A program made the translations under genes and the position numbers. A stretch of DNA of 64,000 nt from Chiloscyllium plagiosum. Lineage: Eukaryota. The DNA is taken from the NCBI RefSeq assembly GCF_004010195.1, contig NC_057718.1, positions 59,948,137 through 60,012,136 of the forward strand. Direction: 5' to 3'. Positions 1 to 64,000 of the stretch are shown here, one piece after another (within the stretch, counting starts at the first letter, position 1; each line of letters opens with the position of its first letter). Under the pieces are notes generated by a model that saw only the letters and a list, made by a program, of their open reading frames with translations, searched no databases and was not told the origin of the DNA.

Positions 1-24
1 TTTGACCAAACCTCCAATAACTGC

Positions 25-345
25 AGAGACACACACACAGACACTCACACACACTCCTACAGACACACATACCCACACTCACACATGCACCCTCTCACAG
101 ACTTAGACAACTTTACACTCACACACACACATATATACTCTCTCTCACAGACATTCACAACCCCCACCCCAGACACACACACTCCTACGGACTCACACTC
201 ATACAGACACACATGCACCCTTTCACAGATTTAGACCCTTTTACACTCACACACACACACACATATACACTCTCTCACTCAGACACTCACAACCCCTCAC
301 CCCAGAAGCACACACATACACACACAGAGAAAAACCCACATGCAC
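25..345. repeat. (CA)n-rich degenerate simple repeat, probably part of the adjacent PLE 3' region
   Basis: Imperfect cacacaca/ctcacaga/ctcaca units seen directly. Confidence 0.9.
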
Positions 346-864
346 ATATGCACATATACGTTTGTGGGGTGAATTTGTACTTGCAGAGTTACATTGCACT
401 TTGTTCAAAAACTGCATGAATCCATGCAAGACTCTGTTAACTCACTTTTTAGATTAGAATCAGTCCAAACATTATGGCACAGACAGGGAACACAGGGGAG
501 CTAACACCTTCAACATCTTAACATCTTATCTGGACTGACATCAATTGTTACAGTTAATCTGAGAATGTAACTTTTAAAAAAAGTTTTGTGATTTACATGT
601 GAAAGAAGTGAAACTAATATGGTCCTTCTAACAGAGGAGAGATTTAACAAACAATCAAGGTTTTTTTAAAGGAATCATTTCAGTTACATCACACTGTAAA
701 CCTTTGCTATAAATTCTGTCTTACAATTGTGTACCCCACAACCACCTGATGAAGGAGCAGCACTCCAAAAGCTAGTGCTTCCAATTAAACCTGTTGGACT
801 ATAACCTGGTGTTGTGTGATTTTTTAACTTTGTACACCCCAGTCCAACACCGGCATCTCCAAAT
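346..864 (+). mobile_element. Penelope-like element 3' region/pseudo-LTR (family A)
   Basis: Ends in cacctgatgaaggagcagcactcc-aaaagctagtg...aaacctgttggactataacctggtgttgtgtgattt; the same block recurs twice, inverted, at 63690-63887. Confidence 0.7.
743..777 (+). ncRNA. Minimal hammerhead ribozyme motif, probably inactivated (GAAA>AAAA)
   Basis: CAC-CUGAUGA(746-752)-a-GGAG...CUCC-[A]AAA-G-CUA-GUG; stem I CAC/GUG; palindromic AGCU in place of stem III. Confidence 0.7.
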
Positions 865-1001
865 CAGGCTAGGTGGATTAGCCAGGGGAAATGCAGGATT
901 ATTGGGTAACGGGGTGGGTCTAGGTGGGATGGTCGTTGGAGGGTGGGTGTGGACCCAGTGGGCCAAATGGCCTGCTCCCACACTGTGTGGCTTCTATGAT
1001 T
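865..1001 (+). mobile_element. HE1-type SINE, 3' half
   Basis: aggtggattagcca...ggagggt..gtgtggac...gggccaaatggcctgctcccacactgt matches the 3' half of full copies at 9676-9984 and 11488-11816. Confidence 0.75.
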
Positions 1002-1131
1002 ATAAAGAGCATTTTTTTAAAGCTTCGAATTGATAGCACACAGACCTTCATTGGACAATCTATAATACTGTGGGAAGTAAAAGAACTAGTCAAAGATTCT
1101 CAGATTCTGTTTACAGGTGATGAACAGGATG

Positions 1132-1730
1132 GAGTCATAGAGCTGGACACGATGGAAACAGACAACTTGGTCCAACATGTGCATGTTGACTAGCTACCCT
1201 AAATTAATTTGGTCTCAATGTGGCCCATATCCCTCTAAATTGTTCATATTCATAAACCCATCCAGATGCCGTTTAAATGTTGCAGTTGTACCAGCCCTCT
1301 TGCAGCTCATTCCTTACATGCACCACCCTCTGCCTGAAAACTTTGCCCCTTTGGTCCCTGTTATATCTTTCCTCTTTCACATTCAACCAATGCCCTCTAG
1401 TTTTGGACTCCTGAAGTTGGGAAAAAGCCCTTGCCTATTTACCCTATCCATGTCCCTCATGATTTTATAAACCTCTATAAGGTCACTTCTCAGCTTCCGA
1501 TGTTCTAGGGAAAATAGCCCCAGCCTATTCAGCGTCTCCCTATAGCTCAAACCCTCCAACCCTGGCAACGTCCTTTGAAACCTTTTCTGAATTCTTTCAA
1601 GTTTAACATCTTTCCTATAGCAGGGGATGAGGATTAAATGCAGTATTCCAAAAGTGACCTAACCCATGTCCTGTATAGCCATAACATGACATCTCAACTC
1701 CTATACTCAATGCACTGATCAATATAGGCA
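1132..1730 (-). mobile_element. CR1 (HER1-like) LINE, 5'-truncated 3' fragment
   Basis: Minus ORF PGLEGLSYRETLNRLGLFSLEHRKLRSDLIEVYKIM is the CR1 ORF2 C-terminus; ctatgact tail. Confidence 0.9.
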
Positions 1731-2133
1731 ACTGGACTACATAAACCAAACATGTTGTGAGCTCGATTCCAAGTTTGTGCTGGATTAGCTGAGTACTTCC
1801 AAAACAGAGCAGGAGATTCTTCCGTCCTATTGATTCACTGCTTAACAATCACTTTCTGGATTTCATTATAGAGAATAACCAATAGGCAAGGCACCATATG
1901 ATTCTGTGTATACCAACAAAAATCACCTATTTCAGAGTGGAGAAACTTGGGCTTTATTGCCCAATGTAATAACGTGAAACTCAAGTTATCGCTTTCCATT
2001 GTAATTGCAGCTATTTAAATTATTTGTCATTTCTATAACTGAGAATAGCAATGCACCAGAATGAAATGCCTGTGGCCCAGAATTTCTGATAGGAAATTGG
2101 TCAATGCAGCAGCATAGATTGAAGTTGAGCATT

Positions 2134-5100
2134 GAACATAGAACATAGAATAGTACAGCATATTACAAGCCCTTCGGTGTCCTGACCATTTTTCCTATTC
2201 TAAGATCAAGCTAACCTGTATACTCTTCATTTTATTATCATCTATGTGCCTATCCCAGAGTCTCTTAAATGGCCCTAATGTACCTGACATTACTACCACT
2301 GCTGGCAGTGCATTCCACGCATCCACCACTCTCAGTGCAACAAATTGACATCTCTCATCTCCCCTAAACCTTCCTCCAATCACCTTAAACTTATGTTCCT
2401 TGTGATAGCCATTTCTGCCCTGGGAAAAAGTCTCTGACAATTCATGCTATCTATGCCTCTTATCATCTTGTACACCTTTGTCAAGTTATGTCTCACTTTT
2501 CTTAGCTCCAAAAGCCTTAGCTCCCTCAACCTTTCTACATAAGACACACCCTCCAGTTCAGACAGCATCCTGGTAAATCTCCTCTGCATGCTCTCTAAAG
2601 CTTCCACATCCTTCCTATAATGAGGTGACCAGAACTAAATACAATATTCCAAGTGTGGTCTAACCAGAGCTCTACAGAGCTGCAGCATAACCTCACGGCT
2701 CTTCAACTTAATCTCCCTATTAATGAAAGTCAAGACACCATAGGCCACCTTAACAACCCAATCAATTTGGGTGGCAATTTTGAGGGATCTAAGGACATGG
2801 AGCCCAAGATCCCTCTGTTCCTCCATACGCTGCCACGAATCCTGCCTTTGACCCTGTATTCTGCATTCAAATTAGACCTTCCAAAATGAATCACTTCACA
2901 TGTTTTCAGGTTGAACTCTATCTGCCATTTATCAGGCAAGTTCTGCATCCTGTCAATGGTTTGCAAACTACAACATCGCTCCACATTATCCACCACTCCA
3001 CCAACCTTTGTGTCATTGGTAAACTTACTATCGCCCCCTTCCACTTCCTCATCTAAGTCATTTATAAAAATAACAAAGAGCAGAGGACCCAGAACAGATC
3101 ACTACGGAATACCACTGGTCACCGAGTTCCAGGCTGAATACTTTCCATTTACTACCACCCTCTGTCTTCTATTGGTCAGCTAACTCAGTATGCAGACAGT
3201 CAAATCTCCCTGTATCCAATGCCTCCTTACTTTCTGAATGAGCCTACCATGGGGAAGCTTATCAAACATCTTGCTAAAGTCCATGTATATCACATCCACT
3301 GCTCCATCTTTATCAATGTGTTTTGTCACATCCTCAAATAAGTCAATAAGGTTTGTGAGGTATGATCTGCCCTTCACAAAGCCATGCTGACTATCTCAAA
3401 GCAAACTGTGGTTTCCAAGTAATCATAAATACTGTGTCTCAGAATCCTCTCCAATAATTTGCCCACCACAGACGTAAGACTGACTGGTCAGTAATTCCCA
3501 AGATTATCCCTATTCCCTTTCTTGGACAAGGGAAAACATTTGCCATCCTTCAATCATCTGACACTACTCCATTGGACAGTGAGGATGCAAAAATCATTGC
3601 CAAAGTGCAGCAATCTCTTCCCTCGCTTCCGGTAGTAACCTTGTGTATATCCCGTCTGGCCAAGGGAACTTATCTATCCTCATGTTTTTCAAAATTTTCA
3701 GCACGTCCTCTTTTTTAACATCAACCTGTTTGGACATATTAGCCTGTTTCATGCTGTTGTCTCAAATGACAAGGCCCCTGTTAGTAGTGAATACTGAAGC
3801 AAAATATTCATTAACAACTCTCATACCTCCTCTGACTCCAGACACGGGTTCACTTCACCATTCCTGATTGGTCCCACCCTCACTCTGGTCATCCTCTTGT
3901 TCCTCACATAAGTGTAGAGTGTCTTAGGGTTTTCCTTAATCCTACCCGCTAAAGCTTTTTCATGCCCCCTTCTAGCTCTCCCATGTCCATTCTTCACTTC
4001 CTTCTCTGGCTGACTTGTAACCCTCTAGAGCCCTGTCTGATCCTTGCCTCCTCAACTTTAAATAAGCTTCCTTTTTCCTAATAACTAGATGTTTCACATC
4101 CCTTGTCACTCAATGTTCCTTCACCCTATCATCCATTCTTGCCTCTGTGGGACAAACCTATCCAGCACTATTAGCAAGTGCTCCCTGAACAACCTTCACA
4201 TTTCTGTTGTGCATTTTCCTGTGGACATCTGTTCCAAATTTGGACACCCCAGGTCCCACCTAATAGCATTGTAATTCCCTCTCCCCCAATTAAATACTTT
4301 CCCATACCGTCTGCTCCTATCCCTCTCCATGACTGCAGTAAAGGTCAGGGAGTTGTGATTACAATCATCAAAATGCTATCCCACTGAGAGATCTGACACC
4401 TGGCCTGGTTTGTTGCAAGTACCAAATCCAATATGGCCTCCCCTCCAGTTGGTCTATCTTCATAAAGAGTCAGGAATCCTTCCTGGACACACCTGACAAA
4501 AACCACTACATCCAAACTATTTGAACTAAGGGGGTTCCAATCAATATGAGGGAAGTTAAAGTCACCCATGACAACAACCCTGTGACTTTTCCAAAATCCT
4601 TCTCCAATCTGCTCCTCTGTGTTTCTGTTGCTATTGGGGGGGGGGGGGGGTCCTGTAGAAAACTCCCAATAAAGTGACTGTTCCTTTCATGTATCTGACT
4701 TCCACCATACTGACCCTGTAGACAAACTCTCCTCGATGGCCTCTCTTTCTGCAGCTATCCCTGATTAGCAATGCCACTCCCTCATCTCTTTTACCTCTGC
4801 CCCCATTCCTTTTGAAACATCCAACAACCATTCCTGCCCCCGATATCCAAGTCTCTGTATTGGCTACAACATCATAGTTCCAAGTACTGATCCATGCTCT
4901 GAATTCATCACCCTTATTCCTGATACATCTTGCGTTAAAATAGACATGCTTCAACCCAATTTACTGTCTGCAACCTTGTCCTATCAACTATCTATCTGTC
5001 CTCACAGACTCTCTGCCTGTTCACTAGCTGCTCCATCCTCAGATCCATAGACCTGGTTCCCACTCCCTGCCAAACTAGTTTAAACTCTCCTGAAGAACTC

Positions 5101-5860
5101 TAGCAAACCTCCAGCCCAGGGTATTGGTGCCCCTACAGTTCAGGTGCAACCTGTCCTTCTTGTACTGGTCCCACCTTCCCCTGAAGGTATCCCAATGATC
5201 TACGTATCTGAAGTCCTCCCTCCTGCAGCCACATGTTCATCTGCACTCGCTCTCTGTTCCTAGCCTCACTAGCCCATGGCACCGGTAGCAATCTTGAGAT
5301 TACTACTCTGCTCATCCTGCCTTCTAGATTCCAACCTAACTCCCTATGTTAAATTTTCAGGTCCTTATCCTTTTTCCTTGCTATGCCATTGGTACTAATG
5401 TGTACCACGACTTCTGGCTGCTCACCTTCTCCCTTAAGAATCCTGCAGACTTGATCCGAAACATCCATGACCCTGGCACTCAGGAGGCAACATACCATCT
5501 GGGAGTCTTGTTCGTGACCACAGAATCTCCAGTCTGTTCTTCGAACCATTGCATCTCCTATCACTATTGCTCTCCTATTCTCCACGCTTCCCTTCTGCGC
5601 CACAGTGCCAGAGGCCTGATTACTGAGGCTTTCTCCTGGTAGGTCTTCCCCCACAACAGTATCCAAAATGGTATACTTATTTGGAGTGAGACAGCCACAG
5701 GAGTTCTCTGCATTGTCTGCCTATTCCCCTTCCCTTTCCTGATGGTCACCCAGCTACCTTTATCCTGTAAATTGTGTGCGACTACCTCCCTGTAACTCCT
5801 CTCTATCACCCCCTCAACCTCCCAAATAATCTGAAGTTCATCTAGCTCCAGCTCCAGTTG
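2134..5860 (-). mobile_element. Near-complete decayed CR1 LINE (ORF1 esterase + ORF2 endonuclease-RT + 3' tail)
   Basis: Colinear minus-strand fragments: ORF1 LELELDELQII...RAIVIGDAMVRRTD...PEVVVHISTN (SGNH-like); APE YFNARCIRNK...NTETW and GDFNFPHIDW; RT YMDFSKMFDKLPH and KFTNDTK; LVRPHLEYC; (ttctatg)n tail at 2134-2150; many stops and frameshifts. Confidence 0.95.
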
Positions 5861-6609
5861 GGTCAATATCAAAACCCTGTCACAGTTGACTCTGCAGAAA
5901 TTGCCCAGGAAATTGATATTCCTTTTGGGCAATTTCCTGACATTTGGAAAATTCTGACAAAGTCCTCAATTCAGAGTTATAATCAATGACTGTGGGAGGT
6001 TATAATTTACTTAAGCTTAGTTCTTATCCTGGAGATGATGGAGGAATTAATATCTGCTCCAGCTCCTGAGGATTTATCAAACTGACACACCCCACCCCCC
6101 CCACCCGACTTACCCTCCAACTGAAGTCACTACCAATCCCAACTTGATACCTCCCATCCTGTGAACTAACAGGCACCTACCCAGCAGAACATACCATCCT
6201 GAACCCATTGGACAAAATTTGCTCCCTCCACCAAAAGAAGCTCTGACCCTTTTGGAACTAACACTTCCTCTGACTCAACACGCTTGCTCCCAATGCAACT
6301 TTAATTGTCCTGGAGGAAGTGCTGATGAGCTGCCATCTTGAACCACGGCAGTCCTCGGACAATTGTTTGAACTTTGACCCAGGACTATACAGGGAAAGCT
6401 GGTGAATACTGTTGTAATTAGCACTGCTAATTCAAATCTGAGGTTAAGAATTAAAATAGGGGGAGCTGGAGCAGATGAGAAAGAAGCAGAGTCTGATGGA
6501 GATACCACAGTAGCTGCAGACGATGCTGAGGAAGCCAGGGCAATTAATAGAGACTAGTTTTGAGAACTTCTGACTTTGCATCACCATTTGTGGACACTCA
6601 AAAGTAACA

Positions 6610-7385
6610 GTTGAGAGTATGGTGCTGGAAAAGCACAGCAGGTCAGGCAGCATCCAAAAAGCAGGATAATCGACATTTCGGGCAAAGGCCCTTCATTAGG
6701 AAAGAGGCTGTGAGCTGAGGGGGTGGGGAGATAAATGGGAGGGGCTGGGACTCGGGAGAAGGTAGCGGAGAGTACAATAGGTAGATGGAGGTGGGGTAAT
6801 AGTGATAGGTCAGAGGGGAGGATGGAGTGAATAGGTGGGAAGGAAGATGGACAGGTAGGACCAGTCATGATGGCAGTGCCGAGTTGGAAGGTTGGAACTG
6901 GGGTAAGGTGGGGGGAAGGGAAATGAGGAAACTGGTGAAATCGACATTGATGCAATGAGGTTGGAGGGTCCCGAGCTGGAAGATGAGGTGTTCTTCCTTC
7001 AGGCTTGGATGGTTAGGGAGTGGCAATGGAGGAGGCCCAGGACCTGCATGTCCTAGGCAGATTGGGACAGGGAGTTTGTCCACAGGGTGGTCAGGTTCGT
7101 TGGTGTAGGCGTCCGAGAGACATTCTCTGAAGCGCTCCGTGAGTAGGCATTCTGTCTCAAAAATGGAGAGGAGACCACATTGGGAGCAACGGATACAATA
7201 AATGACACGTGTGGAAGTGTAGGTAAAACTCTGAAGGATGTGGAAAGCTCCTTGGGGCCTTGGACGGAGGTGAGGGGGGGAGGTGTGGACATAGGTTTTG
7301 CAATTCCTGCAATAACAGGTGAAGGTGCAGGGAGGGGAGAGTGGGTTGGTGGGGGCCGTGGACCTGACAAAGGAGTTCCGGGAGG
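6610..7385 (-). mobile_element. Penelope-like element (family B): GIY-YIG domain + pseudo-LTR
   Basis: Minus ORF contains VIYCIRCSQCGLLSIFETECLLTERFRE and EEHLIFQLGTLQPHCINVDF; pLTR with hammerhead-like motif at 6668-6702 (CUAAUGA variant). Confidence 0.9.
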
Positions 7386-8113
7386 ACCAGTTCCACCACA
7401 GATCACACCAGATGGCCTCCTTTAAAAAAAGCAATTTCTCCTCCCACGTGGTCGAGGATGCCCTCCAGCTCATCTCCTCCACTTCCCGCACCTCCGTCCT
7501 TGAACCCCACCCCTCCAACCGCAACAAGGACAGATCCCCCAGTCCTCACCCTCCATCCCACCAACCTCTGTATTCATCGCTTCCCGACCTCTCCGCCCCC
7601 ACCCCAGTCTGACCTATCACCCCGGCACCTTCCCCTGAGGCTGCAGGAATTGCAAAACGTGTGCCCACACCTCCCTCCTAACCTCTGTCCAAGGCCCCAA
7701 AGGAGCCTTCATATCCTTTAGAGTTTTACCTACACTTCCACGCATGTCATTTACTGTATTCGTTGCTCCCGATGCGGTCTCCTCTACATTGTTGAGACAG
7801 GATGCCTACTCACAGAGCGCTTCAGAGAACGTCTCCGGGACACCTGCACCAACCAACCTTACTGCCCTGTGGCCAAACACTTCAACTCCCCCTCCCATTC
7901 AGCCAAGGACATGCAGGTCCTGGGCCTCCTCCATCGCCACTCCCTAACCACCCGATGCCTGGAGGAAGAGTACCCCATCTTCCACCTCTGGACCCTCCAA
8001 CTATACGGCATCAATGTGGATTTCACCAGTTTCCTCATTTCCCCTCCCTCTGCCTTATCCCAGATCCAACCTTACAATTTGGCACCTCCCTCATGACCTG
8101 CCTAACCTGTCCA
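7386..8113 (+). mobile_element. Penelope-like element (family B), second arm head-to-head with 6610-7385
   Basis: gtcatttactgtattcgttgctcccgatgcggtctcctctacattgttgag (VIYCIRCSRCGLLYIVE); AKHFNSPSHSAKDMQVLGLL...GINVDF; cut at ~8113 by a CR1. Confidence 0.9.
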
Positions 8114-9299
8114 TCAGTAAGGCATTCAACAAGGTTCCCCATGGGAGACTGGTTAGCAAGGTTAGATCTCATGGAATACAGGGAGAACTAGCCATTTGGA
8201 TTCAGAACTGGCTCAAAGGTAGAAAACAGAGAGTGGTGGTGGAGGGTTATTTTTCGGACTGAAGGCCTGTGACCAGTGGAGTGCTATAAGGATATGCCAT
8301 AAGTGCCATAATGGTGCTGGGTCCATTACTTTTTGTCATTTATTTAAATGATTTGGATGTGAGCATAAGAGGTATAGTTAGTAAGTTTGCTGATGACACC
8401 AAAATTGGAGATGTAGTGGACAGCGAAGAAGGTTACCTTAGATTACAACAGGATCTTGATCAGTTGGACCAATGGGCTGAGGAGTGGCAGATGGAGTTTA
8501 ATTTAGATAAATGCGAGGTGCTGCAATTTGGGAAAGCAAATCTAAGCAGGACTTATACACTTAACGGTAAGGTCATAGGGAATGTTGCTGAACAAAGAGA
8601 CCTTGGAGTGCAGGTTCATAGCTCCTGAAAAGTAGTGCCGCAGGTAGATAGGATAGTGAAGAAGGCATTAGGTATACTTTCCTTTATTGGTCAGAGTATT
8701 GAGTTTAGGAGTTGGCAGGTCATGTTGCAGCTGTACATGACATTGGTTAGACCACTTTTGGAATATTACATGCAATTCTGGTCTCCTTCCTATCGGAAAG
8801 ATGTTGTGAAACTTGGAAGGGTTCAGAAAAGATTTACAAGGATGTTGCCAGTGTTGGAGGATTTGAACTATCCGGCGAGGATGAATAGTCTGGGGCTGTT
8901 TTACCTGGACTGTTAGAGGCTGAGGGGTAACTTTATAGAGGTCTATAAAATCATGAGGGACATGGATAGGATAAATAGACAAAGTCTTTTCCTTGGGATG
9001 GGGGAGTCCAGACTAGATGGCATAGGTTTAGGGTGAGAGTGGAAAGATATGAAAGAGACCTAAGGGGCAACCTTTTCACACAGAGGATGGTGCATGTATG
9101 GAATGAGCTGCCAGAGGACATAGAAGAGGCTGTTACTATGGCAACATTTAAAAGGCATCTCGATGGGTACATGAATAGGAAGGGTTTGGAGGATATGGGC
9201 CGGGTGCTGGCAAGTGGGACTAGATTAGGTTGGGATATCTGGTCGGCATGGACAAGTTGGACCAAAGAGTCTGTTTCCATGCTGTATATTTCTATGACA
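8114..9299 (+). mobile_element. CR1 (HER1-like) LINE, RT + 3' end
   Basis: SKAFNKVPHGRL, VLGPLLFVIYLND, KFADDTK, LVRPLLEY.MQFWSP motifs; 3' tail tttctatga. Confidence 0.95.
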
Positions 9300-10023
9300 A
9301 TCCTTGGCGTCCTCACTGCATACTGCAAATTGGAGGGACAACACCTCATCTTCTACTTGGGCAGCCTACAGTCCAGAAGACTCAACATTAAATTCTCCAC
9401 TTTCAAATAACCTCCCTCCCCATCCCCCAACACCCTTCCCAGCCCCTCCCCCTCCACCCTTCCCAGCTCCTCCCCCTCCCCCTCCCTTCCACCAACCGGA
9501 TTCATTCCTCCCATTGACCAAACAGGTCAAACCTCTACCTGTCTTCACCGATCCCCACTTCACCACCCTGCCCCGCCACCTCCTTTATCTGCAGCTCCCC
9601 CTATACCACCCCCAGTCCTGAAGAAGGGTTACACATGAAACATTGACTTCTTTACCTCCTGATGCTGCCTAGCTTTAGATTACCTACAGTGTGGAAACAG
9701 GCCCTTCGGCCCAACCAGTCCACACCGACCCTCCAAAGAGTTTCCCACCCAGACCCATTTCCCTCTGACTAATGCACCTAGCACTATGGGCAATTTAGCA
9801 TGGCCAATTCACCTAACCTGCACATCTTTGGAGTGTGGGAGGAAACCAGAGCACCCGGAGGAAACCCGCACAGACACAGGGAGATTGTGCCAACTCCGCA
9901 CAGATATTCAGCTGAGGCTGGAATTGAACCTGGTACCCTGGTGCTGTGAGGCAGAAGTGCTAACCACTGAGCCGTAGTGCCGCCCAGCCTCCTGCTGTCT
10001 ACTTTGGATTCCAGCATCTGCAG
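9300..10023 (+). mobile_element. Penelope-like 3' fragment (family C) with pLTR, interrupted by an HE1 SINE
   Basis: KLEGQHLIFYLGSLQSRRLNIKFS; hammerhead-like AGUC-CUGAAGA...GAAACAUU-GACU at 9614-9648; tail resumes at ~9985 (ccagcctcctgctgtctactttggattccagcatctgcag). Confidence 0.8.
9676..9984 (-). mobile_element. HE1-type tRNA-derived V-SINE, full length
   Basis: Minus: ggcggcact..ggctcagtggttagcact (A box)...ggttcaattcc (B box); central gggtttcctccgggtgctc domain; CR1-like tail gggccgaagggcctgtttcc. Confidence 0.92.
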
Positions 10024-10044
10024 TGGTCAGTCTGGTTTAATTCT

Positions 10045-10350
10045 TTTTTTTAAAGACTTTTTATTAGCTTGCTAGGTTATTTCCAACAGCATTTAAGAAT
10101 AAACTCTATCACTGTTGGTCTTGAGTCACATGTAGGCCAGACCAGATTAAGACAGTACATTTCCCTGAAGGACTTTAGTGAACTACATAGGTTCTTACAA
10201 CAATAACAATAGATTTATACTCATCATTAGACTTTCAGTTCCAAATACTTCATGAGTTCAAATGCCACCATCTGTCATGGTAGGAATCAACCCCAGGTCA
10301 CCAGAGCATTACCTGGGCCTCTGGATTATTAGCTGACCAACAATAACTGC
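10045..10350 (-). mobile_element. tRNA-derived SINE family 2 (degenerate)
   Basis: gagtcacatgtaggccagaccag...gaaggactttagtgaac...ttcaaatgccaccatctg matches 25885-26231. Confidence 0.75.
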
Positions 10351-11487
10351 ACTCCTTGAATAGCCAATTGCGCTTTCTACATGTGTCTGCTCCCCTCCCA
10401 CCTTTGCAACATGTCAGCCAGCCACTCAGTTTAGCAAGGATCCTGATTTTGTCATGCCATTGATTGTGCACACATGGTTGCAGTTATTGTGTATGTTCTT
10501 CTCTTGCAGAACTGAAGAGACATTAACATCCATGAGAATAGGTACATCAACATTAAGCCTGCATTGTTGGACACAGATATGTGAATCTCTTGAGCTGTAA
10601 CTGTCCCAGTGTGACACTTAAAATAAAAATGTGGTATAGAGGAAGATGCAAGGGAGTGGTTCTGAATGAGGGTTGGTTGAGTTTGGCAAAGACCTAGAGA
10701 TGATGGAAATCAATGTTATAAAGTGAAAGGTGTAAATATACTCTGACTAACCTTGATCAGTTTTCAATAACCCTTTTTAACTCAGACACATTATGCTGTG
10801 AGATAGTCAAAGGGGGCAAGAGTAAAGGGAAGGTTCAACACTTATTGAACACTTTATCAAGGAAAAACAATATTTATCAGACTCTATTATTGTACTTTAA
10901 TTAAACTCTATCAGACTCCATCAGTCTCTTCATAGGAACCTTCAGTGAACAATTTTAAACCTCTAAGTAAACAGTTTCAAATTTACACTAGCTATCTATT
11001 CCTGACAAGTGCCTCGGACAATTCACTACATCTGATCCACAATCTCCTACTCCTGCATTTGAACGGTTTATCTGAAAGGACTGGTAATACCCATTCAATA
11101 AGGCTGAGACAGGCTGCTCCTTGGTCTTTGAGGGTTGGTTGATGTTTCAGGATCTGCAGTCATTGATTTGGACTTCCCTTTTTTTAGGGCTGGTTCTGCT
11201 CTTCGGGTCATCTCACTGAGGTGGTCTGTCTGGGTCTGGTCAGTCTGGCATTGCTTGCCACATGGTACAAGGAGCTGGAGATGCTGTGCAGTTCATCTGT
11301 CACTTGAAGGTGTCGTTGAAAAAAAGGTGCAAAAAGCAGAGAGATCTGCTCCACCAAGTTGCCTCTTTTATCCCTCTCTTTGCACTCCTCTCCAAGTTTC
11401 TGTAGCCCGGGTCCAATACTAGCAACAGGCAGACTCAGGAAGATCCAACAAGGTGATTACTTTCCATATGTGGAGGCTGCAGAATAT

Positions 11488-11816
11488 GGGCAGCATGGTG
11501 GATTGGTGATTAGCACTGCTGCCTCACAGCGCCAGAGACCTGGGTTTGATCCAGCCATGGGCGACTGTCTGTGTGGAGTTTGCACATTTTCCCCATGTCT
11601 GGGTGCTCTGGTTTCCTCCCACAATCCAAAGATGTGCAAGTCAGGTGAATTGGCCATGTTAAATTGCCCATAGTGTTCAGGGATGTGTAGGTTAGGTGCG
11701 TCAGTCAGGGGTAAATGTAGAACAGTAGGGGAATGGGTCTGGTAGGATACTCTTCGGAGGGTCGGTATGGACTTACTTGGCTCTAGGACTTGTTTCCATG
11801 CCATAGGGATTCTATG
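11488..11816 (+). mobile_element. HE1-type V-SINE, full length
   Basis: gggcagcatggtgg...ttagcactgctgcctcacagcgccag...tgtggagtttgcacatt...tail gggattctatg. Confidence 0.92.
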
Positions 11817-12867
11817 GTTTTGAACCTTCAACTGTCAAGTGCTGTCCTTGTCACACTGTGCTTCTGGCCTCTTACCAATCTGGTTGAAGAATCCTAACTC
11901 AGCAGGCTCACTGGAGTTGCAAACAATGGTTCGTCCTGAAACAAGAGACTGTTAGCATCTGGCCAGACAGCTCCAGGCCTGTCTGATTTCAGCAGGAGGT
12001 TGCTTGTCCAAGGTTTGGCTGCATGAATGCTGCCTGTTTCAGCTTTACAGTTTTCAAATTGCAGAGTCTGACTAGGTTTAAACTTGGTTTCCACATTTTG
12101 AGATTTCATCAATGCTCATGAGAAAATACCAATATTTCTGTTATAATCCTGGCAGTCATGGGTCACCTGACCACATCAATAGAGTTTTATATGATACATG
12201 CATCTGATATTTGTGTGAGTTGCCTGTCCCTTTGCTGTGTCTTATGCAAACCTTTGGTAAGAAGCTGTGTGATGCATAACATCTCTGAGTTGTGATGGAA
12301 GGTAAGTGAACTATTGGTATGTGTTGAGTATTGTAGCTCATTTCCTGTTTTATATGTCACCCCTGGCAGGTGGCGAAAGGCAATGGTACTGTGCAGTAAG
12401 TAGTACAAGCCGGGGAGGTGCAATGAAGAGGAAACATTGATTGCACATGAGGGATGTGATGGAAATGCCTGGCAGGTAAATTCTGTGGGTGACAGTCCTG
12501 AGGAGCAGCAAACTTATTGCCTCACAATCACAGGGGCATGAAGCAACAAGTGAATAGTGGCACTTACACTGGCATTCATTATCTTCCTACACTGAATCCA
12601 GTCTCATCTCTAGGCACCACAAGCATTGACTGCCACATTTGCCTTTATTCTTGTCACCTTGGGGTTTCCTGATGGATGATCTCCTTTGTTATTTACCCAC
12701 CACCTTGGCTGGTTGCAACAAAGTTATTTTAAAAACAAATTGCTCCCCTTGTGATACCTTTCTCCCAGACCCAAGTGAACTTGCGTTGTAAAGGGAGCCA
12801 TTTTAATCAACCTTTCTTGAGTTAATAAAGATTGAGTTTTTAATTACAAAACGTGAGAAGAATCAGA

Positions 12868-13271
12868 ATCAGAGGGTTGGAATATAAAAGCACTGATGTG
12901 CGACTGAGACTTTATTAAGCTCTGGTTAGGCCCCAGTTGGAGTACTGCGTTAGGCGAGGAGACTAGGACCCGTGGACACAGCCTTAGAATTAGAGGGGGT
13001 AAATTCAGAACAGAAATGCGGAGACATTTCTTCAGCCAGAGAGTGGTGGGCCTGTGGAATTCATCGCCACAGAGTGCAGTGGAGGCTGGGACGCTAAATA
13101 TCTTCAAGGCAGAAATTGATAAATTCTTGATGTCACAAGGAATTAAGGGCTACGGGGAGAATGTGGGTAAGTGGAGTTGAAATGCCCATCAGCCATGATT
13201 GAATGGGGGAGTGGACTCGATGGGCCGAATGGCCTTACTTCCGCTCCTATGTCTTATAGTCTTATGGTCTA
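12868..13271 (+). mobile_element. Young CR1 3' fragment with internal deletion
   Basis: LVRPQLEYC is joined directly at ~12950 to the GETRTRGHSL region, skipping the RLGLFSLE segment; CpGs retained; tail gggccgaatggcc...(tcttat)n. Confidence 0.85.
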
Positions 13272-14719
13272 AGCAAGGCACCCCATGAACATACGTTAAA
13301 ATTAAGAATGAGTCTAAAAATATTGAAGTCAAAATAAAATTACAGATCAGTTTCTGAATTGTTTATGAAGAGTGAAGAGAAGCTGTTGTAGAGGATGTTA
13401 CTTGTAGTATTGACTTTGGAAAGATTTTTCACGGTGCAAGTTGGTTCCAATTCACTTGTTTTGACACCTTTCAGTTGTGACTGAATTCCAGCATTCAAGA
13501 TGCAGGGGGATCCTGATGTTGCTTACTGTCTTTTATCTCACTTGCTCGCTAGCTTGCCTCTAGTATTCAGAGTGAGGAACAAATCAACTTGCAACACAAG
13601 TGTGACTAAGAGATAATTCTTTGACTGTAATTTTCAAAGCATAGTCATGCCTGAACACATAATGTCACTCACAGTGGTGTTCAGTCCCATTAGTACATTT
13701 CTATGGAGTTGCAACTGGTCTTTTAACATCTGTTCCTTTTGTTTTCATCAAAGGGAAAACACAAAATCTGTCTGAAGTTTGAAACATTTTCTGAAGGGCG
13801 TGGCTTGCTGTTGAGCAGGGTGGCGTCAACTTATCGTTAACTTTGCAGTCAGAAGAGATTACAGTCCAGTCTATTTTGACTTGTTACTTACATCCTTGAA
13901 GGATTGCTGTTTGAAATATCCTTTGCATCTTTAGGTGTGACATTCCATGATTCTCTCCTCTCTCTCTCTCTCCAGCTCGCTATTTAATTTACATCTGCAA
14001 CCATTCTTTGTTGTATCAGCCCTCTTTTAAAAAACATGTTTTAGAATTACAAGTTAAAATGCCCACAGTACTTCAAGGTTGCTGAAGATGTAAATATGTG
14101 TATTCTTTTCAAACTCTCCAAGAGGGATTGTGTTAACAACAGGTGCAAAAAGGTCTGATTCCAAAGTGTTAAAGCACTTTATTCCACAGTAAGGTAAATG
14201 TGCAAATGAGCACTTCTTTCTGATTAGTCCACCCAGTTATAACTGATGTCTTACAGTCCAGCGCAGAAATGTTAATTCCCACAGTCTCCACTTCTTTTAA
14301 ATATTTGCAGCTCTGACTTCTCCTGATTTCATAGCTCTCTTTCTTTAAAAAATGTTGCAGCTTCAACATAAAAATGTATCTGTCTGACTAATGGCCCCTT
14401 CAGATTCAAGATCATTGCTGTATCAATGACTGGGAATGGATGTTGGGATATTAAATTACTTTTTATTGTCTCTAATTCAGCAACCCTGTCTGAAACCTCC
14501 CATTTACCAGCTCTGTTGTTATGTACATGTTTTGGAGTTAATTTTACCTTCAATAAGTTTGAAGTAACTGAATATATAATGGTCAGAGGTGACGTGAAGA
14601 AGAAATTTTGAGAGTCAGAGAGAACATGAGAAAAGATGGGCAGCTAACAAGAAAAGAAATCCAAAATTTCATGTAGGTAACAAATAATAAAAGAAAATCA
14701 AGAGGTGAGGTATCACCAG

Positions 14720-15041
14720 ACAGTGAGACCCCCCATCCAGAGCACATTCTGCTCCCTTGACACCCATCAGTGTTTCCTCCAAGTGGTGTTCAACATGGAG
14801 GAGTGCTGGTTCATCAGCCAAGAGTGGGTGATATGCGGTATTCAGTGGGACTTTTCTTTTTTCATGTTTGACCCAATGTCATGAGACTTCATGGGGTGTG
14901 GTGTGAATGCTGAAAACCAACAGTACAATTCTTTCCTGTATGTATACTATTTTGCCACCATCTATGCTGGACATACCCAGCAATGGTAATGATGGTATCT
15001 TGGATATTGATGATAAGGCAACATAATGTGAGTATGACTAA
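14720..15041 (-). mobile_element. LINE family B (CR1/L2 group) endonuclease fragment, inverted relative to adjacent RT
   Basis: Minus reading VILT...IAGYV...PHEVS...LLHVEHHLEE...QNVLWMG resembles an APE domain. Confidence 0.65.
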
Positions 15042-15761
15042 TAGTATCCTAGACCCAACCATTTCTAGCTGCTTCATTTATGAGGTCAGAGTGAGGATGT
15101 TCACTAATAATTGCACAGTTTTCAGCACCATTCACCTCAGATACTACGGATATATTCAGTGAGACCTGGACAACATCCGGGTTTGGGATGACAATTGTCA
15201 AGCAACATTCATGCCACACAAGTGTAAAAGAAATGAGCATCTCTAAGAAGAAACAATCTAACCATTGCCCACTAACAATTAATGACATTACCATCACCAA
15301 ATTCCCCATTATGTACATCATAGGATTAGCATTGTTTGGAAACTGAACTGGACTAGGTAAATAGATTCTGGCTAAAAGTTGGTTAGAGGCTGGGAATTCT
15401 ATGGTGCTCAATGTACCTCTTTACTCATGGTTTGTGAGAAGACTTGTAGCTCGGGTGCTCGTTGCTGTGGTTCTGTTCGCCGAGCTGGAAGTTTGGCTGT
15501 TCTTTGTTTGGCTTGCCCTATAATGGTAGTGTTGTCCCAGTCGAATTCATGTTGCTTGTCGTCTGCGTGTGTGGCTACTAGGGATAGCTGGTCATGTCGT
15601 TTCGTGGCTAGTCGATGACCAGCTTGGTGTTCTATACACCAAGAGTAGCCACAGTTTAAGAAGGCAGCTCACCATTACCTTCTTTAGTGCAATTACCAAT
15701 GGACAATAAACATTAGGTTAGTCAGTGACACCAATATTGTATGAACAGATGAAAAAAAAAG
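15042..15761 (+). mobile_element. LINE family B RT and 3' tail, interrupted by a PLE fragment
   Basis: gtatcctagacccaaccatttctagctgcttcatt (VLGPTIFSCFI-like); gatgttcactaataattgc (MFADDC-like); tail aagaaggcagctcacca...ggacaataaa...A-run. Confidence 0.7.
15431..15617 (-). mobile_element. Penelope-like fragment (family D), internally deleted
   Basis: Minus translation HRLATKRHDQLSLVATHADDKQHEFDWDNTTIIG is typical of the PLE GIY-YIG C-terminal half; CpG-rich, so probably young. Confidence 0.75.
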
Positions 15762-17444
15762 AATCGTCAGATCTTCTGAAATTTTTGTTTTAATGGTCTT
15801 TAGTGCAAAACGCTCACAAATCTTTCTTTAAGGTCCTGGGGCATCATGCTACAGGCTTTTTGGTGTAGTCGGGAAATAATAAAAACACAATTAACCAAGC
15901 CGTGGCTTCACTTTTGAATCTATGGTATATTGTTTATTATTGTGAAGGTAATTGAACAGCTGATTCTTGTTCTCTGCTGGCGAGGAAAGACATTCAGATT
16001 TCTTAAGTCCTCCTGCATCACCATGGTCATTTTCTAATATTAGCATCCAGAAATTTTTCAAAATCAAGTGACTTCTTGTTAATAACACATAGCACCTCAA
16101 AGGTTTCCTTTCTTGTTCTTTCTGAATATATTTGGACAATTATATACCATCATTATGAACAATGTGTTTTGAAACCTTTGATCTTCCCACCTGACTTATG
16201 TTATGCTTTTATACATAAGTGTACCAATCACACACAAGGATTAATGAAACTCTTTTTTCAAAGATAATATTTTAAGGTAATGCTCACAAGAAGCTAAGTA
16301 TGTTATATCTGACTTCTTTCACTGTTGCTTCAGATTCACTCAAAAATCACAGGCTTAGTGTATCATATCCTGTTGAGGTGGGTGACGATTGACAGTAGTC
16401 TAACATACACTCCTTTTAATTTGTATGTACATAATATCTCAATATCCATCTTTATTTTAAACAAGAGGTTTACTTTCAAACAATCAAACTACTTACATGA
16501 GAACAAAAAATGTTGTGTCTGTAAATATTTTAATGCAGAGAAATACAATTACAGTCTCTGAAACACATCAGCGTTTGCTTATGTATCCCAGCTTTCATTA
16601 TGGTGATCTGTGCAGGAGGCTGCTATATGTAGAATTCTGGTTAGGCTTGTTTTACTTAGTTGCATCTTATACCATGTTCTGATTGCAAAAGGATTATTCA
16701 ATATTTCTGGTTGTCATATTTTTCTGATTTGGCATCTCTTTTGTCATATTGTTGTGGGTCATATTGTGTTCATTCTTGGTCATCGTATTTGAATATGATG
16801 TTTGTTCTGGGCATGTGCCAGCAATTTCTGCTGGATTCTAGATGTCATCAATTCACTATTGCACTCAAACTTTCTTCTGATGTTCAAGTTCATCATTTGC
16901 TGTCTGCAAACCAGCCATGGATGTCTACCATTTTCTCCTGTCTTCTGAATAATGCATCACATATTCTTGGGAGTATCGATGAATGATGATTGGGGAGGTT
17001 TGTTTGTATTTATCTGATCAATAACAACTGCACATGAAAGGAAACAGTCCTTGAGAGCTGTGTTGTTCTGAGAAGCAACACAGCCACATGGCCCTGAGTA
17101 TCTCCTCTCCCTGTTCCAGACTCAGCAACCTCATTCCCCCACTCTGGACCCACTCACTCCCTCTCTCTGGTCCAGAACTGGCAACCCCTCCCTCAACTCC
17201 AATCACTCCACAACTATGCCTTCAATTGGAACAGACCTGTGTCTGCATCCCCTTTTGGCTTTCAACCCAACTAACCATACACCAATGGACCTAATATCAA
17301 CCAAATACCCTGACATGCCATAAACACAGCATCTGGTCTCCTTGCCATCCTGTATCCTAATCCCAGCACTTTGTCCACTCGTATTCAACCCACTTGATAC
17401 TCTACTTGGCATCCTACCCCTCCTAACATGTCCTCCTACACTTT

Positions 17445-17635
17445 TCTCAGTTGTTGGATACCTGGTTTATAATACTAAGTGACACTAGCAGTGTGGGTTC
17501 AATTTCTTTATTGGCTGAGATTGCCGTAAAGACCCCACTTTTTCAAACCCTCTCCTCACCTGAGGCATGCTAGCTCTCAGGTTAAACTTAGCACCAGTGA
17601 GAGAACAGCCAGATGGTCTCTGGGACTATGGTGAA
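17445..17635 (+). mobile_element. tRNA-derived SINE family 3 (degenerate)
   Basis: ctcagttg...gtgggttcaatt (B box)...cctcacctgagg...ctcaggttaaac...gggactatgg; homologous to the split minus copy at 28540-29415. Confidence 0.65.
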
Positions 17636-18627
17636 AAAACATAGACTCAGTTGTATTGTTATTATGGGCCGTGCTTGTAAATATTTGATTGACTACATGG
17701 GTTATTGGTAATAGTTAAAAAAAATGAAGAAATATCACAGTAATTTTGGTGGTGGGAAAGTCGCTCAGTTGCGTGTAATGGCAGCACTTCTGAGTTTAGG
17801 AAAGACAAAGCTGACTTGTATAATATGCAAAAAAATAACAGACTCCGTCTCCCTTCAACTCCATTTTGGTTTCCCATTCCCTCTTCACCTTTTGATGATT
17901 AGCCACTCAGGTGATTTACTGGTAATGGTTAATAGCTAAAAACAAAAATAACTGTCACAGTGACTTGTTGGTGGAGGAATGGTTCTGTTGTTTGCAATAA
18001 CACTTACAGGTACAAAAAAAATCAGAACTAAGGATGGGTCCACAGAATTCTATGTCCTGGACTGGGACTAGCCTATGTATGACAAGAGTAGTGACTCTAT
18101 TTTGGTGTTTAACATTAAAAAAAGTCGGCTTTCCTGAGAAATAATCAAGTCATTATTTCTTGATCAGCATTCCAAACACATAAGTTCAGTTCAACTGTAC
18201 ATATTCAACTCTTTAGTTCAAGTTTTTCCATTCTAAATTATATTATCCAAACTTACAACTGAAACTGTGAATGTAAATATGTAATGGTGTAATTTCACTT
18301 TCCTTTGAGTGACAATACTGCTGTGCTTAATATTTGGATTGCTAAGCTTCTTAAATTACACTTTAGTGAATTTTCTGTGGTTCAGCCAACTCAATTTCAG
18401 TTTCCCAAATTGCTATCAATATTGTTATTGAACTGTTGATTTTGATATTATTATGTAAAACAGGGACAGAACGTATGACTTGAAAATGAGCACTGAATTA
18501 TGTTCAACATGAAGAGGCAAAACAAAACGTCCTCTTGGCAAATAAGTGACTGAGGTGTTATTGGGGGAGCACTTTGACCAATGACCCATAATTCTATTAG
18601 TTTTAAAGTAGTTATGGTACATTTTAG

Positions 18628-18791
18628 TTGAGAGTCTCTCCACCCCCGAGGCTCCCAGCCTTATTCCTGATGAAGGGTTCCAGCCTGAAACGTCAATTTT
18701 CCTGCTCCTCAGATGCGGCCTGACCTGCTGTACTTTTCCAGCAACACACTCTCAACTCTGATCTCCAGCATCTGCAGACCTCACTGTCTCC
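18628..18791 (+). mobile_element. PLE family B pLTR mini-insertion with hammerhead
   Basis: CUGAUGA 18667-18673 and GAAACGUC 18687-18694; direct repeats tatggtacattttag (18613-18627) / tatagtacatcttag (18792-18806). Confidence 0.85.
18663..18698 (+). ncRNA. Minimal hammerhead ribozyme, catalytic core intact
   Basis: CUGAUGA-a-GGGU-ucca-GCCU-GAAAC-GUC; stem II pairs with two G-U wobbles. Confidence 0.75.
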
Positions 18792-18809
18792 TATAGTACA
18801 TCTTAGGCC

Positions 18810-20879
18810 TGGTCCACAAGTTAAAGTTTGAAATTAGCGCAAAGCCAATTTTGATGGTATTGGACAGGAACTTTCAAAGTTACTTGAGGGAGGCTGTTTG
18901 CAGGTGGGAGGCTTTCAAAAGAACGATAACGAGAGTTCAGAAGTAGCATGTTCCTGTTAGAGTGAAGGGTAACACTGACAGGGATAGGGAACACTGGATG
19001 ACTGGAGATACTGAGGTTCTCTTCAAGAAAAAGAAGGAGGCATATGTCAGGTATAGACAGCTGGATCAAGTGAATTCCTTGAGGTGTACTGGGGTATAGG
19101 AGTATCCGTAAGAGGCTAATCAGGAGACCAAAAAGGAGACATGAGATGGCTTTGGCAGATAAGGTTAAGGAGAATACAAAGAGATAAAGATATACTAATA
19201 TATTAAGGGCAAAAGAGTAACAATATGGAGAATAGGGTCCCTGAGAGATTAAGGAGATATCTGTGTGGAACCGCAGGAAATGGGTGAGATCCTAAATGAA
19301 TATTTTATGTCAATATTTACTCTGGAGAAAGACATGCAACCTAGGAAAATTGTGGAAATGAAGAGTGATATCTTGAAAAGAGTTCACATTACAGAGGGGG
19401 TGTGCTGGGTGTTTAAAATGAATAAAGGTAGAAAAATCTCTGGGACCTGATCAGGTGTATCCCAGAATATTGTAGGAAACTAGGGAAGAGATTGCAGGGC
19501 CTCTAATAGAGTTATTTGTACCTTCAACAGCCACGAGTGAGGTGCCAGAAGACTAGAGGGTGACTAATGTTGAGCCATTATTTAAGAAAGGCTGAAAGGA
19601 AAAGCCAGGAAACGATGTACCGGTAAGCATGATGTCAACTGTGGGTAAGTTGTTGGAGGGGATTCTGAGAGATAGGGTGTACATGCATTTGGAAAGGCAA
19701 GGACTGAATAGGGATTGTCAACATAGTTTTGTGTGTGGGAAACCATGGCTCACAAACTTGATTAAGGTTTTTGAAGAGGTGACCAACAAGATAGATGAAG
19801 GCACAGCTGTAAACATTGACTATGTGGATGTTATCAAGGACTCTGATAAGGTTCTGCATGGTAGACTGATTAGTAAGGTTAGATCACATGGAATCCAGGA
19901 AGAGCTAACCAACTGGATACAAAATTGGCTTGACAGTAGGAGACAGAGGGTGATGGTAGATTAGTGTTTTCAGATTGGAGGCTGGTGACCAGCTGTGTGC
20001 TGCAAAGATTGATGCTGGATCCATTGTTGTTCTTCATTTATTTGAACAATTTAGAGGAAAATATATGAGGCATGGTTAGCAAGTTTGTGGATGTCACTAA
20101 AACTGGACAGTGAAGAAGGTTATCTATGAGTACAGTGATAAGACAAACCAGGGAAGGACATACACAGTTAATGGTAGGGTGTGGGGAGTATTGTTGAGCA
20201 GAGAGACCTGAGAGTACAGGTACACGGTCCCTTGAAAAGCAGGGTGTTGAAGAAGACATTTGGCATGCTTGCCATCATTGACCTGAGCATTGAATACAAG
20301 AGTTTGGATATCATGTTACAGCTGTACAAGACATTGATGAGGGCCACATTTTGAGTACTGCATACAATTCTGATCGTCCTGCTATAGGAAGGATGTTATT
20401 AAACTGGAAAGGGTGTAACAAGATTTACAAGGATGTTACCAAGACTGGAGGGTTTGAGTTATAAGTAGACACTGGATAGGCTAGGGTTTTTTCCCCTGGA
20501 GCTTCGGAGGATAAGGGGTGACTTTATAGAGGTTTATAAAATCATGAGGGGCATGGAGAGTGTAAATAGCCAAGGTTGTTTCCTCAGGGTAGGGGAGGTT
20601 CAAAACTAGAAGGCATAGATTTAAGGTGAGAAGAGAAAGATTTAAAAGGGACCTGAGGGGCAACATTCTCGCAGAAAGGATGGTACGTAGGTGGAATGAG
20701 CTGTCAGAGGAAGTGGTGCAGATGAGTGCAATTACAACATTTAAAAGACATTTGGACAGATGCATGCCTAAGAAATGTTTGTAGGGATATGGGCCAAATA
20801 CAGGCAAATGGGACTAGTTCAAGTTAGGAAACCTGGTTGGCATGGGCTGAAGGGTCTATTCCTATGCTGTATGACTCTA
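18810..20879 (+). mobile_element. CR1 (HER1-like) LINE, ~2 kb decayed ORF2 + 3' end
   Basis: EMGEILNEYF; STVGKLLEGILRD...LTNLIKVFEEVT...DKVLHGRLISK; ctatgctgtatgactcta tail. Confidence 0.93.
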
Positions 20880-23619
20880 CGACTTGATGTGGCATTTGAC
20901 AAAATAATACAGAAAGCAACATAACTTCTGGATCCAAAATTCAAGATTCTAGGATTGCCCATTGAATCCTCAAAGTATGTGAAGACTCCAAAACTTCTGT
21001 TGTGTTGAACTAAAGATAGATGGTACCTCAGAATGAATTCTAGGATAAATGACATTGCTTTATGAATCAGTGATTCATCAGTGTTAACATTTTCAGCCAT
21101 TTTATTTGATTGTGATAAAGTTCCCAGTAAACAGCCTTTTTGAGAAGAATCATTTGACAGCTATAAGAAACACATCATGAGACATAAGGAAGACTGCTGC
21201 ACTGGACTGGGCCACTATAAGTCACAATTTGTAGCTGCTATAAAAGTGAACCAAAGGGATCTTCACACACTCACAGGACTTATTCTGCACAGTTCCCCAG
21301 TAGAAGTGACCTCCAAATATTTGATTGCAGAAACCATCACAACCATTGAGTTTGACACTGAGTTTTCAACACCTTCGCTTTCAAAATAGAATTATCAAGC
21401 AAGCCATGGCTGCAATGTTGTTAGAGACTGATCTCATTCTGATTTTCATGTATAACTTGTGTCGTTTCATACTTTAAAGCTTGTATCCGTCTTTTTAGCT
21501 AATAACTTTATCACTGTTTACTTAAACAACGTTCAATGATACTTGTAATAAACTAAACTTTATATCTTGTTTAAAGCATGAAGCTGTGTTGCTGGTTATT
21601 TTTAAATTGAAACACAAAATGAAAAAGGGATTAGATATGAGATTATACAAATTCCTATTTCATAGACTACTCTGAGAAGATGCCTGGTTGTGGCAGAAAA
21701 AGCATTATCCAGTAAAGTGCAATTTTTCTGTCTGGCTGTAATTGGACACTACAACTACTGGCACTCTCAATCCATGGCCGATTGTTCTTTAAAACTTACT
21801 ATTTCTGACATGCTTTTAAAAAAAGAAAATTATAATACACTTTTAACAAGGAAATTTAATTGTGAAAGGCATTAAAATCAATCTTTACTTTAAAAAGCCC
21901 TAGGAGGTCAATTATTAGGGGGATGCTCAAACATTTTAGAATTTAATTAAATGTCACATTCTATAGATTAACATAATACATGTCTCTGCTTTGTCATTAT
22001 TTTAATTTTTTGAGATATTAATTTTAGGGCAGCACCAGTATGCCATCTCTTCTTCTTGTGGTTGCGACAAATTTGCATGACCATAATTCTATTAATTGTA
22101 GCATGTTGTTTGTGGTTGCTGATATTGTAATATATTTTACCAGCATGTAACTTTCACATTCTCTGAAGATAACTATATAACTTCGTGAAGAAATATATCT
22201 TTAAGATGCATGTGTAACTGTGGATTAAAAATACGGCAGTTCTGTCAATACACTACCACTCTGTAAGATCATTTTTATTTTGTTAACTTATAGGATGTGA
22301 GCATTTATTGACCATCTCTAATTGGCTTTGAGAAGATGATGTTCTTTCTTGTGTCACTGGACCTTAGTTAGAAATAAAATTCAGGATTTGGCACGACAAA
22401 GGAAAGGAACGGTGACGTAGTTCAAAGGTTTCCTCTCCTTGCGTGTGCATTAGTCAACAGTGAGACAGTTGGGAAGATAGAGTAAGGATGAAAAAAAATT
22501 AGAACCTCGATGTCAAGAAAATGCTTTCTAATTTTCCTTTTCAGCTTTGAATGTTAACTTTATAAACTTGTAATTGAGTCATGCCCACCTTACTTCCATG
22601 CAATAGGTTTTCATTATTAGCCCAACCTATCTTATTTCTGCAATGCTTCCAATTTTCCTATCCTTACCCAGCATTGTTGGATGATCATTGTGGTTATTTG
22701 AAACTTTGATTTCTTGTATTTGCATATTGATGACTGCAAACTTAAAAGCTATGACAACATGTCTCTCTTTTCAGCAGCTTCAAGGTAGACACATCCATAT
22801 CCAATATCAAAAAACACAATCTTCTTCTGTGATTAAAAACCTGTCATGATAAATGAACTAACAGCTCTCTTGTCAGCTGTGTCAACAACACCTTCTGGAC
22901 TCATTCCAACACTGGGGTTTGGAGCTCGGCCAAGCTTTAGTTATAGGATTCAATTGCACAGATGTATAAACAAAGCCTCCAGAGCTGAGTACATTAAGAC
23001 CTTTTAAGTCATTGAATAACCATAACCATCTGTTCAAGAAGCAATTCAGGGTATTAGATATTTAAGCTGTCAATCAATTAAAAGATTAAATCACAGGGGA
23101 CACAGCCAATTCTAGGTAGCAATACTTTTCAATGCATAAGAGTACTTTATCAATTGGATAATGTATTCTAATACAACTGAATAGTTGCCCATGTTTCATA
23201 ATGCTGATCATTTACTTTTTAAAAACAATGTACTGTCATTAATCACTACTAAAAACACAACTTACCATAAAGCACTAAATTATGATGTGAAATTGACAAC
23301 ATCTTTGAGCGCACTTCTTAAAAAGGTTCATGACCAGGGCTCCCCTATATTTCATGAAGCTTCTGAGCTATTATGATAAACACTGCCTTCAGAAATCAAC
23401 CCTACTCCATGAAAATAGGGCAGATCTATAATGTTTACCCTGAAATGGAGCCGGGATAGTGGGACAGCTATGTGTAGGCAGAAAGGAATGGGAGATTAGC
23501 AAATTGGAATCTCTTGTCTTCATTTCAATTATCCTAATGCAATTTTTGACTCATGTCTGGATGGGTAAAAACAGCCCCTCTTTGTCTTTTGATCATGCTA
23601 CGAAGGGATAATTTATGAA

Positions 23620-24060
23620 TGAGGTGAAGGAGGTAGCTGGGAACCTTAGAGGACACCAAAGTAAAACAGGAATCTGGAGATGGTCTAGTTGCAATTAGAT
23701 TGAGTGAGAGATAAGGATTTGAGAGGTGAAATAAGGTTCAAAGGTGTTAAGAGAAACGACCATTTCAAAGTTGTTAGGATCTAGGGTTAAATATTGGACT
23801 TTTTTTATTGAAAATGAGTTACAACAGTTTGGAAGGAAGGTGGACATGACATGTGGAAAGGGATGTACAATGAGTGGGAGAAAGTAAGAAGCTGTGTTAA
23901 TCAGTAATTTGGGAAAAGAAAATGAGAGGGGACAGCAAGTAGGTTTCCTGGGTAGAGTAAGTTAGGAAAACATGTGAGTAGAAATAGGAATGATACTAGA
24001 GAAAGGTATGGGTTCAAAAGTAGGGAAGGAATATTTTGTCGGAATTTAAGTTTGGTAGGT
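23620..24060 (-). mobile_element. Possible ancient L2-like LINE remnant
   Basis: Purine-rich plus strand; minus aactagaccatctccagattcctgtttt resembles the NYRPIS.LPFL RT motif; highly decayed. Confidence 0.3.
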
Positions 24061-24362
24061 AAAAGCATATCGAGCAATAATAACATGCATGTTCAAACTT
24101 AATCTGATTTCAACTGCTGTGTTCTGACAGTGCCACGACTTTACTTCCCTGTATGTTGTCAGATTCATTTGCTGTTGTCAAGTTAAACTGAAAAATGCCT
24201 CTAGTAGTTTCCCTAGCATACTGGATTAAAATGTAATTATGTTTTACAGTCCCTAGCCTAGAGACAGACCAGTGTGGAATTCTCAGTTTATGTAGCTGAT
24301 TGAATATGTTATGATGGTTCCTTTCCTCTTCTTATATGGTATCCTTGCCTCTTCTTAAATGC

Positions 24363-25062
24363 TGTCCACACCTCCCCCCTCACCTCCATCCAAGGCCCCA
24401 AAGGATCATTCCACATCCGACAGAGGTTTTCCTGCACATCCAAACACCTCATCTATTTTGTCCATTGCTCTTGATGTGGTCTCCTCTACTTTAGGAGATA
24501 GGACTCTAACTCATGGAACATTTCAGAAAATATCCCTAGGTCACACTCAACAAATAACCCTAGCACTCTGCAGCTGACCACTTCAACTCCTCTGCCCAAT
24601 CCCACTCTGCCAAGGACATGCACATCCTGGGCCTCCATAACCGCCAAATCCTAGCCACTCAATGCTTGAAAGAAGAACACCTTATCTTCTACTTAGGACC
24701 CTCCAACCATATGGCATCAACTTTAATTTCACCAGTTTCCTCATCTCCCCTCCCCACCACCTCATCCCAGATCCAACACTCCAACTTGGTACCACCCTCT
24801 TGGACTGTCCCACCTGTCCATCTTCCTTCCCATCTATCTGCTCCGCCCTCTGCTCCAACCTATCACCATCACCCATTACCTACATCTACATATTGCCTTC
24901 CCAGCTACTTTTCCCCCGGCCCCATCCCCACCTCCTATCTATCTCTCAGCCCCACCCCCCCGACATTCCTGATGAAGGGCTTATGTCTGAAACATTTATT
25001 CTCCTGCTCCTCGGATGCTGCCTGACCTGCTGTGTTTTTCCAGTGCCACGCTTTCTGACTAT
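24363..25062 (+). mobile_element. Penelope-like element (family B): GIY-YIG + pLTR
   Basis: ccaaggccccaaaggatcattccacatc...; MHILGLH...LKEEHLIFYL; TLQPYGINFNFTSF; hammerhead-like CUGAUGA at 24969-24975. Confidence 0.88.
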
Positions 25063-25149
25063 TTTTAAATGAGACTCCACTTTCTTCTGACAGAACAGTC
25101 TGCAGTAAACCTTAATGTTAGTTTCTCTCACTATCAATTTGGATATATG

Positions 25150-25800
25150 AATCAAGAGCAGGAGAAAGCTATAATACTGCTTGAGTCTGCTTCACCATTC
25201 AATGGATTGAAGTTATCAGATTATAAACTCAAATCCATATTTCCACCTGCATCAATAACCTTTCAACTCCTTGCTTAACAAGAATTTGGTTACCTCTGCC
25301 TTAAAAAATATTCAAGGACTCTTTCCACTATCTTTTCAGGAAAGGTTCCAATGACTCAAAACCCTCAAGAGGAAAAATAAACTTCTGTGATCCCTGTTTA
25401 AAATGGGTGACCTGATTTTCCAACAGTGACTTCTAGTTCTAGATACTCCTATAAAAGGAAATCTCTCCACATCTACCTTGTCAAGACAGTTCAGGATTTT
25501 ATGGGTACCAAGCAAGCCACCTCTTATTCTTCCAAACTCTAATGGATACAAGCCCAACCTGTCTAACCTTTCCATGCAAGACAATTTTTTTATTCCAGGT
25601 ATTAGTCTATGAATCCTACTCTGAATTGTCTCCAATGTATTTATCTCCTTCCTTAATAAGGTGATCAATATTGTACCTGGTGCTCCAGATACCTTGTATA
25701 ACCGAAGAACAACCTTCCACTTTTTGTATTCAATTCCACTCTTGATAAAATTATGTTAGTTTTCTTAATTACTTGCTGTACCCAGATACCAATTTTTTGC
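25150..25800 (-). mobile_element. CR1 3' fragment
   Basis: Minus ORF LETIQSRIHRLIPGIKKLSCMERLDRLGLYPLEFGRIRGGL. Confidence 0.85.
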
Positions 25801-25884
25801 TAAGAAATTCACAACCAAAGTTGTTTGATGGGTAATTATCACATAGACAAGATATAATTCCTTGATATTCTAGATGTTTCTTCT

Positions 25885-26231
25885 TTATTATTCATTTGTA
25901 GGTTGAGGACATCACCGACTAGGGCAGCATTTTTGCCCATCCCTAATTGCCCAGAGTTAAGAGTCAACCACATTGCTGTGGGTCTGGAGTCACATGTCGG
26001 CCAGACCAGGTACGGATGGCAGTTTCCTTCCCTAAAGGACAATAGTGAGCCAGATGGGTTTTTCCTGACTATCAACAATGGGTTTATGCTCATCATTAAA
26101 TTCAATTGTAGATTTTTATTGAATTCAAATTCCACCAGCTGCTACAGTGGGATTCGAAACTGGGTAGCCAGAATTGCCTGAGTCTTTGAATAAATAGTGC
26201 AATGATAGCATCACTAAGCCATCACCTCCCC
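25885..26231 (-). mobile_element. tRNA-derived SINE family 2, full length
   Basis: Minus: ggggaggtgatggcttagtga (A box)...gtttcgaatccc (B box)...tail gggcaattagggatgggcaaaaatgctg. Confidence 0.85.
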
Positions 26232-28539
26232 TTGATTAGGACATTTTGACCTATATTATCTTGTGTGTCTTTTGTCCATCTGCTATGGAGGCAAACCACA
26301 ATATCTGTGGATTCTAATATATTGTAGGCATTGCCATCTACAGCAGTGTCATGTCTTTTTGGAGTAGGTTGTTTGATATTTTGTTTCCACAATAGTATCT
26401 GAATCTATTGGCACAGTTCAACAAATATGTGAATCAAACATCATTCAAGCTGCTGCCCAAACACCCTTAACAAAAGAACATCGTGCTCCCACTGTTTTCC
26501 CCAAAGATGTAAAATTAATTCTTCAGAACTTCAGAACTAAGTGAGGAGTGTTTCAAAAAATTGACATTCATAGAATTTTGTTGTATAATTCTAATTATGC
26601 CATTTTTGAAGAACAGTGATACATGGCATTTGTAAGGTTCAAATGTTAAAAGGTTCAATCTTGTTCTGTAGTGAAAAAAACTATCAGGAAGAAAGTCAAA
26701 TACATTCGTATGTGACCACCACCCTTTGTAAAGAGTGCTTTTCTAATATTAAAATTAGGTGTGATTTAAAAGAAAAGACACATGCAAACATAAGCAATAC
26801 TATTATACATCACATTAATTATCAGACTGGGTGTGACAGGCGAAAAGTTTTACGAGTGTCCTGTATGTGAAAAATTCTTTTCCAGGCAAAATTTAATGTT
26901 CTCATGATTCTTTTAAATTGCAACATAAAAGTAATTTTTTTTTGGAATACATGGATTTGACATGATAATCTTCATGAGAAGATTATGGTTATTGTTTGCA
27001 AATAGAATGTAAACTTTGTCAAAATACATATATTTGGTGTGAACAGACATCAATTTGCATTATGACCCGTTAGAGTTTAAATCACATAATCACTGAGTGG
27101 TGCTAAGGGGTCTAGGTGATTCCCTATCAGAGGAGCAAGATAAATGGTAGAACAATAACACTGGACAGTCTCTGGTATCTCTAAGTTGTTAAATAGAAAT
27201 AACATTGATGAAGTCTTAGGAAAAAATTGCCTCACATGTCGTGGCTGGAACTGATGTGTTGAACAGAGAAACCAATAAAAGGATAGAGATAGAAATTCCT
27301 TTCTAAAAGATAGCAATGATCCGTGTCTTGAATTGGGTTCTTGCCCTTTTGAGAATAAAAATCAATTTTCCATCATTCTTTTCCTTGAATAAAGTTTAAC
27401 TTATCAGGAAATTTAAAACAACTTTTAAGATGACCAGATGAAATGCAATCCTGGACACCAGCTGCACATCTTGCACAAAACTATTTAGCATGCCCTCAAA
27501 GGTGCCAGGGCATTAGTTGCCAGTTTGCAAAAAAATAATTATGAATTTGACTTTTGAAGAATGCTGCTGCATCACAAGTATTTCATTTCTCAGTTGCAAC
27601 ATACATCAAATAATAACATATGTTACGACTTCTTTCTTTAAGTACCTTGTTTTGAAATTGTAAAACAACAAATATTTTTAAAAATGTTATATTTGAACTG
27701 GCAAAAAGAGCAGGAATCCTAATCCTGGAAAGTATATTTACTTGCGCTGAATGATTAAGCTAACTACCCAACTGTTACAAAGTAGTTATTTACTGTGCTC
27801 AAGATGTGGAACTTATTTGCAAGTGTAAGAAGCTTAGCAATGTGAAAGATCACTAATAAAGCTCGACTGTGACACAGCTGGAATGCTAAAAGAATAAGGC
27901 CTCAATTTTCTCCTTGTGTGCTGCAGTAATCTCCATTCAATCATTTATATTCTGCAAATGTGCATAAATTTGTTATTTTACCTTTGTATGTGTGTACATG
28001 TTGTACATGTGGAATATGGTACAAAACACTTGGAAATTATTGATTTGGGGAAATGATCATTTGACCAGTTGTACAAAACAGGTGACATCAAATGAGCCAC
28101 CAATTTTGCACAATGGTCTTTACATTCACATCATTGGAATAGACAACTTATGTGACATTGTGCATATTCAAGTAAAAAAATTAACAAAGAATAATATGAG
28201 AGCTTATGAATTTCAGAATGTATGTGTAAGTGCTGAAATAAGATTTCACCTTGTTTTCAGAGGAAAATAAAGAATTTTCAGTGTTTAGGAAAATGAACAT
28301 TATTTTAAAGTGACATTTGTCCAAACTCACAACCTCCAATCAGCACTGCTGTGATAATATAATGTGATAGTTGGTGATCTGCAACTATCATATTGCGATA
28401 CTTACGTTATCACCCAAAACACTAAGGATGAGATATGGGTCACTAGCACTAAAGAGTTCAATGAACTTTTATTGCAGGTCCTGGTAATTACAGATACACA
28501 TTAAAACTATAGGCACTTACTTGTTGAAGTTAAATGTAA

Positions 28540-29415
28540 AGCCTAATAGTCCCAGGAGATGATAGGATTGCTCTCTCATTACAGGGAAACAAAGCGATGA
28601 GTTAAAACTGAGGGTCATCACATCTCAGGTGAGGAATGAGTTTGAGTAGGCTCTTGTTTCTCAACTGAGGCATGGCATGAAAGTAGAGTCGCAGGTAGGT
28701 AGGATAGTGAAGAAGGAGTTTAGTATGCTTTATTTTATTGGTCAGTGCATTGAGTATAGCTGTTGGGAGGTCATGTTGCAGCTGCACAGGACATTGGTTA
28801 GGCCACTTTTGGAATACTGTGTGCAATTCTGGTCTCCCTGCTATTGGAAGGATGTTGTGAAACTTGAAAAGGTTCAGAAAATGTTTACAGGGATGTTGCC
28901 AGGGTTGGTGGGTTTGAGCTGTAGGGAGAGGCTGAATAGGTTGGGGCTGTTTTTCCTGAAGCTTTGGAGGCTGAGGGGTGATTTTATTGAGGTTTATAAA
29001 TTCATGAGGGGTATGAATAGGGTAAATAGACAAGGTCTTTTCCCTGGGTTGGGCATAGGTTTAAGATGAGATTGGAAAGATTTAAAAGGACCTAAGGGAC
29101 ACTTTTTTCACACAGAAGGTAGTGTGTGTATAGAATGTGCTGCCAGAGGAAGTGGTGGAGGCTGGTATAATTACAACATTTAAAAGGCATCAGGATGGGT
29201 ATATGAATAAGAAGGATTTAGAGGAATATGTTTCAAATACTAGCAAATGGAACCAGATTAAATTAGGATATCTGGTTGGCATAGACGGGTTGGACTGAAG
29301 GGCACTGTACATCTCTATAACTCTATGAACTTTATAGTAACCTCAGCTGGGGCAGGATTTGAACCCGTGCTGTTGGCATCACTCCACATCGCAAATCAGC
29401 CATCCAAGTTAACCA
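28540..29415 (-). mobile_element. SINE family 3 split by a CR1 insertion
   Basis: 3' part at 28540-28655; 5' part at 29330-29415 with B box gggttcaaatcc on minus; homologous to 17445-17635. Confidence 0.65.
28672..29327 (+). mobile_element. CR1 (HER1-like) 3' fragment
   Basis: ORF 28677-29069: LVRPLLEYCVQFWSP...RLGLFFLKLWRLRGDFIEVYKFM. Confidence 0.93.
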
Positions 29416-29444
29416 ACCTTTTCTGTTGCAGATATTGTATATCA

Positions 29445-29690
29445 TAAGACAATAAGATGTAAGAGCAGAATTATGTCATGTGGCCCATTGAATCTGTTTC
29501 ATCATCTGGTAATGTATTGTCCTGCCTTCTCCCTGTAATCCTTGATCCCCGCACCAATCAAGAACCTACATCTCTGTGTCTTAAAGACATTCAATAACTT
29601 GGCTTAAACAGCCTTCTGCAGCAATGACTTTCAAAGATTCATCATCTTCTGCCTGAAGAAATTCCTGATCATCTTAGATCTGAAGGGTTT
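29445..29690 (-). mobile_element. CR1 3' end fragment
   Basis: cataagac..taagatgtaagagcagaa...ccttctcccctgtaatccttgatcccc matches the reverse complement of the 13100-13270 tail type. Confidence 0.7.
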
Positions 29691-30691
29691 GGGTTACGAT
29701 TAGGGTAAGGCTGGTGCCTACTGGAGTTACCCAGCTATGAATACATACCATGACAAATGTCAGAGACTATATGTCTGTTAATGTCAGTCTCTTAAATTAA
29801 AATAGGTGTGGTGTTAACAGGTCAACACACAGCTCACGTGTCAGACATTTTTACATTGGTCGGATAGAATCTTGTTATTGAGATTATAGTAATCCTGTAA
29901 GATGCAGTCACTGAAAAAGACAGAGTTCAACCCATGTGAAAGGTATATTAACTAGTGTCTGGAGTTTGGACCCTACCAAACACTATCACAAAAGGATCCC
30001 ATGATATTTTGTGGTAAGAAAAGTGGGAGGTGGAATTCACATTACAAGTTTTAATAAGTTAGCTAATGAGTCTAGGAATCCTTGAAATTGCACAGTGCTA
30101 TGTTGCAAGTGAGACAAGGAAATAATTGGATAAGTAGTCGAAAAGCAGGAACCAACAAGTTAGGTAAACCCATAAGGAAACCAACAATCTAGATAATGTG
30201 AGGAAGACTAACACCAACGCAGAATTGTACAGCAAACTGCTGGTCTCTTCATCCTTGCAGGGAAATCAATGCCATATGTAAATACTGGAGATAGACCATT
30301 GTTTAGACACCTCTTGGAAAGAATCCAATGACCAGAGCAAGCCCTTGCAGGAAAATGTTGATCTAGCCTGCCTCAAAATTGAAGACATATTTAATATGGT
30401 TCTCATTGGAAAAAAAGCTACCAAAGAGTGAAGACTATATATTAAAAATTGTCAGATCATATAAGTGTTAGGAAAGCTTAAGGCTACTACTTTTGTAACA
30501 GGAATCTAGTTTCAGATCTCCGTGTCTTCATCCTTATCCTAGGGGTAGGTCTGCTGGCTAACTAAGGAAATCAAGATCACATGTTATGTACACTTAAAAT
30601 AAGGTTGAAATGTCTCTAAGTGAATGTTGGGCTGGGAATGTTGCTATTGCTTTTCAGAGTAAACAAACCAGTGGCTTTCCAAAATTCAATG

Positions 30692-31299
30692 CTCCCTCCG
30701 CGACTCCCTTGTCAGGTCCACACCCCCCCCACCAACCCAACCTCCACTCCCGACACCTTCCCCTGCAACCGCAAGAAATGCAAAACTTGCGCCCACATCT
30801 CCCCCCTCACTTCCCTCCAAGGCCCCAAGGGATCCTTCCATATCCACCACAAATTCACCTGCACCTCCACACACATCATTTACTGCATCCGCTGCACCCG
30901 ATGTGGCCTCCTCTACATTGGGGAGACAGGCCGCCTNNNNNNNNNNNNNNNNNNNNNNNNNNNNNNNNNNNNNNNNNNNNNNNNNNNNNNNNNNNNNNNN
31001 NNNNNNNNNNNNNNNNNNNNNNNNNNNNNNNNNNNNNNNNNNNNNNNNNNNNNNNNNNNNNNNNNNNNCTCCGCCCCCACTCCCTCTCCGGCCTATCACC
31101 CTCACCTTAACCTCCTTCCACCTATCGCATTCCCAACGCCCCTCCCCCAAGTCCCTCCTCCCTACCTTTTATCTTAGCCTGCTTGGCACACCTTCCTCAT
31201 TCCTGAAGAAGGGTTATGCCCGAAAAGTCGATTCTCCTATTCCTTAGATGCTGCCTGACCTGCTGTGCTTTTCCAGCAACACATTTTTCAGCTCTGATC
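30692..31299 (+). mobile_element. Young Penelope-like element (family B) spanning the assembly gap
   Basis: Intact GIY-YIG motif CNRKKCKTC...IIYCIRCTRCGLLYIGETGR; pLTR with CUGAAGA at 31203-31209 and GAAAAGUC. Confidence 0.93.
30937..31068. other. Assembly gap (132 N)
   Basis: Run of n characters. Confidence 1.
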
Positions 31300-31412
31300 A
31301 TGTGTTGTCAGGTTTGGTGCAAAAATACCTCAAACACAGAAAATATCATGGAAGCAATGTCATGGCATTTGATGCCTTCAAAAAATCAATAAATATTATT
31401 CATTAATGCTTT

Positions 31413-33100
31413 TTTGATTTGATTTAATTTGATGTATTGTTATCACATGTACCAAGATAGAGTGAAAAGAGTTGTTTACATGCTCTACAGGCAGATAGTA
31501 CAGGACAAAATGCATCAAGGGTAGCAGAACGGAATACAGAATACAGTGTTACAGCTGCAGAGGAAGTGCAGAGAGAGAGAGATCAACATTAACATGTGAC
31601 ATGTCCAGTCAAAAATCTTATAATAGCAGGGAAGAAACTGATTTTGAATCTGCCTGTCTGTGTATTCACACTTTTATATCAATTACCCAGTGGAGAAAGG
31701 TGGAAGAGAGTATAACTGGGGTGGGGAGGGGTCTTTGATTATGTTGGTTGCCTTCCTGAGGCAGTGGGAAGTATAGATGGAGCCAATTGATGGAAGGTTG
31801 GTTTGCATGATGGATTGGGCTGTTTTAACATCTCTGTAGTGACTTGTAGTCATGGAATAGCAGTTGCAAAACCACACTGTGATGCATCCAGATTGGATTT
31901 TTTTGTGGTGCATCTATAAACATTGGTAAGAATATTTGAGGACATGCCAAATTTTGTTTGCCCCTTGAGGAAGTAAAGGCATTGCTGTGCTTTCTTGATT
32001 GTCACGTCCAAGTGGGTGGAGCAGGACAGATTGTTGATGATCATCACTCCCAGGAGCTTGGCTCTCTGGACTATCTCCACCTCAGCCTCAGTGATGCACA
32101 CAAGGGTGTGCTCTTCATTTTGCTTCCTGAAGTCAATGACCAGCTCCTTCATTTTGCTGATGTTGAAGGAGAGACTGCTTTTTTTTATCCCATGTCACTA
32201 AGCACACAATCTCTTTTCTGTACTCAGTGTCATTGTTGTTTGACATCCGACCTACAATGGTGGTGTCATCAGCAAACTTGTAAATGGAGTTGAGGTAGAA
32301 TTTGGCCACACAGTCATGTATATCTAAGGAGTATAGTATGGGGCTGAGTACACAGCCTTGTGGGGCACCGTCAATGAAGATTATCATGGAGGAGGTGCTG
32401 TTGCCAATTCTTACTGATTGCTGTCTATGCGTCAGAAAATTGAAGATCAGGTTAGAGAGGGGGGACCTGATACCTAGGTCTTGGAGTTTGAAAATGAATT
32501 TGTTGGCAGTTATGGTGTTGAAGGTGGAGCTGTAGTCAATCAGTAGGAGCCTGATGTAGATATCCTTGTTATCCAGATGTTCCAAGGATGAGTGTAGGGC
32601 CAGGGAAATGGCATCTTCTGTGGACCAGATCAAGGCAACCTGGTAGGCTGGAGTTGATTTGAGCCATGATCAATCTCTCGAAGCACTTCATAATTATAGA
32701 GGTCAGATTTACCAGGTGGTAGTCATTGAAGCATGCTGCATGATTTTATTTTGGTACCAGAATGATTGTGGTCTTGTTCTTGTAGGTGGGGTCTTCAGAC
32801 TGAAGTAAGGAGAGGTTAAAGATGACAGCAGTCAGCCAGCTAGTCCACATAGGATCTGAGTGGACAGCCAGGTATTCCACCTGGGCCAGATGCTTTCTGT
32901 GAGTTCACTCTCAATAAGGCTGATCTAACATCTGCGGCATTGACTGTGGGTGCAGGTGCATCCCAAGGTGTTGGGATTGATGACATTGTTTCATTGATCT
33001 ACAGTTCAAAGCAAGTGTAGAATGCATTGAGCTCATTGGGTAGGGATGTATTGATGTCTACGATCTATTCAACTTCACTTTGTAGCCTGTTATGTTATGA
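31413..33100 (-). mobile_element. Rex1/Babar-type LINE, decayed RT + 3' UTR
   Basis: STEDAISLALH...LIDYSSTFNTI...GAPQGCVLSPILYSL...KFADDTTIVG...KELVIDFRK...KKAQQCLYFL; (aaatc)n-like tail. Confidence 0.88.
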
Positions 33101-33759
33101 AACTTTTGATAAACTTTCTACCCATTGATCTTTTGGAACATCTTCAACTATCCTGGAAAAGGAATATCTTCGTTCATGTTTATGAAGACACCATATTCTT
33201 AGGGAAAAATAAAACTTTATATTGAAACTGCATTTTCAAAAGCCTGAATTAGTAAAGTACACAATATAGCAACAAAATGAGTATAGCACAAGAAGATTAA
33301 TGTCCTAATAATCATCTTCCAAATCAAGATAACACTCAATCATTTTAAGTGCCAATGCAACAACATTCATTGGTAGCAATTCTTCCACAGATCCTTTAGA
33401 TTTCTAATACCCTTAGCTCCTTCATCTAGATTGTTAATGTATAATGTGAATATTTGTAGTCCCCTGTGGAACTCCACTAGTTACCAGCTGAAAAAAAATC
33501 TTTTTATCCCCACTCCCTGCTTTCTGCCAGTCAACCAATCCCCTATCCATGATCAATTCTGTCAACATGATTTACATGAAACTCAATATACTACAGATTT
33601 ATAGGTAGTGCACTTTTGTACTCTAGTCAGTAACTTAGCAGTAAACAAAAGCCAAAGTTATAATGTTGTTTGGCTCAAATGTTACTTGGTCCTAAGCATC
33701 TGTGATTAGAGTTTTAATTTAAGTTTTGATTGTCATGGGCATGCTGGAACTATTCTTTC

Positions 33760-33893
33760 CATTCCTGATGAAGAGCTTATGCTCAAAACGTCAACTCTCC
33801 TGCTCCTTGGATGCTGCCTGACCAGCTGTGCTTTTGCAGTGCCACACGTTTAGACTCTGATCTCCAACATCTGCAGTCGTCACTCTCTGCTCC
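33760..33893 (+). mobile_element. PLE family B pLTR mini-insertion with hammerhead motif
   Basis: CUGAUGA 33765-33771; stem II GAGC/GCUC; [A]AAACGUC; flanked by ctattctttccat / ctgttcttcccat. Confidence 0.85.
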
Positions 33894-34121
33894 CTGTTCT
33901 TCCCATGGGTCAAGCACTGCTCATAATGTGTTGGAATTGTTGAATTATATTGATTCAGGTGCATGTACATGAGCTTAATGGTGCAAAGATATAAAATAAG
34001 GGTGCATCACTAAGGGTTAGCATCAGGCACAGTATATTTAGGATAGGGCATTTGTCAAGAGATTGAGGTTGTAATGGGTATGTGCTTGGAAATCAGAATT
34101 GCTTAGGATATTACCAGTCAG

Positions 34122-34355
34122 TGGGGGAGATGGTGGAATAGTGTAATGTTACTGGGCTGGTAATTGTGAAACCCAGGTGAGTGCTTTGCAGCATGAATTT
34201 GAACCCACAGCTGATGATGACATTTAAAGCCAATAAAAAATAATAAAGACCATGCAGCAACTATTGTTTATGTAAAAATCCATCTTGGTCGTTAATGCTT
34301 TTTTAGAAAGTAAATCTGCCAAGTTTGTCTGGTCTAGTCTACATGTAACTCCTTA
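34122..34355 (+). mobile_element. tRNA-derived SINE family 2 (degenerate)
   Basis: gggggagatggtggaatagtg...aaatctgcc...tggtctagtctacatgtaactcc. Confidence 0.7.
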
Positions 34356-34399
34356 AACCAATTGTTTGTTGAAGTTGATACTGAGCATCCTATTCTATG

Positions 34400-34710
34400 A
34401 ACAACAAACTTGTTGATCAGAGTTTTGTACGGTACTTGGTCAAATGCTTTCTTCAAAGTTCATTAAAACAACATTATGCATTCTCTTCACCAACTTACTT
34501 TCTTATTTCATCAAAAAAATCAATTAGACTAAATAATCATGATCTGCACTTTACAAATCTGTTAGCTATGCATAATAACTCAAATTTCTCCAACTATCCT
34601 TTGATTTGTTATGTGATTATTGTTTCAAAAATTTTACTTATCACTGATACCAGTTAGCTAGTGGTTGCAGGGCTATCCTTCAACTCTCTCTTGAACAAGG
34701 ATGTCACATA
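34400..34710 (-). mobile_element. Old CR1 RT fragment
   Basis: Minus strand encodes decayed PLFKRE...KAFDQVP motifs. Confidence 0.6.
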
Positions 34711-34739
34711 ATCAAGAAATGTAGAAGTACAGGGAAAAC

Positions 34740-35770
34740 AAATGGGACTAAAGGTTGCTAAGGCTGGACTTGATAATTTACATTCTAAGGTCTTAAAGGA
34801 AGTGATAGCAGAGATAGTTGATGTATTGGCTGTAATCTACCAAATTTTCAAAATTTGGGAAAGACCACAATAGATTGGAAAACTACAAACATAATAGTTC
34901 TTTTCAAGAAAGGAGGGAGACCGAAATCCAGAAATGAAAATCCACTTAGTTTAAAGTTGTCATTGGGGAAGTACTCAAATCCATTTTGAAGTACATAGTA
35001 ACAAGACATTTGGAAATTTATGATCCAGTTATGCAGAGTGAACATGCATTTGGGAAATAAAAATTATGCTTGATTGTAGTTTTTTGAGGACGTAACAAGC
35101 AGGATGGTTAAGGAGAACCAGTTTATGTGGTATATTTGGATTTCTAAAATGCATTCAATACAAAGAGGCTCATTAGAAAGTTCACAAGGTCAGAACTTAT
35201 GTTGCTAAGGGTTGTATATTAGCATGGATTAGCTAATAGAAAAAAAAAGAGATTTGGGAATAATAGGCCATTTTCACGTTGGCAAACTGTAACCAGTGGA
35301 GTATTACAGGAATTACTGGGGCCTCAATTATTTCAAATCTGTGTTAATGATTTTGTATGAATGGACAGGCAATATTCTAGCCAAATTTGCTAATGATACA
35401 GAGATATTTCAAAAAACAAGTTACAAGGAGGATACCATGAATCTACAAAGTGATATAGATAGGATTACTGAATAGACAAAAGAAAATTGGTAGGTAAAGT
35501 ATAATGGGAATAAATGTGAGGCTATTCATTTTGGAAGGAAGACTAGAAAAGCGGAATATGACTTAAATGGAGAGAGACTGTAGAATGTTACAGGATAGAG
35601 GGATCTGGGTGTCGTATACATGGATCACAAAAAGGTAGAGTGCACCATGTATTTAGCGAGGCTAACAGATTGCAAGGACAATGACAAATCTTGCTGGAGC
35701 CGAGTGGGACTTTAGTTAGAGTCAACATGGAATGTGTGTACAGATGTGGACTCCTTAACTAAGGAGATAC
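34740..35770 (+). mobile_element. Old CR1 ORF2 fragment
   Basis: Decayed KVLKEVIAEIVDVL, LFKKGGR, YLDF.NAFN, KFANDT and NKCEAIHFGRK motifs. Confidence 0.8.
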
Positions 35771-37739
35771 AGGATATGCTTTTTCCTATGTTTTAGGCTA
35801 ACACTGCTGCAGCATATTAGATACTTCTCGACAGTATCTCTGTGCTATGGGTGTCTGCACATATACTATTAACAGTAGCTGGCTTTACTAGATTATCAGT
35901 TCTTTTGGCCTCTCACATCCCAAGTTAATCCTTACCCTAGAGTAAGGATCTTTCCCTCCGTCATGATTGTTACACTCTTCAGTTATCTCTATTCACTATA
36001 CGATACTGAATATGGCTCGCTAATATAGCATCTAAGACCTCCTCTTTATGAGCTTCATTTAATCTCTGCTCCAATCTCTTCTTCTGATCTGATCAGCTGA
36101 TGTCAGAGTAACATCATCAGTTACATATACATAATTTGCATGTTCAATTTTAAGTAGTAGATTTTATGTTTTGGATTTATGCAGAAATGATACTATATGT
36201 AACTGCTATTACTTACTGTACATTTAAAATGCTCTAGCTCTGGTTTCTAACTCTTTCTACAGTTTTGTTTACTTTCTCAGAATTTACACTCAGGATAAAG
36301 CAAACAATTGCAGTGACCATCAATAGTTCACATTCTAATATAATCAAATGCTGCAGGCACGATTTTCTTCTTGGGACTTGGTGAGGAAGATGGTTGGAAG
36401 GGCAACTAATTGGATAAGTTGACTCAGGAAAAATACTCAATTAATGACCAGTTAAGGGCTTCAGCTCACTGTTTACTTGATTATCTACCTTATTTACCAG
36501 GCAAGAAAAGAGGTCAGTTGCCCAACAGCAAAGCCAAAGGTGATATGCTGCATTTTGGGGAGTGGGGGTGGTGGGGTAGCTTCATTTGCCCTAACAACAG
36601 GACAGTCTTCCAGGTATATCATAATGCATTGCTACTGCTCAAGCTCAGAAACCTGGAACTTGTGTTGCTCTAGTGCTAACATTTCCCACACATGTTCCTG
36701 TACTGAAACAAGTAGTATCCTGAAGTTCCCACATAGAAGAAAATGCATATTTCATATGACTGCCTGTGAGACATCTATTCATTCGCTAGTGTTTAGTTGA
36801 TAAAAATAGCAATCTGCTAAAGGAAGATCTCCCAAATTGAATGATTATTGTAACAAGCTAACGTGATTGTACATCTATGACATATGCCAAAATCCACTGA
36901 TGACAAAAATTAAGTGAAGTTTCTACTTTTAGAAAATTTGCCTGAACTCTTGTCTATTGTAAACATTGGATAAATTTCCTTTGTTCAATGTCTTGTTGAG
37001 CTGTGTAAGACGAATGCATATTCTAATAAACTCATTCAATTTGGGTACAATAATGGTGGCCCAAGACCAATTGGCTGGTGTGCCAACATGGAAATATGCC
37101 CATTCCAATCACTTACTTGAGTTGCTTCTGGACTTGATTCATTATGGGATGCAGATTTCCTGAATATGTGCAGACATAATAGCTTAGTAACCTTCATTAA
37201 CTTGATGCTATATTAGACATTGAACTTTTCTAATCCTATGAACAATTTCAGATAACACTGCTCAAGGAAAATATTACACCCATGCTGTTTAACATCTTCA
37301 AGCTTATAAAGAAGGTGGAGGACAAGAGTGAGGCTTCCTGATTTTGAATTACATATAAATTCTCTATATCTGACATTCAGAGCTGCTTGAAGCATATATT
37401 TAATTATGAGTGTTGTGCTACCTGGACCTTGTACTTTCAACTCTATTGGCTCTGACATCTGTCTTCAGCCATCATATTTGATCTGATGAGATAGTCACAG
37501 TTTCTCCTGTATCAAATTGATGTTTATTGACATATGCTTGTTTTGTCAAATTCAAGTAACTTGAATAATGGGAATGCATGGGGTATTTTTTTCTAATTAA
37601 TTTGGTTTGGTCACATTTGTATCATTGTATATATAAGAATATGATTGCTTTCTGCTCTGGGTCCCACTATCCTCTGGAAGTGATCTATAATTTTCGAGCT
37701 GTAGCACTCTTTGTCTCTACTGGGCACTACTTGTGCAGA

Positions 37740-37823
37740 GCCGAAAATGTGTTGCAGCAGGTCAGGCAGCATCCAAGGAGCAGGAGAATCGACGTTTCGG
37801 GCATGAGCCCTTCTTCAGGAATG
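37740..37823 (-). mobile_element. 84-bp PLE family B mini-insertion (hammerhead + tail only)
   Basis: Direct repeats actacttgtgcaga (37726-37739) / actacttgcgcaga (37824-37837). Confidence 0.9.
37787..37822 (-). ncRNA. Minimal type-I hammerhead ribozyme, best-preserved copy
   Basis: Minus: auuc-CUGAAGA-a-GGGC-ucau-GCCC-GAAAC-GUC-gauu; all core nucleotides present, 4-bp stem II, palindromic ACGU. Confidence 0.85.
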
Positions 37824-38739
37824 ACTACTTGCGCAGATGAGGCTTTTTTCCTACATAGCACAATTACTGACTTACCACCTGCTGTTTGTTTTACTCTTTG
37901 TGTTGGCTTATCATGTGTCTCATTTGAGTGTTTTTATCTTATAGAGTTCTGTTGCTCTCTGATTAGATTATCCTTCTACCTTCAAGGATTCATCTCTGAA
38001 TCATTCTGGTTTCTGTTTCCAGCACAATCTGAATAGCTTTCTCCAATGTCAAATTGTCTTTGGACTGTAATAAATGTGACAAAATCTGATAATCTTCAAT
38101 AATTCCAACAATTCTGTCCCTGATGAGTTCTGATTCCAAAGCTCCATAGCCACTGGTTATCCATAAGTGGTAGAGACCCTTAATTAATGGAATTACTGAA
38201 CTCTTGACTTAAATGTTGCTTCTTGAAGAATTCTATTTGTTCTCAGATCAAAGTAATGTCAAAATGTAGTAGAGCTTTTTCAGATGTATCTATGCTGTTT
38301 TTTATGTGTTGATGATTTACAATATAATCAACTGAAGATATTGAATACAGTATATATTTATTAGTTTATTATTATTTATGTTTGAAGAAATTCTGTATTT
38401 TAAGAACTATATTTTTTCTCTGATACCCAATACTATAATATTTCTCCTGTTTATGTCTTCCTAATGAGATTATTTATTCTTATTACTTTGATAGTCTTAA
38501 ATTCTGCAAATCTCACTCCTGTTATAATATATTTCCTTTGAAGACTTTTACTACTGTAAATAGCAGTACAGTTTTGTGTTCCTTGTTTAAAAAATGAATT
38601 GTAAATCAGCATTGTATTCCTACTTTTAAAGCATTTAGTGATTTTGAATAGTAATGCTCTATAACTACTGTTAACTGGATGTTTTTCATTGACTTTGTGT
38701 TCAAAGTGGAAGTTTCTCCCTTGTGCTGTCAAAATGAAA

Positions 38740-39035
38740 GTCTCCTAACAAATGTCTTGATAAAGTTCAACATCACCTTCTTGCTCCTGTATCTTACGCT
38801 CCCATTAACAAAGCCAAGAATGCCCTATGCTTTATTAACTGCTCTCTCCAACTGTCCTGTCACCTCCGATGTTCTGTGCACATATACACCTGGATCTCTC
38901 TGCTCCTGCATTCTCTGTAGAATCAGATTCCCTATTTTATATTGCCTTGGAATGTTCTTCCAACAAAAGTGCATCACCTCATGTTTTTTCTGCTCTGAAC
39001 CTCATCTGCCATCCATCCACCCACTTCACAAGCTT
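38740..39035 (-). mobile_element. CR1 RT fragment
   Basis: catcaccttcttgctcctgtatc...gccctatgctttattaac...aagtgcatcacctca is antisense CR1 RT. Confidence 0.75.
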
Positions 39036-39154
39036 GACAAGAATTTATCAACTTATTAAAGGGCTGGGGTTTCCATCTTTGCTCATTTGATCACTAAGTT
39101 TGATGAAAGAGGAAATTGATGCCTTCTTTATTTCTTTTGGACAGTTAGCAGAAT

Positions 39155-39292
39155 CGGCAGATTAGCCATGGAAATGTGGAGTTACAGGGATAGAGTAGGT
39201 GGCTGGGTTTGGATGAGATCCTCTTTGGAGGGTCAGTGCAGACTTGATGGACTGACTGGCCTCTATCTGCACAGTAGGGATTCTATGATTCT
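39155..39292 (+). mobile_element. HE1-type SINE, 3' part
   Basis: gattagccatggaaatgtggagttacaggga...ggagggtcagtgcagacttgatgg...gggattctatgattcta. Confidence 0.75.
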
Positions 39293-39859
39293 AAAAACCC
39301 ATAGGCTCAGGTAGACTGGCCTCTGGCAACTTTCCCAGATCAGACAGAGATAATGGAGAATTAAATTCTCCTGAGGAAAGTTGGAGAGAAAAGGAGAGTG
39401 AGACAGGTAAAACAGAAATGTCGCTGACTTTTAAAAGAAGGGAACCAAATGAGAAGCAGAAGGGAAACCTGTCTAAGTGCTTCCAAGTGGAATGCCAGGC
39501 CATTTAGAAAATTATTGGTTCAGAGATTCTACAGAGAATTTAGCTGCCTAAAACATATTTGTGGCATTAAAGTTGGTGTCTGTTCAGGCATGACTGATGA
39601 CCAGGCTAGCTTCCATGAGTTTGTTTTCAAAAGAAGGGTGATCAACAATTACATTAAACAGTCAAGAGAGAGACAAATTAGCATTTTCTGAGATATTAAG
39701 CACTCATAAACTTTGCTGGTTGGGGGTAGGGAATATTTTCCATTTGAAAGCAAGTTAAATTCCACTGTGCTGATAAAAGGGCTTAGTGCTATAACTAGTT
39801 GGGTAATGATTGCATCCTTCGCATTGAAGATCCCAAAAGTAATGTAAATACACATTAAA

Positions 39860-39992
39860 TAAAAGCAAACAACTACAGATGCTGGAGATCCGAAGTATGA
39901 ACAGGAAATGCTGATGAAACTCAGCAGGTCTGACAGCATTTCTAGGAGAAACAGTTAACATTTCCAGTCCATAGTGACTCTTCTTCTGACTT
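39860..39992 (-). mobile_element. Old PLE pLTR (family E) with decayed hammerhead
   Basis: cagatgctggagatc...ctcagcaggtctgacagcat...gttaacatttccagtcc.tagtgactcttcttc. Confidence 0.7.
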
Positions 39993-40090
39993 CAGTTTCT
40001 GGTCATATTGAAAGTATACATGCATACTCATACATCCAACATACACTCACACTCCCTCACAGGGCGAACCATCATAGTGACTAACTGAAA

Positions 40091-40245
40091 GAAATAAAAG
40101 CACATTACTGCAGATGCTGGATATCTGAAACCAAAAGCGGCTTTGACAAAGAGTCAGTTAGACTCGAAACGTCAGCTCTTTTCTCTCCTTACAGATGCTG
40201 CCAGACCTGCTGAGATTTTCCAGCATTTTCTCTTTTGGTTTTGAA
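40091..40245 (+). mobile_element. PLE pLTR (family E) mini-insertion, inverted 5' piece + hammerhead motif
   Basis: [U]UGAC[A]A-a-GAGUC-aguua-GACUC-GAAAC-GUC at 40143-40173; taactgaaa repeated at 40082-40090 and 40246-40254. Confidence 0.8.
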
Positions 40246-41304
40246 TAACTGAAAAGACTGTTTGCTTAAAGTTGAAGCTGTTTTGTGTTTAGGGCCAACT
40301 GTGTGTGCCAACCACTGATAGGAATTCAAACTCAGCACAAAACATCTAATATTTTTGGCAGTGTTGGAGGAGCAATCAATGTCCATTGCATTAAATTCTA
40401 GGGTGAAACATTAGAGACAATTTGACCAATTTGGGGATTTGATTACTCAAGCCTGGTTGACGATATTGCTGAAATGTTCAACTATTTTTACAAGCTCACA
40501 ATGGCTGGAGAATGCTGATGAATAGACAGATAAATTTTCATTTGTATTATTGTGGAGGCACATTCAGCAGAAGAGCTGCTCATAACTCAACATGAGTACT
40601 GTTACCTCCTTCCTTGGATCTACCTTATTTTTACGTATGCATTCCAGTACACCAGTTATTTGGTGGCAGTTTCTGGGACAAAACCAATTTTCTGGCCCTT
40701 ACACACTGCTAAAGTTTTTCAGGTATGCCATATAAACCTCTGATCAATGTAAGAGTTAAATTGTCATCTGATATTCAGTCAGAGAATGAACTCCATGAAA
40801 TGGAGCACAGGCAACTCCAATGTCACTAGAATTTAAAACTGTACATGCTGTTTGGGTTTTCTTTAGAAAGATCAGTAGTTTGAAGTAATTTTCCAAATGA
40901 AGTATGATCAATTACTTCATGTGTATTTGTTAGTGAAATCAATAGCACTCCTTAAAACAAGCAGCCCTTTCAAAAGTTGAGTCCTGGTTTTATGGTCTTA
41001 AGGTCTTCTTATTTTTCCAAAATCAAAATAATTCACCTTTCAGTTAGTAAACATTAGTTGGTTTTTGACTGGCAGAACAAAATATCTCGGGAAAGATGCA
41101 ATAAAAATACAAAATGGAGCTGCAATATTAGTAGTGTCTTCATTATTACTAAATCCATTAAATAATATTTGTGGACGCAATGGTATAATTAATTTAAAAT
41201 TATGAAACTACTTTTTATGCTTATGGGTGCTTAGATTGAGAAGAGTAGCTACACTTAAAAGCAACAGAAATAGCTCTAATGTTGATCATTTGAAGTAGAA
41301 ATTA

Positions 41305-41590
41305 TTGAATCACAGAATGTTACAGCACTGAGGTCATTCAGTCCATTTTCTTTTGTTTGCTTTCGATAAGAACAACTCCATTAATCATACCCACTGGTCA
41401 TTTCCCTCTAGCTCTGGAAATGTATTTTGAGAATCATCCTTCCCCTTTTTAGAAACCATGATTGAAACTGTTTCCATTACAGTCTCAGACAGTGCATTCC
41501 AGTTAATAACCACTCTATGTAGACAATCTTTTCCTCATATCACCTCTAGTTCTTTACACAATCAGCTTAAATCAGTATCCTCTGGTTAGT
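41305..41590 (-). mobile_element. Old CR1 3' end
   Basis: gaatcacagaatgttacagcactgaggtcattcag...cagtgcattccag...cttaaatc is antisense CR1 3' region. Confidence 0.65.
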
Positions 41591-41699
41591 TGTTTGATAT
41601 TGCTGTAAAAGGAAAGATTTTGTCAACACTTTTCAATTTTCACTCATTTGGACATTCCCATGGATACCAATATAAAGTGTAAAACAATTTTTATATTGC

Positions 41700-42660
41700 G
41701 TGCACAGTGGATGCTAATTGGTTGGCAAGTGAACTCCAATTGGTAGAGGTTTTTCCATGGGGAATGTACCAGTTAGATAAATTTAATCCAGGTTAAATTT
41801 AAACCCAGAGATTGACTGATTGTCATGAGGAATGAACCATGTCGTACAAGACAATTAGGACCTGAAAGGGTGAACTGATATCATGGGTAAGCTCCGCCAA
41901 TAAGGATATAAAAGTTATCAGAGTATAGGTTGTTACCTATTTTTGTTACACTGAAACAGATGGAATGTATACATGTATGCTTTCTGTCTGCAAAGACCGG
42001 GACCCTCTGATTTCATATAAAAACAGAATTTGCTGAAGAACCTCTAGCAGGTCTGGCAGCATCTGGGAAGAAAAAGTAGAGCTAACACTTTGAGTCCAGT
42101 GACCTTTCTTCAGTGTGGGTAATTTTATATACGCAGCTTCCAGTACATGCAAGTGCACAACAGGATAAGCCCAACTGACCACCTTAAATTGATAGCTAGA
42201 TTCTTTTGAGTTTTGCAAGCACAGGTTGATTGAGTCTGATTAATACTTGAACTGCTGCAAATAGCAGAAGGGGTATGTTGTTTGCAAGGGTCTCATCTTT
42301 GGGACGTATGACCTATATATGTAGAGTCATAACAGCACTGAAATTCACATACCACATTATTGATTGTGTGATAGGCACAACATGTTTTGGTTTGATGGTG
42401 GTATTCTTTTAAGAGTGACTGCCACTCATGTTGCTACTGCACCATAGCAGTTTCACTTATTGCTCAAATCTCTGAGACTCATTGCAAGGTAAGGTAGACT
42501 GGACACTTTTCAGGTTTTACATGGTGGTCTTTTCATGAATGTGTATCATATACAGTGAGAAATGAGTTGACCCAGGGTAGCCACTTGCTACCAAGAAGGT
42601 TTTGATGTATCCTATTTCAGGATCAAATTTTCACCATGAGAAAATGGCTCAGTCCCAATT
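41700..42660 (-). mobile_element. Old Penelope-like element (family F): linker + GIY-YIG + 3' UTR
   Basis: Minus: EIGYIKTFLVASGYP, PEKCPVYL, NNVVCEFQCCYDSTYIGHTSQR, FKVVSWAYPVVHLHVLEAAYIK, GPGLCRQK; interrupted at ~42015-42115. Confidence 0.8.
42015..42115 (-). mobile_element. PLE pLTR (family E) nested in the family F element
   Basis: Minus CUGAAGA-aaggucacuggacuc-AAAGUGUU followed by gatgctgccagacctgct tail. Confidence 0.7.
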
Positions 42661-42699
42661 TATAAGTTGCCAATGAGGCCAATCTTAAAACAAGTAGAA

Positions 42700-43030
42700 C
42701 TCTATGCATGTTTGTAATAATACACAGGGCCCCTTACACAGAAAGAACATATACAAACGTGCCTGTTCTAACTTAACAAAATAGCTGTTAGCCATTGTCT
42801 GTTCATGCCTCAGGGCATGCCTTGACTAATTAGTGATGACTTGGATGTTTTGAACTAAAAGCTTGGAAGTCCATTATTCCCTGATCTGTGGCAATGCCTC
42901 TACCAACCAAAGTCTGCATGGCAACCTATCAGCGTCCTCTTTTCATACAATATATGTTGTTGTTCCCTTTAGATTGGTAATCTTGTAATTCTACCCTAAT
43001 GCGTACAAGGTGGAAATCTTCAATCGGTTA
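42700..43030 (+). mobile_element. PLE family F 3' end, head-to-head with 41700-42660
   Basis: acacagggcccc..acagaaagaacatatac (TQGP..QKEHI); ggcaatgcctctaccaaccaaagtc mirrors 41715-41760 on the other strand. Confidence 0.6.
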
Positions 43031-43072
43031 TCTCATTTTATAAGCAAATCAGGTTCTGTCTTATCAGTTACC

Positions 43073-43220
43073 ATACAGTCATAGTCATACAGCATGGAAA
43101 CAGACCCTTCAGTCCGACCAATCTATGCCAACCATAGGTCCAAACTAAACTAGTTCCACCTGCATGCGCTTGACCCATATACCTCCAAACATTTCTTATT
43201 TATATATTCATCTAAATGTC
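43073..43220 (-). mobile_element. CR1 (HER1-like) 3' tip
   Basis: agtcatagtcatacagcatggaaacagacccttcagtcc...aaactagttccacctgc. Confidence 0.8.
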
Positions 43221-43224
43221 CCTG

Positions 43225-43280
<56 letters not shown>

Positions 43281-43288
43281 ACTATCTA
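43225..43288. repeat. (TCTA)n / GATA tetranucleotide microsatellite
   Basis: About 14 perfect units plus a degenerate end. Confidence 0.98.
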
Positions 43289-43354
43289 TTTATTGCTATT
43301 TATCATAAAATTTAACTTACAATTATTTAATGTACCTGGCAGACATATGAATTT

Positions 43355-43506
43355 AGAAATGTGTTGCTGGAAAAGCGCAGCAGGTCAGGCAGCATCCAGG
43401 GAACAGGAGAATCGATGATTCGGGCATAAGCCATTCTTCAGGAACACATTTCCAGCAACACATTTCCAGCTCTGATCTCCAGCATCTGCAGACCTCACTT
43501 TCTCCT
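43355..43506. mobile_element. PLE family B inverted pLTR mini-insertion with perfect 15-bp TSD
   Basis: cagacatatgaattt at 43340-43354 and 43507-43521; minus arm 43355-43444 ends at the hammerhead motif; plus arm ~43445-43506. Confidence 0.9.
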
Positions 43507-45264
43507 CAGACATATGAATTTGTCTGGTAACCAAAGGTTTAGCAAAATGCATTGATTATCTATTTATGCAGATATTATTATCAAGGAGTTGGCAGAATTA
43601 ATTGACAAAGATATTCTTGGGTTGTTTTTATCTTGCTGTGGTAACTTGTGTCCTTCAGCACAGCAAGTGAAGATAATGTAGTTATTGGAATAAATATTCA
43701 GTGTTGCAAAGCAATCATGTGGCAGGCAGGGAAAAAAATACTGCAGTGATTGCTGTGTGTTGGCAGTAGTTTTACATGATAAGACTTTAAAACATCCAGA
43801 TTAATATGATCTAATATAAATATGTACCTTAGGAAATACTATGGATTCCAATAAAGTAGCTATTGATATGCATTGTCAGGAAAGGACCTAATGCCCAATA
43901 ATGGTTCAGAGAATTCTCCAGTTCATACCCGAGCCATAGACCAGCTAGATTCCATGTTTGTTTCTCAATGACACTCCTTAGATATGTTGATTTCTGCCAG
44001 AAACATTTGGGTAGATTTACTGCTACAAATCCTTCTTGTGTAAACTAGTCTAGGCTATCAATACCATGTGAGGAAAGGTGCACATTTGACATTTTAGACA
44101 GAAGAGAGATTCAACCTTGATAAGCAATAAATACGTTAATTCCAGGTTACTTAAAAACTAATTACATTACACCAAAGCTACATGGTTATATCTTTCTTCT
44201 TACTTCTCTTGGCAGAATATGTCTTAATTTCAGTTAGTTTATACGGATAACATTCCAAATATTTCAGAATTATCTTTATATATACCTGTTATTATCATCT
44301 CCAAGGGTTTAAAGATTGCTGGAATACTTTCAAATGAAGGAATACTGCATTTTAAGTTCTGTACCAAGTAGAAGAACTCGTTTTTTACACAAATTTCCTC
44401 TTTTCTCTGTGATTTTCATATCCTTTTTAGCACTCTGGAGAATTTGCACCCGTTCTACTTTTTCAAGTTTTTAAAATGTTATTATACATTGGAAAAAAAA
44501 GGCATCACATTGATAATGCCTGTGGAAAAAAAAAGTCATTTATCTTGAACAATAAAACTTTGCCTTTCCCTTCAAAACACTGGTTTTAATTAACATTTAT
44601 TTTGTCTTCAACTTTTTTTCATGCTCATTAGTCAACTTATGCTGCCAGTTTCCCAATTTTCTTTACAAATGTCTTTTTTTAACGACATTTTTGCTCAGTA
44701 GCTGTTCCCTATTTCTTACCCATCCGCTAAGGAACAACACACAGTAATGTATCCCACAGTTATGATTTTGACATTTCGTCTTGCAGCTTTGGTGACACTC
44801 TGCTTAGTATTTGTGAGCATTTTCAATATTTTTCACTCGTGCTGACTGAGGTTGGCTTTTAAAGGCAATCTCATTGTTGCTATGACTCCTGCAGCCTTTT
44901 TATGGATAACTGCTGCTTTCACTTACACTGAAGTCTCCATGTGCTTTTAAGCTGCTGAATATTTAAAGATACACTCAGTTTCCTGATTGTGTTTTTCTCT
45001 TTGCACTTTGGATGTCTGGGACTTTTGTTAAATGGACTTTCTTCAAGCTATCAAATTACTAACATATTTTATGTGACAATGGTGCCTACCACTGCTAGGA
45101 TCTTATGTTGTACATCTAAGATAGATGTGCATCTCTTGTGAGACATCAGGCTCAACTGAAGAGTAACTTCACTTTACAGCCACTAAAACATTTTCACATA
45201 GAACTGGCAACACACACACAGAACTGTAACAGCATTAAAAACTTCACTTTGAATCTGAATTATT

Positions 45265-46105
45265 TCTCATCCCTAGTTGCCCTTGACAGCGTCCTGGTAA
45301 GCTACCTTCTTAAACTGTTCTTGTTACTTTGCTTGGTACACTCACAATGCCATCAGGGAGAGATTTCCATGATTTTTACACTGCAACATTGAAAGAATTG
45401 TGATATATTTCAAAATCAGGATAGTGAGTGTCTTGGAGGGAAACTTGTAGGAGTGATATTCCCTAGTATCTGCTGGCCTTGTCCTTCTAGATGGAAGTGG
45501 TTGTGGGTTAGGAAGGTGCTATCCCAGGAATTTTGGTACATTTCTGCAGTGCATCTTGTAGATAGCACAGACTGCTGTTACTGAGTATCGATGCTGGGGA
45601 AACTGAATGTTTGTGGATGTGGTACCAAACAAGTGGGCTGTTTTGTCATGTATGGTATCAAGCTTCCTGTTAGAGCTGCCACTCATCCAGTCAAGAAGGG
45701 AATATTTCATCACACTCCTGACTTGTGACTTGTAGGTGGTGTACAGAATTTGTGGAGTCATGAGGTGAATTGCACAATGCAGAATTCCTGGTCTTTGACC
45801 TGTTCTTACAGTCTCTATATTTGCATGGCTATTCAGTTCAGTTTATGGACAATAGTAACAGCCAAGGTGCTTTTTCATTTGGCTTCCAGGAATAGGATGC
45901 CATTGAATGCCAAGGGGTGAATGTTAGATTCCCTCTTGTCATTGCCTGGCATGAATGTTACTTGCCACTTTTCAGCACAAGCTCGGTTGATGTCCAGGTC
46001 TTGCTGCATTTGTACATGGACAGCTTCAGTATCTGAGGAGTCTCAAGTAATACTGAACATTGTGCAATCATCAGCAAACATCCTGACTTTTTACCTTATA
46101 AAGGA
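45265..46105 (-). mobile_element. LINE family B (CR1/L2 group), RT C-terminus + 3' end
   Basis: Minus: MFADDCTMFSI; TYKSQVRSVMKYSLLDWMS...KLDTIHDKTAHLFG. Confidence 0.85.
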
Positions 46106-46684
46106 GAGACTGTCACCTTACCATCCTGATTGTTTGCTTATGGTATCTCCTACCTCTAGCAGTAAGCAATTCAGATTAAGGACTGTTAGAGGTAGTTGTC
46201 TGGCACTAATTCTCCTTTGTCTAGCATCTGTTTAATAATTAGTGGCAAAAGGTACAACATTTAGAGTCTTTACAGAAAGGGCACTATTCTTAATTAAAAG
46301 ATTCATCCTTTCTTCATAGCACCAACTACTGGAGTACACCACTTCCGACCATTTCCAAACTGAATTGCATCCATTTACTTAAATATTTGTTTTCTATCTA
46401 TTAATTTGCTCCCATAGCCCATTATATCTAAATACTTTTATTAGATCCAGAGAAGAACATGTTAACAAATGCCTTTGAATGTGTATGCTTCATAAATTCC
46501 TTTGAGTTGCTGGTATTACAAATATTTTGACCTGAATGTTTGGTTAATATTAGTTGCATGTATGGATGCGTTAGACAGAGTTGCACAGCGTACATGGAAA
46601 ACAAATGTTTGGATGGTGTTTTTGATTGTTATTTTTGGGTTGGCTTGAACCCTCAATTTCTCAATTCATCCATCAATACCAGTA

Positions 46685-48760
46685 AATGTCCCAAGTTGCT
46701 TAACAAAATGATGGTTGAGATAATGGAAGAACCTGCCATAATATTTTAAACTGCACTGAAATAGAGGCAGTTCTGGAAGATTGGAGAGTGGTAATTGTGA
46801 CACCTTTATTCAAGACTGAATCGAATGACAGTGCTAGTGACTGTAAACAAAATAGTTTACCATCAGTGGAGGGTAAAGTTTTATAATCAATAAACAGGTA
46901 CTTGGAGAAGTCGAAGTTACTAAGGTCAGTCATGGATTTTTAAAAAACAAAAAATGTTTGCCTAGCCTAATTGAATCTTTTGAAGAATTAACATGTTGAT
47001 GAGAGGGATGCAATGGATGTTATCCAGATGGACCGCTTAAGAATTTTTTTTTAACAAAGAATCACGCAGAAGATTGCTCAGCAAAGTTGTAGTGGATGGA
47101 ATTGAAGGCTTTGTGCTTGGATGGAAGAGATTGTTGTTAGGACAGAAACCAGCCAGAGATGGTAAATAATTATTTTTCTGACTCTCAATCCGCATGGGGC
47201 AAATGCTTTTCTTGATATATATAAATAGCTTGTATTTTGGAAATAACTCATCAGATTAAATTTACCAGTTACACCAAACTTGGAAGAGTGACAAACAGTG
47301 GGAAACAATTCAATTGCAAATGACATCATTGAAGTGGCAAAATGGACAGAGAAGTGGCAAATGGAATTTAATGCAAAGAAGCAAAATTTGATTAACTTTT
47401 GTGGAAGGGATTGGGAGAAGCAATAGGGTCTTAATAAAACAGTTCAATAGATTGTTCAGGAGCAGAGGAACTGGGATTGGGTTGATGCACAAGGGACGGG
47501 AGGTGCAATGTGTCAGGACAGATTGAGAGAGTGATGTGATAGTAGGCTTCATAAATAAAGAGTTGAGTCTGACAACAGATATCCTACAATAAATGTTGAT
47601 AAACCTTTGCTTGGGTCACATTTAAAGCTATATGCAGTGGAAACTCGATTATCCGAACGTGATGGACGGGCACTATTTCGTTTGGCTAATCGATTATTCA
47701 GAAAATCGATTAAATGCCGGTCCTCTGGGGCCTGGAGTTTTTAAAGTCTGCTCCCCATTCAGGAGACAAGGAAGCACATAGTGTGCGAGACCCCGCCCCC
47801 TCAACCCCGCACCCCTCTTGCCCCCCCACATCCAAAACCACCCCCCAACCCGGTCCAACACCGCCCTGCTCCCCGCCCCCTGCTCCCAACCTGGTCCAAC
47901 CCCTCCCCCCAGCACAAATCACGTGAGCCCATGGCCACCCCCGTCCAGCCCCCGGCCCCTCTCTGGGGCATCTGGACTGCACACGAACAACAAGACTGCT
48001 GCTGCTGCCTTTGTGGGGTAAGTTCCAAATAGCACACACACACAACCTTTTACTGCAAATGTTTGACAGGTTCCATGTTTGCTCTGCACAGGACAATGTT
48101 GGAGAAATTATTCCTGGGAAGTGAGGGGAGGGGGGGAGGTGGTGGGAGTTGGGGGGGATGTATGGTTCGGGTATCCACCTCTCGAACTCCAGGGAAATCG
48201 TGGGAAGCAAAAGGGCGGGAGGTCAGTCATTTGGAGACAGTGCCTGTTTAATCACTGTAAACAAAAGATGCGATCACTGCTGGAAACACGGCTTTGATGT
48301 AATGATTCTATCGGGACCTCAAGATCTCCTTCAGCTAATCGGTTTTCAGATAATTGGTATTTGGATAATCGAGTTTCCTCTGTACCCTGTTCCACATTTT
48401 AGGGATGATGTGAGTATCCTTAAAAGAGTGCCAAAGAGATTTACCAGAATGGTTCCATGGATAGGTCATTTTAGTGACAAGGTTAGGTTGGAAAAGTTGG
48501 CATTGTTATCCTTGGAGCAAAGTAGATTGAGGGAACATTTGATTGAGATGTAACTGATTATGACAGGTTTAATAAGAAGAAAAATTTCTATTGTCTGACA
48601 GTACAAGGACTAGGGAACACCAATCCCCCCTGTGGTTTCATACAAGATACTTAAGAAGAACGAGGAAGAACTGTTTCGCAGAGTCAATGAATTCCCTGCC
48701 TATAAGGGTGGTAGCAACAGAACTGATCAACTGTTAAAAGGTAAATTAGATGGAAGTGCT
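46685..48760 (+). mobile_element. Old CR1 ORF2, interrupted by a DNA-transposon MITE
   Basis: VLEDWRVVIVTPLFK, LIESFEELT, AEKWQMEFN-like motifs; resumes at 48385 with LKRVPKRFTRMVP...RLEKLALLSLEQSRLREHLIEM. Confidence 0.8.
47635..48382. mobile_element. Non-autonomous Tigger/pogo-type (Tc1/mariner) DNA transposon, 748 bp
   Basis: TIRs cagtggaaactcgattatccgaa / ttggataatcgagtttcctctg; TA on the right, TG (mutated TA) on the left; subterminal taatcga repeats; host CR1 continues across it. Confidence 0.9.
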
Positions 48761-49324
48761 CAATTATCGAAGTGAGGGCAGGGAGGAGGAAGTTGGGACC
48801 CACTTGTCTTCAATCAATGCCATGTTATACTCCTTGAAGGCAATTAAAAAATTTAGCATGTAAACTGAACAGTCAACTGTGCATTAATGTGCAGTTACTC
48901 TGCTTAATGCATGCCAAAGTTAAAAGTTTATTTTGTGATGAAATGTCAGGACCTGGATGTCCTTTATCAAATCATGTGCAGTAATTTACAGTTGATCATT
49001 TTGGCTGTTCTTATATATATTGATTTTGCTTGTCTCTGAGGACCTAACTCCAAGTGAACACTATGGGTGGAATTTTGCAGGCCTCACCATGGCAAGAATG
49101 GTGTGAAAGTGAATTTCATCAAGTGAGAGGTAAAAGATCAGTACTAGCCATTTTGTCCTTCAAATGATATAGTTGTAAATGATGTTCTTTTTCATAATAT
49201 TGTGTGCCTTTTCTTGCAATTTGAAATGACTTTAACTTCCTCAGTTACCCATGGATAGCCTTCTTGCAGAGTTATTGTTTCTCATTGGAATATATCTTGT
49301 TAAGCATTGTTAAAATATATTTTT

Positions 49325-49975
49325 TATTTGTCCACAGAGTGTGTGCATCACTGACTAGTTCAGTATTTGTTGCCCATCCCTAATGCCCTTAATAATGTGG
49401 TGATAAGCTGCCTTCTTGAAAGCTGCATTCCATGGACTGTATGCAAACCTGAGTGTTATTTGGGTGAGAATTCCATGACCCAGTGAATAAATAGCAATAT
49501 AGCTCCAAATAAGGATAGTGTGTGGCTTGGGGTAAAACCTGTTCATGTTCCCATGTATCTGCTATCCTTGTCCTTCTACAAGATAGAGCTTGTGGTTTTG
49601 GAGGTACTGCCGAATAAAGATTGCAATGCATATTGTCCACCCGGCAGCTCCTGTGTATTGGTGGCAGGGGGTGTAAATATCAAATGTGGCAGATGGACGC
49701 CACTCAAGTGAGCTGCTTTGCCCTACATAATGTCGAGCTTCTTGAATATTGTTTGAGCTGCACTCATCCAGGCAGTCATAAAGTATCCTATCATATTGCT
49801 GACTTGTGCTTTGTACTTGGTGGACAGGCATGGGAAAATCATAACTCCCAGGATGCTAAAAATATGGGCTCCAGCAATGGTAATGCCATTAAATACTGAG
49901 AGGTAATGATTACATTCTCTCTTGTTGGAACTGATCATTGCCTGGAACTTGTGTGCCACAAATATAATAGCTATT
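49325..49975 (-). mobile_element. LINE family B 3' fragment
   Basis: Minus: STKYKAQVSNMIGYFMTAWMSAAQTIFKKLDI; 3' end ttgcccatccctaatgcccttaa on plus. Confidence 0.85.
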
Positions 49976-51519
49976 GGAACATGCCCACTTACTTCCACTT
50001 AACACCATCAATTCAGCTCTGTTATTCTGAATGTTGTGCATGTTCAAATAAAGTGCCTTTAGTTTTGTCTTTTAACTGAATGTCTTTAAAACATCCACTG
50101 GCACATACAAATGGAAAAAAAACCCAGCATTTTCCTGACATAACTTATTTATGGACTCATCATACAAAATTAATCTAATGCAATTCATTATTATTTGCTT
50201 GAAGAACATCACCTTATGTTAACCTCTGCCACTTATTTCAACTGCCGTTGGCTTTTCATCAATTTGAGCATTATGTGCCAGGGCAAATAATGACAGAATA
50301 TCTTAGTGAAGAAAGGGTACGTAATCAGCAATCAAGATGTGATTTGTTTTAATTTTAGCAGGTGTTACAGTGGTGCATTGATCTCATGGATAATAACTAT
50401 TGCTTTCATTAGCTCTCTTGTTTTTTTTGTATCATTCAAGAACCAGATGTTCTGAGGTTAGCTGAACTGAATATTAAGTCTTCAGAGGTTGCACTCTGTG
50501 TAAAAAGCTCTATTTCTGTTTATTACCTCCTACCTATGAAGAGCGTTTGCATGCGATCATAAATGGTTGACTTAACTGTTTATCAGCCTGTGGGATTAAG
50601 CAGAGAACAAAGTTTAGTACACTTTATATCAATCCTTCAGATAAAAGAGATATATATCTGCTATCTGTTGAAGGACTGGCATGTTGTTGGAAACTGAGGA
50701 AATAGCTGCACAGCATAATACATTTATTTAATAATAGTAACAACTATTGTACTTTCTCTGCCTTTTCTAAAGTGATGCTTCCCCTCCATCTCGTTTGAAA
50801 ATTCGTCTCTGCGCCCTGCTGTGATAGTTATTAAAAATAATGTGTTTGATGGCATGCTCCCTATAATTTACTGAGAAAAGAAATAAGCTGCAGAATCTCA
50901 ATTACTTGCTTTGGAATTTTTCATCAAGATACCTGTTTCTGATTGGGAGACTCATCAGTCTGTCATGTTAATGAAGCAGAGTGCCAGTCAAGACAGTTGG
51001 GATTGATTGAAAATCAAGAGGTGTCAGAGATTTCAAGAGGGAGGAATGGTGAAAAACTCCACAAAATTAGTAGACAATTCTATTAATTTTAAGAGGGAGG
51101 ATATAATTTCTCTGTATTAACCTTAGTGATTCTTCCTAGTTTTTGCAGTTGCTACAATAAAATAGCTTGTAAATTTCAGGTAATTTACACAATACAAGTT
51201 TCTTGAATCCAGAGGATTAGATGAATGACTGCCAGAAACATTCAGAAGAATGATTATCCACATTATAACTAAGGGCTCTATTCATCAAACTTTGACAAAA
51301 TTTCTAATTGTTTTCTCTTGCCTCCAATTTTGAGGATTTAACCTTATCATTTGAATTTTTGCAATGAAGGCGACACTAATAGTAATTCTACCCAAATTTC
51401 AATTTCAACAAAGATTTTGTGGGAATGCAGCTTTGTAGGAGTCTGGACAAAATACTCTCCCAGGTCTAAATGTTCATTATAAATTCAAACTAGAATGGGA
51501 TAAGTTCCCCTTGGAGGAT

Positions 51520-52165
51520 GTTTTTTGTTCTTTCACAAGATGTGGGCGCACTTGGCAAAGCCAGTTTTTGATGCCCATCTCCAACTGCCACTACAACATA
51601 ATTGTTAGGCTTTTCAGCAGTTAAGATTCAATCAGATTTCTGTGAGATCTGGAGTAACATGTATGCCAGCACAGGTAAAGGAGGCAGCTTTTCAAAGAAT
51701 CACTACAGTGTGGAAACAGGCCATTTGACCCAACAAGTCCACACTGACTCTCCAAAGAGTATACCACCCAGATTTTTTCTCTTACACTATATTTCTTCTG
51801 GCTAATGCACCTAACCTACACATCCCTGAACTCTATGTGCAATTTAACCTAGCCAATTCACCTAACCTGCACATCTTTGGAACTGTGGAAGGAAACCAGA
51901 GCACCCGGAGGAAACCCATGCAGACACAGGGAGAATGTGCAAACTCCACACAGGCAGTCGTCCAAGGCTGGATCGAACCTGAGTCCCTAGCGCTGGCCTT
52001 GTGAGGCAGCAGTGCTAACCACTGAGTCACTGTGCCACCCTAAAAGACATTAGTGAAACTGAGGCCTCCAGAAAGAATGGTAACTGACTGGTTTGCAATT
52101 CCATATTCATCAATTGCATTTAAAGTTCATCAAATGCCACAAAGCATTACCTGGTCTACTAATCT
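51520..52165 (-). mobile_element. SINE family 2 split by an HE1 insertion
   Basis: gatgtgggc...gcccatctcc...ggtaaaggaggcagcttt (to ~51695); resumes cctaaaagacattagtgaa at ~52039. Confidence 0.65.
51697..52040 (-). mobile_element. HE1-type V-SINE, full length
   Basis: Minus gggtggcacagtgactcagtggttagcactgctgcctcaca...; V domain; tail gtttccacactgtag. Confidence 0.92.
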
Positions 52166-52484
52166 TGTTTTTTACTCAACTGTTCTAAAGTGCAACTTTT
52201 TCTTTCTCTGTACCATGCTTGTTGCTATCATCAGCTATTTTCGGTCAGTTAACATATATTTTTGAACTCTGATTATTCATTCAGAAACTCTACTGTCAAC
52301 TTATGTAACTAATACCATATCACAATCTTTTGCTTTCTTTTTAAAGCCCTGAAAAATATTAATATACAATTACAATCTAATCACCCTGTTTGCATCAGGA
52401 TATTTTTCCTTCCCAGAGCTCCATGAGTCTATACAGTAAAGTCTTTAACCAGAGTGTGTATGATTGGCTCTCTGACTTTAGGTC

Positions 52485-53145
52485 TCATCTTGGCTGATCT
52501 GGTAACATTCCCACCTCTGAATTAGAATATTGAGGTTTTAAGGCCGGCCATGGATTTCAAAATCATAGAATTTTTGGCAAAGAAGATGGCCATTTGGCCC
52601 ATCATGTCTGCACCAGCTATCTGAATGAGGTATTAATTCAGTACCATTTTCCAAAGTCACACTGTAATCCTTCATATTATTGCTTTCCAGGTAACAGTTT
52701 AATTCCCTTTTGAATACCTTGATTGCCTGGGCTACAATGTTGGGCATGGCATTCTTTATCTTAGCTGCTCACTACTGAAAACATTTTTTACTCATATTAC
52801 TTTTGCTTCTTTAGCCAACTGTCTTAAACCTATATTCACTCATTCTCATTCTTTTCATTGACTATGAAAGGTTTCCTCCTATCTGCCCAGATCCCTCTTA
52901 ATTTTGAATACCTCTGTCAGATTTCATCTCAGCCATCTCTTTTTCTGGTTGTATTTTCAGCTGTAAGATCTGTGTGCGTAATCTTGGCTGATGCTTCAGT
53001 GCAACATCAAAGACCTGTTGCATTGTTTAAGGTGCAATATTTTAGATAGAATATCACGTGTGTGCTGCACCATCAGTGAAAAATCAGGGAGCTCTTTCTT
53101 GGCTTGGCTGATATCTACTGTATATATCCGAATAAACATTGATCT
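52485..53145 (+). mobile_element. Ancient Deu-domain-like SINE split by a CR1 3' end
   Basis: ggtaacattcccacctctgaattagaa...(CR1)...taatcttggctgatgcttcagtgca...aggtgcaatatttta resembles the SacSINE1/DeuSINE layout as I recall it. Confidence 0.45.
52560..52945 (-). mobile_element. Old CR1 3' end
   Basis: aatcatagaa...ggccatttggcccatcatgtctgcacc...taattttgaatacctctgtcagatt. Confidence 0.7.
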
Positions 53146-53536
53146 CCTGTAAAACTCAGCTCCCAGTCTATGACTGAGAAATTACTTCTAGTCATAGGTT
53201 GACCCTGTCTTTTAGCCAAAAAATCCAATCTCTTTGTTCTAAAGTCAAACCCATTGAGGTGCATAAGTGCTTTATAGGATCACAGAAAAGCTGAAGGAAT
53301 CTGTTTACCTCCACTTATCTGTGCAGATATTTTCCTTTTTGCACTACTTCAGGGAGAAAGGCTGATGGAAGTAGTCTGTTATAACAAGACAATGGTTGAA
53401 TGTGGGTTTCATCCTCTCCAAAATGTTACTTGTGTCATATGTAAAATAAATATTTTGGTGAGGGATCAATTTGGGGAAGGTTGTATCAATTAAATTTAGA
53501 AGATATGGCAAGGGGCCATGGTAGCAATAGTGGAAA

Positions 53537-54160
53537 TGATTTTGATTTGATTTATTATTGTCACCTGTACCTAAGAACAGTGAAAGTATTGTTTTATGTG
53601 CAATATAGGCAAACCATAACATGCAAGAGCATACAGATCATATAATGTTTAGACAGACCTAAGCATATAGAGTTACAGCTGCACAGGAGATGCGCAAAAG
53701 CCAGATCAACATTAGGTTAGAAATTAGAAAGCAGTCTAATAACAGCAAGGAAAAAACTGATCTTGAACTAATGTCAGTACATATGTTTAAGCATCTTGTG
53801 TCTTCTGCCTGAAGAGAGTATTACTAGGGTGGGAGAGGTCTTTGATGATGTTGGCTGCCTTTCTGGGATAACAAGAAGTGTAGGTGGAGTCTATGGATGT
53901 GAAATTGGTTTGCGTGATGGTCGGGGCAGTGTTCATAACTGTCTGTAGTTTCTTCTGGTCCTGAGCAGAGCAGTTGCCATACCAAAGCATATACACTCAG
54001 ATAGAATGCTTTCTATATTGCATCTGTAAAAGTTGGTGAGGGTCTTTTTGGACATGCCAAATTTCCTCAGCCTCCTGAGGAAGAGAAGGCATTGTTGTGC
54101 CTTCCTGATTGTCACATCTATGTGGGAAGACTAGGATAGAATGTTGGTTATCATCACTGT
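53537..54160 (-). mobile_element. Rex1/Babar-type LINE 3' fragment
   Basis: RKAQQCLLFLRRLRKFGMSKKTLTNFYRCNIESILS; WYGNCSAQDQKKLQ; homologous to 31413-32050. Confidence 0.9.
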
Positions 54161-54377
54161 GGTCGGAATGTGATCGGAAGGCACAGAGACATTTGGGCGG
54201 CACGGTGGCACAGTGGTTAGCACTGTTTGAGTGTATCAGATTATTGAGGATAGCCAGGGAGATAAATTCACATAAGGTTTTCATGACAGTGCCTCACAGC
54301 CGCATGTCCTACAGCCAATCAGCCAATCAGACATAATGATAGACCAGATCTGGCAATATGACAGGAGTAACTAATGG

Positions 54378-54517
54378 GAGAAAGTGAGGACTGCAGATGC
54401 TGGAGAGTTCTGAGTTGAAAAGTGTGGCACTGGGAAAGCACAGCAGCTCAGGCAGCATCCGAGGAACTGGAGAGTCAATGTTTCGGGCATAAGCCTTTCA
54501 TCAGAAATTCCTGATGT
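54378..54517 (-). mobile_element. PLE family B pLTR mini-insertion with hammerhead motif
   Basis: Minus CUGAUGA-aAGGC-uuau-GCCC-GAAACAUU; direct repeats aggagtaactaatgg (54363-54377) / aggagtaattaatgg (54518-54532); junction catcagaaa|ttcctgatg is a short inversion. Confidence 0.88.
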
Positions 54518-54569
54518 AGGAGTAATTAATGGCCTTACAGTAAAAGCCCTCCTACGTAGCACATATCTC

Positions 54570-56762
54570 ACTATGGTTTCAGTTTGAGTGAGAGAAAAGG
54601 GGATCAAATATAAATATTTTACATTTAAGGAAGAGAATTTATGAGGGAAGGAAGACAGGGCTATGAAAAGTGAACTGGGATGATCGATTAAGGGGTAGAT
54701 CAGGAGAAATACAGCAGCAGGCAGTTAAGGAGATATTTCAGAATACTCAGAAAATGTGCATTCCAGTGAAAACAAAAGATTTTAACCATAAAAAAACCTA
54801 AAGGTTTCAACAGGAATTTAGAAAGGGGAATAGAAAATAAAGTAAGCCTAGCTCTTCTGGAGATTCATTCTGGGAACTTTGAATGCAAAATAGAAAAAAA
54901 CTGATTAATTGAACTGATATTTTGCATCACTCTTCACTGTAGACGATACCGGTAACAGCCCAGAGAAATTGTGAATCAGAATTAGATTTTTTTTTTGAAT
55001 TAGATTACTTACAGTGTGGAAACAGGCCCTTCAGCCCAACAAGTCCACACCGACCCGCCGAAGCGCAACCCACCCATACCCCTACATTTACCCATTACCT
55101 AACACTACGGGCAATTTAGCATGGCCAATTCACCCGACCTGCACATCTTTGGACTGTGGGAGGAAACCGGAGCACCCGGAGGAAACCCACGCAGACACAG
55201 GGAGAACATCAAACTCCACACAGTCAGTCGCCTGAGGTGGGAATTGAACCCAGGTCTCTGGCACTGTGAGGCAGCAGTGCTAACCACTGTGCCACCGTGC
55301 CACCCAATGTAAAAGGGAACGAGGAACTTGAAACAACTGTAATCACCAAAGAAAAGAATGCTGAGAAAATTGAGAACTAAAGCTTGACAAGTCCTCTAAT
55401 CTAGATAGACTTTATTCTAAGCTGTTAACAGAAATAGCTGCTGAGATACTGGTTGGTTTAAATTTTCCAAAATTTCATAGATTCTGGTAAAGTGCCATCA
55501 AATTGCAAAATAAGGAAAGTAATTCCTTAATTCAAGATAGCAGTGAAGTAGAAAGCAGAAAATTATAGACCAACATCTTTCGTTGGAATAATGATGGAAT
55601 CTATTATTAGGGAGGTTTTATAAAGCATTTAAAAAAGCTTAATGCAATTAAATAGAGTCAACATGCTTTGATGAAAAGAGAATCGTGTTTCGCTAATTTA
55701 TTGTTATTTGAGGGAGGAACAAGCAACATAGACAATGTGGAAGTAATAGATGGACTGCACAGAGAATTCGAAAAGGCATTTGCCAAGGTACCCTATCCAA
55801 AGTTTTTTTGCTAAATAAGAGCTCATGGCTTAAAAAGATTATATTAGTATTGGTAAAGGCTAAAAGGTAGCACAGCATGCATATAAATGGATAATTTTTA
55901 GCTGACAGGTTATTAGGAATAGTTTACCACCGTGATCAGCATGGAGGTTTTGACCTTTTATAAATTAGATTAATGACTTCAATGAAGGGGCCAAATGGTC
56001 ACTTAATTTACTGATGATAGATAGGAGAGTAAGTTATGAAGGGAACAGGAGAAGTCTTCTAAGTCAACAAAGTGCACAAAACTTTGAAGTATAATGTCAG
56101 AATATGTATGCTTGTAATGGAAAAGCAGTATATTATGTAAATGTAGACAGATTGCAAAAGTGTGAGGTACAAAGGGATCTGGATCTGGAATCACAAAAAG
56201 TTAGTGAGCAGTGATTCGGAAGGCAAGTGAAATGTTGTCATTTATTACAAGAGAAATGAAATATAAAAGTAGGGAAATTTTCCTCAAGCTTCAGAAAAAG
56301 TTGTTTAGACCACATCTGGGGTACTATGTAGAGTTTTGGGCCCCTTTATTTAGGAAGGATATCATCAACTAATACCTGGATGTCTGGGTTCATTTATGAC
56401 AAAAAAAAAGACAAGTTGAGCCTATGCATTGTAGGTGAGAAAAATGAGAGGTGATCTTGTTGAAACATATAAAATCCTGAGTAGGCTTGAAGGATAGATG
56501 CTGTGAAGATGTTTCCTCTTCTGGGAGAGACAAGGACTAGGGGACACAGCTTAAATATTATCGGGTCTCATGTTTAAGATTGGGATGAGGAGGAATTATT
56601 TTCTCTCAAGGTCATTAATCCTTGAAATTCTCTTTCCCAGTGATTGTATGAGGCATGTGGTCATTGAACACTTTTAAGATAGAGGTAAATAGATTCTTCA
56701 TGAACATATGAGCCAAAGGTTATCAGGGCTAGGTTGGAATGTGAATTTGGGGCCACAATTAG
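54570..56762 (+). mobile_element. Old CR1 ORF2 + 3' end, interrupted by an HE1 SINE
   Basis: Decayed YFASLFT, DSGKVP, NYRP, KAFAKVP, RPHLGYYVEFWAP and RGDLVETYKIL motifs. Confidence 0.8.
54998..55305 (-). mobile_element. Young HE1-type V-SINE
   Basis: Minus gggtggcacggtggcacagtggttagcactgctgcctcacag...gggttcaattccc; CpGs retained. Confidence 0.95.
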
Positions 56763-56763
56763 A

Positions 56764-57962
56764 TAGAGTCATAGAATCATACAGATGTACAGCATGAAAA
56801 CAAACCCTTCAGTCCAACTTGTCCATGCCAACCAGATATCCCAACCTAATCTAGTCCAATTTGCGAGCACTTGGCCCATTTCCTTCTAACCCCTTCCTAT
56901 TCATATACCCATCTAGATACCTTTTAAATGCTGTAATTGTACCAGCCTCCACCACTTCCTCTAGTAGCTCATTCCATACACGCAGCACCCTCTAAGTGAA
57001 AATGTTGCCCCTTAGGTCCCTTTTATATCTTTCCCTTCTCACCCTAAATCTATGCCCTCTAGTTCTGAACTCCCCCACCACAGGGACAAGACTTTGTCTA
57101 TGTATCCTATCCATGCTCTTCATGATTTTATAAACCTCTATAAGGTCACCCCTCTGCCTCCATCGCTCCAGGTAAAACAGCCCCAGCCTATTCAGCCTCT
57201 CTCTATAGCTCAAATCCTCCAACCCTGGCAACATCCTTGTAAATCTTTTCTGAACCCTTTCAAGTTACACAACATCCCTCTAATAGGAAGGAGACCAGAA
57301 TTGCATGCAATATTCCAACTGTGGCCTAACCAATGTCCTGTGCAGCTGCAACATGGCCTCCCAACTCCTAAATTCAATACTCTGACCAATAAAGGAAAGA
57401 TTACCAAACACTTTCTTCACTATCCTATCTACCTGCAACTCCGATTTCAAGGAACTATGAGCCTGCACTCCAAGGTCTCTTTGTTCAGCAACACTCCCCA
57501 GGACCTTATCATTTAGTGAATAAGTCTTGCTCTGATTTGCTTTCCTAAAATGCAGCACCTCGCATTTATCTAAATTAAATGCCATTTGCCACATCTCCGT
57601 CCGTTGGCCCATCTGATCATGATCATGTTGTAATCAGGAGGTAACCTTCTTTGCTGCCCAATACACTTCCAATTTTGGTGTCATTTGCAAACTTACTAAC
57701 TATACCTCCTATGTTCACATCCAAATGATATGTATAAATGTTGAAAAGCAGTGGACCCAGCACCGATCCTTGTGGCATTCCACTGGATATAGACCTCCAG
57801 TCTGAAAAGCAACCCTCCACCACTCCCCTGTGTCTTCTACCTTTGAGCCAGTTCTGCCTCCAAATAGCTGGTTATCCCTGTATTCCGTGAGATCTAACCT
57901 TGCTAACCAGTCTCCCATGAGGAATTGTGTCGAATCGCCTTACTGAAGTCCATGTAGATCAC
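56764..57962 (-). mobile_element. CR1 (HER1-like) RT + 3' end
   Basis: GMPQGSVLGPLLF...KFANDTK; LVRPQLEYCMQFWSP; RLGLFYLE. Confidence 0.95.
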
Positions 57963-58164
57963 GTTGTATCTGTCCAAATGTTTTTCAACTGTTGCAACTG
58001 TACTTACCTCTGGCAGCTGGTTCCATATACGGACCACCTTCTGTGTGAAAAGGTTGTCCCTCAACTGCCATGATTTTATTTTACCTGCTCGAGCAGACTC
58101 AAGGGGTGAAGGGCCTCTCATGCACATAATATGCATGTTTATACATAAAAGACAATACCTTATT

Positions 58165-58620
58165 TAGAATCCTTACATTGCAGATAGAAGCCATTTAGCC
58201 CATTGAGTGTGCACCGGCCCTCCAAAGAACATCCTGCTCAGACCTCCGTAACTATCCCTGCATTAACCATAGCTAATCCAACCACCTGCACACTGCAGGG
58301 CAATTTAGCATGGCCAATTCACCTAGCTTGCACATCTCTGGACTGTGGGAGGAGACTAGAGAACAGGACGGAAACCCATACAGACACTGAGAGCACATGC
58401 AAACTTCACACAGTCACCCAAACCAGACCCAGAATCTCTCCCAGGTTTGCTCTTAAAAAGGTAGTAGTGAGCTACCTTCTTGAACCATGAAACGTCAATT
58501 CTCCTTCTCCTTTGATGCTGCCTGACCTGCTGCGCTTTTCCAGCAACACATTTTTAAGTCCTGGAATCAAACCTGGATCCCTGACAATGTGAGGCAGCAG
58601 TGCTAACCACAGTGCCACTG
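58165..58620 (-). mobile_element. HE1-type SINE containing a chimeric insert (~58420-58558)
   Basis: V domain at 58298-58420; tRNA head resumes at ~58560 (ctggaatcaaacc...gaggcagcagtgctaaccac). Confidence 0.8.
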
Positions 58621-58764
58621 GGCTCACTTTTTACTCAGGCAGGGATGATATTTCTCAAGGAACAAATGTATTCATTTATCTGCTGTTTGTGGAATTTTTC
58701 TTTGCTCAAATTAACTCTGATGTTTGTAAAACAGTAACAGTGACTTGAATTTAACTGTAACTGA

Positions 58765-59390
58765 TTGACATTCAGTGGCATTACCATCTTGAACCACAGT
58801 TTTCAACATTCTGGGAGCTAGCACTGACCAGGGACTGAACTGGTCCAGCCACATAAATACTGTGGCTATAAGATCAGGTCAGCAGCTAGAAATTGTGTGA
58901 CAAATAACTCACCTCCTAACTTATAAAAGCATAACGCCCCACTTTCCTAAATGAGTGCTGCTGCAATAAACTTAAGAAACTCTATAAATTATCCAGTGCA
59001 AATACTGCCTGCTTAATTGGCAACTAATCCATTCCCTTCAACATTTACTTGCTCTACCAAAAACACACTGTGGCAGCAGAATGCATCATGTATAAGGTGC
59101 ACTGCAGTAACTCACCAAAGTTCCTTTGAAAATATGTTCCAAACCTGTCACCCATACCAACTAGAAGCTAAGGACTTGCCACCACTTGCAAGTTCCTTTC
59201 CAAGCTACACAGCAACTGATTGGAAAAAAAAATCACCATCCCTTTACTGTCATTGAGTCAAAATTCTGAAACATCCTTCCAAACAACATTGTGTTTGCAA
59301 TGGTTTATGAAGGTAGCTCACCACTCCCTTTCTTAGGGCAATTAGATATGTGTGTTAATTAGCAATTCCCACAACCTAAAAAGAAATGAA
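58765..59390 (+). mobile_element. LINE family B 3' fragment
   Basis: actgaactggtccagccacataaatactgtggcta...aaggtgcactgcagtaactcaccaa...aaggtagctcaccac...agggcaattaga. Confidence 0.8.
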
Positions 59391-60077
59391 AAATAGTGCT
59401 TCATAAATGCAAATATTATTTATTCTTATCCACCTAATATTCCTTGTTGAAATGAAACTGTCAACCAAATCCCCCTATTTGAGCAGTTCTCCTCTACAGT
59501 CCACTTAAAGAATGCACTTCTTTCCTCATTTCTTCTCACCTGTCACTTTGGTGAGAATTGATTACCTCAAATGGCTGCGTCCTTATGATCTACCTACAGG
59601 GCTCCATTTTTGACCTCCTATTCTTTATCAGTTACACTCATCAGAATACTGTGCCTCACGTGTTCTACCACATGAAGGTCTGTACACACTAGGCCTTGAT
59701 AGTCCATTGTCCCCGAGAATCAATTTTGGTTTGCTATGGCCTTGTTTCACCTTATTCTTTCAATTGCTCGAAACATATTATCCATTTTGCACATGCCTCC
59801 ATTCATTGCAGACCAGCTTATCCCTATTTACCTCTATTATTTGGCGCTTCTTTTTTAATGCAATTCCCTCTGGAATTTCGTTCCAACTGATACATTTTGC
59901 TACCTTCAACTTTGCTTTCAAAAGCCTCTTAAGACCCTTTTCTTTGGCATGCTTTTGTCAGGTTACTGCAGTGCACCTTATACATGATACATTCTGCTGC
60001 CACACTGTGTTTTTGGTAGAGCAAGTAAATGTTGAATGGAATGGATTAGTTGCCAATTAAGCAGGCTGATTTGCACT

Positions 60078-60493
60078 GGAGGTTGAGTAGGTTAGGCTTG
60101 TTTTCATTAGAAAAAAGGAGATTGAGGGGGGACCTGATTGAGGTTTACAAAATCATGAAGGGTATAGACAGGGTGGATAGAGACAAGCTTTTTCCCAGGG
60201 TGAAGGATTCAATAACGAGAGGTCATGCTTTCAAGGTGAGAGGTGGAAAGTTTAAGGGGGATACACGTGGCAAGTACTTCACACAGAGGGTGGTGAGTGT
60301 TTGGAACGCGTTGCCAGCAGAGATGGTAGAGGCAGGCACGGTAGATTCATTTAAGATGCATCTGGACAGATGCATGAGTAGGTGGGGAGCAGAGGGATAC
60401 AAATGCTTAAACAGTACATTTGGATCAGCTCAGGCTTGGAGGGCCGAAGGGCCTGTTCCTGGGCTGTAAATTTTCTTTGTTCTCTCTTTGTTC
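60078..60493 (+). mobile_element. Young CR1 3' fragment with (ttctttg)-type tail
   Basis: Uninterrupted RLSRLGLFSLEKRRLRGDLIEVYKIMKG...FTQRVVSVWNALP; gggccgaagggcctgttcc stem-loop. Confidence 0.93.
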
Positions 60494-61307
60494 TTCCTTA
60501 ACCTCTCTTCTTGCATTAATTTCCATGTAAATCCAAATCCAATTTTGTAAAAATACTCTTACATTCATTGTTCTATGCAAAGAGCATTATACATACATAA
60601 ATTGTTGACATTGTGTTCACATTCAGTTCACTAGATGGCAATCTATTCCACAAGTTTAAAAACTCAATGTGTAAGTAAAGTAGATATTCCTTAAATTACT
60701 TTCATAGCTTCCTTAGCTTCATAACTACTTGCCTCATTCTCTCCTGCTTCAACACAACTGGTTTTTTTATATCCACTTCACCAATTTTATTCTTGACATT
60801 TAAAAAATGTTGATTTTATTGCAAGTACAAAAATCAAATCTTCCTTTACTAATTGATTGCAACCATATATATCTCAGGCTGCTTCTCCATAATGGGAACA
60901 CTTGCAGTACAGGAAGTATTTTCAAGCTGTAAATAAACATGAGATGTGATGCACTGAGTGTGATTTTTGTCAGGACTGTCAGCGGCAAATTTGCCACCAA
61001 GGATACCAATATGTTTTTCTTGTTAATCACAATGTTTTAATTACTTCTTTTTTACAGAAATATATCATTTTGAAATATTTGCGGAATAATTAATCATTGC
61101 AATTGTTACCTTCTTGTGCAGCTGAAAAACTATCGGCATCAGGCTTTAGATGAGTTTTCGATTCCTTATATAAAACTGTTTATTTCCACACAATAATAGT
61201 CAATATTTCTCAAGCAAAAGTTGCATGAAGATATAAAAAGGAAGGAGTGTGAAAAGACCATTTAGAGTTCTCAGCTAACTGTATCAAGCAGACCCAGCTT
61301 GGTCCTT

Positions 61308-61481
61308 CAGAAATTGGTGGCAAAACTCAGCAGTTTTGGAAGCATCTGTGGGAATGAAACAGACTCCGGTGAACTTGAAATTTTCTGATGAAAAGTCACC
61401 GAATTCGAAACGTTAACTCTGCTTTCTTCTCACAGATGCTGCCAGACCTGCTGAGTTTCGCCAGCAATTTCTGTTTTTGTT
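61308..61481. mobile_element. PLE pLTR (family E) inverted pair with hammerhead motif
   Basis: 61308-61363 is the reverse complement of 61418-61473; CUGAUGA at 61385-61391 and GAAACGUU at 61407-61414. Confidence 0.82.
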
Positions 61482-63689
61482 ATAATAACTATTTGCTTTG
61501 TTTCTAAACCAAATTTTTGTAGAGAGTTTTATAGCACAGCTGTAGGGTACAAGTTGCCAATAGCAATTAGGTGATCTTATCCAGAATCATTGTACAGTAA
61601 CAAACCAATGGCGTGAATCTGATCGTGGAACAATATCTGTACCATGCTGTTTCTCTCCATGTACTGCCACCATAATTCACAGCACATGACAGAGATTTTA
61701 TTTGTGATCAAGCTAGCCCAATTTACATCTTGTTTAATTTGTGTTACTTATAAGAAAAAAACTAATGAAGATGTAAAGATACACAAGAAGCAGCTTCAGC
61801 AAGTGCCATGCTCACTGTGTTACCCTCTGGTAATCAGTAATTTACCCACCTTGGTGCCAAGTATTCCTCAGCTGGCACTGTTATCTGTCAAAGTTCTGTG
61901 TGAGAAGGTGAGTCACTGACATCATTTGGTGAAAGGAGGCTGAAATGTAGCAGAATATGATTGAGTTTATGAAAGAATCAAAGTCAAGGGATTGATGGAA
62001 AAATGTGTTTCTAGACAGATCAGTTTAACTCATTTGTTTTACATTTCTGACCTAGGCCTCATGAATAATTACAGCTGCTTGTAACAATTAATGAGGTGAA
62101 CTCTTTTAGCTTTAAGTGTCAATATATCTTAACTGGTCCTTCTTTTAAAAAATCGCAAATGCACTCCCTTGATGAGTGAGTTAGTAAACACATCAAATCA
62201 TGGAGAATTGGAATATTGAAGAGTGAATTAGTGACCTTTGCTGAGCCGAGGCATCAGTCAAGGCCCTATGGTTGGCCTCTGCTCTGGGTTTAAGAGGGAG
62301 AAAAGAACACAGTTATTGCTGGAAAGCATATGGTGTCGATATCAGGTGAGTTCAAGCTTAGTTGACATTTACGGTCTTGACTTATTTATAGTCACTTTTG
62401 TGACATGGTTGAGGGGACAGCATGCATGGAACCACATTCCCAGAACAACCTGCATTTCGGGAGAAGGTGGTAGAACATTAGAAGTCGAAAATAGCAAATG
62501 CTTAATATCATCGTAATTGAGAGTACTTAATTCTGTTTGGTATTAGTTCTCCTTCCCACCTATACTCATGGAGGTGCTGATTCAGGTAGAGGTGCATTTC
62601 CATAGGTCATAGGGAAGTATCTCGCCTAGCTGATCTTTCTGAGAATACAAGCCTCGATTTTGATCGCCAGCAGCTATTTACCATAGAGAGCATCACAGGG
62701 AGCACAAACCAAACATTCATTACAAGCAGATACTTGGCACAGGAATCACTGAAAAAATATTCAGAACTGGGAACTATCACTGATTCATTTTCATTCTCTT
62801 GCAGCACAAAATGACTTTAAGACATTTTTAAAATAGTGAAGAAAGAATGTCCTCAATCAAAGCAATGCAATAATTACAATAGTATTGAAATCAGGCACAG
62901 TAATGGAGTAATATCTAATCTCACATAACTGTTGCTGCATGGCAAGCTATTCTTAACTAATCATCCATTTAAAAATGCAATATTTAATGGAAATATTAAT
63001 TACCTGGTTATGTAAAGGAAATCCTTCAACTTACTAGGTTAATAATATAATCACATTATTAATCAATTCACAGCCAAATTCTTTCTCAAAAGGCAGTAGT
63101 CTTTAAAAGTAACACAAATCACTATAATAATGCAATAACCCGAGTGGATGAAATGCATCCAAAAATATTGAAAGAAACTAGAGAGAAGAAAGTGGAGACA
63201 TTCACACCCAGATATCAACATTATCACTGCAAAAGAACTAGTAGACAGCTACAGTAATTCATAACATCAAGAAGAGGATTAGAACTAATTCAATGAAATG
63301 AACTTGCAGATGGAAATGTAGGATGGGTTTTTTTGACTCTCAGGCATGGTTGTCACCCAAACATGGCAAAAATAACAAGCTGCCTATGGACAGCAGTGGG
63401 ATGAGAACAGCAAAAGATTCATATCATATCCCCAGCAGGAATGATCACTGGCAGTCAATTAAGTGGATCAGGGCATTCCTAATCAATGTCAGTAAAGATA
63501 TTTAGTTGGGGAGTTAAAAAAAGTTATTAAACCTTTACTGCTTCACCTTGTGTTTTAATCTAATACTGCTCCAGCTGTATCTTTCCAATACACCGCTCTT
63601 GAGACTGCTTGCTCTTTATCTCTAGGAAGCCTCTTCAATGGCTGGTGTACTGTAATACTCTATGTATATCTGTACATAGTAGATTATTA

Positions 63690-63887
63690 TGATTATGGAG
63701 GTACCAGTGTTGGACCGGCCTAGACAAAGTCAGAAGTCACAAGATACTAGGTTATAGTCTAACAGGTTAATTTGAAATCACAAGCTGTTGGAGCATTGTT
63801 CCTGACAAAGGGGCTACACTCCGAAAATTTGTGATTTCAAATAAATCTGTTGGACTATAACCAGGTGTCATGTGATTTCTGACTGTG
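63690..63887. mobile_element. PLE family A inverted pLTR pair with decayed hammerhead
   Basis: agtcagaagtcacaaga..aggttatagtctaacagg..ttgaaatcacaa mirrored by ttgtgatttcaa..ctgttggactataacc..gtgatttctgact; gtagattat repeated at 63679-63687 and 63887-63895. Confidence 0.82.
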
Positions 63888-64000
63888 TAGATTATCAAAT
63901 ACAGCTCTTTAGTGTAGTGTCTAAAATCTCTCTGCTCACATGCACCTTCTAGAGTTGTGTCTTCTTGCTTACTGATATCAGAACATGTAATCAGTTGTAT

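Follow-up and report, generated by a model that had tools for sequence, protein, structure and literature searches.

Minimal hammerhead ribozymes (min-HHRs) have been described in the pseudo-LTRs (pLTRs) of metazoan Penelope-like elements (PLEs; Cervera and De la Pena, 2014; PMC4209133). In the available text of that report they comprise the catalytic core with an additional residue separating positions 9 and 10.1, a G10.1-C11.1 pair and a palindrome at 15.2-16.2 without stem III, they show compensatory changes between families, and they occur mostly as solitary copies from truncated PLEs and as opposite-strand pairs. Published accounts, as far as available, state that min-HHR monomers do not cleave and that dimers cleave weakly, and that the hammerhead of PAc, a Poseidon element of Anolis carolinensis located at the pLTR-ORF junction, requires the element's protein; PAc has two alternative 3' ends (with or without a tail) and uses uncut RNA as its main template (Frangieh et al., 2024; PMC11167929). 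Elements of the Neptune clade (Craig et al., 2021; PMC8557442) and of Adineta (PMC3846280) are reported in the accessible parts of these sources to combine a reverse transcriptase (RT), a zinc-finger-like linker and, C-terminally, a GIY-YIG domain with 5' truncation, inverted pLTRs and a 30-40-bp tail. Non-LTR retrozymes, pLTR-derived and with a type I hammerhead in each of their tandem units, occur in one chondrichthyan according to the available text (bioRxiv 10.64898/2026.07.22.740005). Penelope of D. virilis has a different layout, with a TATA-less internal promoter and, 46 nt past the start, an intron.

The motifs analysed here, from a 64-kb window (the whole stretch of DNA studied) of the Chiloscyllium plagiosum genome, share the architecture, compensatory changes and copy arrangement of min-HHRs, the hammerhead location, the alternative 3' ends and probably the uncut main template of PAc, the Neptune/Adineta features listed above and the pLTR derivation and hammerhead type of the retrozymes, while shark copies are solitary or head to head rather than tandem. 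They differ from PAc in their Neptune-type linker, and the likely ATG would lie roughly 19 nt past the cut site instead of at stem II. Stem II measures 4-5 bp, in contrast to 7-8 in Schistosoma, with which the B2 subfamily shares a U3-A8 core variant (PMC4209133, in the text available). This kind of motif has been known since 2014 and is unsurprising to a specialist; no shark is named as a min-HHR host in the portion of PMC4209133 available to us, and the literature searched, which leaves aside subscription journals, Repbase and supplements, held no shark report naming these motifs. Taken together, the shark motifs are very probably the pLTR hammerheads of several Neptune-type PLE families, covarying between families, decaying neutrally after insertion and most likely derived from uncut RNA predicted to start at stem I.

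All fifteen hammerhead motifs of the original prediction were found at their positions and on their strands when the window was re-read (Table 1), together with a sixteenth, 5'-truncated copy absent from the earlier list. The pattern CUGANGA...GAAA, said to characterise every site, is exact at 7 of the 15; the others have a broken core except for the U3-A8 variant at 40139, with which the core letters are kept in 8/15. Likewise, the reduction of stem III to an ACGU or AGCU palindrome applies to the family forms, but only six window copies retain it. Core, stem II, palindrome and first stem I pairs coincide only at 37787(-) and 40139(+), two copies from different families in opposite orientation. 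With an exact core and a 4-bp stem II required, a strict descriptor matched the window four times, while 12 dinucleotide shuffles averaged 0.08 matches; allowing one mismatch gave 11 matches vs 3.75, and two mismatches 58 vs 39. Since such relaxed matches mean little alone, the broken sites were validated by repeat homology instead. A chance origin of the 15 sites is excluded, and the window motifs are genuine yet mostly broken copies of a small, probably self-cutting RNA motif. Their spacing of about one per 4 kb, as originally noted, is the genome's ordinary density: 120 evenly chosen stretches (1.153 Mb) contain 205 family A/B ends, family C being uncounted.

Table 1. PLE-derived elements of the window and the state of their hammerheads (HHR).
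Feature	Position	Strand	Hammerhead	Basis or remark
TATAAAT box, family C (predicted promoter element)	708..714	+		hammerhead position 3 lies 38 nt downstream
Family C pLTR	743..866	+	743-777; G12A, broken	sequence
Family A PLE 3' fragment with 3' UTR	6609..7392	-	6702-6668; G5A, broken	tblastn
GIY-YIG remnant within 6609..7392	7392-6871	-		tblastn
Inverted PLE fragment (thumb/linker/GIY-YIG remnant)	7379..8115	+		head to head with 6609..7392
PLE 3' fragment, AGUC/GACU subfamily	9294..9672	+	9614-9648; core letters kept, stem II and palindrome broken	tblastn, sequence
Family A pLTR stub with tail	18635..18794	+	18663-18698; core and palindrome kept, first stem I pair broken	sequence
Family A PLE 3' fragment, GIY-YIG remnant	24340..25060	+	24965-25000; core kept, palindrome and stem I broken	tblastn, sequence
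Family A PLE 3' fragment	30758..31299	+	31199-31233; core kept, palindrome broken	CxxxxCxxC linker, GIY-YIG start, internal assembly gap
Family A stub with tail (subfamily having GAGC/GCUC as stem II)	33760..33891	+	33761-33796; G12A, broken	
Family A stub	37736..37824	-	37822-37787; identical to family form, intact; cut predicted after 37791	
Family B stub	39900..39990	-	39955-39990; U4A, broken	
Family B2 stub	40139..40250	+	40139-40177; intact, 5-bp stem II, 4-bp stem I; cut predicted after 40173	U3-A8 core variant; inverted tail immediately upstream
Family B stub	42019..42115	-	42080-42115; G12A and A15.1G, broken	defects read by eye
Family A stub joined to inverted tail	43357..43507	-	43410-43444; A15.1U, first stem II pair also broken	
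Family A stub with tail	54374..54508	-	54472-54508; core letters kept; first pair of stem II and the palindrome broken	
Family A stub, truncation inside HHR	58488..58558	+		sequence
Family B head-to-head inverted pair	61308..61490	+	61382-61417; core letters kept, stem II broken	
Family C head-to-head inverted pair	63690..63888	+	63800-63833; G8A, broken; AAUU palindrome	

The assignment of the motifs to PLE pLTRs was borne out by RT and GIY-YIG frames and by upstream remnants. One copy from the same genome (L030) carries in a single frame an RVT_1 domain (E 4e-10), a CxxxxCxxC linker (CNRKKCKTC, fitting CX2-5CxxC between RT and endonuclease) and a YIGET motif; GIY-YIG Pfam matches in L028 and its relatives P0001/P0002 are weak and near the cut-off (E 9e-5 to 7e-4). 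PLE coding remnants lie directly upstream on the same strand at 4/15 window sites, and family C copies have a GIY-YIG-like remnant of their own upstream. The CA-rich sequence preceding the copy at 743..866 resembles the family C 3' UTR. The pLTR location is thus direct for families A and C, whereas B/B2, with a PLE frame upstream in 1/25 B2 loci, are tied to PLEs because their downstream part is homologous to family A. Pfam returned no match for five endonuclease fragments of the window, whose identity is taken from relatives and longer copies, and six long frames, mostly assembly gaps or truncated, yielded no intact full-length source element. Judged by their sequence, the motifs belong to the minimal type I hammerheads and sit in pseudo-LTRs of PLEs of the Neptune type (groups A, B and C), the clade being named from the linker alone. 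Copies end in two alternative ways at the 3' side, with or without the tail (present in 80/168), and 73/168 contain inverted-copy joins. Tandem hammerhead arrays, which define non-LTR retrozymes, are absent from the window; short partial tandems exist elsewhere in the genome (L028).

The family forms have the core CUGANGA, GAAA and NUH, a G-C first pair in 8/9 (the exception is a decayed three-copy consensus), an extra nucleotide between 9 and 10.1 that is A in families A, B and C and U in family D, and no stem III; the 15.2-16.2 palindrome is ACGU in families A, B and D and AGCU in family C. Canonical type I hammerheads, in contrast, possess stem III and a 6-bp stem I with loop-loop contacts, while stem I of the shark motifs has 3-4 bp. 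Covariation of the stems, as originally predicted, was confirmed on family consensuses for both stem I and stem II. Among copies recruited by downstream sequence only, stem I changes between C-G and U-A and between U-A, A-U and C-G, stem II position 4 between C-G, U-A and G-C, and the palindrome between CG and GC. In stem II, 62/64 cells are paired compared to 57.4 after arm swaps, and in stem I 49/64 compared to 42.7; the 16 rows of this test are related and represent about six distinct architectures, and the P of about 0.001 is therefore not a true probability. The U3-A8 subfamily numbers 1,851 exact copies and the GAGC/GCUC stem II subfamily 161. The commonest family has a stem I of AUUC/GAUU with a U.U mismatch, a feature unmentioned in the original prediction. 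In folding predictions stem I hardly forms, with a pair probability of at most 0.125, and the palindrome duplex is predicted at -3.1 kcal/mol.

Core-letter-intact sites number about 257,000 genome-wide, and in 27 of 168 sampled family A copies the core, stem II and the palindrome survive along with the first two pairs of stem I, which extrapolates to about 80,000 such family A copies. The idea of a very large dispersed ribozyme reservoir is supported for copy number but not for function. At a single CpG, the catalysis-destroying G12A (4,874 copies) is as frequent as the tolerated C11.1U (4,922; binomial P 0.63; the difference, 48, has a standard error of about 100), and the copies therefore decay neutrally, although this bulk count is blind to a handful of domesticated copies. 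Outside CpG, changes affect 34/930 core and 31/744 non-core positions (P 0.61). Inserted copies thus lose their catalytic letters at the neutral rate. The available text of PMC4209133 left within-genome variability unexplained and suggested RNA-to-RNA steps; in the shark, sequence variability is accounted for by decay at CpG together with neutral post-insertion change.

These observations bear on two opposite readings of the motifs. It is hardly credible that they form a chance or purely DNA-level pattern, such as a promoter element or palindromes, and no ribozyme. Such a reading could invoke the U.U mismatch in stem I of the dominant family and the Rfam scan of the window, in which no hammerhead was matched at E up to 5 and one chance snoRNA match appeared; yet Rfam models require stem III, so this null result is no evidence against hammerheads. 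Paired changes in both stems, the palindrome and the 3-8 core pair speak for an RNA structure, reversed-pattern controls reach only 0.07-0.6% of the counts, and the homologous Anolis motif is described in the available text as cleaving and as being rescued by a 3-8 double change. At the other extreme, intact dispersed copies might cleave host transcripts crossing them and thereby affect host gene expression, as the original prediction proposed for a transcript across this locus. The number of intact sites and the presence of repeat-derived reads in a poly(A) library would favour this, but we consider it very improbable, given that G12A is neither purged nor preserved, that stem I is weak and that RNA reads, over the 12 kb covered, fall on repeats only. 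Neither the window nor any one of 120 10-kb pieces contains two intact copies on the same strand, and in the literature as available monomers are inactive in vitro and 1/9 Xenopus dimers cleaved. In the 12 kb of the window covered with one shallow poly(A) library (about 2% read), no transcript crossing the locus was seen: reads lie on repeat copies, 97% of them continue into unlike sequence, ends do not pile up, and the unique DNA around 37787 lacks RNA depth and any pile of ends. For PAc, too, the accessible text reports that reads do not end at the cut site. None of 125 non-repeat frames of the window matches Pfam, a search that would miss short exons of a host gene. We infer that, as a rule, dispersed copies do nothing to host RNA.

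The short copies share a distinct 5' edge. In family A, the match to long copies is 0.86 at -4 and 0.36 at -5, and in family B2 it falls from 0.72 to 0.38 at the edge, with 5' ends piling up on the first stem I base rather than at the cut site; no such pile-up was found for Neptune or Adineta in the available text of PMC8557442 and PMC3846280, the latter noting a putative TATA with an Inr for the Adineta Penelope pLTR. An AT-rich, TATA-like box, picked after inspecting the sequences, lies 30-32 nt upstream of the edge; it is a non-canonical TTATCT in family A, is reached by only 3/35 B2 copies, and precedes hammerhead position 3 by 38-41 nt in 20/40 copies of family C, whose edge is diffuse. 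Because they start at stem I about 30 nt behind this box, and not at the cut site, the short copies likely reproduce the uncut 5' end of the element RNA. A small excess of copies does begin at the cut site (761, against 399 for a control position five bases further; pool 83,307), which speaks somewhat against this reading. Among 30 copies inspected at each position, inversion joints account for 18/30 vs 21/30 and mutated intact copies for 5/30 vs 4/30, while a foreign flank was called by script in 7/30 vs 5/30, or 4 vs 1 once PLE-derived flanks were removed by eye. GA microhomology with the inverted arm occurs in 8/30 cut-site starts. In an unbiased sample, 5/168 copies begin at the cut site, four of these at inversions.

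The edge could instead, though this is unlikely, reflect stalling or fold-back of the RT past the hammerhead structure, or a splice junction: many edges are inversion joints (73/168 copies), self-priming has been proposed for PLE palindromes, family A has a pyrimidine-rich stretch ending in AG about 17-20 nt upstream, and the D. virilis intron is reported in the available text to end at helix I. However, the fold is weak, the edge is defined to a single base in A and B2, and its distance to the box is equal in different families. A splice site was rejected on position, the edge lying 13-20 nt downstream of the AG. Less likely still, the short copies might constitute a separate non-autonomous, SINE- or retrozyme-like element that is re-transcribed from the stubs, rather than one-off run-off products. 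Their huge number, their common 5' edge and the pLTR-derived retrozymes described in vertebrates (in the text available) would fit such an element, but stubs lack the upstream box, are identical at every letter to the subfamilies of longer PLE 3' fragments and intergrade with these, carry the PLE tail and inversion signatures, and form no tandem arrays in the window.

We therefore return to run-off from uncut element RNA. A TATA/Inr-type promoter in the 3' UTR would start RNA at stem I, and the element RT would prime internally about 95-130 nt further on, as in the Anolis element, and run off the 5' end to yield short stubs; two copies primed on opposite strands would produce the head-to-head joins. 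Selection on the hammerhead would be confined to those source elements that are active; cleavage there is likely slow, through an ACGU/AGCU-palindrome dimer or with help from the element's protein. More tentatively, and with considerable doubt, the hammerhead may form the first 32-36 nt of a capped RNA, such that cutting would decap the message and sever the read-through template, providing a self-limiting switch. The stubs, hundreds of thousands in number and running from priming site to cap, could then serve as a fossil map that records PLE RNA ends at base resolution, most of them uncut and about 1-2% possibly cut in vivo.

The roughly 2.6 x 10^5 core-intact sites are well above the figures in the available text of PMC4209133 (about 4,000 in coelacanth and 9,000 in Xenopus, obtained with different descriptors). 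The genome-wide CpG test responds to the idea of a reservoir and supplies an explanation for the variability that the 2014 work had left open, and the B2 form, with its U3-A8 pair and 4-bp stem I, and the C form are good natural constructs for assays. The 5' edge marks a candidate site for the start of transcription, offers solitary pLTRs a simple origin, and thereby bears on the purpose of the hammerhead in PLEs.

All 15 hammerhead-like stretches of the original prediction were found at their coordinates and strands, and the pattern stated for them held in part: eight keep the core letters, the other seven are broken, and the palindrome to which stem III is reduced (ACGU or AGCU) is retained at six only. 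Read site by site, with the register of site 42080 corrected by eye, all features are intact in two copies, 37787(-) and 40139(+), which lie on opposite strands and belong to different families. With a strict descriptor, the window yields four sites where shuffled sequence gives 0.08; allowing one mismatch raises these numbers to 11 and 3.75, and allowing two to 58 and 39. Given this small excess once mismatches are admitted, the broken sites are validated by homology rather than by pattern. BLAST aligned 14 of the 15 with other window copies, and site 9614 was placed in a small subfamily cluster of copies found by downstream sequence. An Rfam scan of the window gave no hammerhead match, which is unsurprising since the motifs lack stem III.

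Each motif sits on the 5' side of a repeat end of 90-130 nt. At four sites (6668, 9614, 24965 and 31199), remnants of Penelope-like element (PLE) reading frames lie directly upstream on the same strand, and a single frame of a longer copy at another genomic locus combines a reverse transcriptase (RT; RVT_1, E 4e-10) with a CxxxxCxxC linker and the start of a GIY-YIG domain. Linkers of this type mark Neptune or Nematis PLEs (PMC8557442). A genome search with the endonuclease fragment gave 75,920 first-look candidates, of which 150 were scored; the nearest named proteins, at up to 76% identity, are those of sharks and skates. Three skate gene models (P0005, P0006, P0008) fuse PLE endonuclease sequence with other domains and are probably annotation artefacts. 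Of the three groups of motifs in the window (families A, B and C), C is preceded by a CA-rich 3' UTR and by a GIY-YIG-like remnant of its own; family B is tied to PLEs solely through its downstream similarity to family A. A CA-rich array at the window start (17-349) is similar to that 3' UTR of family C. In a genome sample of 168 family A copies, 80 bear the optional tail, a 3' extension of the pseudo-LTR (pLTR), and 73 are joined to an inverted copy, both known PLE signatures. The ATG downstream of the A and B motifs opens a frame (MLPDLL...) that is likely the PLE protein start; in family B, a pyrimidine tract ending in CAG lies right before it (e.g. 40178-40200) and could alternatively be a splice acceptor. 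An assembly gap of 132 N interrupts a PLE copy at 30935-31066, and since gaps within PLE copies are common in the assembly, full-length elements are under-represented.

Other repeats neighbour these copies (see table). We take the 300-nt family to resemble shark HE1-type SINEs, and the LINE fragments are presumably CR1-like. Positions 8290-8625 match RVT_1 (E 3e-9), and one LINE fragment adjoins an inverted PLE fragment ending near 8115. A 148-aa frame at 59614-60057, inside the I14 inverted repeat, had no Pfam match.

Repeats neighbouring the hammerhead motifs (window positions)
Feature	Positions	Remark
Dispersed 300-nt repeat family (D9, D11, D13, D16, D17)	9675-9980, 51694-52035, 55000-55300, 58164-58623 (+); 11598-11689 (-)	
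LINE fragments	8124-9297, 19852-20845, 28678-29302, 56777-57935, 59962-60396, 1296-1731	
(CTAT)n microsatellite	43222-43289	~70 nt past 3' end of 43410 stub (short solitary pLTR copy)
105-nt inverted repeat (I14)	59007-59111 / 59962-60066	97% complementary, 850 nt apart

The predicted covariation of stems between families was borne out at the family level for stem I and stem II, and paired changes occur in the palindrome and the 3-8 pair as well. Retrieval by downstream sequence only yielded 659 copies, 408 of them in 22 clusters; 18 clusters have the core in their majority form, with 16 distinct architectures. Stem I occurs as CAC/GUG, AUUC/GAAU, AGUC/GACU, AGUU/AACU or AGCU/AGCU. In stem II, pair four is C-G, U-A or G-C, and the palindrome reads ACGU or AGCU. 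Paired cells number 62/64 in stem II against 57.4/64 after arm swaps, and 49/64 against 42.7/64 in stem I, in a set of related rows in which family A predominates. In the subfamily of site 40139 (B2; 1,851 exact copies), U3-A8 replaces C3-G8, a swap known from Schistosoma (PMC4209133), and in the Anolis ribozyme changing both 3 and 8 gives partial rescue (PMC11167929). The GAGC/GCUC stem II of site 33761 marks a subfamily that is real but small, at 161 copies; among the 100 listed, almost every one shares a single background. The commonest subfamilies have an AUUC/GAUU stem I, and this U.U mismatch within four base pairs speaks against a robust ribozyme.

Across the 3.56 Gb genome, exact core-letter patterns, which leave base pairing unchecked, gave 210,519 matches (control 1,192), plus 46,773 in the AGCU family (control 31). 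In evenly chosen stretches of 573 kb, 43 sites combine an exact core with a stem II of at least 4 bp (reversed control, 0), or ~75 per Mb, a few of these probably chance; 205 family A/B ends were located in 1.153 Mb via downstream sequence alone. By this density of ends, the window is typical of the genome. Comparison with ~4,000 hammerheads in coelacanth and ~9,000 in Xenopus (PMC4209133) is rough, as the descriptors differ. PMC4209133 already describes motifs of this kind, solitary copies, the U3-A8 swap and the idea of cleavage as dimers. In the literature searched, none of the papers reports these motifs in sharks by name; a 2026 preprint (bioRxiv 10.64898/2026.07.22.740005) covers one chondrichthyan, and its supplements, like those of PMC4209133, may contain counts. 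Outside the window, a further family, D (L026:6381, L026:6823, L075 and core-letter pattern matches), has U as the extra nucleotide and a 6-bp stem II (GUUACC/GGUGAC, GUCACC/GGGGAC or GUUACC/GGUAAU). Two near-identical loci with ~400 nt of upstream sequence in common (L125 and L128, centre 1501) have a core and a 4-bp stem II (AGCA/UGCU) with no evident stem I, and may represent another family or a chimera.

Copies with intact cores had been proposed as a reservoir cleaving transcripts that cross the locus. In the family A sample (n=168), 93 copies span the core and 63 keep it; core and stem II are both kept in 54, together with the palindrome in 32, and with the palindrome plus the first two pairs of stem I in 27. 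Non-CpG changes affect 34/930 core and 31/744 non-core cells (P 0.61). At the CpG formed by C11.1 and G12, C-to-U change gives a wobble pair, which is tolerated at 11.1. G-to-A change removes the general base, G12 (PMC6155905). Genome-wide, the two classes are equally frequent (4,922 vs 4,874 copies, P 0.63): once inserted, copies are neither retained nor removed by selection, which argues against a working reservoir, and a few domesticated copies could sit below the resolution of this count. Folding in context predicts a stem I pair probability of at most 0.125. Minimal monomers are reported to be inactive and dimers weak (PMC4209133). Of nine Xenopus dimers, one is reported to have cleaved. 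The Anolis motif depends on the protein of its element, and insertion in vitro can proceed without the motif (PMC11167929). At 31070-43190, nearly all of 2,390 poly(A) reads lie on repeat copies, 97% continuing into unlike sequence, and no pile of read ends was seen in this one shallow sample covering 12 of 64 kb. None of 125 non-repeat window frames matched Pfam. Elsewhere, at the end of a PLE copy, two family A hammerheads with intact cores stand in direct tandem at a distance of 96 nt (L028:2732 and 2828, minus strand), a candidate natural cis-dimer.

How the stubs arise is suggested by their 5' edges, which are unevenly distributed. In family A copies without the upstream box, the match to long copies drops from 0.86 at -4, where stem I begins, to 0.36 at -5; B2 gives 0.72 and 0.38, and the family C edge is diffuse (-3 to -8). 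Upstream of position 3 lie TATAAAT at 35-36 nt in B2 (reached by 3/35 copies) and at 38-41 nt in family C (20/40), and TTATCT at 33-36 nt in family A (42/133); these boxes, chosen post hoc after inspection of the sequences, occur nowhere else in the 70 nt examined. The family A edge resembles YYANWYY, the initiator consensus. We infer from these sequences that transcription starts at stem I. For Adineta pLTRs, a putative TATA and Inr have been described (PMC3846280), whereas D. virilis Penelope has a differing, TATA-less layout. The cut site coincides with the 5' start in only 5/168 family A copies, and genome-wide, cut-site starts showed a 1.9-fold excess over a control position, largely at inversion joints with microhomology, which might or might not stem from cutting. 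The PLE RT primes internally in the Anolis element (PMC11167929); with such priming, each transcript would give a short RT run to its own 5' end, producing stubs, and full copies would depend on read-through that reaches another pLTR, still uncut. A start at stem I combined with internal priming would thus account for stubs, tails and head-to-head joins together.

What the first reader, a model, noticed from the sequence alone, without database searches (positions are those of the whole stretch)
18613..63895. Ribozyme-plus-tail mini-retroelements (85-200 bp) with TSDs and a clustered 5' boundary
Seen: short insertions made only of the hammerhead and the downstream pLTR tail are flanked by direct repeats: 18613/18792 (15 bp, 2 mismatches), 33750/33894 (13 bp, 2 mismatches), 37726/37824 (14 bp, 1 mismatch), 40082/40246 (9 bp), 43340/43507 (15 bp, perfect), 54363/54518 (15 bp, 1 mismatch) and 63679/63887 (9 bp). 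In most copies (33760, 37823, 39990, 40140, 42115, 43444, 54508, 61382, 63800) homology stops within roughly 1-6 nt upstream of CUGANGA, in three different families. Random 5' truncation would not predict this. Inference: either a defined small RNA starting at the ribozyme is retrotransposed as a SINE-like non-autonomous unit, or reverse transcription stops or switches template at the ribozyme fold. The copies keep the whole core, so they are not the 3' self-cleavage product.
Basis: partly seen in the sequence, partly recalled or inferred. Interest (0 to 1): 0.75.

Follow-up and report, generated by a model that had tools for sequence, protein, structure and literature searches.

The report
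Penelope stubs ending at transcription start
These tiny, very common insertions are end-pieces of a known jumping-gene class (Penelope-like elements), and most of them stop at one spot just before the ribozyme, likely because that is where the element's RNA begins, which would explain how such stubs arise without a separate SINE.

Summary
All seven direct repeats are at the stated places, and empty paralogous sites show true duplications. However, 40082, 43340 and 63679 are head-to-head two-arm insertions, and 18613 starts 33 nt upstream of the core.

In 1.6 Mb of arbitrarily chosen genome, 142 of 195 arms that reach the core stop between +9 and -10 (first base of CUGA = 0). The stop rate at -10..-1 is 16 times background and is not an alignment artefact. 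The pieces are ends of Penelope-like elements (family A: Neptune type). Short and long copies are intermixed, so there is no separate SINE lineage. In 63 of 68 foldbacks, one arm starts at each of the two known priming sites.

Best reading (0.55): the stop is the RNA's 5' end. It lies about 31 nt below a TATA box in several families and shifts with it. RNA start data are missing and a cap-G test was not significant. Earlier scan notes reported these foldbacks in this and other genomes and left the stop unexplained.

The parts
18613..18806 (+). Family-A insertion, 15-bp TSD (18613-18627, 18792-18806); arm 18635-18791 runs from -33 to the tail end; about 8-10 nt next to the left TSD are an inverted piece of the proximal end
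   Evidence: empty paralogous site in 16 host-repeat copies
33750..33906 (+). Single-arm family-A stub, -5 to tail end, 13-bp TSD with 2 mismatches overlapping the arm start; core at 33765
37726..37837 (-). Single-arm family-A1 stub, about -5 to the proximal end (no tail), 14-bp TSD; core at 37818
40082..40254 (+). Family-B foldback: inverted tail piece (about 40091-40138) joined to an arm starting at -3 (40140); variant core with U3/A8; 9-bp TSD
   Evidence: core variant described in PMC4209133
43340..43521 (.). Family-A1 foldback: minus arm 43444-43355 (-3 to proximal end) joined head to head to plus arm 43445-43506 (about +68 to tail end); perfect 15-bp TSD
54363..54532 (-). Family-A stub, -4 to tail end, with a 9-10-nt inverted copy of the core start at the 5' junction; 15-bp TSD
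63679..63895 (.). Family-D foldback: inverted tailed arm (about 63688-63799) plus direct arm from 63800; 9-bp TSD
61308..61490 (.). Family-B2-like foldback (inverted arm 61308-61363, direct arm from about 61382); no TSD sought
39857..39990 (-). Family-B2-like single arm starting at the core; no TSD sought
42005..42115 (-). Family-B2-like single arm starting at the core; no TSD sought
58489..58563 (+).
30598..31299 (+). Long 5'-truncated family-A1 copy: CX4CxxC linker and GIY-YIG remnant, 3' UTR, AT-rich patch about 31 nt above the proposed start A at 31199, core at 31203
24363..25063 (+). Long 5'-truncated family-A copy (endonuclease remnant, 3' UTR, core at 24969)
700..870 (+). Long family-D copy: TATA box at 708, proposed start A at 738 (30 nt below), core at 746, tail

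Best explanation
These are end-stubs of Penelope-like retrotransposons (family A is Neptune-type) whose 5' ends pile up just before the hammerhead core, likely because reverse transcription primed 90-130 nt downstream runs off the 5' end of an RNA that is predicted to start there. SHOWN: the stubs belong to PLE families with RT and GIY-YIG remnants; ribozyme plus tail is also the 5' leader of the unit, with the ORF start about 40 nt after the tail; 3' ends fall at two sites (about +90 and +125); foldbacks pair one of each; the stop rate at -10..-1 is about 16 times background; a TATA box or AT-rich patch lies 30-33 nt above the stop. INFERRED: that spot is a Pol II start, and the hammerhead is the first structure of the RNA. 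The protein cuts the target with a 14-16-nt stagger and primes one cDNA from each DNA end, at the two internal start sites. Both cDNAs run off the RNA end. They are joined head to head by microhomology (foldback), or one alone is kept (single arm). Longer copies would come from read-through RNA, or from a jump of the short cDNA to the 3' copy of the same sequence.
For: Pile-up: 142 of 195 arms stop at +9..-10, and 94 stop at -10..-1 (16.1x, P 3e-77), with only 6 of 53 stopping at -11..-30. In simulation only 5 of 141 true upstream ends were miscalled into the zone.

Promoter spacing relative to the proposed start A: family B has TATAAATA (8/8) at -31 and -33 in 2 of 2 long copies. Family D has 7/8 matches at -30/-32 in 4 of 7, and 6/8 at -32 in 2 more (the seventh is a misfiled foldback). 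Family B2 has an A-rich TATA-like box near -31 in 4 long copies, read by eye. Family A has TTAT at -30..-32 in 57 of 75.

In D the box sits about 4 nt further from the core, and the stop moves with it: median -7 (n=14) vs -4 (n=91), Mann-Whitney p=0.012; four arms end exactly at -8. Two B foldbacks (L079, L222) are palindromes centred on -4..-1. The upstream flanks of 57 core-stopping single arms share no common leader. The tail runs on into the 5' UTR and ORF in L240 and L248 and in 39 further loci.

Two priming events: 63 of 68 classifiable family-A pairs (P 4e-14) and 19 of 21 family-D pairs are tailed plus untailed, and either arm can reach further (38 vs 19, 6 ties). The anole PLE protein primes at two internal sites on both strands and needs ORF-start RNA (PMC11167929). 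The start site lies within the pLTR in D. virilis (PMC2377424).
Against: No RNA start was seen. The one usable raw run shows no place where molecules begin, and its loose ends at -4 (42 of 495 reads) look like genomic foldback arms. The extra-G (cap) test is not significant in clean single arms (G 9: A 10 vs control 18: 34, p=0.41).

Family A, the largest, has no canonical TATA (best 5-6 of 8). The initiator-like motif (consensus recalled) is also constrained by helix I pairing. A first D-versus-A test that ignored D subfamilies showed no shift (p=0.81), and the positive test rests on 14 arms.

Copies that include the ORF start stop in the zone less often (6 of 16 vs 142 of 195, p=0.008). The simple model does not predict this; the sample is the top-scoring hits of one subfamily. 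Stops spread over about 20 nt, including 48 inside the core (0..+9).
Confidence: 0.55

Rival explanations
1. The RNA continues upstream, but the reverse transcriptase is blocked or falls off near -4 because of a bound protein or the ribozyme region.
For: 53 of 195 arms pass the zone and then truncate at the background rate. Stops are spread over 20 nt. Copies that include the ORF start pass more often (10 of 16). The anole ribozyme folds only with the protein's help (PMC11167929), so a protein footprint there is plausible.
Against: The region folds no better than shuffles, and the 60 nt upstream of the stop fold weakly (-2.8 to -8.0 kcal/mol). A fold should stop the enzyme at its 3' edge (about +31), not its 5' edge (inference). 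The stop follows TATA spacing in D rather than helix I.
Confidence: 0.25
2. The stubs are an independent non-autonomous, SINE-like lineage that copies itself from short master copies.
For: About 138 family-A insertions per Mb, 191 of 212 of them 270 bp or shorter. One junction (-1 joined to +9) recurs 4 times. Non-autonomous PLE derivatives are proposed in 10.64898/2026.07.22.740005.
Against: Short and long arms are intermixed. Junctions are mostly unique, and the recurring one occurs in both polarities, as a microhomology hot spot would. Stubs lack the upstream TATA region. Some RNA may still come from truncated copies that keep the promoter; that route was not excluded.
Confidence: 0.1
3. 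The end is made by processing: nuclease cleavage of the RNA or cDNA, splicing, or resolution of a self-primed hairpin (self-priming on an antisense template was proposed in PMC3846280).
For: The family-A boundary reads ATT, the motif the anole endonuclease prefers. Palindromic junctions exist.
Against: The B, B2 and D boundaries have no ATT. There is no splice-acceptor AG at the boundary and no shared leader. A single hairpin cannot give arms that end at two different priming sites with either arm the longer. Ribozyme cleavage is predicted after +27, not at -4.
Confidence: 0.1

Closest known systems
Insertions of endonuclease-bearing Penelope-like elements with inverted pLTR and one-sided 30-40-bp tail (PMC3846280; PMC8557442)
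   Same: 5' truncation, head-to-head inverted copy, tail at one end only, TSDs, palindromes at junctions; TATA and Inr-like motifs noted in a rotifer pLTR
   Different: Here most insertions are only 85-270 bp and their 5' ends cluster at one place; the passages read describe truncation as frequent or variable and mention no hot spot
Anole Poseidon PAc, in vitro (PMC11167929)
   Same: Two internal reverse-transcription start sites that define the tail; both target strands cut and extended; ribozyme at the pLTR-ORF junction
   Different: Poseidon clade, ORF starts inside the ribozyme (here about 165 nt below the core); no strand difference in start site reported, whereas here each foldback pairs one site with the other; no 5' stop site reported in the text read
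Drosophila virilis Penelope promoter (PMC2377424)
   Same: Transcription starts inside the pLTR, upstream of the ribozyme and tail
   Different: TATA-less internal promoter with an intron before the ribozyme; here an upstream TATA or AT-rich patch and no intron are predicted
Non-LTR retrozymes (10.64898/2026.07.22.740005; PMC4209133 for the ribozyme)
   Same: Type I minimal hammerhead, related to PLE pLTRs, non-coding, dispersed monomers exist
   Different: Retrozymes are head-to-tail tandems thought to use circular RNA; these are single or head-to-head stubs that keep the intact core, with ends set by priming sites and not by the cleavage site
Minus-strand strong-stop DNA of LTR elements, and LINE-1 twin priming (both recalled, not from a call)
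   Same: Short cDNA primed near the RNA 5' end that runs off it; priming from both target ends gives an inversion
   Different: Here priming is target-primed at two fixed internal sites, and the run-off product is integrated directly; strand transfer is only hypothesised

Membership tests
EN+ Penelope-like element | Single ORF with RT followed by C-terminal GIY-YIG endonuclease | tested here: met
   L183 remnants: GIY-YIG E=9e-4 and RVT_1 E=0.027, both below Pfam cut-offs; order seen in translations; four window fragments gave no Pfam hit. Family A only
EN+ Penelope-like element | pLTR: 3' end repeated upstream of the ORF in partial tandems | tested here: met
   Tail runs into 5' UTR and ORF start in L240, L248 and 39 more loci
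EN+ Penelope-like element | Optional 30-40-nt tail, inverted 5'-truncated copy, TSD | tested here: met
EN+ Penelope-like element | Minimal type I hammerhead in the pLTR | tested here: met
   Core boxes, helix II and short helix I read in the sequence in all families; no Rfam hit; cleavage not testable
Neptune clade | CX2-5CxxC linker before the GIY-YIG motif (shared with Nematis; PMC8557442) | tested here: met
   CX4CxxC in window ORF 30620 and L183; family A only
Neptune clade | RT phylogeny with reference Neptune elements | not tested
   No reference PLE proteins were fetched; clades of families B, B2, C and D were not determined
SINE-like non-autonomous family | Own lineage, separate from the autonomous partner | tested here: not met
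   Nearest-neighbour test p=0.88; 32 label changes for 36 long among 155 arms on a FastTree tree (no shuffle value); identical sequences shared
SINE-like non-autonomous family | Fixed unit with its own (Pol III) promoter | tested here: inconclusive
   Units vary at both ends and at junctions; no promoter-box search or assay was run
Non-LTR retrozyme | Head-to-tail tandem units, each with a hammerhead | tested here: not met
   The seven window insertions are single or head-to-head; rare partial tandems exist elsewhere
Non-LTR retrozyme | Self-cleavage and circular RNA | not testable with these tools
   No suitable RNA data
Pol II core promoter at the boundary | TATA box about 30-31 nt above the start | tested here: inconclusive
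   Met in B and D, TATA-like in B2, only an AT-rich patch in A
Pol II core promoter at the boundary | Capped RNA 5' ends at the site | not testable with these tools
   No start seen in one poly(A) single-cell run; cap-G trace not significant

The most novel reading that the evidence does not exclude
Penelope-like elements make a strong-stop cDNA as LTR elements do. The protein binds the leader at the 5' end of its own mRNA, primes one cDNA from each cut target strand at the two tail sites, and both run off the capped end where the hammerhead begins. About 70% of events abort there and are integrated as stubs, and the rest continue by jumping to the 3' copy of the same repeat. Hundreds of thousands of stubs then record the start site of each family and explain pLTRs, tails and inverted ends with one mechanism.
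Probability: 0.25. Interest if true: 0.78.

Novelty: new variant of a known kind. Interest (0 to 1): 0.5.

Why it matters
How Penelope-like elements transpose, and why they carry hammerheads, tails and inverted ends, is described as unresolved in the papers read. If the pile-up marks the RNA start, the ribozyme is the first structure of the transcript, and start sites can be read from genomes alone. The commonest product would be an abortive run-off cDNA. The pairing of one tailed and one untailed arm links genomic structure to the two start sites seen in vitro. These stubs number about 138 per Mb for family A alone (roughly 5 x 10^5 if uniform, an extrapolation), so repeat annotation that files them as SINEs or retrozymes would be wrong.

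Tried and rejected
Alignment artefact from the C-rich upstream tract: rejected (simulation; the pile-up is also seen in family A1, whose upstream 30 nt are not C-runs).

Unknown subfamily upstream sequence: no shared flank at the boundary among 57 single arms. It did confound the first family-D count, which was redone with subfamily references.

Amplified composite foldback: junctions differ. Splice acceptor or common leader: not seen.

Extra G from the cap: 8 G vs 4 A at -5 (p=0.07). G looked enriched when foldbacks were pooled, but p=0.41 in clean single arms, so it is inconclusive.

Cleavage-site stop: 16 arms at +28..+30 (3.8x; 12 arms, 4.3x, at identity >=0.88). This fits cleavage after +27, but helix I microhomology at foldback junctions explains several, and a few B/C-family arms slipped into these bins. 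Left open.

RNA: no RNA holder listed. Run X21 laid 0 reads. X20 showed no start site. Contig runs cannot show starts.

Rfam gave 0 hits. Pfam on four window fragments gave 0 hits. The search was poorly aimed and unused. No related genome is offered for this window, so orthologous empty sites could not be checked; paralogous ones were used. Scan notes: none near the window, none with start-site wording.
Full report
Numbering: position 0 is the first base of the CUGANGA box. An 'arm' is one copy of the element end.

1. Observation. All seven direct repeats are present as described. The structures are more complex than stated. 43340, 40082, 63679 and 61382 consist of two arms joined head to head; 18613 starts at -33; 58489 starts at +20. 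Thirty genomic relatives of 43340 were printed (28 with the anchor found): the TSDs differ, the tail end is fixed, and the inner junctions and untailed ends vary.

2. Identity. Long copies carry an ORF with RT and GIY-YIG remnants (weak Pfam hits) and a CX4CxxC linker, which marks Neptune/Nematis-type PLEs (PMC8557442). In L240 and L248 the tail continues into a 5' UTR and an ATG about 40 nt further on; 39 more loci show the same junction. Ribozyme plus tail is therefore both the 3' end of an element and the 5' leader of the next unit. Several families share the layout: A (four subfamilies), B, B2, C and D. Only A was tied to an ORF.

3. Unbiased test of the boundary. I took 160 stretches of 10 kb at arbitrary round positions on 41 contigs (1.6 Mb, 60,583 N). 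Of 341 family-A arms reaching +45, 27 were dropped for an edge or N upstream and 21 for identity below 0.8, leaving 293. Background stop rate is 0.0062 per nt. At -10..-1 it is 16.1 times higher (94 stops, P 3e-77), and 142 of the 195 arms that reach +9 end by -10. Only 6 of 53 survivors stop at -11..-30. The peak appears in A1, A2 and A4 (weaker in A3), in foldbacks and in single arms. With 240 simulated random truncations of 30 real long copies, 5 of 141 ends upstream of -15 were miscalled into the zone. In one raw RNA run the best-supported loose end upstream of the core lies at -4 (42 of 495 reads). The loose part resembles a foldback arm, so it confirms the genomic boundary and not a start site; only 1 of those 495 reads was 99% alike.

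4. TSDs and two priming sites. 44 of 68 foldbacks and 16 of 144 single arms have a TSD (mode 14-16 bp; null 0 of 422). Widening the search gave 26 of 144 single arms (null 1 of 144); many others show 6-9-bp repeats by eye, which were not tested. Empty paralogous sites confirm duplication for 18613 and 16 of 60 sample events, one being a microsatellite. 3' ends fall near +90 and +125. Of 78 pairs, 10 had an unclassifiable arm; of the other 68, 63 pair a tailed with an untailed arm (P 4e-14). Family D gave 19 of 21. Either arm may reach further 5' (38 vs 19, 6 ties), which a single self-primed hairpin cannot produce. The two arms of a pair are more alike than same-family arms (0.886 vs 0.854; 35 of 48 above the median). 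This matches the two internal start sites and two-strand extension of the anole protein (PMC11167929).

5. Not a separate SINE. Among 119 short and 36 long arms, the nearest neighbour of a long arm is long in 0.127 of cases against 0.228 +/- 0.086 in 500 shuffles (p=0.88). Three of five groups of identical 80-nt sequences mix short and long arms. One junction recurs four times, but in both polarities.

6. Why there? The ribozyme region folds no better than shuffles, and the stop is on its far side. The boundary base is an A in a pyrimidine-A context (initiator consensus recalled). Counting from that A, family B has a perfect TATA box at -31 and -33 (2 of 2 long copies), and family D has 7/8 matches at -30/-32 (4 of 7). 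B2 has an A-rich box near -31 (4 copies, by eye), and A has TTAT at -30..-32 in 57 of 75 long copies. In D the box lies about 4 nt further from the core, so the start model predicts -8 while helix I begins at -3. With subfamily references the D median is -7 (14 arms, four exactly at -8) against -4 in A (91 arms), p=0.012 (this used 264 records, including search-selected loci but not the 30 chosen for junction likeness). A cruder test that mixed D subfamilies showed no shift (p=0.81). B2 short arms end at -5..0 (9 of 11 arms).

7. Results against this reading. No RNA start was observed. The cap-G trace is not significant in clean single arms (p=0.41). Family A lacks a canonical TATA. Copies that include the ORF start stop in the zone in only 6 of 16 cases (p=0.008 against 142 of 195). 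That needs read-through RNA or a jump to the 3' repeat. Eight same-strand jumps or deletions were seen, five of them joining -6..+18 to upstream sequence, but seamless transfer cannot be seen in these data.

8. Mechanism. Most likely (0.55) the stubs are run-off cDNAs of an RNA that starts at the ribozyme, primed from both ends of a staggered cut at the two tail sites. The structure, counts and promoter spacing are shown. The start site, the run-off and any strand transfer are inferred. Rivals: enzyme block 0.25, independent SINE 0.10, processing 0.10.

9. Literature seen. PMC11167929: parts 1-2 of 4. PMC4209133: parts 1-2 of 4. 10.64898/2026.07.22.740005: parts 1-3 of 5. PMC2377424: parts 2-3 of 4. 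PMC8557442 and PMC3846280: passages only. No supplements were opened; Fig. S2 of PMC11167929 plots ends of genomic copies and may bear on novelty. Inverted pLTRs, one-sided tails, pLTR promoters and TATA/Inr-like motifs are in print. A 5' stop hot spot at the ribozyme or start site was not found in ten searches of an open-access library, which lacks most subscription papers. Strong-stop DNA, LINE-1 twin priming and cap-derived G are recalled. Earlier scan notes already describe the foldbacks and double priming in this and other genomes, and one calls the common stop unexplained; none matched start-site wording.

10. Verdict. Real, and a known kind of element. The new part is the measured, family-spanning stop and its fit to a promoter. 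Interest 0.5.

Noticed in passing
L180:5408-5905; L259, L260, L263, L269, L272, L276, L278, L284, L285, L291: Partial tandems in subfamily A3 in which ORF-start sequence (about +270 to +350) is joined to -68..-78 of a second end. Ten of 18 junctions examined fall in that 10-nt band, often at short microhomologies; the unit of about 370 bp is near the mean retrozyme length reported for a cartilaginous fish (363 bp). Possibly a long-range jump hot spot or the birth of retrozyme-like tandems.
   Followed up: partly
sample arms starting at +28..+30: Small excess (16 arms, 3.8x) at the predicted hammerhead cleavage site; may be reverse-transcribed cleavage products or helix I microhomology.
   Followed up: partly
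L236 (about 560-790 in element orientation): A stub foldback inserted into the ORF start of another copy of the same element group, apparently with a TSD.
   Followed up: no
L240, L248, L233-L257: The family-A ORF has a long Thr/Pro-rich low-complexity stretch between its N-terminus and the RT, reminiscent of the low-complexity inserts reported in rotifer PLEs.
   Followed up: no
window 40143: Family B uses the U3/A8 covariant hammerhead core, described for Schistosoma PLEs.
   Followed up: no
window 6581-8115: Two long family-A fragments in opposite orientation (minus 7291-6616, plus 7621-8115): a larger inverted PLE insertion.
   Followed up: no
window 8124-9297, 19596-20845, 28602-29302, 56777-57935, 60050-60469: Fragments of an abundant LINE-like repeat (CR1-type by recalled peptide motifs).
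   Followed up: no
window 9675-9980, 51694-52035, 55000-55300, 58164-58623: Dispersed SINE-like repeat of about 300 bp (family name not checked); the 58489 arm sits inside one copy.
   Followed up: no
L182, L184, L188, L190, L191: Several long copies appear to lose homology near one upstream point (about position 1270 of these loci); not checked whether this is a second hot spot or a divergent patch.
   Followed up: no
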